Shown here: positions 1 through 64,000 of the stretch, in pieces | How positions within the stretch are numbered: the first letter of the stretch is position 1 | How the letters are laid out: every line of letters starts with the position of its first letter | Assembly (NCBI GenBank): GCA_038562165.1 | Contig: JBCFAO010000001.1 | Coordinates: forward strand, 34,527 to 98,526 | DNA length: 64,000 nt | Source: Clostridiales bacterium | Lineage (GTDB): Bacteria > Bacillota > Peptococcia > DRI-13 > UBA5745 | Direction: 5' to 3' | Made by a program: the position numbers and the translations under genes | Notes under the pieces: model-generated | The model's input: only the letters and a program-made list of their open reading frames with translations | The model's database searches: none | What the model was told of the DNA's origin: nothing

Positions 1-556
1 CAAAAGCCCCGGTACCGGCGGTACCGCCTTCAATATCCATCACCCTGCCGTCATAAATATGGGCCACATAGGCCTTGTTTGGCTCCGGGTTAAAGGCTTG
101 GATAGCTAAAGGAGAAATGCTGTTTATCTCAGGCTCCGCAGCCAGCAGTATTTCTTCATAGGATCTTTTGTCCGCCGGCTGCAGAGAAGGCAAGGAAAAG
201 CGGAGCCGCCCCACGGCCGGAGCTAATTCAAGGTTAACTTTCCTGCCTTCGGCAAGTATTCTGCATTTTTCTTCGGCCTTCTCCAGCCATACGGTCACAT
301 CTCCCTTGGGCTGCACAAGACAAGCCAACCGGATACCCGCCTTCAATTCTTCATCGGTAAGCATACGGGCTTCGCTGATTTCTGCTGCCGGCAATTGATC
401 ACCCTTTATTTTTATCCGGCATTTGCCGCAGGTGCCCCGGCCGCCGCAAGGGTATTCCTGCTTAAATCCAAGAGAATGCAGCAACTGGGATAAATTCATT
501 CCCGGCTGATACTCATGGATTGCGCCTTCAGGAAACACCGTTATTTTTTCAACCAT
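1..556 (-). CDS. RamA/RACo-like corrinoid reductive activator (2Fe-2S + ASKHA, DUF4445), 5' part; runs off the window edge
   Basis: Manual translation from ATG at 556: MVEKITVFPEG...YPCGGRGTCGKCRIKI...GIRLACLV, a CxxxxxCxxC...C 2Fe-2S motif. AAGGAG RBS upstream. Follows the corrinoid and MT2 genes in the same operon. Confidence 0.85.
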   Translation of the reverse strand, partial: MVEKITVFPEGAIHEYQPGMNLSQLLHSLGFKQEYPCGGRGTCGKCRIKIKGDQLPAAEISEARMLTDEELKAGIRLACLVQPKGDVTVWLEKAEEKCRILAEGRKVNLELAPAVGRLRFSLPSLQPADKRSYEEILLAAEPEINSISPLAIQAFNPEPNKAYVAHIYDGRVMDIEGGTAGTGAF

Positions 557-559
557 TTC

Positions 560-1582
560 CTATACTGCTCCTTGCACCTTTTTTTGGGCAGCTCTTAAAT
601 TTTCTATCGGCGTATTTATGCCTAAGCCACAAGCAGGGGCTACTATATTGGCCCCGGAGGATAAGCAATGCCCTACGATTCCTTGTATCTTTTCGATGCC
701 TGCAAATTCCAGGGCATAGGTGCTGATATTACCCATGATCACCTTTCCCGGCAATGCCGCCCTGGCTTCCCGCAAATTAACAAGGGCGTCAAAACTAATG
801 GCCTTGCAATGCAGCTTCTGCAATTGCCCGTATACCTTATGCATTTTCCCGCATATATGCACAATCACCTGACAGTGGGGGCAGGACTCCTGCAAGGCAT
901 CAATTATACGATTCAGCGCCGGCACCACGTATTCACCGAATAGCTTTGGCCCCAGTATTTCGCCGGAGCCGCTGGGGTCCGATATGGCAATAATATCCGC
1001 CCCTTCTTCCATTTGGCAGAGGCCAAAGTTAATCAGCGACCGGCATATGAAATTCAGAAATTCCCGGGCCTCTTCTTTTTCCTTGCGCAGCTCCCGGTAA
1101 AAAATAACGGGATCAAGCAAAGAGCCGGCTAAACTAATGGGTCCCGTCAGGTTGCCGATAATCGGAATATCTTCAGCCCGGGAATGCAGCAAGCGAATTG
1201 CCTCAAGGGTAACCCTGGCACGGCCGGAGCCACAATCCAGCATTGGCAATACCCGCCAATCCTTTACCGTAGAAATAGCATACCCCACCACATGGGGCTC
1301 ACAAGTCAGCGAGCCCATATCTACTTTTGCGCCCATACCTTCCGCTTCCACGGTCATGCAAAAAGGCAGTCCATAATTTTCAAAACAGCCTTCTTGCCAA
1401 GCCGCCATAGCCAATTTGGCCATAGCCTCCGGGTTTTGATGACCTTCCGGCCAATAGACGGCCGCCTTCTCCATCATCTCCCGGGTCACAAGATTCATCA
1501 TGCCGCCGGGACAGATGAAAGGCGGCCTGTCTACGGCCTGCTGCCTAAGGGTATGGATCAGCCGTTCTTTTTCCCTCAGCAT
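560..1582 (-). CDS. MtaA/CmuA-family (UroD-like) methylcobamide methyltransferase (MT2)
   Basis: PFICPGGMM, LPFCMTVEAE, Zn ligands VHICG...APACG. Confidence 0.88.
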   Translation of the reverse strand: MLREKERLIHTLRQQAVDRPPFICPGGMMNLVTREMMEKAAVYWPEGHQNPEAMAKLAMAAWQEGCFENYGLPFCMTVEAEGMGAKVDMGSLTCEPHVVGYAISTVKDWRVLPMLDCGSGRARVTLEAIRLLHSRAEDIPIIGNLTGPISLAGSLLDPVIFYRELRKEKEEAREFLNFICRSLINFGLCQMEEGADIIAISDPSGSGEILGPKLFGEYVVPALNRIIDALQESCPHCQVIVHICGKMHKVYGQLQKLHCKAISFDALVNLREARAALPGKVIMGNISTYALEFAGIEKIQGIVGHCLSSGANIVAPACGLGINTPIENLRAAQKKVQGAV

Positions 1583-2363
1583 CCGTCAACCTCACTTCTT
1601 TTACATTACCGATACAGCACGCCCTTATCCGGTTCCCCTCCCTTGCAGGCAGCCCTTCCTCTTTAAGGCCTGCGGCCAGCATAGGGCACAGGACAAGAGA
1701 CTTATTTCTGTCGCAACATATGGTTAAAGCCTGCATTAAAAAGGCCCGTAAAAACCAGTCATTCAGCCAATGACTGAAGCGGGGCCCCAAAATAGCCGGA
1801 TTGCCTGCAGGATCCGCATAGGAAATAACATCGGCGCCGGCGTCGCAAATTTCTTTCAGGTAATCTGAGAGCATCCCTTGAAACAGGGCAAAAACCCCCT
1901 GCATCAGTTCCCCATCTTTACGCCATTGCTTAAACAAGATCGTCAAGTCCATTAAACAACTTAAAATAGACAGGGGACCGCTGATTTCATAGGCTACTCT
2001 TATTCCCTGCCGTTTAAGAAGGCGGCAGGCCTCAAGCATGGCTTTGACCTGAGGCGCCGCGGCGATATCGGCTTCTTTCAGTTCCCTCAGATCAAAGAGC
2101 GTATATTTGCCCGGTCTTGGACCGGATTGCTCGTCCCAGGGTAAGATCTCCGCACCTAATGCTTTTGCTTCTGCCGTACTACCAAAAGGCAAAACAACAA
2201 AATTGCAGCCCTTGGCTTTGGCTGCAGCTTTTGCCAGCGCCGCTATCATTTCAGGATCTTTATCAAGTCTGTCCGGAACGCCGCCCAAAGCCACAATCCT
2301 GTCGTAGGTTAAAGAGGGCCCGCCGTTAAACCCGCAAGCTTGTTGTGCATTTTTCATGTCCAC
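1545..2363 (-). CDS. Short, degenerate UroD/MtaA-family protein
   Basis: LPFGSTAEAKALGA, GPLSIL, GADVISYADP motifs; lacks the HxC Zn motif. Confidence 0.75.
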   Translation of the reverse strand: MDMKNAQQACGFNGGPSLTYDRIVALGGVPDRLDKDPEMIAALAKAAAKAKGCNFVVLPFGSTAEAKALGAEILPWDEQSGPRPGKYTLFDLRELKEADIAAAPQVKAMLEACRLLKRQGIRVAYEISGPLSILSCLMDLTILFKQWRKDGELMQGVFALFQGMLSDYLKEICDAGADVISYADPAGNPAILGPRFSHWLNDWFLRAFLMQALTICCDRNKSLVLCPMLAAGLKEEGLPAREGNRIRACCIGNVKEVRLTDAEGKRTADPYP

Positions 2364-2369
2364 CTGACC

Positions 2370-3029
2370 TTATCGGGATATACCCGTTAGCTGATCCACC
2401 AGCCTCACCGCCTCCGTGGCGTTGACGGCATAGCCGTCGGCTCCGATTTTTTTGGCAAAGCCAAGAGAAATGGGACCTCCGCCCACAACAACCTTTACTT
2501 TTTCGCGAATGCCTTCTTCTCCCAGGAGATCGATGACTTTTTTCATGTTATTCATGGAAGTGGACATAAGGGTGGCCATGGCTACGATTCCCGCCTCTTT
2601 TTCCTTGGTATATTTAACAAATTGTTCTACCGGCACATCCCGGCCAAGATCGATCACTTCATAGCCTGCAGACTCCAACATGATTTTCACAAGGTTTTTA
2701 CCGATATCATGGGTATCACCCTGCACTACGCCGATGATAATTTTGCAGCCATTGCCGAAGCTATCTTGAGGCAGCATGGGCCGCAGCACCTCCAGACCGT
2801 TATACATGGCGCTGGAGCATATCAATAGCTCCGTAACGAAATATTCTTCTTTCTCGTACAGCTCCGCCGCTTTATTCATCCCGTCAACCAAGCCCTTCAA
2901 AATACCTTCCAAGGGGTCGTAGCCACATTGAATATATTCTTCTGCTACAGCGGCAATCTCCTCGTCCTCCATTTCAAGTACACAGCGGGAAAGCTCGGAC
3001 AGCAGCTTCTCCTTACTTGTCATGTCCAT
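2370..3029 (-). CDS. Cognate corrinoid (B12-binding) protein
   Basis: GDTHDIGKNLV (DxHxxG) and DLGRDVP motifs; N-terminal cap domain. Confidence 0.93.
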   Translation of the reverse strand: MDMTSKEKLLSELSRCVLEMEDEEIAAVAEEYIQCGYDPLEGILKGLVDGMNKAAELYEKEEYFVTELLICSSAMYNGLEVLRPMLPQDSFGNGCKIIIGVVQGDTHDIGKNLVKIMLESAGYEVIDLGRDVPVEQFVKYTKEKEAGIVAMATLMSTSMNNMKKVIDLLGEEGIREKVKVVVGGGPISLGFAKKIGADGYAVNATEAVRLVDQLTGISR

Positions 3030-3034
3030 CCCCC

Positions 3035-4123
3035 CTAGCTCTTTTGTCTTTTACATTCGGCAAGCATTGTCTCGACTTTGCTTATATTTACCGGATAGCC
3101 TACTTCCCGTACGGTATCCATCATTTCCTGAATATTTTCTAGAGGGGTATCTACGGGCAGGCTGCAGCCGGACATCACCACATAGCCTTTGGGGCTGTTA
3201 TAGCCCTCCTGGATACATTCCAAGGTACGCAAACGCACATCCAAAGGCGTGCCGGAATACATAATTCCGCCTGGATCCACATTGCCGAGAATTTTTGTTT
3301 GATGACCAATTGTTTTTTTACATTCGAGGATGCTGGCCACATTGTCGATGCTCAGCCCCGCGAGCCCCAACGCCCCCAAATCCGGCCAGATTTTTTCCGT
3401 TTGTCCGCAAATATGGACGATTACGCCCTTCCCTCTGAGTTTAATAAAATCCACTAATTCTTGAAGATAGGGCAAAGAAAATTCGCGGAACACCTTAGGG
3501 CTGACCACCGTACAGGAAGATAAGGGCTCCGAAATAGCCGGCGTCAAGCCGATCTCCATTGCCGCCGCCGTATAGGCCTTTATTGTTTCCAAGGATATTT
3601 GGCATAGTTTATGTACGGCATCCGGATCCTTGCGCAGGCAGGTAAGAGTTTTTTCTACTCCCAAAAGGAAAAAGGCATTGCTGAAAGGCCCCACAACCCC
3701 GAAAGAACAACCGATTTCATCGCCCATCTCGTCAATAAGATATTTCATTGCTTCCAATTGTACCGGCAGCCGGCCGTCTTTATAGGGATCGGCGGCTTTG
3801 AGCCTGCCGATCTCCCGCACGTCCGCAATAGCCGGCTGGCCCAAATCCGCCGTGTTGTCTTCCGGCTTGATCACCTTTGCCCCCATGGCCTCGGCCCAGG
3901 GAAAAAGATCGGTAAAAATACGGATACTGTCATAGCCAAACCTGCGGTAAGAAGCAATCTGGGCCTTTGCCAGCACTTTTGGATCTGTATTGAATTGAGA
4001 AATTTTACAGCCATATACCCGGGCCACGCCGTTAGCAACATTTGGATTGCATGGCAAACGGTCTGCCGCCTCACCCCGGGCAATGGCTGCCGCCCTTTGA
4101 GCCGGCCTCATCGTATCCAACAT
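3035..4123 (-). CDS. UroD/MtaA-family methyltransferase
   Basis: WAEAMGA, VVGPFS, VHICG...MSGCSLP. Start moved to ATG 4123 (MLDTM), which has a GGGGG RBS and avoids overlap with the permease. Confidence 0.85.
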   Translation of the reverse strand: MLDTMRPAQRAAAIARGEAADRLPCNPNVANGVARVYGCKISQFNTDPKVLAKAQIASYRRFGYDSIRIFTDLFPWAEAMGAKVIKPEDNTADLGQPAIADVREIGRLKAADPYKDGRLPVQLEAMKYLIDEMGDEIGCSFGVVGPFSNAFFLLGVEKTLTCLRKDPDAVHKLCQISLETIKAYTAAAMEIGLTPAISEPLSSCTVVSPKVFREFSLPYLQELVDFIKLRGKGVIVHICGQTEKIWPDLGALGLAGLSIDNVASILECKKTIGHQTKILGNVDPGGIMYSGTPLDVRLRTLECIQEGYNSPKGYVVMSGCSLPVDTPLENIQEMMDTVREVGYPVNISKVETMLAECKRQKS

Positions 4124-4148
4124 CCTAGCCCCCCTATCGATTTGCCGA

Positions 4149-4913
4149 TTAATTATTGATGGTCCAATGAAGAATTCTGGCCTTAATAAGGTCAAACAAA
4201 TAGAGAATAACAACCAAAACCAATGCCATAAACAAAAAGCCTACGGCTACCAAATCAAAACGCCCAAAATCAGAGTAGTATTGAATAAAGTAGCCCATAC
4301 CGGAAGTGGCGCCAAACATCTCAGCCACCGCCAGCAGCATAAAGGCCAGCTTAAGAGCAATGGTGCAGCCGGTAAGTATTGCCGGCGAAGCCGCCGGCAA
4401 TACAATGCGAAAAAGACGTTCTACTCTCGGTATTTCCAAGGTCGCCGCATTTTCCAGATATCGCTTGTCAATGGTCATCACTGCCGTAATGGTTGTGCCA
4501 AGGATGATCCAGAAGCAGCCCAAAAAAATAATAAAAATAGAAGCTATGCGAAAGGACGGGAAAATATTGATAGCATATGGAGTAAGTAAAGTAACGGGAA
4601 CCGCGCTAAAAGCGTTAATGTAGGGCGTTAAATTTTTACGCACTATATTTTTTGAGCCGATAAATGCTCCGACAGCTATCCCGCCAATAAGGGCCAGTAA
4701 ATAAGCGATAACCAAAAGGGATAATGAGCTTTGCAGCCCCTTGATTAATTGGGGCCAATATTGTTTAAACAAAGGCGGAATAGTGGTAATACTATGGAAA
4801 AGAAAGGGATTCAGCACATGGAGAACGTCGGTCAATATTATATAGCCTGCCAATATGCCGGCAAAAATGAGGATAATCCCCATTCTGTCTTTGATCAATT
4901 TCTTTATGTTCAT
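4149..4913 (-). CDS. ABC permease, SsuC/TauC/NitT family
   Basis: ENAATL EAA-loop, IVLPAASP, AEMFGATSGMGY. Confidence 0.9.
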   Translation of the reverse strand: MNIKKLIKDRMGIILIFAGILAGYIILTDVLHVLNPFLFHSITTIPPLFKQYWPQLIKGLQSSLSLLVIAYLLALIGGIAVGAFIGSKNIVRKNLTPYINAFSAVPVTLLTPYAINIFPSFRIASIFIIFLGCFWIILGTTITAVMTIDKRYLENAATLEIPRVERLFRIVLPAASPAILTGCTIALKLAFMLLAVAEMFGATSGMGYFIQYYSDFGRFDLVAVGFLFMALVLVVILYLFDLIKARILHWTINN

Positions 4914-4966
4914 TGACAGTAGCTCCTTTTTACAGCCTTGCGGCGCCTGGCCATCCTAAACTGTGG

Positions 4967-6109
4967 TTAATTATTCCCTTGAAACTCAACTGCTTTATCT
5001 TTAAAAAACTGGCTGTCGGGGTAATCTTCTATAAGTGAATCCAAGGCCCGTTTATAAATCTCAAAGTTCATATGGTCATTTAAATCAATATTCCCTACAG
5101 ACAAATAACCAAAGTTAGCCATTTTGTTCCACATGGCTTCTACGCTCTTCGTATAAGGATCGGTATCATATTTTATATGAGGGCTGAGAATAAAGCTATC
5201 GGCGGTTTCCTTTTGTAAATCCAAATTTTCCACCACCAGGTCGGAAACCTCTTCCATATTGTTCTGCATATATTCTTCAGCCCGCAGATAAGAGCGCAAT
5301 AACCGATACAAGGCCTCTTCATTATTGCTCAGATAGGTATTGGTGGAAAGCATGCGGCAGCAGGAATGGTTGGGCCACAGCTCGTCAGGCCACATTTTTA
5401 CCTCCAGTCCCAATTCCCTGGCCTGGATTTGGTAGCCGGTAGCCGTTGCGCCAAAGTCAACCTCACCTTTACTAATTGCTTGAAGCACATCGGTATTCTT
5501 TTTATATTCGATGAACTCCACCATGTCCGGGTCCCCTTCTTTGCCAATGACTGTAGTGCCGCCATAGGTGAAGGAATACCCCGCATCATTCAAAATACCT
5601 TTCAGGACAATATCCGGCGTGCCGCCTCTGGTAATACCGATCCTCTTGCCCCGAAAGCTATCCAGATCCGCGTATTCCATATCGGGTTTACCGTAAACCG
5701 GCGTCTCACCAATGACCATATAACCGGCAAACATATTAAAATCCTGGCCATTGGCAATCTGGGTCAAGGGGCCGCCGGTACCGTAAGTAGATAATACATC
5801 TACTTGTTCTGCCGTAAGGGCCGAAGCCGCGTCGGAAAGGTTGCTCAGCCATACCATCTCTACTTCAATGCCCTCTTCGTCGTTAAATCCATGCTTGTCG
5901 GCAATAAACTGGAACACCTGGCCGGATGTAGGCTGAGCTCCTACGCGAATTTTGATTTCCGCTGTGCCGCTATCCGAGGCCGGCGTACCGCCTGCCGGTG
6001 ATGAAGCATCGGCGGATTTGGCAGCCGGAGCACTGCCGCCGCAAGCCGTCAGCATTAACAACATAATAAGAGCAAGTGCAAACAGACCTATTATTTTAAA
6101 TTTCCTCAT
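4967..6109 (-). CDS. ABC substrate-binding lipoprotein, SsuA/NMT1-like
   Basis: Lipobox LTAC; GKRIGITRGGT; HSCC motif. Confidence 0.85.
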   Translation of the reverse strand: MRKFKIIGLFALALIMLLMLTACGGSAPAAKSADASSPAGGTPASDSGTAEIKIRVGAQPTSGQVFQFIADKHGFNDEEGIEVEMVWLSNLSDAASALTAEQVDVLSTYGTGGPLTQIANGQDFNMFAGYMVIGETPVYGKPDMEYADLDSFRGKRIGITRGGTPDIVLKGILNDAGYSFTYGGTTVIGKEGDPDMVEFIEYKKNTDVLQAISKGEVDFGATATGYQIQARELGLEVKMWPDELWPNHSCCRMLSTNTYLSNNEEALYRLLRSYLRAEEYMQNNMEEVSDLVVENLDLQKETADSFILSPHIKYDTDPYTKSVEAMWNKMANFGYLSVGNIDLNDHMNFEIYKRALDSLIEDYPDSQFFKDKAVEFQGNN

Positions 6110-6141
6110 TATTTTCTCCTCCTGTTATCTGAAAGTTTTCG

Positions 6142-6966
6142 TTAGGGATGGATGATTACCCGGTCACTATCCGGAGCCTCCCGTTCAGCCCGCTCTTCGG
6201 CATCTTGATGAATTAATTTGATCAGGTGGTTGCGCAAGGCTATAATTTGGGGTTCACTGTGCATGTTTTTACGGGTTGGATGTATTTCCCCTTCAAAAGA
6301 ATGGGCGTACATAATGTAGGCCGGAGATTGGCTGAAAACTGCAATATGGGTTGCCAGCAGCAAGGCTTCATCCACCTCATGGGTTACAAAAAAGATGGTT
6401 TTTCTTTGATCACCGTCTTGCTGCCATAGGCGCAGCACCAAATCCTGCAGCTTGGCTTTGGTTACCGCATCAAGAGAACCAAAGGGCTCGTCCATCAGCA
6501 ATATGGGAGGATCAATGGCGAAGGCCCGAGCAATACCGCATCGTTGCTTTTGACCGCCGGACAGCTCTCCCGGCAATTTATTGAACAACGATTCGTCCAT
6601 ATCCACATTACGCATCCAATGCAATGCCCGTTCCTTTTGCTCCTGCTTCTTCATTTCAGGGAAACGCCTTTCTAAGGCTATCGTAATATTTTCTCCTGCC
6701 GTCATCCAAGGAAAAAGTCCATAATCCTGGAACACTACGCCCCGCTGCAACCCTGCTCCTTTTATTGGCCGGCCGTCAACAAGCATTTTACCGCCATTTG
6801 GCTTTTCCAACCCGGCCAATAACCGCAATAATGTACTTTTGCCACAGCCCGACTGGCCTAAAAGGCAAACGAAGTCTCCTGCTTTAACGTTCATATTAAT
6901 GTCGCCTAAAACCACATCGTTCTCAGTATAGGAAAAGCTTAAATTCTTGATTGACACATCGAGCAT
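6142..6966 (-). CDS. ABC ATP-binding protein, SsuB/TauB family
   Basis: GQSGCGKST, LSGGQKQR, LLMDEPF; start at ATG 6966 (MLDV). Confidence 0.92.
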   Translation of the reverse strand: MLDVSIKNLSFSYTENDVVLGDINMNVKAGDFVCLLGQSGCGKSTLLRLLAGLEKPNGGKMLVDGRPIKGAGLQRGVVFQDYGLFPWMTAGENITIALERRFPEMKKQEQKERALHWMRNVDMDESLFNKLPGELSGGQKQRCGIARAFAIDPPILLMDEPFGSLDAVTKAKLQDLVLRLWQQDGDQRKTIFFVTHEVDEALLLATHIAVFSQSPAYIMYAHSFEGEIHPTRKNMHSEPQIIALRNHLIKLIHQDAEERAEREAPDSDRVIIHP

Positions 6967-7015
6967 GATATCAATCCGTTCCCCCCTTATAACGAAATTA
7001 ATAACCAAACAGCGA

Positions 7016-7047
7016 AAAGCGTTATGCAAATGCCGCATAACGCTTTT
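7016..7047 (-). terminator. Intrinsic terminator after the MCP gene
   Basis: AAAAGCGTTATGC-loop-GCATAACGCTTTT inverted repeat. Confidence 0.65.
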
Positions 7048-7136
7048 ACTATATAACAAACATAATATTGTCACAAATATTATTTATTGATAATACGGAT
7101 TCTTCTATCAGAATTTTTGATAAGCATGGTTTTGCA

Positions 7137-8741
7137 TTACGACACCGGCATGGCTTGGCCGCCGGAGCTGCCTTTCAGCGTAAACTGACCGGCCAGACCG
7201 CTGAGAACTTTTGCCTGGGCCGACAACTCTTCACTGGCGGCGGCGCTTTGCTGGGCGGTGGCTGAGTTTGACTGCACTACTGCCGATATTTTGTCTACGC
7301 TTCTTGTAATGTCGAGAATAGAGCGGCTTTGCTCCTGGGAAGCGGCCTGAATTTCGCTTACGCCGGCAGCAATCTGCCGGGCATCCACTAAAACAGTGCC
7401 CAAGGTTTGTGCCATAGAATCCGACAAAGCTTTACCTGACTCCACAGACTTCACCGAAACATCAATCAGGCCGGTAGTACTTTTGGCAGCTAAAGCGCTT
7501 TTGGCTGCTAAATTGCGCACTTCGTCGGCCACTACGGCAAAACCCTTGCCGGCGGCGCCGGCTCTGGCTGCCTCAACGGCTGCATTTAACGCTAGAATAT
7601 TGGTCTGAAAAGCAATATCCTCAATGGTTTTATTGATTTTAATAATTTCTTCGGAATTCTTACGAATATCATCCATTGCTTTAAGCAAGAGCTTCATCTG
7701 GCGCTCGCTTTCGTCGAGGCTGACGCCCATCTGCCGGGCCTTACCATTAAAGATATCAGCATTTTCAGCAGTATAATCAATCTTGGCCACGATCTCCTCC
7801 ACTGCCTGGGAAAGATTCTCTATAGCCATGCTCTGTTCCATGGCCCCTTCCGATAAAAGCTGGGAACTGGCCGCCACGTGGTCGGCCCCTACGGACACTT
7901 GCTCGGAGGTCAGGTTCAATTGGCCCAGAGTATGGGAAATCTGAGCGGAAAACTCTTCGATAGAACGGCCGATATCCGTAAAGTCGCCGATATATTGCTG
8001 CACCGGCAGATCAAAATTGCCCTTCTCCATCTGGGCCATGGAATCACCGATCCGGGAAACATAGTCGGAAAGAGTGGCCATGGATTTGCGCATGCTTTCG
8101 GCCAGCATACCCAATTCATTGCTGGAGAAATAGTCTATCTTGCTCTGCAAATCCCCCCGGGCCAGGCCTTCCATACCTTTTTCCAGTGTTTTTACGGGCA
8201 GAAGGATTTTCTTGCGGATAATAGCCAGGATAAAAACAATAGCGGTGAGATTGAGAGCCAGGGTAATGACGCTGACGATTTTTAGCTTAATAATGCCCTG
8301 GGCGGAAAAGCTCTCCGCCTGAGAAACAGCGGCATTGCTTTTGTTAAAAAGCTCCTCGCTGTTGGCCAGGACCAGTGCCTCCTGCTGAGAACCGGCTTGC
8401 TGATTCAGCAAGGGCTTTACCTGCTCTTGCCAGTAACTGCGGATTTCCTCCATTTGCTTGACCAGCTCTCCATCCCTCGGCTCAGGCAACTCCAGCTCTT
8501 CATCGCCGGCAATCAGGCCATTCATGACTTTTTCCACCTTGGCAATATGCTCCGCCGCCGGCTGCTCCAGCAAGTAAAGCTTCACAATACGCTGGGTGGC
8601 GCCTCTGACAACGCCGCAATAATTGACAATTTTGCCGTTGCTTTGATTCTGGTCAAGAAGCAAAAAAAGGAAGCTCGTGTTGAAAAGGCTTAGTACAATA
8701 AGGCCAACCATTGTGCTGTAAATAATTCTTTTAATACTCAT
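7137..8741 (-). CDS. Methyl-accepting chemotaxis protein with PilJ/NarX-like N-terminal sensor and HAMP domain
   Basis: [20 protein letters not shown] signature; two TM helices; [12 protein letters not shown]. Confidence 0.92.
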
Positions 8742-8954
8742 ACTTTTAGCCCTTTCAGTAGTTTGACATATACTAAAGATATAATGTATTATTCTACAGT
8801 CAAAGCGAATTTAAGTCAATAAAAATACAGGCGAGACTATGAATCTCCTATGCATATACAAATTATACTTATCGACATTGTCGGATATAAAGGCAGGCAG
8901 CCTTGTTTTGCCATTTCATATCAATTATAATAAATTTAGCAGTAAGCTGCGGGG

Positions 8955-11900
8955 GTGCATATGTTTAACCAGAATATCTGGCTGGGCTTAGTTAATAACT
9001 CATCATGGTTATTGGCTCTTTTCGTCATTTACGAGATCAGCTGCTTTTGGGCTGGTAAAAATCATATTTTGGGCCAAATGGTCAGCGGCATGCTGATTTC
9101 CGCTATCTGTATAGCTGTTATGGCCTGGCCCTTTTCCCTGTTTGAAGGGATTCTCTTTGATACCCGCAGCATATTAATCAGCACCACAGCCCTGGCCTTC
9201 GGCGGCATTCCCGTCATGATCACGGCAGGTGCGGCAGCCTTTTTTCGCATAATTCAAGGGGGCTCCGGCACTGTAGCCGGCTTAGCCGCCATTGCCTCCA
9301 GCGCTATGATCGGTCTGCTCTGGCGGCGCTTTCCCATGCCCAAAACCAGAACCCTCAAGCTGCTGAATGTTTACCTGATGAGCCTGGTCACCCATTTGGC
9401 GATGATTCTGAATATGCTTTGGCTGCCGGCCGCTCACCGCTTCGCCGTAATTCAGCGCATTTCTTTGCCGGTAATGCTGATCTATCCCGTGGTCTCCGTA
9501 GTATTGAGCGTACTGCTTTTTTACCAGCAAGAACGCCGGCAGTATCAGGAAGGGCTGAAAAGCAACGAAGAAAAATACCGTCTGATTACGGAAAATGCCT
9601 CCGATGTGGTGTGGACTATGGATCTTGATCTGCGTGTCACCTATATCAGTCCGTCGGTGGAAAGGCTGTTAGGGGAATCGGCTTCCCAATATATGCAACG
9701 CCCCATTGAAGAAAGGTTTTCTCCGGAGACGCTAAAAAAAATCAGGAATCTCTACGCCCAGGAACTGGCCAAGGAGCAAGATCCGGCCTATCCCAAGGAC
9801 AGAACCTGCATAATCGAGCTGGAGCATTATAAAACCGACGGCACCACCCTCTGGCTCTCTATGCATATTGCTTTTTTCAGGGACGCCGGCGGCAACATCA
9901 TCGGTCTTCACGGCGTCAGCCGTGACATCACCAAGCAAAAAAACAGCGAGCAGGCACTGGATACCGAGAAAAAAAAGGCTCAGTTATACATCGAAATTGC
10001 TCCTGTCATCTTCCTTACCCTGGATACGGACATGAATGTTACGCTGATCAATCAGGAAGGCTGCAATATATTAGGGTTATCCAGAGATCAGATAACCGGC
10101 AAGAATTGGCCGGAGAATTTTGTTCCCCTCAAGCACCGGGCGGCCCTTTGCCAAATGATAAAAAACATGTTTGAAGGGGGCAACGAAAATTACAGAATCT
10201 ACGATAATTCCGTCATTACCGCCGACAATGGCGAACGGCTGATCTCCTGGCGCAACATAGCAATGAAGGATGATGAAGGCAATATCACCGGTATGCTGGC
10301 TTCCGGCATCGACATCACCTACCAAATGATCACCATCAATGCTCTCCAGGAAAACGAACGCAGCAAAAGGGTTTTGCTGGAGAATCTGCCGGGAATGGCT
10401 TACCGCTGCAAATATGACCGGGACTGGACCATGGAATTCGTCTCCATGGGCTGCCTGGACCTGACGGGCTACGAACCCGACAGCCTGCTTTTTAACCGGG
10501 ATCTATCCTTTAATGACTTAATCTTGCCAAAATATCATGAGTTTTTATGGAATAAATGGCAGGAAGCCGTGGCCAGCCATTCTATGTTTGAGGAGGAATA
10601 TGAGATTGTCTGTGCCGGCGGTGAAGTTAAATGGATTTGGGAGCAGGGCCAAGCCATTTATGATGACGGCGGCAGCGCCTTATGTCTGGAAGGCTTGATT
10701 ATCGATATTACGGACAGAAAGAAAAATGAAATTAAGCTCAAGTATTTAAGCGAGTGTGATTCTCTCACCGGCCTCTACAATTTGCGGTCCTTTGAAAACA
10801 TATATAAGAACAGACCGCCCTCCCCGGCGGCCGTCATGATGATCAATGTGCGCAGCTTCAGCGTCATCAACCGTATTTTTGGTTTTTCTTTCGGCAATAA
10901 ACTTATTCAGGATATCGCAGCCTGCCTGTCAAAATATTGCGCTGAAGGCCAGATACTTTTCCATACGGCCATTGACCGCTTTCTCCTTTACCTTCCCCAG
11001 CACGGTACCAAGCAGGAACTGATTTGCCTATGCGAAAATATTTTTAAATCTTTGGACGCCGCCGTCGGCGAAAAAATTGTCCGCTTCAGTATCGGCGTGC
11101 TGGAGCTGGAGGCCGATTGCGACTATAATGCGGAAAAGGTATTAAAGAACGTGTCCACGGCAGCGGAATACTCTCCCGACCATGGGAGGTTCGGTTTTTG
11201 TTTCTTCAGCAAAGAAATTGAGGAAAAACAGCAGCGGGAGGCGGTGGTCAGGCTATCCCTGGTGGAAACCCTGCACAATAGCAGCCCTGAGAATGACAGA
11301 TCCTTATATATGCTGTACCAGCCGATCATTGATTTAAGAACTAATAAAATCACGGGCTTTGAGGCTCTGGCCAGGTATATGCTGCCGAAATTAGGGGTGA
11401 TTTCCCCGGCGGAATTTATCCCCATAGCCGAAGCCTCCCAGCTCATGCTGCTTTTAGGCAAAAGATTGATGCGCATGGCTTTGGAATTCTCCGTCCACCT
11501 GGCCCGGCAAGGCCATGCTTCCATCACCTTATCCTTTAATATTTCAGCCATCCAGATTCTCAGCGAAACCTTTTTAGAGGATTTAGCCCAATTGCTGGAG
11601 GAAACCGGCGCCGATCCCCGCAATCTGAATGTGGAGATTACAGAATCCGTCTTTTCCGACAATTATCAAAAAATCAATGAGAAATTGGGTCAAATCAAAG
11701 CCATGGGCATGCGGGTCTCCATCGACGATTTCGGCACCGGTTATTCCTCCTTAGCCCGGGTTAATGAGCTGAATATTAATTGCCTGAAAATAGACAAGTA
11801 TTTCATCGACAAACTGCTGAGCACTCAGCCGGAAAATGCTATAACCGGCGACATCATTTCCATGGCTCACAAGCTGGGCCACTGCATCGTAGCCGAAGGC

Positions 11901-12023
11901 GTGGAGCAAGAGCAGCAAAAGCAATATCTGGTCGAGCATGACTGCGACATGATGCAGGGCTACTTGTTCAGCAAACCGCTGGCTCCGGGGGCCGCCCTGG
12001 AGCTTTTGCAGCAGACCAATTGA
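8955..12023 (+). CDS. Membrane (5TM-LytS-like) 3xPAS, degenerate GGDEF, EAL c-di-GMP phosphodiesterase
   Basis: FDTRSIL N-terminal TM region; PAS repeats; DSLTGLYN with AIDRF at the GGDEF position; EALAR and DDFGTGYSSL. Confidence 0.9.
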   Translation: MHMFNQNIWLGLVNNSSWLLALFVIYEISCFWAGKNHILGQMVSGMLISAICIAVMAWPFSLFEGILFDTRSILISTTALAFGGIPVMITAGAAAFFRIIQGGSGTVAGLAAIASSAMIGLLWRRFPMPKTRTLKLLNVYLMSLVTHLAMILNMLWLPAAHRFAVIQRISLPVMLIYPVVSVVLSVLLFYQQERRQYQEGLKSNEEKYRLITENASDVVWTMDLDLRVTYISPSVERLLGESASQYMQRPIEERFSPETLKKIRNLYAQELAKEQDPAYPKDRTCIIELEHYKTDGTTLWLSMHIAFFRDAGGNIIGLHGVSRDITKQKNSEQALDTEKKKAQLYIEIAPVIFLTLDTDMNVTLINQEGCNILGLSRDQITGKNWPENFVPLKHRAALCQMIKNMFEGGNENYRIYDNSVITADNGERLISWRNIAMKDDEGNITGMLASGIDITYQMITINALQENERSKRVLLENLPGMAYRCKYDRDWTMEFVSMGCLDLTGYEPDSLLFNRDLSFNDLILPKYHEFLWNKWQEAVASHSMFEEEYEIVCAGGEVKWIWEQGQAIYDDGGSALCLEGLIIDITDRKKNEIKLKYLSECDSLTGLYNLRSFENIYKNRPPSPAAVMMINVRSFSVINRIFGFSFGNKLIQDIAACLSKYCAEGQILFHTAIDRFLLYLPQHGTKQELICLCENIFKSLDAAVGEKIVRFSIGVLELEADCDYNAEKVLKNVSTAAEYSPDHGRFGFCFFSKEIEEKQQREAVVRLSLVETLHNSSPENDRSLYMLYQPIIDLRTNKITGFEALARYMLPKLGVISPAEFIPIAEASQLMLLLGKRLMRMALEFSVHLARQGHASITLSFNISAIQILSETFLEDLAQLLEETGADPRNLNVEITESVFSDNYQKINEKLGQIKAMGMRVSIDDFGTGYSSLARVNELNINCLKIDKYFIDKLLSTQPENAITGDIISMAHKLGHCIVAEGVEQEQQKQYLVEHDCDMMQGYLFSKPLAPGAALELLQQTN

Positions 12024-12075
12024 TTAGCGGACAGCCTTATCCGGAGGAAAACTTAAATTTTGCCGCAGCAAGAAG

Positions 12076-12128
12076 CGGGCGCCTCTCTTGAATCTGACCA
12101 GATCCAAAAGAGACGCCCGCTTTTTTTT
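12076..12128 (+). terminator. Intrinsic terminator between convergent genes
   Basis: GCGGGCGCCTCTCTTG...CAAAAGAGACGCCCGC followed by T8. Confidence 0.75.
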
Positions 12129-12155
12129 ATACAGCCGCATACGGAGGTCCTGGCT

Positions 12156-13361
12156 CTATAACCAGGATTCGTCCTCTTCCTCCCGCAGCAATTCCACTTC
12201 CAGGATTTCTCCTGCCCGATGCCCCTCAAGGCCCAGCTTGCTGATGTATTGGGCCGGCGCAGCCAGAGTTTCCGCCATATGAGCCCCCCGGAAGGACACT
12301 TGGGCCGTCCGGTAGCCTTCCCGGGTTTTTTCCAGCCGCATCTTGCACAAAAACTCCATGTCCGGATTACCGATTAGATCCTCCGTCAAAACCGCCTTTA
12401 CGGTTTTGCGTTTCGGCATGGGTTGCCGGATAAATTGGTTAACGGCCCAACGGATACACCATTCCAAGCCATAATAAGACCCAATGGAGGGGCCCGGCAG
12501 GTTTACCGCCAGCTTGCCGTTAATAACAGCTATAGACAGGGGCTTACCGGGGGCGGCGGCTATGCCGTGGCACAGCAAATCACCCTTTTGGGCCAGGGCC
12601 CTGGTGTTATAATCTTCTTTGCCTTTAGAAGAACCGCCGTTGATGATGACAATATCAGCACTTTGCAAAGCTTCATCCAGGGCCTTATCTATGGCGGCAG
12701 GATCATCTTTGACAATAGGCAGGCACAAAGGCGCAGCCCCCAGCTCTTCCAGCATGGTTCTTACCAAAATCGTATTGGAGTCGATGATCTGCCCTCTTTG
12801 CAGCCGGCTGCCCGCCGGTACCAGCTCGCTGCCTGTAGGGATAAAGGCCACCACCGGCTTGCGAAACACCTCCACCGTCATAACGCCTGCCGCCGCCAGC
12901 AGGGAAAGATCACAGGGAGTCAGCTTCGTCTTAGCGGGCAGAATCAGCTCTCCCCGGGTCATTCTGCTGCCGCAGGGACTGACATTCATACCCGGCGTAA
13001 CCGTAAGCCCCGGCTCAAAGACAAGGCCCCCTTCATCGGTAAAAGTGACCGCTTCAATAGCAATTACACTATCATAAGCATCAGCAAAATCATCGCCGGT
13101 ATCGGCCCGCACATATTCTTTTCCTTCCTTCCAGCCGCTGGCATCGGGAAGGCCGCCGGCAAACAACCGGCTATTTACGGCGACACCATCCATACGGGAG
13201 GCCCTGACCACCGGCAGATTATGGGCAGCCAGCACATCGGCAGACAGCACCCGGCCATAAGCTTGCTCAACGGAAATTTTCTTCGTTGCTACAGTGGGCT
13301 GCCAAACCTCTTTCAGACGCTTCAGCACTTCTTTTCTTGTGGGAAGATTGGTCCATTCCAT
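12156..13361 (-). CDS. moeA: Molybdopterin molybdotransferase MoeA family
   Basis: SRMDGVAV, TGSEL, DSN, GGSSKGKEDY, PGKP, NLPGP. Confidence 0.85.
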   Translation of the reverse strand: MEWTNLPTRKEVLKRLKEVWQPTVATKKISVEQAYGRVLSADVLAAHNLPVVRASRMDGVAVNSRLFAGGLPDASGWKEGKEYVRADTGDDFADAYDSVIAIEAVTFTDEGGLVFEPGLTVTPGMNVSPCGSRMTRGELILPAKTKLTPCDLSLLAAAGVMTVEVFRKPVVAFIPTGSELVPAGSRLQRGQIIDSNTILVRTMLEELGAAPLCLPIVKDDPAAIDKALDEALQSADIVIINGGSSKGKEDYNTRALAQKGDLLCHGIAAAPGKPLSIAVINGKLAVNLPGPSIGSYYGLEWCIRWAVNQFIRQPMPKRKTVKAVLTEDLIGNPDMEFLCKMRLEKTREGYRTAQVSFRGAHMAETLAAPAQYISKLGLEGHRAGEILEVELLREEEDESWL

Positions 13362-13390
13362 GCTTTTATTCTCCTTTATCTATATGATGA

Positions 13391-14290
13391 TTATCGTTTC
13401 TCCTGCTTGCGCACATCCCACAAAATCCAGCCATAGACCGTTTTTGCCCGGAGCTCCATCTTGCCTCCCCTGGCCTGGCCTTGCAGATAACCGTAGATGC
13501 GGGCGGACTCTCCCAAGGCCTGGGGGATTTTTTTGCCCAAGGCCCGGCTATAATGCTCAGCCAATTCCCGGCTGACTTCCACTTCGTTATTCTTGAACTG
13601 TTCATGGTAAGTGGTCTCCGGATAATAACCCATAAGCCACAGCAGGTTAAAAAGAGCATAAAACCATCTGCCGTCCCAAACCGGCGCCGCCGGCCGGCCA
13701 TATAGGCCTGTAGTAAGCATTTCTTCGATATTGTCGGAGCCATAAACAAAAGTGCTATTAAAGCAGTAAGCCTTGCTCAGGCTGATGATTTTTTCCAGCC
13801 CATTCATGCCGTCAATAGCCGGCGTCAGCGACGAAAAGACCAAATCAAACCGCTGCCCGACTCCCAGCCCGGCCAAATCCGCCTGCTGAAAATTGCATTG
13901 GACAAATTCTATATTGGCCAGCCCTTTTTTCTCTGCCGCTAAAGCGGCATATTTCAGCATTTCCGCAGAAATATCCGTAGCCACCACAGACTTGACGTAT
14001 TTGGCAAACTCCGCCGCAAATTGCCCCGGACCGCAGCCCACATCAATTACTGCAGCGTCCCTATGCAAGATGCCTTTGCTCAAAAAATAATTTACGGTTT
14101 CAGTCACCCGTTCATCCAACCGGCCTTTTTTCTTTGTTTGGCTTTCCAACTCCCTTATCCAGGAGCCGGCTTTTTTATCCCATTGCTCCTGGGTGGCTTT
14201 ACTGGGCTGTTCGCTTTTGTTGGTCCACAGATCGGTAAAATAGGCAAGATCCTGCTGAAAATTTACCCCGGTAAAATTCGCCTCCGTCAT
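13391..14290 (-). CDS. Class I SAM-dependent methyltransferase
   Basis: VIDVGCGPG motif I; DISAEML; FDLVFS. Confidence 0.9.
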   Translation of the reverse strand: MTEANFTGVNFQQDLAYFTDLWTNKSEQPSKATQEQWDKKAGSWIRELESQTKKKGRLDERVTETVNYFLSKGILHRDAAVIDVGCGPGQFAAEFAKYVKSVVATDISAEMLKYAALAAEKKGLANIEFVQCNFQQADLAGLGVGQRFDLVFSSLTPAIDGMNGLEKIISLSKAYCFNSTFVYGSDNIEEMLTTGLYGRPAAPVWDGRWFYALFNLLWLMGYYPETTYHEQFKNNEVEVSRELAEHYSRALGKKIPQALGESARIYGYLQGQARGGKMELRAKTVYGWILWDVRKQEKR

Positions 14291-14322
14291 ATTAAGCTCC
14301 TTTTTAATAAAAATCTGCCCGG

Positions 14323-15102
14323 TTACAGCTTAGGGGAGACACAGGCAGTGCGGTCAAGCTCCTCTATATCCAAGAGATGCAATTGGGCCTGGTAAATACC
14401 GGCCAGGCGCGGCTCCGTAATGATATCCCCTACCTCGCCTATGCTAAAATGGCCCTCATATTCCATAGTGGCTACTTTGCCTCCCAAAAGCAGCACATGG
14501 TCCGGATTATGGGTGGTTAAAATTACGGCATAGCCCTCAGCCGCCAATTTTTTGATCATGCGCAGGGTGATCATTTGCCGGCCATAATCCAGATGGGAGG
14601 TGGGCTCATCAAAAAGCAGGACTTTCGGCCGGTGGATTACCGCCCTGGCTATCATTGCCTGCTGCTGTTCGCCGCCGCTTAAATAAATATAGGGTTTGTC
14701 CGCCAAATGGACAATATGAAACATCTCTAAAATATGCAAGGCCCTGGTATGATCCTCTTTTGCCGGCCGGCTGAATAAGTTTTTTGTCGAGGCGCAGCCC
14801 ATAAGCACAAAATCCAAAACCGTATAAGCAAAGACGGGATTATGGCTTTGCTGCACATAACCGATTTGCCGGGCAATCTCTTTTTCCGTCAGGCTCCTTA
14901 TATTGCGGCCTGCCAAAAAGATATTGCCCTTTTGGGGCTTAAGAATGCCTATTAAACTATTGAGCAGGGTGCTTTTGCCGGCGCCGTTAGGGCCCAATAT
15001 AGAGAGGATCTCCCCCTCCTTAAGCTCAAAACTGCAATTGCGGTAAATTGTCCGGGAGCTGCCTGGATAAGCAAAGCTTATGTTTTCCACCTGATAAATC
15101 AT
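14323..15102 (-). CDS. Fe-siderophore/cobalamin-type ABC ATP-binding protein
   Basis: GPNGAGKST, LSGGEQQ, DEPTSHLD. Confidence 0.92.
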   Translation of the reverse strand: MIYQVENISFAYPGSSRTIYRNCSFELKEGEILSILGPNGAGKSTLLNSLIGILKPQKGNIFLAGRNIRSLTEKEIARQIGYVQQSHNPVFAYTVLDFVLMGCASTKNLFSRPAKEDHTRALHILEMFHIVHLADKPYIYLSGGEQQQAMIARAVIHRPKVLLFDEPTSHLDYGRQMITLRMIKKLAAEGYAVILTTHNPDHVLLLGGKVATMEYEGHFSIGEVGDIITEPRLAGIYQAQLHLLDIEELDRTACVSPKL

Positions 15103-15111
15103 AGCGTACCC

Positions 15112-16161
15112 CTAGCTTAACCTCGTATGGTTTTTATATAGGAGCCAAGCGTAGAAAGGCGCTCCTATCAATCCGGTAATAATACTTAGGGGCAGTTCCG
15201 TTTTGGCAATGGTGCGCCCCAAGGTATCGGCAAACAGCAGAAACAATCCCCCCAAAAGGGCGGAGGCCGGCAGCAGGCGGCGGTTGTCAGGACCTATCAG
15301 CATTCTGCCTAAATGGGGAATAACCAGCCCCACCCAGCCGATAGTACCGCTGATGGAGACGGAGCTGGCCGTTAAAACCGTGGCGCAAAGAATAGTGACG
15401 CCTCGAAGCTGCGCCACATTGGCCCCCAGGGCTTGGGCATCTTTTTCGCCCAAGGACAAAATATTGATCCACCAGGCCAGCCCCAGCAATACGGTCATGG
15501 AAACAGCCATGGGGACCAGCACATAGGCCAGGGACCGGAAATTGATGTTGGCTACGCTGCCCATTTGCCAATAAGTTATGGCCGGCAACTGGGTGGTGGG
15601 ATCGGCTATGTATTTGAGGAGCCCCATAATGGACCCCATAGCGCCGCCTACAATCACCCCGGATAGCACCAAAACAATAGCGGAACGGCTGTGCAACAGC
15701 CGGGGCAGCAGCGTCGTCAAGGCTACCGCCAATATGCCGCCGGCTAAAGCGAAAGCCTGTATAGCCAGAGAATGAAAGCCTAATAAAATAGCAATAGCTG
15801 CACCAACGCAAGCGCCGGCGGAAACCCCCAGAAAATCCGGGGATACCAGGGGATTGCGAAAGACCCCCTGGTAAGTTGCCCCGGAAATGGACAAGGAAGC
15901 GCCGATAACTACCGCCGATAATACCCGGGGCAGCCTGAGGCCCATGACCACATTTTCCGTCATGGCGTCCCAATCGCCCTGCCATCCCAGGATATTATAG
16001 AACACAATCTTCAGGCTTTCGCTGAAGCTGACGGGGTATTTGCCCACGCAAAGGGCCAGAAAGATACCCAGGCAGACGGCTGCAATAAGTATTAAGTTGA
16101 AAGGTAGAGATTTGCCGGATTTAGCAAATCCAAGAGATTTGAGGGCCTGCACTTTTTTCAT
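15112..16161 (-). CDS. FecCD/BtuC-family ABC permease
   Basis: LRLPR, FRNPLVSPDFLGVSAGA, IGWVGLVIPH. Confidence 0.93.
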   Translation of the reverse strand: MKKVQALKSLGFAKSGKSLPFNLILIAAVCLGIFLALCVGKYPVSFSESLKIVFYNILGWQGDWDAMTENVVMGLRLPRVLSAVVIGASLSISGATYQGVFRNPLVSPDFLGVSAGACVGAAIAILLGFHSLAIQAFALAGGILAVALTTLLPRLLHSRSAIVLVLSGVIVGGAMGSIMGLLKYIADPTTQLPAITYWQMGSVANINFRSLAYVLVPMAVSMTVLLGLAWWINILSLGEKDAQALGANVAQLRGVTILCATVLTASSVSISGTIGWVGLVIPHLGRMLIGPDNRRLLPASALLGGLFLLFADTLGRTIAKTELPLSIITGLIGAPFYAWLLYKNHTRLS

Positions 16162-16170
16162 GCTGATGGC

Positions 16171-17232
16171 TTACTTGTCCAGGGCAGACCGCTCGATATC
16201 CAGATTATAAACCGTCTTATAAAAATCGGACACCAGCTTGTCCATTTCTTCTTCACTATATTGTTCGGGGTAGAGCTTCATCATGGACCATACGGTACCC
16301 AGGCAAGTAGCCATACCGGGATTTTCCCAGTTGTGCAATTTGCTTGGCAGCTCATAGATACGGCCATTTTTTACTGCGGCCAGATCAGCCCACACGGGAT
16401 CCTGCAAAATTTCTTCAGCGGTATATTTGGCCTGCCGGGAGATAAAAATCACATCGGGATTCCATTCGAAAACCTGCTCAACGCCTACCTCCGGCCAGAA
16501 TTCTTCCGCAGCAATAGCGGCAGCCTTGTTTACACCGCCGCCATTGATAATCATCTCTGATTGCATCATGCTGCCGTCGGCTACCTTGCCTTTTTCCGCG
16601 CCCAGCAAAACAAAGGTGGGCCGCTGATTCTCGGGAATATTGCCGATGCGGTTCGTGGCAATCTTTACCGTATTGCGGTAATATTCCTCAAGCATAATCG
16701 CCCGCCCTTCATTGCCGGTTGCTTTACCAACCAAATGATAAGCCTCCAGCGTGGCGTCGATGTCCTCGGGGTCGATTTGAATCATCGGTATGCCCAATCT
16801 TTCTATGGCGTCGATGTTCTCTTTATCGGCTACGGTGTGGATAAATAAATCAGGATTCAATGCCGCCAGCTTTTCCATATCCGGCCGGCCCCGTCCCACG
16901 GTTTGCAGGTTGGGAATCCCAGGCAGCACCATGATCTGAAAATCGTCATGGGGTCCGATGGAAGCCAGCTTATCGCCCAATCCCATAGCCAGTACGAAAT
17001 CGTTAGCCATATACCAGCATACGGAAATAGTTTTCACATCTCCTACTTCCACAGTTCGTCCGGCTTGATCCGTAATAGTCACAACCTGAGGCTGCTGGGG
17101 AGCCGCCGGTTCGGTGGCAGCGGTAGGCTCCGTGGCAACCGGGGAAGCCGGGGGAGCGGAGGTGCCGCTGCCGCAAGCGGCTAAGGAAATGGCCAGGATA
17201 ATTGAGAATAGACCAATGATTATTTTTTTCAT
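16171..17232 (-). CDS. FecB/BtuF-family ABC substrate-binding lipoprotein
   Basis: Lipobox LAAC; TDQAGRTV; EKLAALNPDL; AVKNGRIY. Confidence 0.9.
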   Translation of the reverse strand: MKKIIIGLFSIILAISLAACGSGTSAPPASPVATEPTAATEPAAPQQPQVVTITDQAGRTVEVGDVKTISVCWYMANDFVLAMGLGDKLASIGPHDDFQIMVLPGIPNLQTVGRGRPDMEKLAALNPDLFIHTVADKENIDAIERLGIPMIQIDPEDIDATLEAYHLVGKATGNEGRAIMLEEYYRNTVKIATNRIGNIPENQRPTFVLLGAEKGKVADGSMMQSEMIINGGGVNKAAAIAAEEFWPEVGVEQVFEWNPDVIFISRQAKYTAEEILQDPVWADLAAVKNGRIYELPSKLHNWENPGMATCLGTVWSMMKLYPEQYSEEEMDKLVSDFYKTVYNLDIERSALDK

Positions 17233-17380
17233 TTGTACCCTCCATTACTCGTATGGTTTTTGAAAATAATTCGATAGATGTATTTTAGCACAATTTTCCA
17301 CGCTTGTCATGGGATTTAAATAAGAAAACCCGCGGCAAGGGCGGGCAGGCAGTGTGGCCGGAGGGGCAGGCGGGCAGTGG

Positions 17381-17462
17381 CCCCCGTTTGATTAGGAAAT
17401 GTGCAAAATTGCAGGTTTGTTACCCCGTTTGTTTGGAAATGTGCAAAATTGCAATTTTGCAC
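17381..17462. repeat. Dispersed repeat family, locus 1: two 40-bp-period units; the second forms a perfect 22-bp palindrome
   Basis: GTGCAAAATTGCAGGTTTGT at 17401; GTGCAAAATTGCAATTTTGCAC at 17441-17462. Confidence 0.85.
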
Positions 17463-17592
17463 GGTGGACGGCCCCCATTGCTGTAAATTGCATAGGCTGG
17501 ACCGGCCCTTCAAAGGAAATTTTGCCTTTTCCAGGTGATTTAAGGTTGTGCCGCAGCCGGTTCGGAATTTGAAATTTAAGTGTGTCCTCGTC

Positions 17593-17949
17593 TTAATCAG
17601 TCACAATTGCCACCATATAAACCATGGCATCAGGGCCCGGGTTCCGCATTTGCTGCTCATCTTCTGTCCCCGACACGATAGCACAGTCACCGGGCAATAA
17701 AGTATGCTCCTCTCCGCTATTATCTTTATAGAGGCAAACGCCTTCCAAAATGCAGACAGCCTCGGTTTTACCCGTATGATTGTGACGGCCAATAGTGGCT
17801 CCGGCTGGGACAGTCACTCTGGCAAACATATGAAAGCGTGGGTTATTGTGGTCTTGCTTTTCTATGCCGTGAGTAATAGTAATTTGTCCCTGGCCGCCAT
17901 ATTGGTTTTCCTTCAATTCCACCCGCTGCTCCGCCTTTTTTCTGATCAT
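17593..17949 (-). CDS. Cupin domain protein
   Basis: GATIGRHNHTGKTE..CILEG; LLPGD. Confidence 0.85.
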   Translation of the reverse strand: MIRKKAEQRVELKENQYGGQGQITITHGIEKQDHNNPRFHMFARVTVPAGATIGRHNHTGKTEAVCILEGVCLYKDNSGEEHTLLPGDCAIVSGTEDEQQMRNPGPDAMVYMVAIVTD

Positions 17950-18262
17950 TTCTGTCCCTCCTGCTATAATCTTATATTCGATTGATTTACTCTACCTTAT
18001 CTTACCATAAAAAGAATCGTTGAGGTATAGCAGGCGGCATCCGTCGAAATTTCTCGTCAAAAACAACACCGATAAGAAAAAAAGTTACCGGTGTTGTTGG
18101 AAATATTTTCTTGTCAGTCAGTGCCGGCGCATAGTAAAATAAGGTAGAGTTGCCCCTTGAGCGGCCGGTTCATTTCCTCTAAAGACTTTTACTTTATACA
18201 TCAGGAATGATTTTTCCTGGTTTTTCCTATATAATTAGTACAATTAGCAAGGAGAATGGAAA

Positions 18263-18997
18263 ATGGACATACGGGTACATAGTATAGGCGGATATATCAC
18301 CCAAAATTATTTGCTGGAAACAGCCCTGGGCTGGATTGCCATAGATACGGGCTATCCCGGCGGTGAAGAGAAATTCCTGAAACGTCTGGCCCGGTTTTGC
18401 AGGCCCGAGGATTTGAAATACATCTTCCTGACCCACGCCCATGACGATCACGCGGGATTTCTGGCGGCCCTGCTGGAAGCAGTCCCGGCAAAGGTAGTAC
18501 TGCATCCGGCGGCCGTGCCCAGTCTGGAAGCGGGCGAAAATGCGGAACCGGCAGGCAGCGGTTATGCCACCCGGGTGGGCGCTTTATTTGGCCTTGTCAA
18601 AAAATCCTTTACCTTCCCGCCTGTTCATTTGGGGGATAGAGCCGTTTTTGTGCAGAAGGAGGATGACCAGTTTTTTGAGGAACTGGGCCTGCCTTTGCGC
18701 ATTGTCTTTCTGCCAGGCCATACTGCAGATTCCATCGGTCTTTTCCTGCCGCAAACCGGTCAGCTCTTTTGCGGTGACGCCGCCATGAACGCCTTGATCA
18801 GCTTAGGGCGGCATACCATATGGATTGATGATGTCTCTGAATTTCAGAGGTCTTGGGATAAGATGATCGCCCTGAAACCGGTACGGATTTACCCCAGCCA
18901 CGGCACACCTTTTTCGCCAAAAGATTTGCTGAAATACCGCCGGTTTATGGATGGCCGCCCGGTCATCCAGCCCAATAACCAGCCCAATAAAAGGTAA
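18263..18997 (+). CDS. MBL-fold metallo-hydrolase
   Basis: THAHDDHAG, PGHT, GDA, PSHG. Confidence 0.92.
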   Translation: MDIRVHSIGGYITQNYLLETALGWIAIDTGYPGGEEKFLKRLARFCRPEDLKYIFLTHAHDDHAGFLAALLEAVPAKVVLHPAAVPSLEAGENAEPAGSGYATRVGALFGLVKKSFTFPPVHLGDRAVFVQKEDDQFFEELGLPLRIVFLPGHTADSIGLFLPQTGQLFCGDAAMNALISLGRHTIWIDDVSEFQRSWDKMIALKPVRIYPSHGTPFSPKDLLKYRRFMDGRPVIQPNNQPNKR

Positions 18998-19469
18998 GGA
19001 GGTAGTTTGTATCAATGCGTTAAAAACGGTAAAGATCACATCGGAATTTCCCGCAGCCGCACCGGAAATTTGGTCCCGGCTGACAAAAGTGGAAACCCTG
19101 CAGTACATTGCCGCTCCCTATGCCACATTTGAACCGCTGAGTCCCGCGGATGCAAACACATGGTCTGCCGGTTCCACCAGGCATTACCGCCTGAACATAT
19201 TCAGAATCATACCAATAGGAGTTCATACCATCCATGTGCGTAAATTTGATGAAGCTGCCCATTATGTTTTTACCGAGGAAAGCAACCGGCGGGTGCCGGC
19301 TTGGAACCACACCATTACTATTGAGCCAATTCATGAGCATAAATCGCGGTATACCGATATTGTAGAAATTGACGCCGGTCTGCTTACCGGATTGGTATGC
19401 TTTTGGAGCAAGCTTTTTTATCGCCATAGACAAAAAAAGTGGATAGAATTGCTTTCATCAGCATCTTAG
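18951..19469 (+). CDS. SRPBCC/polyketide cyclase-like hypothetical protein; start uncertain
   Basis: FPAAAPEIW...WNHTI...YTDIVEI...YRHRQ pattern; the strong RBS at 18996 has no canonical in-frame start. Confidence 0.6.
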   Translation: MAARSSSPITSPIKGKEVVCINALKTVKITSEFPAAAPEIWSRLTKVETLQYIAAPYATFEPLSPADANTWSAGSTRHYRLNIFRIIPIGVHTIHVRKFDEAAHYVFTEESNRRVPAWNHTITIEPIHEHKSRYTDIVEIDAGLLTGLVCFWSKLFYRHRQKKWIELLSSAS

Positions 19470-19510
19470 CCGGCTGAGGCCGGGCTGCCCTTATCGCCTC
19501 TATCGCCTCT

Positions 19511-20119
19511 TCAATTCACCTGCCTGGCTGCGGCAACCGCAGTCAGGATTTTTTGTTTATCCTTGCAGCGGTCTGTCTCCACCCCGCTGCTCAAATCCAC
19601 GCCCATGGGCCTGACCTGCCGGATAGCTGCGGCCAGGTTGCCGGGGTTCAAGCCCCCTGCCAGGAAAAAGGGCCGGCTAATGGCAGCAGTCAGGCTCCAA
19701 TCAAAACTCTGTCCGCTGCCGCCGCCATTGTCCAGGATGATCTGGTCGGCAGAGGAAGCGGCGGCGGCCGCCAGATCGGAAAGGACCCGGATCCGGAAGG
19801 CCTTCCAGATTGGCTTTCCTGCCACCCGGCTGCGCAGGGCGGCGATATATTGCTCATCTTCCCGGCCGTGGAGCTGTACTGCGGCAATGATCCCTTCCTG
19901 CAGCAATGCTGCCGCTTTCTCCAGGGGCTGATCCACCAGCACACCTACCGGTATGATCCCCGGAGCCAGGTTGCGGGTTAAATCCCGAACCTGCTGGGGC
20001 GTCACGTTACGGTGACTTTCGGGAAAATCGATAATAAAACCGCAGTAATCGGGAGCGGCCTCGTTGACGTAATCAATGTCACAGGGGCGGGACAGGCCGC
20101 AGATTTTGATTTTCGTCAT
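19511..20119 (-). CDS. trpF: Phosphoribosylanthranilate isomerase
   Basis: KIKICGL, VQLHG, LAGGL, VDLSSGVE. Confidence 0.96.
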   Translation of the reverse strand: MTKIKICGLSRPCDIDYVNEAAPDYCGFIIDFPESHRNVTPQQVRDLTRNLAPGIIPVGVLVDQPLEKAAALLQEGIIAAVQLHGREDEQYIAALRSRVAGKPIWKAFRIRVLSDLAAAAASSADQIILDNGGGSGQSFDWSLTAAISRPFFLAGGLNPGNLAAAIRQVRPMGVDLSSGVETDRCKDKQKILTAVAAARQVN

Positions 20120-21003
20120 CTTCCGACTCCTTTTTTCATAGCCGTCAGCATAGCCTGCCTGTCACGGCTGCTCATGAGGGCTTCGCCTATGAGCACTGCA
20201 TCGGCGCCGCTCTCCCGTAAAACAGCCACATCCTCCGGGCCGGACACGCCGGACTCGGCTACATACAGCACATGAGGCGGAACCTGTTGCCGCAGCCGGG
20301 CGGCATTGGTAATATCCACTTGGAAATTCTTCAAATTCCGGTTGTTGACGCCGATGATTCGGGCGCCGGCAGCCAAGGCAGAGGAAATCTCCGTCTCATT
20401 GTGAGCCTCCACCAGCGCCGACAGGCCCAATTGCCCGCATAGCTGCAAATACCGGACAATATCAGCCCTGTCCAGCAGAGCGCAGATCAGCAGTACTGCA
20501 TCGGCGCCCAAAACTTTGGCCTGATAAATTTGGTATTCGTCCACCACAAAGTCTTTGCGCAGCATAGGCAGAGACACCGCTTGCCTTATCTCTCGGAAGA
20601 TTTGATCGGATCCTTGGAACCATCTGGGCTCCGTCAGGCAGGAGATGCAATCCGCCCCCGCCGCCTGGTAGTCCCGGGCAATATCCAGATAGGGGAAGTC
20701 CGGCGAAATGACTCCCTTGGAAGGAGAAGCTTTTTTCACCTCACAGATAAAACTCATACCCGGCTTACGCAGGGCCGCCTCAAAGGCATTGCAATCGGCG
20801 CCGCATCCACTGCTGCCTTCGTCTCCGCTATTACCGCCTTCGTCTCCGCCATTGCCGCCTTCGCCTCCGCCAACACTGCCACTCCTGGCCTTGCTCCCAA
20901 CCAGCTCAAAGCATTGCCGCTTCAATTCTTCCAGGGAAACCCGGGCCCTCTCCTGCTCCACCCGGCAGAGGGCATGGGCGGCAATCTCCTGTAAAATATT
21001 CAT
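20116..21003 (-). CDS. trpC: Indole-3-glycerol phosphate synthase with a Gly-rich insertion
   Basis: [26 protein letters not shown]. Confidence 0.96.
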
Positions 21004-22010
21004 CGGCTGCTCTCCTCCACAAACTGCTTCAGCTTGGCCCGGGCCCCGCCGCTGTCCAACAGTTCTTCAGCCAGCCTTACTCCCGCTCCTATGGTTTCGG
21101 TTTTGCCGCCGATATAAAGAGCGGCGCCGGCGTTAAGGCACACTGCCTGGCGCTTGGGACCCCGTTCTCTGCCCTCCAGGATAGCCTCGGTGATGGCGGC
21201 GTTTTCCGTGGTGGCTCCGCCCACCAGGTCTTCCTTGCTGCAGCGGCTATAGCCAAACTGCTCAGGGGTAAGCTCATAGGACTGAAACCAGCCATCTCTG
21301 ATCTCACACACCGCAGTGGGGGCGCTCATGGATATTTCGTCCAGCTTATCCAGGCCGTAGACCACCATGCCCCGGGTGACCCCCAGTTTGGCCATTACTT
21401 GAGCCAGAGGTTCCACCAGGGCCTCTTCGTACACGCCCATCAGTTCCATGTCAGCCCCGGCCGGGTTGGACAGGGGCCCCAGGATATTGAACACCGTACG
21501 GATTCCCAGCTCCTTTCGGATGGGCGCCACATATTTCATGGCAATGTGATAGTTCTGGGCAAAGAGAAAGCAGATGCCAATACCCCGCAGCAGTTGAGCG
21601 CTCCGCTCCGGCGGCAGATTGATGTTGACGCCCAAGGCTTCCAGCACGTCGGCGGAACCGCACTTCGATGAAGCGGCCCGGTTGCCGTGTTTGGCCACCG
21701 GCACACCGCCGGCAGCGATGACCAGAGAAGCCGTAGTGGAGATATTGAAGGAGTTGGCCCCGTCGCCGCCGGTACCCACGATTTCAAGTACATTCATATC
21801 ATGAAGCAGCTTGATGCAATGAGCCCGCATCCCGGCGGCGGAGGCGGTGATCTCGTCGATGGTCTCTCCCTTGAGAGACAGGGCGGTAAGGTAAGCCGAC
21901 ATTTGAACGGGGCTGGCCCGGCCGTCCATGATTTCGTTCATTACGGCTTCCGCCTGGGCGTAGGAAAGGTCTTTTTTCTGGGACAGGCTGATAATGGCTT
22001 CCCGGATCAT
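21000..22010 (-). CDS. trpD: Anthranilate phosphoribosyltransferase
   Basis: [25 protein letters not shown]. Confidence 0.97.
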
Positions 22011-22609
22011 ATTAAATTCCCCCTATCTAAGGTAGTCAAGGAAAGACTGGCAAAGAAAGTGCGGATGATGGTTTCTCCCATTGGAGTCATAATCGACTCC
22101 GGATGGAACTGGACGCCGCAAACGGGATAATCCCGGTGCTCCACGGCCATGACTTCACCCTCCGTTGTCCGGGCGGTAACCCGCAGCACATCGGGGATAG
22201 CAGCCTCCAGCGCCGCCAGGGAGTGATAGCGGGCAGCGGGAAAAGGCTCCTCCAACCCCCGAAACAGGCGGCTATCCGGCTCACCCCCTATCAGGGAGGG
22301 TTTGCCATGCATAAGACATTTGGCATAAGAAACCGTGCCGCCGAAAGCTTCGATAATGGCCTGGTGGCCCAGGCAGACGCCGAAGATGGGCACCTGTCCG
22401 GCCAAGGCGCGGACAGCAGCTTCACAGATGCCGGCCTTCGCCGGATGGCCGGGGCCGGGTGAAAGGAACAGAGCCGCCGGAGCCATGGCCTCCAGCTCTT
22501 CCACCGTACAGGCGTCGTTGCGCAATACCTTAATATCGCTGCGGACAGTACCGATAAGCTGGTATAGGTTGTAAGAAAAACTGTCGTAGTTGTCGATAAG
22601 CACAATCAT
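22007..22609 (-). CDS. trpG: Anthranilate synthase component II
   Basis: [30 protein letters not shown]. Confidence 0.95.
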
Positions 22610-24150
22610 GCCAATCCCCCCTCTGCCAATTCCAGGGCCTTGACCACAGCCCGGGCCTTATTAATGCATTCCGTAAATTCCTTCTCCGGCACGCTATCGG
22701 CTACAATACCTGCCCCGGACTGGACGCAAACCCTGCCCTTCTTCTTGTAAGCCAGCCGGATGGCAATGCAGGTATCCAGATTGCCGGTGAAATCCAGGTA
22801 GCCGATGGCCCCGCCATAGATGCCCCGTTTCCGGCCCTCCAGTTCCTGAATAATCTGACAGGCCCGCAGCTTTGGTGCGCCGGAAAGGGTTCCCGCCGGC
22901 AAAATGGCGTCCACCGCGTCCACTGCATCCTTATCCTGGCGGATCCTGCCAGAGATAGTGGAGCCGATATGCATGACATGGGAAAATCTCTCGATAGTCA
23001 GATACTGCTCTACCCGGACGGTTCCCAGGGCACTGATCCGGCCGATATCATTGCGGCCCAGATCCACCAGCATATTGTGCTCAGCCAGTTCCTTCTCATC
23101 GCTGAGCAATTCCCGCTCCAGGCGAAAATCCTCTTCCGCCGTCTTACCCCGGGGCCGGGTCCCCGCCAAGGGAAAGGTATGGAGGACCCCGTCCTCCAGC
23201 TTCACCAGAGTCTCCGGCGAAGCGCCGGCAATCTCCACGTCGTCGCTGGAAAAGTAGAACATATAGGGTGAGGGATTTTCTGTGCGCAGCACCCGGTAAG
23301 CGTCAAACAAGCTGCCCTCTGCCGGGGCAGTCAGGGGGTCGGAGAGCACTACCTGAAAGATATCCCCCTCCCGGATATAATGCTTGGCCCTCTCCACCAT
23401 CTTACAGTACTCCTCCTGGGAAAAGACGGGGGCAAGAGGCTGTCTGAGACGGAGGGGCTTGAAATCCCCCCGGGCGCCGCTGGCCAGCAGCCGGGCCATC
23501 TCATTCAACTCCTCCTCCGCCTCGCCATAGGACTCTTCCAGCCGGGCAGGATCGGCGCCGGCGATGAGAATAAGCTTCTGCCGGCCATGGTCAAAGACGA
23601 TCACCTTATCGAACAGCATCAGGTCCACATCCCGAAAATCCTCCTCCGGCCCGGCAGAAAGCCGCAGCGTCGGTTCCCCATATTTGATGTAGTCGTAAGA
23701 AAAGTAGCCCACCAAGCCACCGGTAAAGGGTGGCAGCCCCTCCACCTTCGGGCTGCGGTATTGGGCTAGGATATTCCGAATGGCCTGGCCGGGATGGCCA
23801 GGGTTCTCCGAGCGGCCGGGGTGGCTGGGCTGGCCGGGCTGGCCGGCCCGGATCACAGGCTCCTCAAGTTCCTCTTGCTCCCCTTCTTTGTTTACCCTGC
23901 GCAAACTAATTTGGCCGTCGGTGCAAGTCAGCTCCAGAGTAGGAGAATAGCCTAAAAAAGAATACCTGCCCCATTTGTGACTGCTGTCCGCACTCTCCAG
24001 CAGATAGCAATGGCGGCTGGCTGCCCTCAGCGTACGCATGACTTCCACCGGAGTAAAACGGTCGGCCAGCAGCTCCCGGCTAACCGGAATACGCCGGTAA
24101 TCACCGCTGCCAGCAATTTGCCTGGCCTGTTCCAAAGTTGGATACATCAT
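22606..24150 (-). CDS. trpE: Anthranilate synthase component I
   Basis: LLES, GRYSF, NPSPY, EHNMLVDLGRND, GTLSGAPK. True start is ATG 24150 (GGAAGG RBS); the longer ORF extends into the T-box leader. Confidence 0.95.
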   Translation of the reverse strand: MMYPTLEQARQIAGSGDYRRIPVSRELLADRFTPVEVMRTLRAASRHCYLLESADSSHKWGRYSFLGYSPTLELTCTDGQISLRRVNKEGEQEELEEPVIRAGQPGQPSHPGRSENPGHPGQAIRNILAQYRSPKVEGLPPFTGGLVGYFSYDYIKYGEPTLRLSAGPEEDFRDVDLMLFDKVIVFDHGRQKLILIAGADPARLEESYGEAEEELNEMARLLASGARGDFKPLRLRQPLAPVFSQEEYCKMVERAKHYIREGDIFQVVLSDPLTAPAEGSLFDAYRVLRTENPSPYMFYFSSDDVEIAGASPETLVKLEDGVLHTFPLAGTRPRGKTAEEDFRLERELLSDEKELAEHNMLVDLGRNDIGRISALGTVRVEQYLTIERFSHVMHIGSTISGRIRQDKDAVDAVDAILPAGTLSGAPKLRACQIIQELEGRKRGIYGGAIGYLDFTGNLDTCIAIRLAYKKKGRVCVQSGAGIVADSVPEKEFTECINKARAVVKALELAEGGLA

Positions 24151-24179
24151 AAAAAACCTTCCTTTCGGCTGCCGGAGGC

Positions 24180-24460
24180 AAAGAAAAAACCCGCCCCTGA
24201 CAGAATTTAAATGTCTGTCAAGGACGGGTATAAAAATTATTCCCGCGGTGCCACCTTGATTCACGGCTTGACCCGTGCTCTCGACGAGATACCAACATAT
24301 CTCCGGCAACTGACGTATGCCCTACGTCGCAGAATACTTGGCTCATCACCGTTCCCTGCGCCCTCAGCGGTCCATTTGGCAACCTGCGTTCGATCCGGCT
24401 CTCAGCTGCCCGGACTCTCTGTGCGTGCACAATTACTTTGATCTCCGCTTCTACGGTTTG
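24180..24460 (-). ncRNA. Trp T-box riboswitch leader
   Basis: Minus strand: AGAGAG...GCTGAGAG stem-I motifs; UGG specifier at 24372-24374; T-box AATCAAGGTGGCACCGCG (~24244-24261); terminator CCCGTCCTTGACAGA...TCTGTCAGGGGCGGG plus T-tract. Confidence 0.93.
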
Positions 24461-24481
24461 CGATATGAAATTGTTGGTCTG

Positions 24482-24510
24482 ATTATAAAGGCTGCCTTCG
24501 GCTATGTCAA
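24482..24510 (-). promoter_or_regulatory. Sigma-A promoter of the trp operon
   Basis: TTGACA-17 bp-TATAAT, perfect consensus. Confidence 0.85.
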
Positions 24511-24553
24511 GAATTATTTAGGCGTCTTATAAATTATGAGGACTTAAATATTT

Positions 24554-25540
24554 CTACATATTTGAAATCAGCAAGGTGAAGTCAAGTGCATTTATTTCCC
24601 GATATACTCCATATTGAATACAACTGCAAAAATCTTCCCATGTGTTTTCCGAGTAATCCTCGATATAAGGAAATTTAATATTTTCTTTATGAAAAAAAGG
24701 CTCTGCTTCTACATGGCAAATATAAGGATATATTAGCCGGTTAGCTTTAATTTCATCCTTCCAATATAAATCGTCGGCAGCACCCTTTAATTGCCTTAAA
24801 CGTTTGTCAGATAATTTTGAAGTAACTTTATAGGCAACTATCTTTTTTACGTTAAGATCACCCTGCTTTATCGAATCAATAAATATTTTTCTTTTACCAC
24901 GGCGGCCATCTGCATCTATCATTACACAAATATCATTTGGCTGTAAATCCCTCACAAATATGTTTTTTTCATACCCATCTTCTTTAAAACCCAGCAAGGA
25001 GGGGCTTCCGGGATCTCTCTTATATAAACTTCCGTCATCGGCAAAGTAATTCTTATGCGCTGCATTACTAATCGGATAAAGGACTATTCTTGGAATATTT
25101 CTAATATAATTGCCAACCATAAAATCTTCGAGAGTGCTGTCAATATATTCATCGGACTTCAACTTAAACCACTTCTTAAATGATTTTTTAAACTGTGTTT
25201 CCGTATTAGCAGAACTTAAGATTGATATCTGCTGCACATTTGGTATTTTTTTATTCTCGCGCACTACCAAAATTACGCCATTCAATTCCTTGAATTTTGG
25301 AAAGTCGGCACTTTTATCGTGTTTATGAGCGATGAAATTTTGGGAAATCCATTCGACTTCTACCGGAATCCATATGCCATTTGATAATTTGCCTTCTAAA
25401 TCCCAAAAGGTTCCCGTTTTATTAGACCTTGCATCTACAAGTAATTGATATTCGTTTTTGTATTTCACAGATAGTTCCATACTTGAAATATGCTCAATAA
25501 TGTATTCCTGTAAAACGATCTCATGTATGTATTGACTCAT
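24554..25540 (-). CDS. AT-rich hypothetical protein; putative PD-(D/E)XK-type nuclease with an EVE/PUA-like C-terminal domain
   Basis: WDL...PVEVEWISQNFIAHKHD N-terminal motif; DLQPNDICV and YWKDE...IYPY C-terminal motifs; visibly more AT-rich than the flanks. Confidence 0.5.
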   Translation of the reverse strand: MSQYIHEIVLQEYIIEHISSMELSVKYKNEYQLLVDARSNKTGTFWDLEGKLSNGIWIPVEVEWISQNFIAHKHDKSADFPKFKELNGVILVVRENKKIPNVQQISILSSANTETQFKKSFKKWFKLKSDEYIDSTLEDFMVGNYIRNIPRIVLYPISNAAHKNYFADDGSLYKRDPGSPSLLGFKEDGYEKNIFVRDLQPNDICVMIDADGRRGKRKIFIDSIKQGDLNVKKIVAYKVTSKLSDKRLRQLKGAADDLYWKDEIKANRLIYPYICHVEAEPFFHKENIKFPYIEDYSENTWEDFCSCIQYGVYREINALDFTLLISNM

Positions 25541-25621
25541 TACATATGCACCTCCATATCTCCGGCAGTATAGTTACTCAAGTGAACTGTTATTTCTTAA
25601 GTATAATCAAATTATAATCAA

Positions 25622-25653
25622 AAAACCACTTTTGATTTCTCAAAAGTGGTTTT
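25622..25653 (-). terminator. Terminator downstream of tRNA-Ala
   Basis: AAAACCACTTTTG-loop-CAAAAGTGGTTTT. Confidence 0.75.
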
Positions 25654-25660
25654 GTTTTAG

Positions 25661-25733
<73 letters not shown>

Positions 25734-25908
25734 ATATTTTACTGAATATGCAGTTTAGCAAGTCCAATGTTCCTGCAACATTGATTATTCTAGCATAACA
25801 TTTATGATCCTGCAACTACTTTTTTTACTTTTTTACGATTGTTGTTGAATAGAAGATTTTGTTATATCATTTATGTAACCTTAATAAAAATTAGAAAGTG
25901 AGCCTGCC

Positions 25909-26277
25909 ATGAACGACATATCTATCGACAATATCCTCAACCGCATAGAACAGTTTTGCAAGGACCGCAATTGGGATCAATTCCACACACCGAAAGAGCT
26001 GGCTATCGGCGCCGTCACCGAAGCTGCCGAGTTGTTGGATTTATTTCGTTTTCTTTCTGACCAACAAATAGAAGATATGCTGACCGACGAAAACGGGCGC
26101 GCTAAAATAGGCCAAGAGCTAGCGGATATCCTATACTTCTTACTGCGCTTTTCCCAACTCTACGGCTTTGACTTGCTTGAGGAAGTTGATAAGAAAATGA
26201 GCATTAACGAGGCGAAATATCCCGTAAAATTATCCCGGGATTGCAATTTGAAATACAATGAACTGACAGAGAAATAA
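25909..26277 (+). CDS. MazG-like nucleotide pyrophosphohydrolase (DCTPP1/RS21-C6 type)
   Basis: RNWDQFHTPKELA...EAAELL...ELADI...N.AKYP. Confidence 0.9.
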   Translation: MNDISIDNILNRIEQFCKDRNWDQFHTPKELAIGAVTEAAELLDLFRFLSDQQIEDMLTDENGRAKIGQELADILYFLLRFSQLYGFDLLEEVDKKMSINEAKYPVKLSRDCNLKYNELTEK

Positions 26278-26295
26278 TAATAGGAGGCAATCTGA

Positions 26296-26934
26296 ATGAA
26301 ACGGAACCATACTATTTTCTTAACATTACTGATTATCCTTTTTGCATTATTCCTGGCCTCTTGCGGCGAAGGCGACGAGCCTATGGCTGAAAAACCTGTG
26401 ATTTATTTGTACCCCGCAGAAAAAACCGACATTACCGTTAAGCTTGATTATCATGGCGAACTCTTTGTTACCTATCCAAGCTATGGCGAGGGCTGGAATG
26501 TAACTGCCTACCCTGATGGCACAATTATTAACAAAGCTGATGGCCAGGAGTATTCCTATTTGTTTTGGGAAGGAAGCGCAGACAGCGAATACGATTTTTC
26601 TGCAGGCTTTGTTGTAAAAGGCGGGGATACGGAAGCTTTCTTGAAAGAAAAGCTTAAATTCATGGGGCTTTTGCCTAAAGAATATAATGAATTCATTGTG
26701 TATTGGCTGCCGAAAATGATCGCTAATCCTTACAACCTGATTTCATTTCAAGGAAAAGCCTATACAGACGATGCCCCACTGGAGATTTCCCCTGCTCCGG
26801 ACAGCGTGCTAAGAGTTTTCATGGCCTTCAAACCTCTTGAGAGGGCAATAGAGGTACCTGAGCAGAAATTAGAGCCTTTCCAGCGAAAAGGCTTCACCGT
26901 TATCGAATGGGGCGGCAGTCAAGTCATTGATTAG
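26296..26934 (+). CDS. Conserved hypothetical lipoprotein (KPVIYLYP...EWGG family)
   Basis: Lipobox LASC; KPVIYLYP, YSYLFWEG, EFIVYWLP, EWGG. Confidence 0.8.
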   Translation: MKRNHTIFLTLLIILFALFLASCGEGDEPMAEKPVIYLYPAEKTDITVKLDYHGELFVTYPSYGEGWNVTAYPDGTIINKADGQEYSYLFWEGSADSEYDFSAGFVVKGGDTEAFLKEKLKFMGLLPKEYNEFIVYWLPKMIANPYNLISFQGKAYTDDAPLEISPAPDSVLRVFMAFKPLERAIEVPEQKLEPFQRKGFTVIEWGGSQVID

Positions 26935-26947
26935 GCCGCAATACTGT

Positions 26948-28200
26948 TTATATACAAAAAGCTGCATAAAGGGGCACTGTTTTGATGCGGTTTTCAAAAC
27001 CAAAGTTCCTGCCGGACAGCTTGATTGCGTAGGCCGGCTTATAGGTGTCAATATAGACTCCCAGGCTTTTCGCTTTCGTATTGTCAGCAGCCTTGACCTC
27101 GATGGGAATAATTTCACCCTGTCGCTGGATCACAAAATCCACCTCAGCGCCTCTTGGGGAAAACCAATAAAAACAGGTATATCCATTTGCGGTCAGTTGG
27201 CAGCATACGTAATTTTCTGTCATGCCTCCCTTGAAATCGTCCAGTTCGCCGGAAAGATACAAAACGTCTTCCGCAACCACGTCTTTCTTGGCGCAAAGCA
27301 ACCCTACATCGGATACATAGGTTTTGAAAGAATCGATATTGCGGTAGTTTTCAAGAGGCTTCATCGCTTGTTCAACCTGATAGATTCTGGTGACAATACC
27401 AGAGAGTGCCAGCCACTCGATTGCGTTCTCAAATTCAGAAGCCCTGCCTCCCTTTTTAATAAGCTTATACTGAAAACGTGTGTTTTTCTTTGAGAGCTGA
27501 ACAGTGATATTGTCGTATACCAGACGCACCTTTTTAATTTCGTTCTCCTGATTGTATTTGCTCATATCATTAAGATAGCTGGTAAGGATGGTCTTTTGGG
27601 TATGGCGGATCAAAATATAATCCTTTGTTTCCACGAATTTAGCTACACAATCGGGCATCCCACCCACTATCAGGTACTGCCTGTAATAGTTCATGGCGGC
27701 ATCGTGCAAGGCTTGTGGCATCGCTGAATCGCTTTCAAAGCAAGTCTTAATTTGCATGACCAAACTGTCCTCATCCAGGGCCAGCAAGAACTCCTCAAAA
27801 TCCATTGGGTAGAGTGTCTTGATATCCACCTTGCCGACGGGGAAGGAGAATAGTTCTCTGTTAACAGCCACACCCAATAAACTTCCGGCCGCAATCACGT
27901 GATAGTCCGGCGCATTTTCGCAGAAGTATTTCAAAGATGTAAGAGCCCTCTCGCATAGCTGAACCGCATCGAAAACGATGAGGGTTTTTTTTCGTATGAT
28001 CGTTTGGCCGGCAAGGCGGGATAATATGGGCACCAAATAGTCTGGATCCAGACTTTCTTCAAAAGTTTTTATCAGTGAAGGATTTGTTTCAAAATTAAAA
28101 TAGGCGACGTTTTCGTAATTATTCCGGCCAAATTCGAGAATCGAATAGGTTTTTCCTACCTGTCTGGCGCCTTGTAAAATAAGGGGCCTGCGAAGTTTTT
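26948..28200 (-). pseudogene. 5'-truncated AAA_14/DUF4143 ATPase with a mutated Walker B motif
   Basis: GARQVGKT Walker A without a plausible start or RBS nearby; Walker B reads IVFDAVQ (GCG instead of GAG); C-terminal EVDF...IEVK. Confidence 0.7.
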
Positions 28201-28298
28201 TAAGTCTTACACCAGTAAAAAAATTGACATATGTCTTACTTTTTGTTAATATCTGAATTACGATTAAAAGACAGGACGACAGATAGGAGGTATGCTCT

Positions 28299-28850
28299 GT
28301 GTATAAAGGAACGAATCCCTCTGCTAAGCGTTCGCAGGAGTGGATTGCTAATTCTCTTGTTTCTTTGATGCGGGAAAAATCCTTCGAACAAATTTCAATA
28401 AAAGAAATCATGGAAGACAGCAAGCTGGCCAGGCAAACTTTTTATCAGGTATTTGATTCGAAAGAGGATGTGCTGGAATATTACATGGATTGTTTGTTTG
28501 CCGAATATTTAAAACGTTGTGAAGCGGAGGTGGTTGGCAATCTCTGCGACGCCGCAAAATTATTTTTTAAATTTTTCAATCAAAATGAGTCTTTTATCGA
28601 GTCTTTGGCACAAAATCACAAGGTGGGTATCCTGCAAAAAAAATGCAACGACTATTTGCAAAACGAACGCTTTATGAAGTTCACCCATGCCGGCATTCAT
28701 AATCCCCAGGAAAAAGCCTTTGCTTCCGCTTTCGTTACGGCAGGATTAATCGGTTTGCTGGTAGACTGGTTTAAAAGCGGCAAGACTGTCGGCACAGAAG
28801 AGCTGGCTAATCTTGTTTGCAGAATCACCAATACAAAAACCACTGAATAA
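28299..28850 (+). CDS. TetR/AcrR family regulator
   Basis: ISIKEIMEDSKLARQTFYQVFDSKE helix-turn-helix; TTGACA-17-TAATAT at 28224-28252; GGAGG RBS. Confidence 0.9.
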   Translation: MYKGTNPSAKRSQEWIANSLVSLMREKSFEQISIKEIMEDSKLARQTFYQVFDSKEDVLEYYMDCLFAEYLKRCEAEVVGNLCDAAKLFFKFFNQNESFIESLAQNHKVGILQKKCNDYLQNERFMKFTHAGIHNPQEKAFASAFVTAGLIGLLVDWFKSGKTVGTEELANLVCRITNTKTTE

Positions 28851-28862
28851 GGAGACAACGTA

Positions 28863-29195
28863 ATGAAAGTTGGCATAATCAGATGCATGCAAACGGAAGA
28901 CTATTGCCCTGGCACCGCAGACTTCCGGGTAATTCGTGAGAAAAAAGGGGCTTTTGAAGGTGTGGCTGAGGATATCGAGTTGATCGGCTTCACCAACTGC
29001 GGCGGCTGTCCCGGCAAAAAGGCGGTGCTGCGGGCAAGAGAACTGGTGAAAAGAGGAGCGGATACCATCGTTTTTGCCTCCTGCATCCAAAGGGGCAATC
29101 CAATCGGCTACCCTTGTCCTTTTGCGAAAAAAATGAGAGAGATCGTCGTTAAGGACTCTGGGGAGCAAATCAGAATCTTGGATTATACCCATTAA
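28863..29195 (+). CDS. CGGC domain protein (putative Fe-S/redox)
   Basis: IIRC...CPG...CGGCPGK...ASC...CP. Confidence 0.88.
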   Translation: MKVGIIRCMQTEDYCPGTADFRVIREKKGAFEGVAEDIELIGFTNCGGCPGKKAVLRARELVKRGADTIVFASCIQRGNPIGYPCPFAKKMREIVVKDSGEQIRILDYTH

Positions 29196-29225
29196 TCTTT
29201 AAACTGTGGAGTTGCGGAGGTATTT

Positions 29226-30440
29226 ATGGCTATCATTAAACTGCTTGTTGTTTTTGCCGTCATGGTAATTGTGCTGAAACTAAAAAAGCCTTTATTCCTG
29301 GCCATCATTGGGGCAACGATTGCTACCGCCCTTTTATTCGGTATAGGTTTGGGGCCTTTTTTTTCTGCCTTATACCGGGGAGCCACCGGCTGGGGCACCC
29401 TTTCCATACTGCTGGTCTTCTATCTTATTGCCTTTCTCCAGCGGATGCTGGAAAAGCGGGGCAGCCTGAACCTGGCCCAGCAGTCCTTAAACCGCTTATT
29501 TAACAGCCGGAGGATCACGGCTTCTTTGGCCCCCTTCCTCCTTGGCCTGCTGCCCTCGGCCAGCGTCGTTATCCTCTGCGGCGAAATCGTAGAAAACACT
29601 GTCGGCAAGGATTTAGCCACGGAAGAAAAAGCTTTCGTCACCTCATTTTACCGTCATATTCCCGAAAGCTTTCTGCCCACCTTTTCTTCTGTGGTTATTG
29701 CCATTAACCTGACCCAAGGCGCGGTAACCGCCGGCTCTTTTATACTGGGCATGGTGCCTATGGTCATTGTGCTGGCCCTATTGGGTTACGTTTTTTACCT
29801 GAGAAGAATCCCTAAAGAAACCATGCTTCCTCCCAGCAACAACAAGTGGCGGGACTTTTTAAACCTTTGCATAGGCTGCTGGCCCATCGCTTTGATTATT
29901 GCCTTGATCCTTACCTTTGATATTCCTGTGTATCTAGCCGCCGCCATCTCCATCCTGCTTTTTATCTTAATCGGCCGTTTCAGTTTAGGAGAGCTAAAGC
30001 CCTTTGTAAAGTCTGCCATTGAATCAAACCTGTTAATCAGCACTTTCTTTATTATGCTGTTTAAAGAGGTCTTAGGCGCTACCGGAGTTATTGCTACTCT
30101 GCCGGCTTTATTTGCCAAACTCCCCCTGCCGGAATTCCTAATTTTCGCACTGATCTTCTTCTTCGGAACAGTTGTCAGCGGCTCTCAGGCCATTGCCGTA
30201 ATCGGCATTCCTTTGGTATTCATGTCCATTACGTCAGGCCATCTGCCCATGTTCATCCTGCTGATGGGTATGACCTTTGCCGCCAACCAAATCACGCCTA
30301 CCCATGTCTGCCTGCCCATTGCCGCCGAGTATTTTCATATCAGCTTTGACGCTTTGGTTAAGCAATCCCTTCCCGTCCTGGCTGTTTTCTGTGCCGCCCT
30401 TTTCGGCTATTACTTTTTACTGATGCTTTTTGTATATTGA
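29226..30440 (+). CDS. DUF401-like (TIGR00529) membrane transporter
   Basis: Many TM segments; FYRHIPE; QITPTHVCL. Confidence 0.75.
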   Translation: MAIIKLLVVFAVMVIVLKLKKPLFLAIIGATIATALLFGIGLGPFFSALYRGATGWGTLSILLVFYLIAFLQRMLEKRGSLNLAQQSLNRLFNSRRITASLAPFLLGLLPSASVVILCGEIVENTVGKDLATEEKAFVTSFYRHIPESFLPTFSSVVIAINLTQGAVTAGSFILGMVPMVIVLALLGYVFYLRRIPKETMLPPSNNKWRDFLNLCIGCWPIALIIALILTFDIPVYLAAAISILLFILIGRFSLGELKPFVKSAIESNLLISTFFIMLFKEVLGATGVIATLPALFAKLPLPEFLIFALIFFFGTVVSGSQAIAVIGIPLVFMSITSGHLPMFILLMGMTFAANQITPTHVCLPIAAEYFHISFDALVKQSLPVLAVFCAALFGYYFLLMLFVY

Positions 30441-30530
30441 TTGAAACCTTCCCCTTCTCTAATCCCTGAAAAAATGGTACTCTATTAGTATCAAAGAATA
30501 TCAAAAGGCAGCACACATGGAGGAGACAAG

Positions 30531-31919
30531 ATGAATAGTAAGACTTACACCGCCAAGGATCATTTATTGCGATGGATCAGTATTGCTTTTGCCACCTTAT
30601 TTGTCATCAATTATTTTGCCAAGATGGAGTCCCTCCGTCTAATCTGCGCCTTTTTCCTAATTATTATTTTATCCCAAAGCTTCCGCCAAATGCGCCCTGT
30701 CAATCTGCGGGTGGTGGGCGGGCTGTTTTTAGCCGGCGCCGTTATTTTGATCTGGTCCCGTGCCGATATTCATACCTGGCTGGAGGCATTGATGCAAAAT
30801 GCCAGCCTGGCCACCATGTTTACGGCGGCTCCCATGCTGGCACTGCCCTTTTATTATGAGGATTATCAAGGCGAGCTGGCCCGGTTTGCCCGGTTTAAAA
30901 TGCAATCTTTGTCAACCTTTATGTTGCTGAATGCCTTCAGCGGCTTTTTCTTAAGTCTCTTAGTAGGCGTAGGCGCTGTGGTAATTGCCTACGAAATGTT
31001 TTACCCTCATAGCAAAATGTACGATGCGGAAGAATTGTTTTATCCTTCCCTGACCCGCTACAATTGCTCTCCCGGCTTTTTGGCCCCGGCCTGGGCTTCT
31101 ATTGCGGTGACCACCATGGCGACGGGTACGCCCTGGGTTTCCCTTGTGCCCATAGGGCTGGCCTTTGCCTGCGTTTATATTTTGATTGATATGATTATGC
31201 TGTCCATTCATATCCGGCGGCGGCCGGGACGTTATCCCAAGCTGCAGCCTATTGCCGGCGAGAAGGTTAATTACAAAAGAATCTTCATCATGCTGCTCCT
31301 GGCTGTAATTATGCTGGGGATGATCGGAACGATTAATGCCACTACCGGTTGGAGCTTGATGATCGTTATTCCTATTGTGGCTATTTCCTTCCCCTTGCTG
31401 ACAGCCCTTTTTCAAAGGAAAATCCCGGCCTACCGGGCGGGCATGGCTCAATATTATGACAAGTCCCTGCTGAAAGTCCGGACTGAAATAGGCCTCTTTA
31501 CGGCAGCCGGTTTTCTGGGCAAAGCTCTGGAGGCCTCCGGTATCGGCGCCAAAATACCGGCTTTATTGCCGGATTGGCTTCATGCCTATCCGGTTTTCAT
31601 GATCATCGCCATCATGCTGGTGATTATTTTGCCCTCCTTGGTGGGCATTCATGCCGTAGCTACAGGCAGCGCCTTGCTGGCGGCCTTGACGCCGGCTGCG
31701 GTAGGAATGAACCAGATGACCTTCGTGCTGACGGTACTGGCCGGCTGGATGATCTCCATCATCGTATCGCCTTTTTCCGGTGCGGCTTTAATCGTTGGCG
31801 GCTATGCGGAGCAGCCTCCCTGGCAGATCTCCCTTGGCAAAAACGGCCCCTTCGGCCTGGCTTGCCTAATCGTGTTCAGCCTGCTGATTTTCCTGATTGG
31901 ACCTTTTTTGCAGGTTTAA
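30531..31919 (+). CDS. Multi-pass membrane protein, putative IT-superfamily transporter
   Basis: About 12 hydrophobic segments; LVGIH and SPFSG motifs. Confidence 0.65.
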   Translation: MNSKTYTAKDHLLRWISIAFATLFVINYFAKMESLRLICAFFLIIILSQSFRQMRPVNLRVVGGLFLAGAVILIWSRADIHTWLEALMQNASLATMFTAAPMLALPFYYEDYQGELARFARFKMQSLSTFMLLNAFSGFFLSLLVGVGAVVIAYEMFYPHSKMYDAEELFYPSLTRYNCSPGFLAPAWASIAVTTMATGTPWVSLVPIGLAFACVYILIDMIMLSIHIRRRPGRYPKLQPIAGEKVNYKRIFIMLLLAVIMLGMIGTINATTGWSLMIVIPIVAISFPLLTALFQRKIPAYRAGMAQYYDKSLLKVRTEIGLFTAAGFLGKALEASGIGAKIPALLPDWLHAYPVFMIIAIMLVIILPSLVGIHAVATGSALLAALTPAAVGMNQMTFVLTVLAGWMISIIVSPFSGAALIVGGYAEQPPWQISLGKNGPFGLACLIVFSLLIFLIGPFLQV

Positions 31920-31931
31920 GCAGCAGACAGG

Positions 31932-32027
31932 GAGCTCACTGAAAAAGTCGCTTCCAATCCCGCCGCCTGTACAAAAATTGAATAATTCTGTGATGAGATC
32001 TGCTTCCACGACTTTTTCAGTGGCCTG
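31932..32027. mobile_element. 96-bp MITE with terminal inverted repeats and a 9-bp target-site duplication
   Basis: CACTGAAAAAGTCG (31937-31950) / CGACTTTTTCAGTG (32009-32022); GCAGACAGG direct repeat at 31923-31931 and 32028-32036. Confidence 0.8.
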
Positions 32028-32111
32028 GCAGACAGGCTAACGCTAAACATTCCAAAAATGTTGTATATCTCTTTTATTTTGGGTATAATATGTGCGAGGT
32101 GATAACATTTT

Positions 32112-33410
32112 ATGGAGCGTAAGATCATGCCTTCATTGCTTGAATGGAAGAAAAGCCCTGACAGAATGCCCATGCTGCTTTACGGAGCCCGTCAAGTTGG
32201 CAAAACATATACAGCTCTGACCTTCGGTAAAACACACTATAAAAACACGGTATATTTTAACCTGGAGGACTCCTTGGAGCTTAGCTCCATCTTTGAACGG
32301 GATCTTGACCCCAAACGCTTAGTGCGAGAGCTTTCCGTACTGGCCGGACAAAGTATTTTTGAAGAGGATACTCTTATTATCCTTGATGAGATACAGGCTT
32401 GCGAAAGAGCATTGACCAGTTTAAAATATTTCTGCGAAAAAGCTCCGGGCTATCATATTATTGCAGCAGGCAGCCTCCTGGGTGTGGCCCTTAATCGAGA
32501 GAAATATTCCTTTCCTGTGGGCAAAGTGGATATGTTGACCCTCTATCCTTTTGACTTTGAAGAATTTCTCTGGGCCATCGGCCAAAAAGATTTAAGTGAT
32601 TTGATTAAGGAATGCTATTGCACCTTTTCATCCTTTTCCCTTCACGATAAGGCCATGGATTTATATAAAACTTATTTAGTCACAGGCGGAATGCCCAGAG
32701 CAATATATGAGTATGCGGACAAAAAGGATTTCGACTTTGTTAAAGCCGTGCAAAAATCCTTAAACGACGCTTATATCGCCGATATGGCAAAATATGCAAC
32801 AGCTCAGGAAACCACCCGTATCATGGCCGCCTGGCAAAGCATACCTGCACAGCTTGCTAAGGACAACCGGAAATTCCAATATAAAATAATTAAATCAGGG
32901 GCCAGAGCTTACGAATATGAGATACCGCTGCAATGGCTGCAAGCATCGGGTGTTATTAACCGCTGCATAAAGGTTACAGAAGGAAAAATGCCCTTGTCAG
33001 TTTATACGGATAATAACTCCTTCAAAGTTTATATGGTGGATACCGGCTTACTTTGCTCCAAATTTGATATTCCGCCTCATGTGATTATTTCAGGCTCTCA
33101 CAGTTTTGACGGCTTCAAGGGGGCGCTGGCCGAGAACTATATTTGTCAGGCTCTCACAACGAACAATATTACCCCTTATTATTGGGAGTCGGCAGGTAAA
33201 GCCGAACTTGACTTTGTCTTTCAGGACAAGTCAGGCAATATTGTCCCCCTGGAAGCAAAATCTTCGGAAAATGTCCGTTCCAAAAGCCTTATGCGGTTTA
33301 TACAGCTCTACGCCTCCCCTTATGCCATACGGGTATCGGCAAAAAACTTTGGTTATGAGCGCAATATAAAAAGTGTACCGCTATACGCAGTATTTTGTAT
33401 TACCCCTTGA
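32112..33410 (+). CDS. AAA_14 + DUF4143 ATP-binding protein (intact)
   Basis: MERKIM...GARQVGKT, IILDEIQ, AAGSLLG, GGMP, ELDF...LEAK. Confidence 0.9.
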   Translation: MERKIMPSLLEWKKSPDRMPMLLYGARQVGKTYTALTFGKTHYKNTVYFNLEDSLELSSIFERDLDPKRLVRELSVLAGQSIFEEDTLIILDEIQACERALTSLKYFCEKAPGYHIIAAGSLLGVALNREKYSFPVGKVDMLTLYPFDFEEFLWAIGQKDLSDLIKECYCTFSSFSLHDKAMDLYKTYLVTGGMPRAIYEYADKKDFDFVKAVQKSLNDAYIADMAKYATAQETTRIMAAWQSIPAQLAKDNRKFQYKIIKSGARAYEYEIPLQWLQASGVINRCIKVTEGKMPLSVYTDNNSFKVYMVDTGLLCSKFDIPPHVIISGSHSFDGFKGALAENYICQALTTNNITPYYWESAGKAELDFVFQDKSGNIVPLEAKSSENVRSKSLMRFIQLYASPYAIRVSAKNFGYERNIKSVPLYAVFCITP

Positions 33411-33424
33411 TTAAGAAGTATTTG

Positions 33425-33470
33425 TACAGTAAAACGGCATGGTCAGTTTTGACTATGCCGTTTTACTGTA
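33425..33470. terminator. Long hairpin, probable terminator
   Basis: TACAGTAAAACGGCATGGTCA...TGACTATGCCGTTTTACTGTA. Confidence 0.65.
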
Positions 33471-33503
33471 CAATGCCATTTGAATGGATAGGAATTGCTG
33501 CAC

Positions 33504-33532
33504 TTGACAACTCAAGGCTCCCAAAGTATAAT
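33504..33532 (+). promoter_or_regulatory. Sigma-A promoter of the abrB-like/acyltransferase operon
   Basis: TTGACA-17-TATAAT, followed by an AATCATAC direct repeat. Confidence 0.8.
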
Positions 33533-33593
33533 AATCATACAAATCATACTTTTACCCCAATACTAACCACTAAAAAGGATGTGAGATAATTCT

Positions 33594-33833
33594 ATGGCCT
33601 CCCCCAAAGGTAAGTATGCCTGGACTGTTAAAGTAGGCGAAAAAGGTCAATTTGTTATTCCGAAGGAAGCAAGAGAGATTTTCAATATCGAACCCGGCGA
33701 TACATTGATTATTTTAGCCGATGAAAAGCAGGGCATCGCTATCCCCCCGCCGGATATGTTTGCCCAGCTGGCAAAGGCCATCTTTCCCGAAAATAGGTCT
33801 TCGGCAAAGGGCGGAAAGGAGGAAGAGGAATAG
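33594..33833 (+). CDS. AbrB/MazE/SpoVT family DNA-binding protein
   Basis: VKVGEKGQFVIPKEAREIFNIEPGD. Confidence 0.9.
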   Translation: MASPKGKYAWTVKVGEKGQFVIPKEAREIFNIEPGDTLIILADEKQGIAIPPPDMFAQLAKAIFPENRSSAKGGKEEEE

Positions 33834-34900
33834 TGCCCCATACCGCTCTGCCAAGGAAAAATTATTTTGATAATATCCGTTGCGCAACGATCGTACTTGT
33901 GCTTATTTATCATGTTATTTATATTTTTAATAGTGCGGGGGTCGTCAGCAATATTCCCATACAGGGGATCCCGGCTCTGGACGCTATCTGTTACTTTCTT
34001 TATCCCTGGTTCATGTGTCTGCTGTTTGTGGTTGCCGGTATCAGCGCCAGGTATTCCCTGCAGACACGCAGTACCGGACAATTTCTGCGGGAAAGGGTGC
34101 GAAAACTAATCATTCCTTACTTTGGCGGTGCGTTTTTGCTAGGCTGGCTTAACGGGTGGGTGACGGCCCATTATGTGGATATGTTCGGTGGGCATGCGGT
34201 TCCCGGTTTAGTAAAGTATCTGGTGTATACTCTAAATATCGGCCCGTTGTGGTTTCTTTTGGAGCTGTTCGTGCTTTCCATGATTCTGCTGCTGATCCGC
34301 AGGATTGACCCCAGGGACAAACTTTGGACACTGGCTGGGAAAGCCGGTCTGCCGCTTATCCTTTTGCTCTTCCTGCCGGTATGGGGTTCCTCATTTTTGC
34401 TCAATCTGCCTGTTGTCGTTGTCTTTCGCAACGGAATTTACGGGCTGATGTTTCTGCTCGGCCATTATGTATTTTCCCATGACACCATTTTGGCAAAGCT
34501 AAATAAACATGCCGCTCTGTTTTTGATTATTGCCGTCGGATTGGGGATTGTTGAAGTCTGGTATTTCTTCGGTCAGAACTATACATCCGACACCTGCCTG
34601 CAGCATCCATTCACAAACCTGTACCTTTGGGCAATGATCCTCGCCATTCTGGGATGTGCTCAGAGGTGGCTTAATTTCAGCAACTCCTTTACAAAGTATG
34701 TGCAAAAACGCAGTTTCGCCCTTTACGTGTTCCATTATCCGCTGCTGGTCACGGCGGCGTATCTGATCACGACTTATGCCGAATTGCCTATGGCGGCGGT
34801 TTATCTGATTTTACTGCCCTTCACTTTTGCCGCACCTATACTCCTTTATGAAATCATCAGCAGAATACCGGTCATCCGCTATCTTTTGTTGGGGATATGA
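33833..34900 (+). CDS. Acyltransferase 3 family (OpgC-like) membrane protein
   Basis: RKNYFDNIR...YH, ERVRKLIIP, LWFL, SFALYVFH; GTG start overlaps the upstream stop. Confidence 0.88.
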   Translation: MPHTALPRKNYFDNIRCATIVLVLIYHVIYIFNSAGVVSNIPIQGIPALDAICYFLYPWFMCLLFVVAGISARYSLQTRSTGQFLRERVRKLIIPYFGGAFLLGWLNGWVTAHYVDMFGGHAVPGLVKYLVYTLNIGPLWFLLELFVLSMILLLIRRIDPRDKLWTLAGKAGLPLILLLFLPVWGSSFLLNLPVVVVFRNGIYGLMFLLGHYVFSHDTILAKLNKHAALFLIIAVGLGIVEVWYFFGQNYTSDTCLQHPFTNLYLWAMILAILGCAQRWLNFSNSFTKYVQKRSFALYVFHYPLLVTAAYLITTYAELPMAAVYLILLPFTFAAPILLYEIISRIPVIRYLLLGI

Positions 34901-34930
34901 GGATTATATCCTTGGTTTCCTTTAACACAA

Positions 34931-34979
34931 AAACCCCGTGTAAGCCAACGGTAGCATACCAATGGTTTACACGGGGTTT
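34931..34979. terminator. Bidirectional terminator hairpin
   Basis: AAACCCCGTGTAAGCCA...TGGTTTACACGGGGTTT. Confidence 0.7.
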
Positions 34980-35032
34980 ACTCATGCCCTTTAATGTTTC
35001 ATAGCTTGTTAAAGGTTGTTACATAACCCCTC

Positions 35033-37087
35033 TCAGCAGATCTGACGCTGAAAGTGGCGGCCCTCCGTAAGGGCTGTCAAAAAATCAGCAACATAGCTTT
35101 CCATATTGGGAGCCGGCTCACAGATGATGCCCGGCTCCTTTTTTTCACCGCAGCGCAGCAGACAGTGCAGAGCTGTGGCTTCGCCGCTTAGACCGATGGT
35201 CTTATAGTGGTTAAAGGTATCGCAAAGATAGGTCTGTACATCGGCCAGGCCTTTAAGGGTCTCCACCTGAGAGCCGCCGGGCACATAAACGCCATCGTAA
35301 AAGACGGGGGCTGTAGTGGCGTAAGTCTTGTTAGCCTCTACTGTGCTGCTGTCACAGGCGGTGACCGGCCCTAAATTGCCGGATACTACATCAAAACAAG
35401 CGCCGGCCCCGGTAAGTGCGGAAGTAACGGCGTCAAACTGTGCCCTGTCAAAACCGCCGGCAACCAGTACGGCCACCTTTTTGGTTTGAGGGCTCTTCGG
35501 CGTATTGGCCATACTGAGAGCGGGCGAGGAAAAAGCGGTAGGCTTGGCCATATTAGCCGGCGGCGTAGCGCCCAAGCCTTCAGCGACTTTTTGGGCCAGC
35601 TCCGGATCAACGTTGCCCAGCATATCCACCAGTTTTTGTTGGGTATTTTTATTTTTGCATTTGCCCAGCTCGAACCGGAAAGCATCAACAATGTGTCTCT
35701 TTTCCCAGTCAGACATGCTGTTCCAAAACATAGCCGGCTGCGTATAGTGGTCCCGGAAGCTGGCACTGCGTTCCCGGATAATGTGACCGTCTACTTTCTC
35801 CTGGTAATGCTCAAAATGGCTTTCATGAGGGCCGGCGGCATGGGGCTGGCCGTTATTCAGGGAGTTGGGGTAATAACTGGTCTGGCCTTCATCAATGGTC
35901 ATGCGGTGCATGCCGTCCCGCTGGTTGTTGTTGACGGTAAGCAGCGGCCGGTTGATGGGAATCTGCTGGAAGTTGGGCCCACCCAAACGGGAAATCTGGG
36001 TATCAATGTAAGAAAACAACCGGCCCTGGAGCATGGGATCATTGGTAAAGTCGATACCCGGCACCACATTACCCGGACAGAAGGCCACTTGCTCCGTTTC
36101 CGCAAAAAAGTTGCTGACATTCTGGTTCAGCGTCATCTTGCCGATTTTTTGAAGAGGAACCAGCTCCTCCGGCCAAAGCTTTGTGCAATCCAGGATATCA
36201 AAATCAAACTTGAACTCGTCTTCCGGGTTTAGCACTTGAATAGCCAGTTCAAATTCAACGGCATTACCTTGTTCAATTTTCTCCCATAGATCCCTGCGGT
36301 TGAAATCCGGATCCTTGCCGGCGATCTTCTGAGCCTCATCCCAGACCAGGGAATGGACGCCCAAAATGGGCTTCCAGTGGAATTTGACGAACTTGAATTC
36401 ACCCTTGGCATTGACGAGACGGAAGGTGTGAATGCCAAAGCCCTCCATGGTACGGTAGCTCTGGGGTACGGCCCGGGGCGACATCAGCCACATCACATTA
36501 TGCATTGTTTCCGGCGTATTCACCACAAAGTCCCAGAAGGTATCGTGGGCTGAGGCTGCCTGGGGCATCTCATTGTTGGGCTCGGGCTTCAGGGCATGGA
36601 TAAGGTCAGGAAACTTAATGGCGTCCTGAATGAAAAATACCGGCATATTGTTGCTGACAATATCATAGTTGCCTTCTTCCGTATAGAACTTAACCGCAAA
36701 GCCCCGGACATCCCGCACCGTATCCGGAGAACCCCGGAATCCTGCAACGGTGGAAAAGCGCACGAAGACCGGCGTGACTAGGTTAGGATCGCTAAGGAAA
36801 TGGGCTCTTGTCAGATGAGAAAGGTTTTCGTAAACCTGAAAATAGCCATGGGCCCCTGATCCCCGGGCGTGAACAATCCGCTCGGGAATTCGCTCATGGT
36901 CAAAATGAGTGACCTTTTCCCGGAAGATAAAATCCTCCATCAGCGTGGGACCCCGTTTGCCAGCCTTCAGGGAATCGTCGGTATTGCTAACGCCCACACC
37001 TTGATTGGTAGTGAGATAACCGCTGCTATGGCTGACCCGGGCAGCGTCAAGATCCAGGGATTTTGCGTTTTGCTTCTCTGCCTGCAT
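35033..37087 (-). CDS. katE: Large-subunit heme catalase (HPII type) with a C-terminal DJ-1/PfpI-like domain
   Basis: [24 protein letters not shown]; start ATG 37087 with GGAGG RBS. Confidence 0.93.
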
Positions 37088-37283
37088 GTGATACCTCCAT
37101 ATAGAATTTCTATTATGTAGTATTGTCCATGCAGGAAAATTCATGCAGGTAAAGGAAATTTATTCTTTATGGAGTAGCATTTTGCCGGCAAATGCGAATT
37201 TAATAGCCAAAACGGAGAAGAAAGCTGCCGGCTGCCTGTGCTATACTTGTAGAATACGCCAAAATCAACCAAGGAGGAACTCA

Positions 37284-37985
37284 ATGAAAGGTCTGCGTCT
37301 TCCCAGCATTGAAATTTCCGGTATCGATATGAGTAAATGCTATTTTAATCCCGGCTGCGCGCTATGCGTATACAAGCCCGAGTCCGGTCAAAAAATACTG
37401 AACATGCTAAACGAATATTTCGGGCCGGCGCAACTTCACGGCATCTGCTGCCACCATGAGCCCCGGTTGCCTTACGGTGCTGTAATTATCAATAATTGTG
37501 CCGGCTGCGACAGAAGATTCCGCTCCTTATATGAGGGAATCCAAACCATTTCATTATGGGAGGTATTGGCCAGCATCCCAAACCTGCCCCTGCCCGATCA
37601 CAGGGGACTGACGGTGTCTGTCCATGACTCTTGCTCCTACCGGCCCAAGCCCCAGGTTCACAAGGCTGTCAGGAGCATCTTGCATAAAATGAATATCCAA
37701 ATCATTGATTCCCCTTATAGCGGCACCAGCTCCATCTGCTGCGGCGACAACTTCTACCCCCGGCTGCCTATTGAAAGGATTACAGAATTTCAAAGGATGC
37801 GGGCTGCCCAAATGCCCTGCCAGGACGTGGCTGTCTATTGCGTTTCTTGCATTAAATCTATGACTATCGGCGGCAAAACCGCCCATTACATGGCTGATCT
37901 TATCTTAGGTGAGGCAACGGAGCCTCAGGAAACAAGAATCGACCTATACCATAAAGCGGTGGACCAATATATCGATCAGCATTAA
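37284..37985 (+). CDS. CCG-domain (Fe-S)-binding protein
   Basis: NPGC, ICCH, CAGC, HDSC, ICCG, CVSC; start ATG 37284 with AGGAGG RBS. Confidence 0.82.
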   Translation: MKGLRLPSIEISGIDMSKCYFNPGCALCVYKPESGQKILNMLNEYFGPAQLHGICCHHEPRLPYGAVIINNCAGCDRRFRSLYEGIQTISLWEVLASIPNLPLPDHRGLTVSVHDSCSYRPKPQVHKAVRSILHKMNIQIIDSPYSGTSSICCGDNFYPRLPIERITEFQRMRAAQMPCQDVAVYCVSCIKSMTIGGKTAHYMADLILGEATEPQETRIDLYHKAVDQYIDQH

Positions 37986-37994
37986 AAATCCCCT

Positions 37995-38052
37995 AAAAAA
38001 CGGGCTGCCTCCCTCTTGGTTTTAACCAATAGGAAGACAGCCCGTTTTTTTT
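37995..38052. terminator. Bidirectional terminator
   Basis: A6-CGGGCTG...CAGCCCG-T-tract. Confidence 0.75.
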
Positions 38053-38091
38053 GTGGCAGCTTAAATGTTGGCTGATACAGTTTAATTATGG

Positions 38092-39267
38092 CTAATACAA
38101 AGCAGTATACTGGCCTTGGGCTATGGTCTCTATGACCATCTGCCGGTTAAGGGGGCTATGGGTATCAGGATTCATGGTGATAACGCCGGTCAGCACCTGA
38201 ATATCCCGGCTGCCGGCAATCCAATCCGCCAGCCGTCCTGCATCAGCGCCTTCCGTCTCTTTAATTCCTTCTATAATCAGATAAAGAGCATCTGCCGCCA
38301 GGGCCCCATTGGGCATCATGGGTTCTTCTTCCCAATATTTACTATAGCTATCAATCCAATGAGCCATAGCTGAATCCTCATTTTTGGAGATATTGACAAA
38401 GAAGCTTCCCTCCATTATCTCACTATCTATCCCTTGCAATTGCTGACCGGCCCAGGCGTCGCCTCCCAGAAAAAAGCAATCCATTGCCAGCTCCTTGGCC
38501 TGCTTGATCACCAGCTTCCCTTCAGTAGGGAAAGTAGGGATAAACAGAAGCTGGGCCCCTGACTCCTTGATTCGGGAAAGCTGTCCCGTAAGCTCCGGAT
38601 CGCCGGCCTGAAAAGATTCATTGGCGGTTATAACGCCGCCTTTTTCGGCAAAGGCCTGCTCAAAGTAAGCGGTTAGGTTAAGAGAATAGTCCGAACTGCT
38701 GTCTTTTAAAATACCGGCTTTGCCCACATTCAGATATTCAACGGCAAAAAGGGCAGCCTTTTCCGCCTGGTCGGCATCAGTAAAATTGGTTCTGAAAATA
38801 TACCGTAAAGGCTGACTATGGCCTGCCGGTACTGTCAGCTGATCGTTGGTCCCCGTTGTACTGATCATTACAATGCCTGCCTCCTCAAAAACCTGGGCGG
38901 CAGTGATGCTGAGATTGGATTGAGAAGGACCGATTACCGCCAAAGCTCCATCATTAGCCAAACGGTTGGCTGCCGTAAAGGCCCCTGTCTGATCGCCGCC
39001 ATTGTCATAGCTGATCAATTTCAACTCCCGGTCCAAAACTCCGCCGTCAGCATTGATGTTATTCACCATCATCTCCAGAGCTTTCTTCTCCGACTGGCCC
39101 CAGGCAGCATTATCACCGGACAAAGCCGCTATATGCCCAATGATAATAGGCCCGTCTCCTTTGCTGCCCTCAACAGTGCCGGCAGATGGGGCAGCCATGC
39201 CGCAACCCCCTGCAATAATAACTAATAAAGCCAGCAGCAATAAAAAGGCTGCTTTATTCTTTCTCAT
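38092..39267 (-). CDS. LivJ/LivK-family ABC substrate-binding lipoprotein (orphan)
   Basis: INADGGVL, VIGPSQS, YIFR, GGDAW; lipobox AGGC. Confidence 0.88.
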   Translation of the reverse strand: MRKNKAAFLLLLALLVIIAGGCGMAAPSAGTVEGSKGDGPIIIGHIAALSGDNAAWGQSEKKALEMMVNNINADGGVLDRELKLISYDNGGDQTGAFTAANRLANDGALAVIGPSQSNLSITAAQVFEEAGIVMISTTGTNDQLTVPAGHSQPLRYIFRTNFTDADQAEKAALFAVEYLNVGKAGILKDSSSDYSLNLTAYFEQAFAEKGGVITANESFQAGDPELTGQLSRIKESGAQLLFIPTFPTEGKLVIKQAKELAMDCFFLGGDAWAGQQLQGIDSEIMEGSFFVNISKNEDSAMAHWIDSYSKYWEEEPMMPNGALAADALYLIIEGIKETEGADAGRLADWIAGSRDIQVLTGVITMNPDTHSPLNRQMVIETIAQGQYTALY

Positions 39268-39412
39268 TTTATCTCCCCCCTTGCCGCAGATTTACCAAAT
39301 TTCTTATTTATAGTATAATGGGGGCCTGGATCAAAGTAAAATGAATGATTTTTATACTTTACATAAGAAACTCTTATACAAAAGAGATCATATTGAAAGG
39401 CAGAGGGTTGAC

Positions 39413-40273
39413 ATGAACATTTCCCGATATCAGGTATTGATTAAAGTGGCGGAGCTGGGCAGCTTATCAAAAGCTGCGGATGTGCTGGGCTATACCCAAC
39501 CCGGCATCAGCCACACATTAAACGCCCTGGAGGCTGAATGGGGCATACAATTGTTAACCAGAGGCCGCTCCGGCGTGGAATTAACGGCGGAAGGAGAATT
39601 GCTGCTGCCTGCCGTCAGGCGGGTTTGCAACGTCCATGATGATCTGTTTCACCAAATATCGGCGGTCAAAGGCGTAGAAACGGGAATCCTTCGAGTGAGC
39701 ACCATCAACAGCGTATCCGCCCACTATTTGCCGGCCCTGATAAAATCTTTTAAACAATCATACCCGAATATCCGATTTGAGCTGTTTCAAGGTGAAGACA
39801 AGGAAAATGAGAAGTGGATAACAACGGGCAAAGTCGATTGCAGTTTTACTTTGCTGCCAAGCCTCAAGGAATTATCCAGCATCAGTCTTTATGAGGATCA
39901 AATGGTAGCCATACTGCCTGAGGATTACCCTGGGGATAAAAAAGCTTTTCCCGTTCATAACTTTGAGCGGGAGGCTTACATCTATGTTGACGGCAGCCCG
40001 AGAAATATTGAGAAGCATTTTGAAATTCTGGGTGTGAAGCCCAATATCCAGTTTACGGTAAAGGATGAGTTTTCGGCCATGCAAATGGTGGAATCCGGTC
40101 TGGGTATCAGTGTTCTTTCCGAATTATTTCTGCGGCGGACTTCTTACCGGATTAAAATGCTGCCGTTAGATCCGCCTAATCGCCGGCGCATTGGCCTGGT
40201 ATATAACCACCGCACCTATTTGTCTTATGCCGCCAGACAATTTATCGCCTTCGTTCAGCAGTATAATAAATAA
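39413..40273 (+). CDS. LysR family regulator
   Basis: GSLSKAADVLGYTQPGISH...LE...LT.EG; start ATG 39413. Confidence 0.93.
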   Translation: MNISRYQVLIKVAELGSLSKAADVLGYTQPGISHTLNALEAEWGIQLLTRGRSGVELTAEGELLLPAVRRVCNVHDDLFHQISAVKGVETGILRVSTINSVSAHYLPALIKSFKQSYPNIRFELFQGEDKENEKWITTGKVDCSFTLLPSLKELSSISLYEDQMVAILPEDYPGDKKAFPVHNFEREAYIYVDGSPRNIEKHFEILGVKPNIQFTVKDEFSAMQMVESGLGISVLSELFLRRTSYRIKMLPLDPPNRRRIGLVYNHRTYLSYAARQFIAFVQQYNK

Positions 40274-40369
40274 CCGGCATTAATTCCTCTCAAAAAAGTA
40301 AGCCTCCTGCATAAAACAGGAGGCCTACCTATCTGCGGCTTATCCATATGAAAACTGGAGCATTATGGC

Positions 40370-40732
40370 TTATGCCTCTTCCGGGAAAACCTCTTCATGG
40401 GGCAAAGCCGGAGCGTCGGCCCACAAGCGTTCCAGATTATAGAAGCTTCTTTCATCCTCCTGAAAAATATGAATGATAATCTGGCCATAGTCCATCAGAA
40501 TCCAGCGGCCCTCCTGCATGCCTTCGATGCGGTTGAGGATGGCTCCTGTCTTCTCCAGCTCTTCTTCAATGCAGTCGGCCATGGCCTGGGTCTGGGTGCG
40601 GCTGCTGCCGGTACCTACCACAAAATAATCGGTGAGGGTAGACAAATCCTCCAGCTTTAATACGGTAATCTTGGAGCCCTTACGCTGATCCATAGCCTTA
40701 GCAGCCAAAATGGCTAATTCTTTGCTTTCCAT
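40370..40732 (-). CDS. rsfS: Ribosome silencing factor
   Basis: DYFVV.TG, WILMDYG, FYNLERLW. Confidence 0.95.
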   Translation of the reverse strand: MESKELAILAAKAMDQRKGSKITVLKLEDLSTLTDYFVVGTGSSRTQTQAMADCIEEELEKTGAILNRIEGMQEGRWILMDYGQIIIHIFQEDERSFYNLERLWADAPALPHEEVFPEEA

Positions 40733-41358
40733 ACTATACCCCTTTCTTCTTTTAACCACGCCAGGCAAAGCAGGGTGCCTTGATGGAGCGGCAGTTTTTT
40801 TCTTTCTAAATAAACCAGAGTCTGTTCGATGGCCTCAATCATAGCGGCCCGTAAATCTTGACGGCAAAGCCGCCGTAAAATATCTACTCCATTATATGCC
40901 CGGCCGGGCTCTATTAAATCTGCCATAAAAATGATACAGGCTTCCAGGCTCATGTCCGGCCCTCCTACGGTGTGCAGGCGGATTGCTTCTAAAATAACCG
41001 GATCGGCTATCCCCCATTCCCGGCAAGCCCGCCAGGCCCCTACAGGCCCGTGCAGTATGGAAGGATTTTCTCTTTCCGCCGGGTCCGTAATCAAACCCTG
41101 AGCCTCTGCCAAGGCCAGGAGCTGCTCATTGCTCAACTCCTTAGCGCTATCGTGGAGAAGTCCTGCCAGGGCCAGCTTAACTAAATCACCGCCGAACAAA
41201 TGTCCCATAGCCACTGCCTCGTCAGCCACCGCCAAGCTATGATTAAAGCGCCGGGGTTTTAGCTGTCCTTGCAGCTTGTCTCTTAAGCTTTGCCATTCTT
41301 TTTGGCAGCCAGCCCGGCGGCAAATTTCTTCTGCTGTCTTTCCCGTTTCATTATTCAT
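40714..41358 (-). CDS. yqeK: HD-domain Ap4A hydrolase
   Basis: [26 protein letters not shown]; lies between nadD and rsfS. Confidence 0.9.
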
Positions 41359-42017
41359 GGTTTATATAATCCCTGCTTGTATATGTATTGTTCCACTGTC
41401 TCCGGCAGCAAATACTTGATGGAACGGCCCCGGGCCACCCGGCTGCGGATATCCGTAGAGGATATGGCCATGGCCGGCACCTCAATGGTAATGATTTTCT
41501 TCAGGTATTCCGGTTTTAGCTGGGCCCCCAACCGCTCCGCCATGGCCTGGTTCTGAAAGCCCGGCCGGGTGGCGGCAACAAAGGTACAATCGGCAAAAAG
41601 CTCATCAATGCCCTTCCAGGTAAGGATCTCCAAAATGGCGTCGGCCCCGGTGATAAAAAACAACTCACCGTCTTTATCCATCATCTGGCGAAAATAGCTT
41701 ACCGTATCGGCGGAGTAAGAATAACCCAGGCGGTTGATCTCTACTCTGGATACCTCAAAACAGGGATTGGTAACCGTAGCCAGTTCCGTCATTAAAAAAC
41801 GCTTTTCTTTCGGCGTGACCTTTTTTTCTACCTTATGGGGGGGCTGGCCTGAGGGGACAAAAATCACTTTATCCAGATTAAAGCTGGTACGGACTGCCTC
41901 AGCCGTCACCAGATGGCCCTGATGGATGGGATCAAAAGTACCGCCCATCAAACCCAGGCGTTTGATGTTGGAGAGATCAATATCTTTTTCCGGCAATAAG
42001 CATGATTCAACGTTCAT
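41355..42017 (-). CDS. nadD: Nicotinate-nucleotide adenylyltransferase
   Basis: [27 protein letters not shown]. Confidence 0.96.
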
Positions 42018-42026
42018 GTTGCCTCC

Positions 42027-43286
42027 TTATTTTCTGACCTGGCCGTCCCCCTGGACAATATACTTGATGGTGGTCATTTCCTCAAGGCCCATGGGACCCC
42101 GGGCGTGGAGTTTTTGGGTACTGATGCCGATTTCCGCGCCGAAGCCAAACATACCGCCATCGGTGAATCTGGTGGAAGCATTGACAAGAACCACGGCAGC
42201 GTCAATACGGGCGGTGAATTGACGGGCGGCGTCATAATCCTTCGTGATAATCGCCTCCGAATGCCGGGTACCGTAAGTATTGATATGCTCTATGGCCTCA
42301 TCCAGACTCTCCACTACTTTTATGGAAATAATCATGTCCAAAAACTCGGCGCCATAGTCTTCCTCCGTAGCTGCCGACGACTGGGGCAAATAGGAGCGGC
42401 TTTCGGGACAAGCCCGCATTTCTACGCCTTTAGCTGCCAAGGCTGCGCCGGCCAGGGGCAGGAATTGGGCCGCTGCCTGGCGGTGTACCAGCAAGGATTC
42501 GGCGGCATTGCAAACGCCTATGCGCTGGGTTTTGGCATTGAGAAGAATATCCAGAGCCATCTGCTGGTCCGCAGCAGCATCCACATAAATATGGCAATTG
42601 CCAATACCGGTTTCAATTACCGGTACCGTAGCTTCCCGCACTACCGTCTGGATCAGGCCAGCCCCTCCCCTGGGGATTAAAAGATCCAGGTAACGGTTCA
42701 TCCGCATAAACTCAAGGGCAGCCTCCCGGCTGGTGTCCTCCAGCAACTGCACTGCATCCTCAGGGCCTTCCTGCTGCCGGATGGCCTGGCGCAGAGCCTT
42801 TACCACCGCCAGATTTGAGGCCTTGGCCTCGCCGGAGCCCCGCAAAATCACGGCATTGCCGGTCTTAAAACAAATGCCGGCGGCATCGGCCGTTACATTA
42901 GGCCTTGCTTCGTAGATCATACCGATGACGCCGAAGGGCACCCGAACCTTGGTAATTTCAATATCCTGAGCTCCCTTCCAGCCTCCCAGCACCTGACCTA
43001 CCGGATCCTTAAGGCCCACCAAATCCTCCAGGCCCTTAGCCATGGCTTCCAGCCGGTCTGCCGTCAGCGTCAGCCGGTCTACAAAGGCGGCGGTCATGGA
43101 TTTTGCTTTGGCAGCCTCCACATCTATAGCATTTGCAGCCAAAATAACCGGAGCCTCACTGCGCAAAGCCGCCGCCATAGCCCCCAGCATTCTGTTTTTA
43201 TCCACTGCCGAAAGAGCTGCCATCCGGACTGCCGCCTGCCTGGCCTTAGCTCCCAAAGCATAAATTTCTGTTTTTAACGTTTCCAT
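42027..43286 (-). CDS. proA: Glutamate-5-semialdehyde dehydrogenase
   Basis: YEARPNVT, VCNAAE, NASTRFTDG, GISTQKLHARGP. Confidence 0.97.
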   Translation of the reverse strand: METLKTEIYALGAKARQAAVRMAALSAVDKNRMLGAMAAALRSEAPVILAANAIDVEAAKAKSMTAAFVDRLTLTADRLEAMAKGLEDLVGLKDPVGQVLGGWKGAQDIEITKVRVPFGVIGMIYEARPNVTADAAGICFKTGNAVILRGSGEAKASNLAVVKALRQAIRQQEGPEDAVQLLEDTSREAALEFMRMNRYLDLLIPRGGAGLIQTVVREATVPVIETGIGNCHIYVDAAADQQMALDILLNAKTQRIGVCNAAESLLVHRQAAAQFLPLAGAALAAKGVEMRACPESRSYLPQSSAATEEDYGAEFLDMIISIKVVESLDEAIEHINTYGTRHSEAIITKDYDAARQFTARIDAAVVLVNASTRFTDGGMFGFGAEIGISTQKLHARGPMGLEEMTTIKYIVQGDGQVRK

Positions 43287-43301
43287 AATAACCTGCTTTC
43301 T

Positions 43302-44486
43302 TTATTCCCATAAGGATAAATTATCCCGGTGTATGACTTCCGGCTCGTGACCAGGGCCAAGCAAGCCCTCAATCTCACTGCTGTGCCGGCCCCGGATACT
43401 CTCCAGTTCTTTCGAACTATAGTTGACTATTCCCCGGGCAATGGTCCGGGAGGCAAAGCTGATCTCCACTACCTGCCCCCGCTCAAAGCTGCCTTGCACC
43501 TGAAGGACACCGCTGGCCAACAAGCTTTTGCCCCTTTCCTGCAAAGCTGCCGCCGCTCCCCCGTCTACGATTATGCCGCCGGCAGCCCGGGTACTAAAGG
43601 CCAGCCAACCCTTGCGGCTGCCCAGAGGATGGGCCTTCGGCAAAAACAGCGTGCCCTGATAAGCCGACGAGCCTTCGTTGACGGCCATTGCTTGCCCCCC
43701 TGCGGTCTGCTCCCGGGATTCATTAAGAAATTGCAGGCAATCCCGGCGGCTGCCGTTGGTCAGCACCATGGGAATGCCTTGCATCACCGCAATCCTGGCT
43801 GCGGCAATCTTTGTCTGCATGCCGCCGCTGCCGAATTTGCTGCCCTCGCCGCCGGCTAAGGCTTCGATCTCCGGCGTAATCTCCTCTACCAGGGGAATCA
43901 GGCTGGCCTCAGGGTCTTTACGGGGATCGCTGGTATACAGCCCGTCAATATCCGACAAAAGCACCAGCAAATCGGCATCCGTCAAACCGGCCACCATGGC
44001 GGCCAGGGTATCATTATCCCCCACTTTAATCTGATCAAAGGCCACCGTATCATTTTCATTAATGACAGGAACGGCGCCGTACTCCATAATCTGCCGCAGG
44101 GTAGTTCTGGCATTGAGGTAACGCTGGCGGTGGGCTACATCGTCTTTGGTCAGCAGCACCTGGGCTACAGCTATGCCATACTCTCCAAATAATTTCTCGT
44201 AAATATGCATCAAAATGCCCTGGCCGATAGCCGCCAAGGCTTGCTTGGCCGAAATTTCTTTCGGCTTTTCCTGTATATTGAGGCGGCCCATACCGGCTCC
44301 CACGGCAGCGGAAGTAACAAGAATCACATCCCGGCCTTGGTTTTTCAAATCCGCCAGTTGACGGACAAGCAGCTCCATTTGCATCAGGTTAAGATTGCCG
44401 GTCTGGTGGGTCAACGTGCTGGTGCCCACCTTGACTACGATGCGCTTTGCCTTATGCAGTTTGGACCATTCTGCTTTGATCTCCAT
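43302..44486 (-). CDS. proB: Glutamate 5-kinase
   Basis: VVKVGTS, NENDTV, GDNDTL, GGMQTK, C-terminal PUA domain. Confidence 0.97.
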   Translation of the reverse strand: MEIKAEWSKLHKAKRIVVKVGTSTLTHQTGNLNLMQMELLVRQLADLKNQGRDVILVTSAAVGAGMGRLNIQEKPKEISAKQALAAIGQGILMHIYEKLFGEYGIAVAQVLLTKDDVAHRQRYLNARTTLRQIMEYGAVPVINENDTVAFDQIKVGDNDTLAAMVAGLTDADLLVLLSDIDGLYTSDPRKDPEASLIPLVEEITPEIEALAGGEGSKFGSGGMQTKIAAARIAVMQGIPMVLTNGSRRDCLQFLNESREQTAGGQAMAVNEGSSAYQGTLFLPKAHPLGSRKGWLAFSTRAAGGIIVDGGAAAALQERGKSLLASGVLQVQGSFERGQVVEISFASRTIARGIVNYSSKELESIRGRHSSEIEGLLGPGHEPEVIHRDNLSLWE

Positions 44487-44582
44487 AATACCGCTCCTGA
44501 CTAAGCAATGCTGAGCATACTATGATTAAAGGCCATGTCAGCCCCGCTCATGCTCTAATGATGTTAAACCATTATAACATAT

Positions 44583-46031
44583 TTAACTTTCCTGCCAAAA
44601 GCCTTTGCTGAATAAAATTAAAATCGTATATAGCTCCAGGCGGCCCAGAAGCATTAGGAAGGACATAAAGTACAGGCTCCAGGCCGGCATATTGCCGTAA
44701 TTATCCATAGGCCCCAATTGGCCGAAGGCAGGCCCAACATTATTGATACAGGTGGCCACAACAGAAAAGGAGGTCAGCATATCATAATCCGCCAGGCAAA
44801 AAACGGCTGTGGAAATTAAAGTGATCAGCACATAAATAAACAGGAAACTTTGGGTGCTGGCCATAACCTCCGGCGTGATCAGACGGTCGTTTACCCGCAG
44901 ATTCACTACAGCCCTGGGATGTAAAATGCGGGTAAAGATTGATTTGGCGCTTTTGCACAAAATCAAAAACCGGCCTGCCTTCAGGCCGCCGCCGGTAGAG
45001 CCGGCGCAAGATCCGATAAAGGGAATCATCAGCACCAATAATTGTCCGATAGGCGGCCATAACGTATAATCGGCATTTACAAAGCCTGAGGAGGTATAGA
45101 CAGAAGCGAGCTGCACATAGCTTTCGACCAAAGCTCCGGGAATCTGCCTGCCCCCTTTCCAAAGAAAGAGACTGTTGAGGCAAACCACCCCTATAAGCAA
45201 ACCCAGATAAAGCCGAAGTTCCTCATTTTTCCAAAAAGGCTTTAAAGAACGGTGCTTATACGCAGCATAAAAAAGCCCGATGCTCAGGCCTGAGGTCGTC
45301 ATGAAAAAGGCCAGGGTTACTTGAATCAGTGGGCTAAAGCCTATAAGACTATCGTTTTTCGTGGAAAAGCCGCCGGTGGAGATAGTACTGAAAACATGAC
45401 ATACCGCGTCAAAGGGCGTCATACCCACTAAAATCATGACCAAAATCATGACGAAAGTGAGAACTAAATAAGTCAGCCAAAGGATTTTAGCCGTTTCCTT
45501 AATACGGGGAGCAATTTTTTCTTTGATAGGCCCTGTGGCCTCGGCCTTAAACATCTGCATGCCGCTATTACCAAAAAAGCTAAGAAGGGAAACGAAAAGT
45601 ACTACGATGCCCAAGCCTCCCAGCCAGTGGGTCAGGCTGCGCCATAAAAGTACACTGCGCTCCAAGGCCTCCACATCGGCAATTACCGAAGCGCCGGTAG
45701 TAGTAAAGCCGGAAACCGTCTCAAAAAAAGCCTCGGGGAAATTGGGAATAACACCGTAAGCCAAATAAGGAATAGCGCCATAGACTCCCGCTACCAGCCA
45801 GGTTATCACCACCAGGAGATAAGCGTCCCGGGAAGTTATATCACCAAACTCATTGAAGCCATGGCGAAGGCCCAAGCCCCCTAAAATTCCGGACAAGCCC
45901 ACTACCCCGAAAACCAAGGCATGCCGGTCACCGTCAATAATACCCAAAACCATAGGAAAAAACATGGAAAGCCCTAGAACTGCCAGGACTACACCTAAAT
46001 AAGAAAGTATACGCTTAATATTCGTCGCCAA
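44583..46031 (-). CDS. trkH: Trk K+ uptake membrane subunit
   Basis: SGFTTTG, STGGFS, GSTGGG.K, NNVGP, GRLE. Confidence 0.94.
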   Translation of the reverse strand: MATNIKRILSYLGVVLAVLGLSMFFPMVLGIIDGDRHALVFGVVGLSGILGGLGLRHGFNEFGDITSRDAYLLVVITWLVAGVYGAIPYLAYGVIPNFPEAFFETVSGFTTTGASVIADVEALERSVLLWRSLTHWLGGLGIVVLFVSLLSFFGNSGMQMFKAEATGPIKEKIAPRIKETAKILWLTYLVLTFVMILVMILVGMTPFDAVCHVFSTISTGGFSTKNDSLIGFSPLIQVTLAFFMTTSGLSIGLFYAAYKHRSLKPFWKNEELRLYLGLLIGVVCLNSLFLWKGGRQIPGALVESYVQLASVYTSSGFVNADYTLWPPIGQLLVLMIPFIGSCAGSTGGGLKAGRFLILCKSAKSIFTRILHPRAVVNLRVNDRLITPEVMASTQSFLFIYVLITLISTAVFCLADYDMLTSFSVVATCINNVGPAFGQLGPMDNYGNMPAWSLYFMSFLMLLGRLELYTILILFSKGFWQES

Positions 46032-46068
46032 GAAAACGTCTTCCCTTCAATCATCTAACTATAATTAT

Positions 46069-47406
46069 CTAACTAAACAATTTAATAACCTGATCATAGA
46101 CCCTGGGCAGACAAAATACGGTAACCTGATCATCAGGTAGCAGCCTGTCGTTTCCCTTGGCGATCATCACCTCGCCGTTTCGCATGATAGAGCCTACGAT
46201 AGAACCTACGGGGAACGTAAGATCCTTTAATTTATGTCCGGCAACCTTGGAATGGGGATCTACTTCGAATTCCATCATGCTGGCTCCTTCTTCTCTGAGA
46301 AGGGTAAAAGAAAGCAAATGGGCGCTTTTTTTGATGAATCGAAATATGGCGTTGGCTGTTAAAACCCTGGGGCTTACCCCGATATCGATACCTACCCGTT
46401 CCATCATATCAATATAATCGGAACGCCGTACCTGGGCTATAGTACGCCTGGCCCCCAAATGCTTAGCAATAAGGCTGACCAGCAGATTGACCTTATCATC
46501 GTCGGTAACGCTGACAAAGACGTCAGTTTTGCCCGCGCCTTCTTGCTTTAGCAGGTCCAAATCCGTGGCGTCGCCGTGAATGACCAGCACCCGCCGGAAC
46601 TCTTCAGACAATGCTTCACATTTTTTATAATCCTTCTCAATAAGTCTGACTGCATAGTCATTTTTTTCCAATATTTTAGCCAAATGACCGCCGGTCCTGC
46701 CCCCGCCCAGAATGATCACCCGCTGGGTCTCTTGCCGCTCCATACCCAGAAAATGCTCCACTTGAATCATCTCGTTGGTGCGGGCCAGCAGAAAAATAGT
46801 ATCTCCAGCCAAAATCTTATCGTTGCCCCGGGGAATGATTACCTTATGATTACGGGCTACAGCTATAATCAAATAAGGCAGCTGGGGGTTTAATTGGCTC
46901 ATGGCCAAGCCCTTAACCGGGGATTTTTCCGAAATGGGCAGCTCCAGCAGCATCACTTTATGGTCGGCGTAATACATCACATCCAAAGCTTCCGGCACCT
47001 CAATAAGCTTGGCGATTTCCCGGGCGGTAACCAACTCCGGATTGATGATCAGATCGATGCCCGATAAAAAATTAGCTCCGGAAGACTTCTCTTCCAGATA
47101 CTCGGGATTACGTACCCGGGCAATAGTGCTTTTGACACCGGCTTGCTTGCCCAACATGCAAGCTACCATGTTAACCTCATCGGAAGCGGTAACGGCCACC
47201 AAAAGACCGGCCTCCGCTATGCCGGCGCTTTCCAGAACGGATATGCTGGCGCCGTTACCCTGGATCACATGGATATCCAATTTATCTTCCAATGAAGCGA
47301 TGTGCTCCTCATTTTTCTCAATGACGGTCACATCATAGTCTTCCTCTGTCAGCAACTCGGCAATGGAGAAACCCAGCTTACCGCCGCCAACAATAATAGC
47401 AAGCAT
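46069..47406 (-). CDS. trkA: Trk K+ uptake NAD-binding subunit
   Basis: Two RCK domains (GGGKLG, GGGRTG). Confidence 0.94.
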   Translation of the reverse strand: MLAIIVGGGKLGFSIAELLTEEDYDVTVIEKNEEHIASLEDKLDIHVIQGNGASISVLESAGIAEAGLLVAVTASDEVNMVACMLGKQAGVKSTIARVRNPEYLEEKSSGANFLSGIDLIINPELVTAREIAKLIEVPEALDVMYYADHKVMLLELPISEKSPVKGLAMSQLNPQLPYLIIAVARNHKVIIPRGNDKILAGDTIFLLARTNEMIQVEHFLGMERQETQRVIILGGGRTGGHLAKILEKNDYAVRLIEKDYKKCEALSEEFRRVLVIHGDATDLDLLKQEGAGKTDVFVSVTDDDKVNLLVSLIAKHLGARRTIAQVRRSDYIDMMERVGIDIGVSPRVLTANAIFRFIKKSAHLLSFTLLREEGASMMEFEVDPHSKVAGHKLKDLTFPVGSIVGSIMRNGEVMIAKGNDRLLPDDQVTVFCLPRVYDQVIKLFS

Positions 47407-47407
47407 C

Positions 47408-47701
47408 TTACCTTATGCCTCCCCAATATAATAGTGCCCCCCATTGCAGCATAGCTAAAAGGGGTGTTAAGTAATAAAAGACCGGCTTATTTGTCTTATG
47501 CCTAAACCAGGTCATGGCCAGCCATAAGCCTAAGGCGCCGCCGAAAAAAGCGCCCCAAAGCAGCAGCCTTTCCGGCACCCGGCCTTTTTGCCTTTTGGCT
47601 TGTAGTTTATCCCAACCGGCCAGCAAAAGCAATACAAAACTGGCAAAAAGACAAAACACTATCAGCTGTTGAATATTAACTTGCGGCAAATAAATTTCCA
47701 A
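47408..47701 (-). CDS. DUF1294 membrane protein
   Basis: DKLQAKR...RVPE..L...GG..G...FRHKT.K. Confidence 0.88.
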   Translation of the reverse strand: MEIYLPQVNIQQLIVFCLFASFVLLLLAGWDKLQAKRQKGRVPERLLLWGAFFGGALGLWLAMTWFRHKTNKPVFYYLTPLLAMLQWGALLYWGGIR

Positions 47702-47728
47702 TTCTCTTCCTCCGGCTATGCTGCGGAA

Positions 47729-49807
<2,079 letters not shown>

Positions 49808-49818
49808 TCATTCGCCTA

Positions 49819-49839
49819 TTTAAACTTGAGATTTTGCAT
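49819..49839. repeat. Dispersed repeat family, locus 2: solo copy in the pcrA-ligA spacer
   Basis: TTTAAACTTGAGATTTTGCA (49819-49838) is the exact reverse complement of TGCAAAATCTCAAGTTTAAA at 53660-53679. Confidence 0.75.
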
Positions 49840-49870
49840 ATTTTTCAGTGCTCCTGCCCAATACCGCGGC

Positions 49871-52417
49871 CTATCCTTCCATCCGCTTGATGGGGGCAAT
49901 ATCCGCTTGCAACGTCCTTAACCCTTTGTCCGGAAAAGCCACCACATAGGTCAGACTTTTGCCGGCGCCCTTGGCGCTGACAATGCTGCCGGGGCCCCAG
50001 ACTTTATGGACGATCTTATCGCCGGGTTTGAAGATTTCGCCGGCGCCGGCGCCGGAAGAGGAGCCGCTGCCGGAGGAGCCGCTGCCGCTGCCGTAGTTGC
50101 CGCCGCTGCCGCCAAAACGGCTGCCACCGCTGCTGCCGGCCCCGCCGCCATCGCCGTAACGGCCGCTATTGCCATAGCCGCCTCTGCCGCCGTAGCCTCC
50201 CCGGTCCTTAGAGCCGCCGATACCGCCGTAGCCGCTTTCAAAGGGCTCATCCTCATAGCCGCCACCGCCGAAGGCAAAGCCGCCGTTTTTCGGGGGAAAC
50301 TCTTCTTTTAGATATTCCGGAATTTCCGCCAGAAAGCGGGAAGGCAACTGGTGGGTATAGCTGCCGTATTGGTTGCGCCGGGCTGCCCAGGATAAATACA
50401 GTTTTTCTTTGGCCCTGGTAAGAGCCACGTAGCACAAACGGCGTTCTTCTTCGATTTCACTGTCGGTGATACAACGAAAATGGGGGAAAATTCTTTCCTC
50501 CAACCCCACCACAAATACTTGAGGGAACTCCAGCCCCTTAGCCGTATGCATGGTCATTACCTGGACGACGCCCCGGCGGTCTTCGTCGGCAACCATTTCC
50601 ATGTCGGTGATCAGGGAGATTTCTCCCAAGAACTCTGACAAGGTCCCGCCCACCGTCTTGTCATAGTCCTCCGTCTTATTGATAAATTCCTGAAGGTTGT
50701 CCCAGCGGTCCCGGTTTTCCAGGCTATCCACTTCCTGAAGCATTTGCCGATAACCGCTTTTATGCAATATGCTTCTGGTCAACTGACCTACCTTTTCTTC
50801 GGCTGCCAATTGTCTCAGCTCTACAAAAAGCTTGCGGAATTCTTCTACGGATTTTTCGGCACGGCTGGAAAGGCCCAGTCCCTGACGGTCAAAAAGTGCT
50901 TCGGCCAACCCCTTGCCGCTGGCAATACTATGGCTGATGATTTGGTTGACGGTGGCGTCGCCAATTCCCCGCTTCGGTACATTGATGATCCGCCGCAAGG
51001 CTACCTGGTCGTCGGGATTGGCAATCAGCTTCAAATAAGCCAATATATCTTTAATTTCTTTGCGCTCATAAAAACGCAGGCCGCCGATAATCACATAAGG
51101 AATGCGGAAACTGGCAAACCATTCTTCCAGCACCCGGGACTGGGCATTGGTCCGCAAAAGCACGGCATGATCACCGAAGGTCCCGCCTTTTTCCCTGGTC
51201 ATCTGAACCCGGCTGCAAACAAAGCGGGCCTCATCCTGATCATCGGTAGCCCTGTAGCAATATATTTTATCCCCGGGCTCTTTATCAGTCCACAGCTTTT
51301 TCTGCTTACGCTCCCGGTTATTGGCCACCAAGTGATTGGCCGCCTCCAATATCCTGCCGGCAGAACGATAGTTTTGCTCCAGCTTGATCACCTGAGCGCC
51401 GGGAAAATCCCGTTCAAAATCCAGGATATTGCGGATATCCGCCTGCCGGAAGCTGTAAATGGACTGGTCGTCATCGCCTACCACGCAAATATTGCCGTGG
51501 CCTTGAGCCAGCATTTTCACCAGCCGGTATTGAATATGGTTAGTATCCTGATATTCGTCTACCATTATGTACTGAAATTTTTGCTGATATTTAGTCAGGC
51601 ATTCCGGCCGCTTTTGGAACAGAATCACGGTCTGCAGCAGCAGATCATCAAAATCCATGGCGTTGCTCTTCAGCAGACTCTGCTGGTAACGGGCATAGAC
51701 CAAAGGCTGCATGTGGTCCATGTTGCGGGTAGGCGGCGAGTAGTTGGATGGCGGCAGCTTCATACTGCTTTTTTGCCGGCTGATCCAGTGCAGATATGCT
51801 CTGGGGGGATGCTCCTTATCGTCGAGATTCAGACTTTTTAAAATCTCCCGAATCACTTGTTCCTGATCACCGCTATCATAAATAGAGAAATCCGCCTGAT
51901 AGCCCTCCAGATACTGCCGCTCCCTTTTCAATATCCGCAGGCAGGCGCTATGAAAGGTCATCACCCACATATCGGCCAGAGATTCCCCCAAAAGGGCCTC
52001 TAACCGCTCCCTCATCTCCTGAGCCGCTTTATTGGTAAAGGTAATGGCCAGAATGTTATACATCGGCACGCCCTGCTGGCCGATTAAAGCCAGCAACTGC
52101 CGGGAAAGCAAAGGCTTGTCCCCCTGATTCCTGCCCCCTTCCGCCAGAAAAAGGGCCAGATACTCCAGTTCCGCTTCCCCGGCCCAATCAGGGGGCGGGC
52201 AATCGGGATCATAGTGAGGCCCAAAGGTCAGTAGATGCAATATCCGGTAGACCATAGCCGTAGTCTTGCCGCTGCCGGCTCCGGCCAGGCATAGTACCGG
52301 CCCTTCGCCGGTTTCTACCGCTAATTTTTGACCTACATTCAAACGGGACAAAATCATATTGCGGATTTCGTCCCGTAAAGCTTTATACTGTTCTCGTTCT
52401 GCTTGATTTAATGCCAT
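49871..52417 (-). CDS. pcrA: UvrD/PcrA DNA helicase with an N-terminal insert and a Gly-rich linker
   Basis: AGAGSGKT, TFTNKAA, DEYQDTN, VGDDDQSIY, LEQNYRS, EERRLCYVALTRAK; adjacent to ligA. Confidence 0.95.
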   Translation of the reverse strand: MALNQAEREQYKALRDEIRNMILSRLNVGQKLAVETGEGPVLCLAGAGSGKTTAMVYRILHLLTFGPHYDPDCPPPDWAGEAELEYLALFLAEGGRNQGDKPLLSRQLLALIGQQGVPMYNILAITFTNKAAQEMRERLEALLGESLADMWVMTFHSACLRILKRERQYLEGYQADFSIYDSGDQEQVIREILKSLNLDDKEHPPRAYLHWISRQKSSMKLPPSNYSPPTRNMDHMQPLVYARYQQSLLKSNAMDFDDLLLQTVILFQKRPECLTKYQQKFQYIMVDEYQDTNHIQYRLVKMLAQGHGNICVVGDDDQSIYSFRQADIRNILDFERDFPGAQVIKLEQNYRSAGRILEAANHLVANNRERKQKKLWTDKEPGDKIYCYRATDDQDEARFVCSRVQMTREKGGTFGDHAVLLRTNAQSRVLEEWFASFRIPYVIIGGLRFYERKEIKDILAYLKLIANPDDQVALRRIINVPKRGIGDATVNQIISHSIASGKGLAEALFDRQGLGLSSRAEKSVEEFRKLFVELRQLAAEEKVGQLTRSILHKSGYRQMLQEVDSLENRDRWDNLQEFINKTEDYDKTVGGTLSEFLGEISLITDMEMVADEDRRGVVQVMTMHTAKGLEFPQVFVVGLEERIFPHFRCITDSEIEEERRLCYVALTRAKEKLYLSWAARRNQYGSYTHQLPSRFLAEIPEYLKEEFPPKNGGFAFGGGGYEDEPFESGYGGIGGSKDRGGYGGRGGYGNSGRYGDGGGAGSSGGSRFGGSGGNYGSGSGSSGSGSSSGAGAGEIFKPGDKIVHKVWGPGSIVSAKGAGKSLTYVVAFPDKGLRTLQADIAPIKRMEG

Positions 52418-52440
52418 GGTCTGCCTCCTTGTCTACTACT

Positions 52441-52469
52441 ATTCTAGGTGACAAGGGGCTGTCAGTCAA
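52441..52469 (-). promoter_or_regulatory. Putative sigma-A promoter of pcrA-ligA
   Basis: TTGACT-17-TAGAAT on the minus strand. Confidence 0.6.
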
Positions 52470-52660
52470 GACGTTCAGGCATGCCAAACTGTCCTTAAAT
52501 GAAAATTGTTACAGTCGGAAATATATTAAAAGAAACGTTGGATAACATATAACCTTTTATTTTTAGCCTGAGTTCCCGCAAAATTAAGCCATACACCGAA
52601 AAAAGCCGCCAATGCCAGACTTGTCTTGCCAAGCTTGACTCGGAATTCACTTTTGTCCGG

Positions 52661-52750
52661 TCTGCAGGTTTTGTCCTCTCTGCAGGTTTTGTCCTCTCTG
52701 CAGGTTTTGTCCTCTCTGCAGGTTTTGTCCTCTCTGCAGGTTTTGTCCTC
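52661..52750. repeat. 18-bp tandem repeat, 5 perfect copies (TCTGCAGGTTTTGTCCTC)
   Basis: Units start at 52661, 52679, 52697, 52715 and 52733. Confidence 0.95.
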
Positions 52751-52994
52751 TCTGTGCAAAAATGCAGGTTTGTATCCAGTAAGGGCGCCAGTTGAGCAAA
52801 AATGCAAGTTTGTAGACACCCCTTAGAGTTATGGCGGCTCAAAAAATAAGTAGAAACCTATACCTTGGCTGTATCTAGTGCCCTGGCAGAAATGAATTCA
52901 CTACCAAACTGCAAAAAAGGCTTAAGCTTTCTAACATTTCTTCTGATCGGGCCTCTAGACGAAGACAAACTTGCAATTTTGCACAGAGGGGGAC
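52745..52994. repeat. Dispersed repeat family, locus 3: two direct copies 40 bp apart plus one inverted copy
   Basis: Motifs at 52754 and 52794, inverted at 52965; ~30-bp inverted repeat 52745-52773 / 52965-52994. Confidence 0.85.
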
Positions 52995-53081
52995 CTATAA
53001 TAAGCCAGCCACCCCCTGCCGGTGGGGGGGGTGTACTCATTTCTTTCAATTAGGGATATGCCAATACCTTAAGTAATGGAA

Positions 53082-53105
53082 AAAACCGCCGTTCCCGGCG
53101 GTTTT
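53082..53105 (-). terminator. Intrinsic terminator
   Basis: AAAACCGCCG-TTCC-CGGCGGTTTT. Confidence 0.7.
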
Positions 53106-53218
53106 CGGATCTGCCCTTTCGGAAATTGCCGCTTCACCACAAGCGACAACTCTCTTTTAATAAGGGGCGCCGAGTTACAATTTCTTTGACGCCCGCAGTG
53201 CAGCAACAGCAGCCCGCC

Positions 53219-53527
53219 TCAGTGCCTGTGGCGCAGCCGGTCCGCCGGCGAATAGCTGTCATATTGATCCATATATTCATCAAAGGGATCTGCATCGTAA
53301 TCAAAACGGGTACTGTCTTCATGACGGAGCCGGCGGGAGAACTCCCAGCTCATTTCTATCGGCGGCACGATTTTTTTGGCTAAACCGGCCTGATAAGCCT
53401 TACTATAGCTTTGATCCAACTCTTTTTCCTTTTTCTTGCCCACAAACCAGCGTGCTTTAGACGGAGGCCGGCTTAAACCTGCCGACTGGCTGTTGATCCA
53501 CCGTCGTTTTTTTTCTTCTCCCATCAA
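53219..53527 (-). CDS. Small hypothetical protein
   Basis: AGGAGG RBS upstream; 102-aa ORF with a downstream terminator; no family recognised. Confidence 0.5.
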   Translation of the reverse strand: MMGEEKKRRWINSQSAGLSRPPSKARWFVGKKKEKELDQSYSKAYQAGLAKKIVPPIEMSWEFSRRLRHEDSTRFDYDADPFDEYMDQYDSYSPADRLRHRH

Positions 53528-53630
53528 ACCGTTCCTCCTGTAAAAGATTCACACTTCTAGTATGGGCATCGAAAAACTTTTTATACTAATAAAGGAAAAC
53601 TGTTACCTAAAACAACATCAACATAGGTCG

Positions 53631-53797
53631 GCAAGTTGTATTTGCGTCCGGCCATTTTGTGCAAAATCTCAAGTTTAAAGTGTGTTGTTACTTTAGGATA
53701 GAGGAAGTCTTCTGCCCGTGACACTAAATACGGACAAATAGAGCCAAATACAGCCGGAAGACGGCTTTCAAGCACTTTAAACTTGAAATTTTGCGCA
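53631..53797. repeat. Dispersed repeat family, locus 4: 25-bp inverted repeat (23/25) around a 90-bp core
   Basis: TGTGCAAAATCTCAAGTTTAAAGTG (53658-53682) / CACTTTAAACTTGAAATTTTGCGCA (53773-53797). Confidence 0.85.
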
Positions 53798-53987
53798 TTT
53801 AGCTGACACGCTCAGCCGCTCCGCTTAAACCTTCCTAATCCCTGCCTCTTATAAAAAAAAGATGCCCGGATACCGTCACAAGTATCCGAACATCCTTCTC
53901 TGGGGAATTTTATCGCCGGATTATCCAGAGTTTATCCGGCTGAGATTTTACTTCTCACCTTAGAACTTTTCGAGGCTTTGACCTGCC

Positions 53988-56717
53988 TTACTTCTTGGCA
54001 ACGGCTCTCTTTACGGCTTTGGTGATTTCACCGAAGACCAGAGGCATGATGGCAATCAGCAGCACCACATCCCAATCATGGAGATGGAACTGGGTCAGGT
54101 TGAAGATATCCCGGAAGGTGGGAACAACCATAACCACCAGCAGCAGGCCAAAGGATAAAAGAGTGGCCATGTTCATGTTTCTGTTGCTGAATATGCCTAT
54201 CTTGAAGATGGAGTATTTTTCGGAACGGGCGGAGTAGGCCCGCAGCAATTCACAGGCAATAAGGGTAACGAAAGCATAAGTACGGCCTGTGGCCAAGCCG
54301 ATCTCTGTAAGCATGCCGCCGCCCCGCTGGCAACCCAGCCAGAAGGAGAAGAGCACTGCCGCCGTCATCACCAGAGCCTGGACAGCAATGTTAATCATCA
54401 TACCGGTGTTGATGATGGGTTCCGAAGGATTACGGGGAGGATCCTCCATAAGACCAGGCTCTTTCTTCTCTGTACCCAGAGCCAAAGCCGGGAAGGCGTC
54501 GGTGACCAGGTTAACCCAGAGCAAGTGAATGGGCAGCAGAGGAATAGCCCATTGGAAGATCATGGCCAGGAAAATAATTAGAATCTCGCCGACATTACAG
54601 GACAACAGGAAGAAAACGAATTTACGGATGTTGCTGTAGATAACCCGGCCTTCTTCCACAGCCTCGACAATGCTGGCGAAGTTGTCATCGGTGATGATCA
54701 TGTCCGCCGTTTCTTTCGTCACGTCGGTACCGGTGATGCCCATGGCCACGCCGATATCGGCTCTCTTTAAGGCAGGAGCATCGTTGACGCCGTCGCCGGT
54801 CATGGCGGCAATTTCACCGTTGTTCTTCACAGCCTGGACAATGCGGACTTTATGCTCGGGAGATACCCGGGCAAAAACGCTGACAGTCTTGACGACTTCA
54901 TCCAGTTCTTTATCGCTCATTTGGTTCAGATCGGAGCCGGCCATAACCTGGTCTTCCTTCTCGATAATCCCCAAATCTCTGGCAATAGCGGCAGCGGTAT
55001 CTTTGTAGTCGCCGGTGATCATGATAACCCGGATACCGGCAGTCTTACAAACCTTGATGGCTTCAATAGCCTCCACACGGGGCAAGTCGATCATGCCTAC
55101 CAAGCCGGTGAAAACCAGTTCTTTTTCGTCGGCTTCCGGACTGGGATGGGCGGGTACTTCTGTTACCGGCCTAAATGCCATGGCCAATACACGGAGAGCC
55201 TGGCTGGCCAGATTCTTGTTTTGGGCCAGAATGTCTTCGATATCCTTCTGGGTAATATCTTCGATGCTGCCGTCCCGGCGCAAAATCTTGGTGCAAAGAC
55301 TGATCAAAATATCGGGAGCACCTTTGGTATAAGCCATCAGTGCGCCTTGCTCATTTTTGTGGAAGGTAGTCATCAACTTCCGCTGGGAGTCAAAAGGAAT
55401 CTCCTGCAAGCGAGGCTGCTTCCGGTTCATCAGCTCCTTGGTCATACCGACCTTGGCAGCCGTTACCACCATAGCGCCTTCCGTAGGATCGCCATGGATT
55501 TTCCAAAGGTCATTGCCCTCCTCAGTATCGTGCTCCAGACGGCTGTCATTACAGAGGGACTGGATTTCCAGCAGCCGGTAAATAGCAGGCTCGGCAGCCA
55601 TATCGACTTTATTGCCGTCGATGATCAAATCACCTTCGGGGCAATAGCCTTCGCCGGTTACATTAATTTCAGTGCCGGGAATATACATTTTGACCGTGGT
55701 CATCTGATTCTGGGTCAGGGTACCGGTCTTATCGGAGCAGATAACTGTGGTGCTGCCCAGGGTTTCCACAGCATGGAGCTTCTTCATGATAGCTCTGTGC
55801 TTAACCATCCGCTGCATGCCCAGGGCCAATACGATAGTTACTACTGCCGGCAGGCCTTCAGGAATAGCCGCTACCGCCAGGCTGACTGCCGTCATGAACA
55901 TTTCCAGCATGTCTTCGCCTCTGAGAAGGCCCATAATAAAGACAGCGGCGCTGACAGCCAGACAAGCCGTACCTAAAACCTTACCTAATTGGTTTAGCTT
56001 CTTCTGCAGGGGCGTATCTTCTTCCTCATCCTCCTGGATCATCTCGGCAATCTTACCGATAACCGTATTCATCCCGGTGGAAGTAACTACACCCTGGCCA
56101 CGGCCATAGGTAATCAAGGTGCTCATAAAGCCGCAGTTAATCTGGTCACCTAAACCGATATCGCCTTCCAGCTTAGCGTCGGCATATTTTTCTACCGGCA
56201 CGGATTCACCGGTTAGGGCCGCCTCTTCAACTTTTAAGTTAACGGTTTCCATCAAACGCAAATCAGCAGGAATATAGTCGCCGGTTTCCAGGACAACCAG
56301 ATCGCCGGGGACCAACTGGACTGCAGGTATCACCAAATGCTCGCCGTCCCGGATTACTTTGGCGTTGGGCGCCGACATCTTTTTCAGCGCTTCCAAGGCT
56401 TTGCCGGCCCGGTACTCCTGGGAAACACCCAAACAAGCGTTGACGATAACGATGGCAATAATAACCAGGGAGTCTACTACTTCCCCCACCAGCATAGAAA
56501 CTACGCTGGCAATAATAAGAATAATAACCATGTAGTCCTTGAACTGCTCAAAAAACATCTGCAGCAAGGTAGCCCCTTTCTTTTGGGCCAATTCATTGGG
56601 ACCGTACTTCTCCAGCCGGGCGGAAGCCTCGGCGGCAGTCAAGCCTTTTGACTTGTCCGTTCCCAATTCCTTGCATACAGCGTCCATGTTTAATTGATAC
56701 CATGGATCTTTTTGCAC
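53988..56717 (-). CDS. P2A-type cation-transporting ATPase (YoaB/YloB-like; probable Mn2+/Ca2+ exporter)
   Basis: TGES, IPEGL, DKTGTLT, KGAPD, TGDGVNDAPAL; GTG start at 56717 with GGGGTG RBS. Confidence 0.93.
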   Translation of the reverse strand: MQKDPWYQLNMDAVCKELGTDKSKGLTAAEASARLEKYGPNELAQKKGATLLQMFFEQFKDYMVIILIIASVVSMLVGEVVDSLVIIAIVIVNACLGVSQEYRAGKALEALKKMSAPNAKVIRDGEHLVIPAVQLVPGDLVVLETGDYIPADLRLMETVNLKVEEAALTGESVPVEKYADAKLEGDIGLGDQINCGFMSTLITYGRGQGVVTSTGMNTVIGKIAEMIQEDEEEDTPLQKKLNQLGKVLGTACLAVSAAVFIMGLLRGEDMLEMFMTAVSLAVAAIPEGLPAVVTIVLALGMQRMVKHRAIMKKLHAVETLGSTTVICSDKTGTLTQNQMTTVKMYIPGTEINVTGEGYCPEGDLIIDGNKVDMAAEPAIYRLLEIQSLCNDSRLEHDTEEGNDLWKIHGDPTEGAMVVTAAKVGMTKELMNRKQPRLQEIPFDSQRKLMTTFHKNEQGALMAYTKGAPDILISLCTKILRRDGSIEDITQKDIEDILAQNKNLASQALRVLAMAFRPVTEVPAHPSPEADEKELVFTGLVGMIDLPRVEAIEAIKVCKTAGIRVIMITGDYKDTAAAIARDLGIIEKEDQVMAGSDLNQMSDKELDEVVKTVSVFARVSPEHKVRIVQAVKNNGEIAAMTGDGVNDAPALKRADIGVAMGITGTDVTKETADMIITDDNFASIVEAVEEGRVIYSNIRKFVFFLLSCNVGEILIIFLAMIFQWAIPLLPIHLLWVNLVTDAFPALALGTEKKEPGLMEDPPRNPSEPIINTGMMINIAVQALVMTAAVLFSFWLGCQRGGGMLTEIGLATGRTYAFVTLIACELLRAYSARSEKYSIFKIGIFSNRNMNMATLLSFGLLLVVMVVPTFRDIFNLTQFHLHDWDVVLLIAIMPLVFGEITKAVKRAVAKK

Positions 56718-56884
56718 CAACAACACCCCTTTTCTAGTTTCCTGCTTGTTCCTTTGTTGAACTGTTTTTGCCGGTTTTTCATCAGACGTATTATACAGTA
56801 TCCGCTTTTTTCTTTTTCCGTATTCTGCTAAAGAGAAAATAGACAAAAAAAGACCTTATTTCCATACCATGTTAACCATGAGTT

Positions 56885-56997
56885 TGGAAACAAAGGTCTT
56901 ACTCTCACACAATGTGTTACTGACCGGACTGGATATGCACCAGCCGTAATGACGATCAGTAAATCCGCTTTGCAGCGGCGAGTTACTCCCCTTTAGC
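56885..56997 (-). ncRNA. yybP-ykoY (Mn2+) riboswitch
   Basis: Minus strand AAAGGGGAGTA...CGTCATTACGG...AGACCTTTG; overlapping terminator AAGACCTT...AAGGTCTT-T-tract (~56845-56900); upstream of a P-type ATPase. Confidence 0.88.
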
Positions 56998-57055
56998 AAT
57001 ACCTTAATCTTACCGACTTTTTTACTTTATCATTTATTATCTCTGCCGTCAACTT

Positions 57056-57409
57056 TTAAATGCTGTTTTTTGTCTGTTTTTTACCCGCTTTGGGTTCGTC
57101 CTGCTTTTTTGGGGCTAACTGACGGTCAAGAATCTGGCGATAACCATCGGCGCCATAATAGAGACATTTTTTGACCCGGCTGATCGTAGCGGTGCTGACG
57201 CCGGTTTCTTCAATAATGTCGGAATAAGTGCGGTCTTCCGTCAGCATTCTCACCACCTTCCAACGCTGGGCCATGGCCTTGATTTCGCCGACGGTACAAA
57301 GATCCTCAAAAAACCGATAGCATTCTTCCCGATTCTCTAAAGACAGCACAGCTTCATACAGATCATCCACCATTGGATCCTGCAGTCTGGATGCGTAGGT
57401 CAAGGCCAT
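57056..57409 (-). CDS. YerC/YecD TrpR-related protein
   Basis: ECYRFFEDLCT..E...AQR...STATISRV; start probably MALTY (GGAGGG RBS). Confidence 0.88.
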   Translation of the reverse strand: MALTYASRLQDPMVDDLYEAVLSLENREECYRFFEDLCTVGEIKAMAQRWKVVRMLTEDRTYSDIIEETGVSTATISRVKKCLYYGADGYRQILDRQLAPKKQDEPKAGKKQTKNSI

Positions 57410-57447
57410 CCCTCCTTCAAATGATACAGGGTTCGTTAACATTTCAG

Positions 57448-57648
57448 TCAGCCGGTAAAAGAAGAAGTCAAAATCTCTGCCGCTTCCTGGGCTTCTGATT
57501 CGGCTACCAATACCTCTACGGGGCTTGAAGCTCCCATTTGAGGCGCTCCTAAAGGACGAAGCATCACCAAAATCCCTTCCATCTCCAGCAGCGATTTATA
57601 TTGATCTGCCATTACTTGGTTTTGAGCTATGTATACTACGGTCCACAT
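57448..57648 (-). CDS. DUF2007-like small protein
   Basis: MWTVVYIA...LLEMEGI...VEVLV. Confidence 0.75.
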   Translation of the reverse strand: MWTVVYIAQNQVMADQYKSLLEMEGILVMLRPLGAPQMGASSPVEVLVAESEAQEAAEILTSSFTG

Positions 57649-57680
57649 GCAAAACTCTCCCCTCTTTCCGTCGTCTGCTA

Positions 57681-58184
57681 TCAGAGGCTATTGAGACTTT
57701 CCAGATCATCTGCAAATTTTCTTTTTAACGCTCTTTCCACCCCGGGAGTTACCAAACCGGCTATTCTGGCGTTGGAGCTGGCTACCTGCTTGATCATGGA
57801 AGAGCTGATAAAGGAATACTCGGAACTTGACATCAGAAAAATTGTTTCTATTCCTTCATCTAAATATTTATTAATGGCCGCTACCTGCATCTCATATTCA
57901 TAATCGGAAACGGCCCGCAGACCCCGGATAATGGCATGGGCGCCGATATCTCTGGCCAAATCCACCGTCAGTGAGTCATAGACGGTGATGCTGCAATTGG
58001 GCAGGTGGACGATGGCTTCCTCCATAAAGGCCTGTCTTTCTTCTAAGCTAAACAGGGCACGCTTATAATTCTGATTGGCAATAGCTATCACTACCCGGTC
58101 AAACAGCCGGCAAGCCCTTTCCGCAATATGAATATGGCCGACGGTTACCGGATCAAAGGTGCCCGGATAAACTGCAATTTTCAT
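57681..58184 (-). CDS. coaD: Phosphopantetheine adenylyltransferase
   Basis: YPGTFDPVT.GH, RGLRAVSDYEYE, ISSS. Confidence 0.97.
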   Translation of the reverse strand: MKIAVYPGTFDPVTVGHIHIAERACRLFDRVVIAIANQNYKRALFSLEERQAFMEEAIVHLPNCSITVYDSLTVDLARDIGAHAIIRGLRAVSDYEYEMQVAAINKYLDEGIETIFLMSSSEYSFISSSMIKQVASSNARIAGLVTPGVERALKRKFADDLESLNSL

Positions 58185-58373
58185 TATCTCCCATCCTTTC
58201 CCCTTTTAATTCTGGATTGCACTAAAATATCCTGCCAAAAAAGGTATAAAGTTATAACGCCTCAGTAGAAAATTTTCGATTATAGAAAGATTTTCTTACC
58301 TCTGTGCGTTTTAACAAGGCAGGAGATAGTGATGACTGAAAAAAGCAGCGGCACAGTGAGGGCCCCGGCGCCA

Positions 58374-61300
58374 CTACGAGGCCGGAGAATCTTTTTTGGC
58401 TTTTTCTTTTAAAACCACCTTGTCTTCACCTAAAAGTGCAATCAAATCCTGCAGCAAAAGATCGCTGCCATCAATTTTCGGCCAAAACTCAGCGGCTAAA
58501 GCCCGCTTTTGCTTGGCAAAAAACAGAAATACGGGAATGGGGCCGCAATGCCTGTACATTAAGCTGCGAAGCTGATCCATAATAACCTGATCCTGGGCTT
58601 CCTGATCCGGCAAAGCCAGCCAAAGCTGGCGGCGTTCCAAAGAAGCCTTGCCGGCTTTGATATCCAGCAGGTCCACATCTTGGGTAACCCAAGGCGGCAA
58701 ACGCTCTGCCTTATCCCCCGCAACCGAACCGCCGTTGCCGGGCGAAGTCTTTCCGGACCGACTGCTAACCGGCGGATTATCGCCGGAAAAACTGCCGGCA
58801 GTTAAGCCGCCGCCGGTCATGTCTTCTTCCATCCCCCCCAGCACTTCCAGCTTCTCCAGAAATAACTTAGGCTGCTCCTCCTGGCCCTGATAGCGGCCCT
58901 TGATTACCACCGCCAGATCATTGGCCAGGCGGGGAGCCATTTCCTCAAAAAGTTTAGGGAAAACCAAAACATCAACGCTGCCGGTCAGATCCTCCAGCCG
59001 GAAATTGGCCATCATCTGGCCTCGCTTTGTCACCGTCCGCCGGTACTCATTAATGATGCCTCCCACCACTACCGGCAGGTCCTCCTCCTCCGGCAAATCG
59101 TCGATATGATGGCTGATCTTCTTTTCCACCAGTCCCACATAAGGCCTCAGGGGATGACCGGAAAGGTAAAGGCCCATAACCTCTTTTTCTTTCGTCAATA
59201 TATTTCTTTGATCAATTTCTTCTTTTTCCGGCAGGGGAAAGCTATCCTCCCGGGGCTTGATTTCCGGCGACAAATCAAACAGGGATATTTGATTGCTGGC
59301 CCCGTCTTTTTGCCAAGCTGCCGCCGTCTCCATGACTTGAGGCAATATTTCCAGAAGCTGGGCCCGGTGGCCCGGCACGGAAGAAAAAGCCCCGGCCCAA
59401 ATCAGGTTTTCCATAACCCGGCGGTTGATCTGGGCCAGATTGACCCGGCGGCAGAAACTTTCCAGACTGGTATAAGGGCCCTCTGCCCGCTCTTCAATGA
59501 TGGCCTGGATGGCCGGCCCGCCTACCTGCTTGATGGCGGCCAGACCAAAGCGGATAGCACCGCCGTTGACGCTGAAGCCGGACTGGCTCTCATTGACGTC
59601 GGGAGCCAGAATCTCAATGCCTCTTTGCCGGCATTCGTTAATATAAAAAGGAACTTTGTTTTTTGTTTCCATGACGCTGGAGAGCAGGGCCGCCATAAAC
59701 TCTACGGGATAGTGGGCCTTGAGCCAGGCCGTCTGATAAGCGACGAGAGCGTAAGCCGCCGAGTGGCTTTTGTTGAAACCGTAGCCGGAAAAGTACTCCA
59801 TCAGCTCGAAAATCTTGCGGGCAACATCCTCGGCTACTCCTTTTTTCTTAGCTCCGTCCACGAAGGTCTGGCGGTAAGCCGCCAGCACCTCCGGCTTTTT
59901 TTTGCCCATAGCCCGCCGCAGCTGGTCGGCTTCCCCCAAGGTTAAGCCCCCCATGTCGCCGGCAATACGCATGACCTGCTCCTGGTAAAGGATGACGCCA
60001 TAGGTAGTATCCAATATGGATTCCAGCATGGGATGAAGATAGGCGTTGGGCACCTGGCCATGGCGGCGGCGGATAAAATCCTCCACCATACCGCTGCCCA
60101 AAGGCCCCGGCCGGTACAAAGCCACCAAAGCCACGATATCGTCAAAGCGCTCCGGCTTCAGCTCCCGGATAATCTGGCGCAGACCGTCGCTTTCCAACTG
60201 GAAAATACCGATGGTATCCCCATCGGACAAAAGCTTATAGGTGGCTTCATCATCAAGAGGCAAACGGTCAATATCAATATGAATACCTTTGCTTTGACGG
60301 ATTAACTCTACGGCGTCGCCGATGACCGTCAGGGTCCGGAGGCCTAAAAGATCCATTTTTAAAAGACCAATGGATTCTACCGTATCCTTCTCAAACTGGG
60401 TGCAAGGCAAGCCGTCGGAGGATCTTTGTAAAGGCAGATAAGTTTCCAGGGGCCGGCCGGAAATCACCAGGCCGGCGGCATGAACACCGCTATGCCGGGG
60501 CAGACCCTCCAGAGATTTTGCCACTTTGATCAGGCCTGCCACCTGCTCATCTTCTTCAATCAGGGTCCTCAATTCCCTGGATAACTGTAAAGCCCTGTCC
60601 AGGGTAATATTCAATTCAAAAGGCACCAGCTTGGCAGTTTTATCTACGGTAGCTAAAGGGATACCCATAGCCCGGCCGGCATCCCGGATGGCAGCCTTTG
60701 CCGCCATGGTCCCGAAGGTAATAATCTGACTGACTTTATCCCGGCCATAGCGCTCGATAACGTATTCGATGACTTCCCCCCGCCGCAGATAGCAGACGTC
60801 AATATCAATATCCGGCATGCTGATCCGCTCCGGATTGAGAAAGCGTTCAAACAGAAGGTCATAGGCCAAGGGATCGATATTGGTGATACCCAGGCTGTAG
60901 GACACAATACTGCCGGCAGCGGAGCCCCGGCCGGGTCCCACATAGATGCCCTTTTCCCGGGCAAAGCGGATAAAATCCCAAACAATCAGAAAATAGCCGG
61001 GGAATCCCATATTTTCAATAACTGAAAGCTCATAGTCCAGACGCTGCCGGGGGGAGTTCCCCTTATCCCGGGGCTTGTCCACGGTGCCGGGATACCGCTC
61101 CTCCAGTCCTTTTTCGCAAAGCTGGCGCAAATAAGAAGCCTCGTCTTTTTGACCGGCAGGCAAAGGATAGGGCGGCAGGTGATTATGGCCGAATTCCATT
61201 TCCACCTGGCAGCGGCGGGCAATTTTTACGGTATTGGCCAAAGCTTCGGGATAATCGCCAAAAAGCAGTTCCATTTCCGTAGGGCTTTTTAAATAGAACT

Positions 61301-62024
61301 CCTGAGTTTCAAACTGCATTCTGGCCGTATCCGCCAGAGTCTTGCCCGTCTGAATGCACAACAAAACATCCTGGACGTAGGCGTCTTCCCGGCTGACGTA
61401 ATGGAGGTCATTGGTGGCTACCAGCGGTATGCCTGTCTCCTCATGAATCCGGATTAACCCGCCATTGACCAGAGTTTGATTTTCTATGCCGTGATCCTGC
61501 AGTTCCAGAAAGTAATTACCCCGCCCGAATATGGCGTCGTATGCTAAAGCCGCCTCTTTGGCCTCATCAAACTTGCCTGCCATCAATAAGCCGGGTATCT
61601 GGCCGGCCAGACAGGCGGAAAGACAGATAAGACCCTGGGCATTGGCCTGCAAAAGCTCCATATCGATCCTGGGTTTATAATAAAAGCCCTCCAGCCAGCT
61701 GCGGGAAACCAGCTTAATCAGATTTTCGTAACCTGTCTGGTTTTCTGCCAGCAAAACCAAGTGGTAAGGCTTTTCGTCCAAACCGGCTACTTTATCCCAG
61801 CGGGTCCTGGGGGCTACGTAGACTTCGCAGCCGATGACCGGATGGATACCGGCTTTTTTAGCCTCTTTATAAAACTCCACTACTCCGTACATCACACCGT
61901 GGTCGGTAATAGCCAGAGAATCCATGCCCAGTTCCTTGGCCCGGGCAAGCAGTGACCGTATTTTGCACGCGCCGTCTAATAAACTGTAGCAAGTATGATT
62001 ATGTAAATGTACAAATTCTGTCAT
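58374..62024 (-). CDS. dnaE: DNA polymerase III alpha subunit
   Basis: FVHLHNHT.YSLLDG PHP domain, GRGSAAGS, PDIDID, GFNKSH; start ATG 62024 with GGAGG RBS. Confidence 0.97.
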   Translation of the reverse strand: MTEFVHLHNHTCYSLLDGACKIRSLLARAKELGMDSLAITDHGVMYGVVEFYKEAKKAGIHPVIGCEVYVAPRTRWDKVAGLDEKPYHLVLLAENQTGYENLIKLVSRSWLEGFYYKPRIDMELLQANAQGLICLSACLAGQIPGLLMAGKFDEAKEAALAYDAIFGRGNYFLELQDHGIENQTLVNGGLIRIHEETGIPLVATNDLHYVSREDAYVQDVLLCIQTGKTLADTARMQFETQEFYLKSPTEMELLFGDYPEALANTVKIARRCQVEMEFGHNHLPPYPLPAGQKDEASYLRQLCEKGLEERYPGTVDKPRDKGNSPRQRLDYELSVIENMGFPGYFLIVWDFIRFAREKGIYVGPGRGSAAGSIVSYSLGITNIDPLAYDLLFERFLNPERISMPDIDIDVCYLRRGEVIEYVIERYGRDKVSQIITFGTMAAKAAIRDAGRAMGIPLATVDKTAKLVPFELNITLDRALQLSRELRTLIEEDEQVAGLIKVAKSLEGLPRHSGVHAAGLVISGRPLETYLPLQRSSDGLPCTQFEKDTVESIGLLKMDLLGLRTLTVIGDAVELIRQSKGIHIDIDRLPLDDEATYKLLSDGDTIGIFQLESDGLRQIIRELKPERFDDIVALVALYRPGPLGSGMVEDFIRRRHGQVPNAYLHPMLESILDTTYGVILYQEQVMRIAGDMGGLTLGEADQLRRAMGKKKPEVLAAYRQTFVDGAKKKGVAEDVARKIFELMEYFSGYGFNKSHSAAYALVAYQTAWLKAHYPVEFMAALLSSVMETKNKVPFYINECRQRGIEILAPDVNESQSGFSVNGGAIRFGLAAIKQVGGPAIQAIIEERAEGPYTSLESFCRRVNLAQINRRVMENLIWAGAFSSVPGHRAQLLEILPQVMETAAAWQKDGASNQISLFDLSPEIKPREDSFPLPEKEEIDQRNILTKEKEVMGLYLSGHPLRPYVGLVEKKISHHIDDLPEEEDLPVVVGGIINEYRRTVTKRGQMMANFRLEDLTGSVDVLVFPKLFEEMAPRLANDLAVVIKGRYQGQEEQPKLFLEKLEVLGGMEEDMTGGGLTAGSFSGDNPPVSSRSGKTSPGNGGSVAGDKAERLPPWVTQDVDLLDIKAGKASLERRQLWLALPDQEAQDQVIMDQLRSLMYRHCGPIPVFLFFAKQKRALAAEFWPKIDGSDLLLQDLIALLGEDKVVLKEKAKKDSPAS

Positions 62025-62174
62025 TAGCAAATAACCTCCGGGACTTCCCAATCGGGCAAAAAGGCAGTATCATAATGCTAATCTGCAATTAAAACGTGGT
62101 ATAATAATAAAAAACGATAAACAACAGAAAAATGATCAAGAAAAATAATCAACAGAAAAAAGGAGTGTTGCAGC

Positions 62175-62633
62175 ATGCCGCTTATGGAGCAGCTTAATCA
62201 AGAAATGAAGGAGGCCATGAAGGCCAAGGAGGAAGGAAAGCTGAAGCTTTCCGTCATTCGCATGGTCAAGTCCGCCATTAAGTATCAGGAAATCGAAAAA
62301 GGCGAGAGCCTCAGCGACGAAGAAATCATCACCTTGATTTCCCGGGAACTGAAGCAGCGCCGGGAAGTAATTCCTGAGTACGAAAAAAAAGGACGCACTG
62401 ATGTAATTGACACCTTAAATCAGGAGATCGCCGTCTTGATGACCTATTTGCCCAAACAACTGGAAGAAGGGGAAATCAGGTCCCTAATCACCGCCGCCAT
62501 CACTGAAACCGGCGCCGCCGGCCCTAAAGACATGGGCAAGGTCATGGGTAAAATCAGCGCCGCCACCAAAGGCAAGGCCGATGGCCGTCAGGTCAGCAGC
62601 TTGGTCAAGGAAATGCTGGAGAAGCTGGTATAG
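62175..62633 (+). CDS. yqeY: GatB/YqeY domain protein
   Basis: MKEAMKAK, KQRRE, YLPKQL, DMGKVMG, GKADG. Confidence 0.92.
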   Translation: MPLMEQLNQEMKEAMKAKEEGKLKLSVIRMVKSAIKYQEIEKGESLSDEEIITLISRELKQRREVIPEYEKKGRTDVIDTLNQEIAVLMTYLPKQLEEGEIRSLITAAITETGAAGPKDMGKVMGKISAATKGKADGRQVSSLVKEMLEKLV

Positions 62634-62648
62634 CAGATAGAGCAGATA

Positions 62649-62906
62649 GCTCAAAAGAGCAGGTTTGTATCTGCTGTCTGGTCATTTTGAGCAATAATGC
62701 AAGTTTGTAACTTGTTCCAAAGAGTTTTGAGCAAAATTGCAAGTTTAGAAACGTATTTGGCCTGGAAATAGGGTTTTCACCCCATTTGCAGGTCAAATTT
62801 GTTTCGAAGGGGTGATTTGGTAGTAAACAAACCTGCAATTTTGAGCAGTTAGCTCAAACAAACGGTGACAAACCTGCAATTTTGGGCATTTGACCTAGCA
62901 AACGGC
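62649..62906. repeat. Dispersed repeat family, locus 5: three direct copies (40-bp period) facing two inverted copies (41-bp period)
   Basis: Forward motifs at 62649, 62689 and 62729; inverted ACAAACCTGCAATTTTG at 62827 and 62868. Confidence 0.9.
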
Positions 62907-62924
62907 CGCCATACTTAACCGTTG

Positions 62925-63485
62925 CTATTCGTCAAAAAGATCCGGCTGGCAATAAGCCGTCTGACGATGGCCCGGCACATCCTGAAACTCTTCCAACAGC
63001 TTGGAGTACTTTAAAGAAAAATTAAAGGAGATAGCAATCTCCGGCTTCTGGATATCGTAGGCCCGCAGCACTACCTTATCGGCATAAAACATGTACTGGT
63101 ATTCGTCATCCCGCCAAGTGATACAGCAATTGCCGATTTTTAAGGTTACGTGGCCCCACTCATTGATGGAAAACCCCAAATATGCACTATTGGAATAACG
63201 GCACTGGCCGAACCGGATAGCAATACTACGATCCGGCTGGTCCAGAAACGTAGAAAAATGCTCGAGAATCAGGCGGCAGGGCGGGCTGATCTCCTCCATC
63301 AACCGGCGCTCCGAAGCCACCATATCCTCAATCTGGCGAAAACGCAGCCGCTGGGAATGAAACTCCGGATCCTTGTCTTCTTCCATATACTCTTCGGTAA
63401 CCCGGCGAATCGTCTGAGTCAGCTCTTCCATGGCGGCAAGATAGCGTTCGTCCTTTTTTTCACGTTCTGCCATATCAATATCCAT
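62925..63485 (-). CDS. Hypothetical protein
   Basis: 186-aa ORF with an RBS-like AAGGGAAAGG; no family recognised. Confidence 0.65.
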   Translation of the reverse strand: MDIDMAEREKKDERYLAAMEELTQTIRRVTEEYMEEDKDPEFHSQRLRFRQIEDMVASERRLMEEISPPCRLILEHFSTFLDQPDRSIAIRFGQCRYSNSAYLGFSINEWGHVTLKIGNCCITWRDDEYQYMFYADKVVLRAYDIQKPEIAISFNFSLKYSKLLEEFQDVPGHRQTAYCQPDLFDE

Positions 63486-63611
63486 TCCTTTCCCTTACAG
63501 GCTCTGGCAATGCTCTCACTGGCTCTGCCGGCGCTTCTGCAGCCTGGCGGCGCCTTTGCCGGCCGGCCTTAAAAGCCCTTGCCGATCCCAAGCGGACATA
63601 AAAAATATTCA

Positions 63612-63640
63612 TTGACTATTATGTCTTTCGTGGCTATAAT
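63612..63640 (+). promoter_or_regulatory. Sigma-A promoter of tRNA-Pro
   Basis: TTGACT-17-TATAAT with an AT-rich upstream element. Confidence 0.75.
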
Positions 63641-63671
63641 TATTTAGTGACTCCAAGGAGTCAGTCAATCA

Positions 63672-63745
63672 CGGGATGTAGCGCAGTTTGGTAGCGCGCC
63701 TCGTTCGGGACGAGGAGGCCGCAGGTTCGAATCCTGTCATCCCGA
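63672..63745 (+). tRNA. tRNA-Pro(CGG), CCA not encoded
   Basis: CGGGATGTAGCGCAGTTTGGTAGCGCGCCTCGTTCGGGACGAGGAGGCCGCAGGTTCGAATCCTGTCATCCCGA. Confidence 0.97.
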
Positions 63746-63917
63746 CTACCGTTTAAAATGTCGCCATATGGCGGCATTTTTCTTTTTTTCTCACATCTAT
63801 TCTACACTTAGACAAAGGAGATAGCAAGAAAATAATCCACCTTGCCAGCGATTGGCGGAGATGGATTATTATGAAGCCTTGCTATCGATGATGACTCCGC
63901 CTTTTCCGGAACGCTCT

Positions 63918-64000
63918 TCAGACGCTGCCCAAGGCGGCCCAATCCTCTTCAAAGCGTTTGATACCTGCTTCAGTCAAAGGATCGAGAAGCATGTTCAGCA
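63918..64000 (-). CDS. 3' end of a transaldolase/fructose-6-phosphate aldolase family gene (partial)
   Basis: Minus frame ...LNMLLDPLTEAGIKRFEEDWAALGSV* resembles the TalC C-terminal PLT..GI..F..DW. Confidence 0.7.
   Translation of the reverse strand, partial: LNMLLDPLTEAGIKRFEEDWAALGSV

Follow-up and report, generated by a model that had tools for sequence, protein, structure and literature searches.

Five intergenic loci in a 64,000-nt stretch of a Clostridiales genome (hereafter the window) share a short motif, GNNCAAAATTGCARGTTTGT, that recurs in regularly spaced and facing copies, which raises the question of whether they are small mobile elements or sites for a DNA-binding protein. An initial annotation, made from the letters of the window, had allowed either a non-autonomous element of MITE or REPIN type with phased binding sites or a genome-wide array of protein-binding or DNA-organising sites. 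The genome under study (G000, 3.68 Mb) was compared with its sister genome (G004) and a congener (G005).

A search of the window with up to three mismatches returned 13 matches to GNNCAAAATTGCARGTTTGT versus 0.16 expected, a number reached in none of 100 shuffles. It recovered 11 of the 13 positions first listed. The two outside it are 53659, which has four mismatches to GNNCAAAATTGCARGTTTGT and two to the inner-type motif, and 49819, a degenerate solo copy spotted by eye and missed by pattern searches up to four mismatches. The matches at 17441 (+) and 17443 (-) are a single palindromic site. An extra three-mismatch match at 34613, within a 355-aa ORF, is probably due to chance. Same-strand copies had been described as 40-41 bp apart, and the spacings measured in the window are 40, 40, 40 and 41 bp; facing arms were likewise found at the three loci proposed (52753-52985, 53658-53797 and 62648-62888). 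The homology claimed between inter-motif segments was recovered with mean column identities of 85% (17383-17453 vs. the reverse complement of 62834-62905) and 87% (53631-53680 vs. 62659-62709). The features of the five loci are as follows.

17381..17463, no strand assigned: collapsed element with two + units (17400-17420, 17440-17460) and one - unit (17443-17463)
49819..49840, - strand: solo degenerate inner-type end TTTAAACTTGAGATTTTGCATA, identified by eye in a 66-bp gap separating two - strand ORFs
52617..53065, no strand assigned: composite repeat of the "168/169-bp core" subfamily, by flank and core similarity to other loci
52651..52754, + strand: 18-bp tandem repeat, 5.8 copies of the unit TTTTGTCCTCTCTGCAGG (Tandem Repeats Finder score 194, 97% matches)
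52753..52813, + strand: left arm, two units 40 bp apart (52753-52773, 52793-52813), by motif search
52814..52964, no strand assigned: core of the 168 class (11 genomic copies) with the box CTGTATCTAGTG (reverse complement CACTAGATACAG)
52965..52985, - strand: right arm, one unit, an exact match in the motif search
53629..53797, no strand assigned: basic element, an inner-type inverted-repeat pair TGnGCAAAAT..CAAGTTTAAAGTG around a core of ~90 bp with the box CACTAAATACGG
62648..62748, + strand: left arm, three units (62648, 62688, 62728) 40 bp apart, by motif search
62749..62826, no strand assigned: core of the "95/96" subfamily (29 genomic copies), with the imperfect palindrome TTTGGCCTGGAAATAGGG..CCCCATTTGCAGGTCAAA
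62827..62905, - strand: right arm, two units 41 bp apart (62827-62847, 62868-62888), by motif search and alignment

At the first locus the second + unit overlaps the - unit, forming a 22-bp palindrome, and the core and inner right arm are gone; its ortholog in the sister genome is a full element, 182 bp longer, with two + units, a core of ~96 bp and three - units. The composite repeat has conserved outer flanks common to at least eight other loci (C9:81840, C33:53611, C37:56775 and C67:29805 among them), and its tandem repeat reiterates the CTGCAGGTTT half of the motif and continues into the first full unit. In the basic element the inverted-repeat pair lies at 53658-53682 (+) and 53773-53797 (-), the outer unit at 53629-53657 is degenerate, and the form is the same as that of the ~140-bp units of G005. 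The left arm of the last element begins 14 bp past the stop of a yqeY-like ORF, and its right arm also holds a terminal spacer of GCTAAC..CCGTTTG type. A look for an empty orthologous site had been proposed here: the segment 62641-62925 is wholly absent at the yqeY site of G005, where flank divergence blurs the exact borders. When 61800-63600 was compared with contigs from DNA sequencing runs, the contigs stop at the element and none spans the site as empty.

Genome-wide architecture and distribution of the family

The motif is confirmed to mark a genuine family, restricted to the genus, of some 110 small repeat elements without coding capacity. Its 17-nt core, CAAAATTGCARGTTTGT, has 410 matches at up to two mismatches in G000, gathered in 111 clusters that are mostly 110-460 bp long and overlapped only by spurious short ORFs. 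Same-strand neighbours within 400 bp are 40 or 41 bp apart in 187 of 204 cases (82 at 40 bp, 105 at 41 bp), and opposite-strand neighbour pairs are convergent in 90 cases vs. divergent in five. Only 46 of the 410 core matches fall inside ORFs, though ORFs of the crude model take up 86.5% of the genome. Clusters placed largely within model genes involve ORFs of ~110-210 aa, apart from a single one of 508 aa, and a number of these ORFs read through the element itself. The pattern seen in the window thus holds across the genome, with nearly every cluster intergenic.

The elements follow one plan, in which a core specific to the subfamily sits between a left and a right arm, each made of one to five units. 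At its simplest the element is ~140 bp long, and its terminal inverted repeats are one 25-nt pair, TGnGCAAAATTGCARGTTTAAAGTG, with 5'-TG at each side; in the 107-bp-core subfamily the outermost units end 5'-TG...CA-3'. Start-to-start distances between inner motifs fall into classes of 95/96 (29 copies), 107 (six copies), 135-139, 167-170 (14 copies) and 198 bp. All core subfamilies carry the identical arm type, a pattern expected if only the ends matter. Neighbouring units of one arm have near-identical spacers, e.g., at C22:83150 and in five units of G005:C33, and the arrays look like tandem reiterations of the basic 25-nt end. The earlier suggestion that the unit spreads as a module holds for the 40/41-bp units, and the process looks like local tandem duplication and not like separate insertions. 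A conserved hairpin in the 95/96 core was considered and rejected, as the alifold consensus of 37 distinct copies is weak (-2.89 kcal/mol, few pairs) and covariation is unconvincing.

The family was found in three of 61 related genomes, and one other record carrying it was found among 185,579 species genomes. Viral contigs gave no matches, and metagenome contigs gave none and later four single matches. The inner-type end has 185 matches in G005, mostly convergent pairs 100-125 bp apart, and 50 matches each in G000 and G004. In line with tandem growth of the arms, 14 of 20 loci compared between G000 and its sister show length differences above 25 bp. Clean filled/empty pairs between these two genomes were looked for and abandoned, most sites being occupied in both and several of the differing sites being replaced and not cleanly inserted; the comparison is clean only for a composite with IS1182-type ends (described below), and other differences are messy. 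Several orthologous intergenic sites hold different element forms in G005 and G000, a finding as compatible with long residence, or with selection, as with mobility.

IS1182-family insertion sequences and the possible mobility of the arrays

Insertion sequences (ISs) of the IS1182 family and their MITEs target the motif and have an inner architecture in common with the motif elements. Three intact copies of the IS were found (NCBIfam NF033551, 354 bits vs. a cut-off of 270), all of them in or beside motif elements. The IS and MITEs of ~245 bp carry the IS1182-type repeat GAGGGCACTGAAAAAG at both ends; they enter the motif at its GGTTTGTAR part, and their insertion is accompanied by 9-bp duplications. 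IS-type ends adjoin the motif in 29 of 98 cases vs. 88 of 20,000 random 24-mers, and in 12 of 18 IS-type end pairs the 9-bp flanks, often GGTTTGTAA, are identical at seven or more positions. The ~245-bp MITEs also contain a motif-like inverted subterminal pair, TG(T/C)ACAAAATT(T/C)GAGGT, and a core box, ACACTAAAT(A/G)(C/T)AG, like that of the motif elements, and the subterminal sequence of the IS bears, by eye, a loose likeness to the motif. A composite at C48:34093-34512, in which IS-type ends surround two + units, a core and three - units, is present in G000 and absent from G004, where its flanks directly abut. In G005, an IS-type end just outside the motif points inward at eight of 40 flanks vs. 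outward at one of 40. As for IS1182 derivation of the motif elements themselves, an inward IS-type end lies within 110 bp at only 10 of 196 arm flanks in G000, and IS1182-type ends were found at none of the five window loci. The IS1182 transposase was not found in the assembly of G005, which has the most uniform copies, and in that of G004 it turned up only as a fragment, repeats often being unassembled in such genomes.

For the array form, decisive signs of mobility did not turn up. In 85 G000 elements, no offset or length gave a consistent target-site duplication, including the 5-bp duplication of Mu/Tn7-type transposition, and no rve transposase was found between motif ends. In G005, identical 3-nt A/T flanks occur in nine of 20 copies vs. 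two of 20 in an inverted control, which is only suggestive and could also arise from an A/T-rich target preference. The window had been reported to lack a transposase, and searches of this stretch of contig C8 for rve, Y1_Tnp, DDE_Tnp_1, DUF772 and IS1182 proteins were indeed empty. The further idea that arms might flank a transposase gene elsewhere was not borne out: matches to rve, Y1, DDE_Tnp_1 and DUF772 have other ends or are IS1182-type, and no autonomous IS with motif ends was found. G000 has three rve genes, of which one scores as IS3 family, the second is inserted into an element and has its own ends, unlike the motif, and the third sits inside a 1.8-kb extra segment adjoining an element; rve genes, those of the IS3 family included, were rejected as partners because their ends are unlike the motif. 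Two other candidates for autonomous copies were discarded, the small motif-bounded contigs C16 and C18, which hold ordinary genes and no transposon, and lone arms, which are truncated or IS-interrupted copies.

We favour, with moderate confidence, a reading of the family as genus-restricted, small, non-coding foldback-type MITE-like elements, with the motif as a putative transposase-binding end. This reading fits best because of the multi-copy intergenic family, the inverted arms, the subfamily cores, the simple ~140-bp form, the empty yqeY site and the IS1182 link. The MITE side of the initial annotation is thus retained, whereas the REPIN side fails, no RAYT having been found. The basic element of ~140 bp would consist of the 25-nt terminal inverted repeat flanking a core with a CACTA(G/A)ATACAG box. 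In G000 and G004, the outer 21 nt of the end (TGnGCAAAATTGCARGTTTGT) and a 19-20-nt spacer would have been multiplied in tandem, giving arms of one to five units, spaced 40 bp in one arm and 41 bp in the opposite one, that face each other across the core. The motif may be bound by a transposase, in the manner of the multiple sites at the ends of Mu, Tn7 or the eukaryotic Foldback/Galileo elements. With units 40/41 bp apart (about four helical turns), proteins bound to them would all sit on the same side of the helix. The most likely enzyme is the transposase of the resident IS1182-family element, or one related to it that has since been lost. Most G000 copies, all five window loci included, would now be immobile relics that change mainly through unit gain or loss, deletion and IS insertion. 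The family looks like a decaying mobile element, not a new kind of system.

Alternative roles of the arrays

A rather unlikely alternative is that selection maintains the arrays as binding platforms for a nucleoid-associated, topological or transcription-related protein of the host, a role suggested earlier for the REP/BIME and STAR repeats. On this view, phasing at 40/41 bp would serve cooperative binding on one face, and the inverted arms would allow looping. Such a role is consistent with the position of clusters between convergent genes (27 of 87, or 31%, vs. 12% of all gene pairs), with the persistence of elements at orthologous G005 and G000 sites where the surrounding intergenic DNA no longer aligns, and with the failure to find either a target duplication or an autonomous partner. 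Conservation of the motif among copies, 92-100% per position vs. about 30-65% for spacers and cores, also points this way, but it is inflated because the copies were selected by the motif itself. Resident copies, however, show no constraint on the motif relative to spacer and core: between G000 and its sister, at six loci only, the motif has diverged by 6.5% (41/630) and spacer and core by 6.9% (63/913; P = 0.84, Fisher's exact test). Furthermore, copies have been lost, collapsed or interrupted at no visible cost, the family was not found in 58 of the 61 related genomes searched, and no candidate protein was identified.

It is less probable still that the arrays are landing pads as well as loading sites for one transposase lineage, forming ~400 safe-harbour sites that soak up intergenic insertions. 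The domain reading the IS1182-family subterminal site would also steer insertions to the motif's GGTTTGTAR half, and the arrays would persist at orthologous sites across species by mutual benefit to host and element, in a long-term partnership like that of REPIN and RAYT, with a DDE instead of an HUH transposase.

A REPIN-like lifecycle, in which an HUH (Y1) transposase mobilises single strands that have folded back through their inverted arms, is very improbable. It would explain the missing target duplications in the 85 elements, and the inverted pair does form a long hairpin, with strong single-strand foldback (z-scores -6.71 and -4.45, the latter for 53629..53797; none of 200 shuffles as stable). 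An intact Y1 gene also lies ~650 bp from an element in G005. The Y1 genes, however, are of IS200 type (NF033573, 160 and 98 bits; REP-associated model, 32 bits vs. a cut-off of 80), the copy in G000 carries an in-frame stop and lies on a contig that lacks motif clusters, no Y1 gene was found in G004, and no cognate RAYT gene was found. Motif copies alone pair, the arm spacers not being complementary between arms, and the motif by itself forms no stable hairpin.

That the arrays are transcribed functional RNAs, or CRISPR-like repeat-and-spacer units of 40/41 bp, is extremely unlikely: the periodicity and the contigs of two RNA libraries that cover 62579-62884 (weak evidence, without strand or level, from libraries that may contain DNA) stand against an Rfam check for a known family that gave no match at E up to 1 in two regions tested and only two tRNAs in the window at gathering level, the weak core consensus fold, the absence of promoter-like or terminator-like sites inside the arms, spacers that recur between loci instead of being unique, and units of both orientations facing each other at one locus.

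Comparison with known repeat systems

A single inverted pair is the usual form of bacterial MITEs and REP-type repeats. In the MITE-like elements favoured here, the ends appear to be multiplied into helically phased arrays, much as in the Foldback/Galileo elements of eukaryotes and at the multi-site ends of Mu and Tn7, and a literature search found no bacterial counterpart of such a family. Together with an IS homing into the same motif, the family may provide a compact natural system for the coupling of end recognition and target choice, and it also bears on how intergenic repeats persist. The arrays break assemblies, 19 of 111 clusters lying within 300 bp of a contig end, and would mislead CRISPR or small-RNA finders.

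IS1182-derived MITEs include two ISMac2-related elements of 160 and 169 bp in Methanosarcina acetivorans (PMC3852290). Like bacterial MITEs, the motif elements are small, non-coding, multi-copy and intergenic, have terminal inverted repeats and subfamilies differing in the middle, and are tied by sequence and insertion to a resident IS. Unlike them, they have ends reiterated one to five times in 40/41-bp phase, with neither a consistent target duplication nor a same-ended autonomous copy found.

Transposon ends with multiple sites are found in Mu, Tn7 and IS21. The long inverted ends of Foldback/Galileo elements contain tandem repeats that hold several THAP-domain binding sites (PMC3688188). 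The motif elements resemble these systems in their inverted arms of tandem repeats with one short site each, variable arm length and unrelated centre. They differ in encoding no transposase, in their bacterial host and in that binding is only predicted, and the number of units is far more variable than that of Mu or Tn7.

The STAR repeats of Staphylococcus are described, in PMC3532100, as 14-bp GC-rich direct repeats among at least 40 bp of recurring sequence, of unknown function and spread. On that description, both families are intergenic and genus-restricted, with a short conserved repeat that alternates, every ~40 bp, with recurring spacers and loci that expand and contract; the sequences are unrelated, and STAR repeats are direct only, whereas the motif units form two facing arms around a core.

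IS1397 is an IS that inserts into REP/BIME-type repeats. ISPpu9 inserts in REP sequences, as noted in PMC12288879. Like REP, BIME and REPIN sequences, the motif elements are dispersed extragenic repeats enriched after convergent genes and preferred as targets by particular ISs; unlike them, they have no RAYT found, a motif that is not a hairpin-forming palindrome, and phased direct repeats within each arm. The BOX elements of Streptococcus pneumoniae have boxA and boxC ends with boxB repeats between, the internal unit being ~45 bp. Both families are modular with a repeat unit in variable number, but in the motif elements it is the end itself that is reiterated, on both sides.

Copy number, phasing and anatomy of the repeat

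The genome that holds the window (G000; 3.68 Mb in 86 contigs, 50% G+C, the window being part of contig C8) contains 410 matches to the 17-nt motif core, CAAAATTGCARGTTTGT, at no more than two mismatches; 182 are exact, 154 carry a single mismatch and 74 carry two. The conserved stretch spans 21 nt, TGnGCAAAATTGCArGTTTGT, with the leading TG present in 93-95% of copies. Among 204 pairs of same-strand neighbors within 400 bp, 82 are spaced by 40 bp and 105 by 41 bp, and neighbors on opposite strands are convergent in 90 cases vs. divergent in five, two of which are overlapping palindromes. The copies form 111 clusters, most commonly laid out, by strand of successive units, as ++-- (18), ++--- (15), ++- (12) and +++--- (9). 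Nineteen of the 111 are no more than 300 bp from the end of a contig, therefore the repeats break the assembly. Under a crude ORF model that assigns 86.5% of the genome to genes, only 46 of the 410 core matches were inside model genes; the ORFs containing most of a cluster are short (about 110-210 aa, with one of 508 aa). Gaps between convergent genes account for 27 of 87 clusters, compared with 12% of all neighboring gene pairs. This genome-wide abundance, spacing peak and intergenic bias extend the 40-bp-phased intergenic repeat that the initial annotation had described from the window.

In the window itself, 13 matches to the consensus of that annotation were found at up to three mismatches, against 0.16 expected, and none of 100 shuffled sequences reached 13. 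Eleven of the 13 copies originally listed are among them. The copy at 53659 was recovered by the window pattern search at four mismatches, or at two against an inner-type variant of the motif, and the copy at 49819 is degenerate, solitary and confirmed by eye only. An additional three-mismatch match at 34613, within a long ORF, is probably due to chance. The two homologies proposed between spacers of different loci were reproduced, the pairs aligning with mean column identities of 85% and 87%. The annotation had allowed for a known family; the sole gathering-level Rfam matches in the window are two tRNA genes, and the two largest loci have no Rfam match at E up to 1.

Window 25661-25733, minus strand: tRNA gene (Rfam gathering level)
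Window 63672-63745, plus strand: tRNA gene (Rfam gathering level)

Contigs of two RNA libraries span 62579-62884; they give neither strand nor level, and at best hint that transcription of the gene upstream reads through.

An element consists of a left arm of plus-strand units, a core and a right arm of minus-strand units. By the distance between their innermost facing units, elements sort into discrete classes of 95/96 bp (29 copies), 107 bp (6), 135-139 bp, 167-170 bp (14) and 198 bp, each with its own conserved core. The arms are asymmetric, as judged by eye in 19 elements of the 95/96 class oriented by core: one arm has 40-bp units, mostly CAAGTTTGT, preceded by TTTTG, and the other has 41-bp units, CAGGTTTGT, with GGCTAACTG before and a CGTTCGC-type spacer after. 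An inner motif variant ending in GTTTAAAGTG flanks many cores on both sides, and these cores contain a CACTA(G/A)ATACAG box; a minimal element of this type occupies window 53658-53797. In the 107 class, the limits of similarity among copies are 5'-TG(T/C)(G/T)CAAAA at one end and the complement of this sequence at the opposite end. Facing units allow the single strand to fold back (z-scores of -6.71 and -4.45), with pairing confined to the motif copies and the spacers unpaired. No convincing conserved fold was found in the 95/96 core, and no promoter-like or terminator-like sites were found in the arms.

Distribution among relatives and turnover

In a set of 41 related genomes, only G000 (336) and its sister genome G004 (383) are rich in the GTTTGT-type unit at one mismatch or fewer, and the congener G005 has two. 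A BLAST search of 61 genomes with the whole element beside the yqeY-like ORF placed the family in these three genomes only, with single matches at E of about 0.006 in each of two more. The other three members of the genus gave no family match; these genomes are 80-85% complete and ~2 Mb long, and repeats frequently fail to assemble in genomes of this kind. When one genome per species was searched across 185,579 species, two phased exact units occurred in one other record. The inner-type end GCAAAATTGCARGTTTAAAGTG has 185 matches in G005 and 50 in each of G000 and G004. Those in G005 are mostly exact and form convergent pairs spaced by 100-125 bp. An alignment of 20 of these G005 copies gives a ~140-bp unit in which a 25-nt inverted repeat encloses a core that varies but retains a CACTAAATA(C/T)AG box. 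Arrays are also found in G005, e.g., five 41-bp units on contig C33. The family is genus-restricted, intergenic and multi-copy, and takes two forms, one a simple inverted-repeat unit of ~140 bp and the other an array.

In G005, short repeats (GCGCCAGTGCCTGCGCCAATGCCCGC...) form a long GC-rich stretch that adjoins the five-unit array and continues to the contig end (C33:5880-6149). Near-identical, like-oriented simple units also stand at 428-568 and 6309-6449 of contig C29, and at 376-526 and 9606-9757 of contig C30, enclosing gene-bearing stretches of 5.7 kb and 9 kb that include ORFs of 1305 and 1205 aa; this bracketing may reflect chance, duplication or a composite unit.

The initial annotation had pointed to the yqeY site as one where relatives might lack the element. 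This appears to hold for G005, in which 55 bp stand in place of window 62641-62925 between flanks too diverged to give exact borders, and not for G004, in which the site is occupied and the outer units are kept with an inner pair from a second motif family. The latter, CAAAAATCGARGTTGTG, has 74 matches in G000, often about 62 bp apart. Its sequence is related (TGnnCAAAAATCGARGTTGTG) and occurs as facing pairs, such as the one nested in the yqeY-side element of G004; it is sometimes 40 bp in phase with the first motif within one arm, and several copies lie between IS1182-type ends.

Arm length turns over rapidly. Length differs between G000 and its sister by more than 25 bp at 14 of 20 orthologous loci and agrees within 25 bp at the remaining six; the 17.4-kb locus of the window is a collapsed copy, with a full element, 182 bp longer, in G004. 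At several orthologous intergenic sites, the simple unit of G005 has an array or a remnant as its counterpart in G000 or G004, therefore some elements predate the split or the same gaps have been hit repeatedly. Around 85 elements of G000, no consistent direct repeat was found at offsets of 0-44 nt and lengths of 3-9 nt. In G005, identical 3-nt A/T flanks lie just outside T(G/A)n...n(C/T)A in nine of 20 copies (two of 20 in the inverted control), which could be a short duplication or a target preference only.

Association with an IS1182-family element

An IS1182-family insertion sequence of 1.63 kb is present in three intact copies in G000, every one in or beside motif elements. Its 486-aa transposase has the Pfam domains DUF772 and DDE_Tnp_1 and scores 354 bits against the NCBIfam IS1182 family (cut-off 270).

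G000 C19:34509-36138: IS1182-family copy (outside the window)
G000 C19:34617-36074: its transposase gene
G000 C34:41846-43475: IS1182-family copy (outside the window)
G000 C58:319-1947: IS1182-family copy (outside the window)

All three copies have perfect 9-nt flanks (CTACAAACC, AGTTTATAG and GGTTTGTAA), a 9-bp duplication in each case, and their insertion point is the GGTTTGTAR / AGTTTATAG part of the repeat unit; the element seems to home into the motif. The IS end GACTTTTTCAGTGCCCTC has 98 matches at up to two mismatches, of which 29 abut the motif (15 on GTTTGT-like sequence and 14 on the whole reversed motif), compared with 88 of 20,000 random 24-mers. Where two ends lie less than 2 kb apart, the 9-nt flanks are identical at seven or more positions in 12 of 18 pairs. 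The ~245-bp MITEs bearing such ends have an inverted subterminal pair, TG(T/C)ACAAAATT(T/C)GAGGT, and a ACACTAAAT(A/G)(C/T)AG box; this is the plan of the motif elements. The motif is an insertion target of both the IS1182-family element and its MITEs, which have the inner plan in common with it. In a composite at C48:34093-34512 of G000, IS-type ends enclose two plus units, a 96-bp core and three minus units. It is absent from G004, where the flanks are directly joined, therefore the composite moved, or was lost, as a unit. Inward-facing IS-type ends lie within 33 nt of the motif in eight of 40 G005 flanks (outward, one of 40), and within 110 bp in only 10 of 196 arm flanks of G000. The word GGCAGT, in 170 element flanks, points toward the element 45 times vs. 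three away, with about six expected.

GGCAGT(G) words stand just outside the arms in the flanks of many elements (e.g., window 17338-17380), sometimes as tandem runs of about 20 bp, and may represent vestiges of the IS-type end GGGCACTGAAAA. Separately, a 96-bp mini-element at window 31932-32027, between an ORF ending at 31919 and one starting at 32112, consists of two inverted IS1182-type ends, with a perfect 9-bp direct repeat, GCAGACAGG, on either side.

The link is weakened by the transposase, which was not found in G005 and is only a fragment in G004, and by the loose resemblance, judged by eye, of the IS subterminal sequence to the motif.

Interpretation and comparison with known systems

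We suggest that the motif is a transposase-binding site, that the arrays would have arisen by tandem duplication of an end together with its spacer, and that most copies in G000 may be relics. The main rival is that the arrays are a selected platform for a host protein, with which the conservation of the motif among copies and the occurrence of common sites across species are both compatible. Between G000 and its sister, the motif differs at 41 of 630 positions (6.5%) and the spacers and cores at 63 of 913 (6.9%; P = 0.84), hence resident copies show no sign of constraint in this low-power comparison of six loci. The three G000 genes with an rve domain are rejected as partners: one belongs to the IS3 family by score, a second, inserted into an element, has ends that do not resemble the motif, and the third is located beside an element. 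A RAYT partner is dismissed: the Y1 genes are of IS200 type, that of G000 being broken and distant from any cluster, and G004 lacks one.

Apart from the IS1182-family copies, two IS copies with rve-type transposases, at C12:248-1772 and C30:36450-38300 of G000, lie one inside and one beside repeat elements, and one of them is missing at the sister-genome site (span of 2168 vs. 326 bp); arrays of this kind may be hot spots for insertion in general.

The repeat system reported in the initial annotation is confirmed, and its interpretation is supported in part: a MITE-like, multi-copy, intergenic inverted-repeat family stands, and a REPIN with its RAYT does not. A bacterial family with inverted ends reiterated in phase did not emerge from the literature searched, which took in few subscription journals and did not extend to ISfinder. 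In behavior the family is closest to MITEs, from which it differs in that no consistent target duplication and no autonomous partner were found; it differs from REPINs in that no RAYT was found. IS1182-derived MITEs are recorded in Methanosarcina (PMC3852290). In architecture, the closest systems are multi-site transposon ends and Foldback/Galileo elements, the latter having long inverted ends whose tandem repeats contain transposase sites (PMC3688188). STAR elements have the same ~40-bp repeat-spacer rhythm and, like the present family, an unknown mode of spread (PMC3532100).
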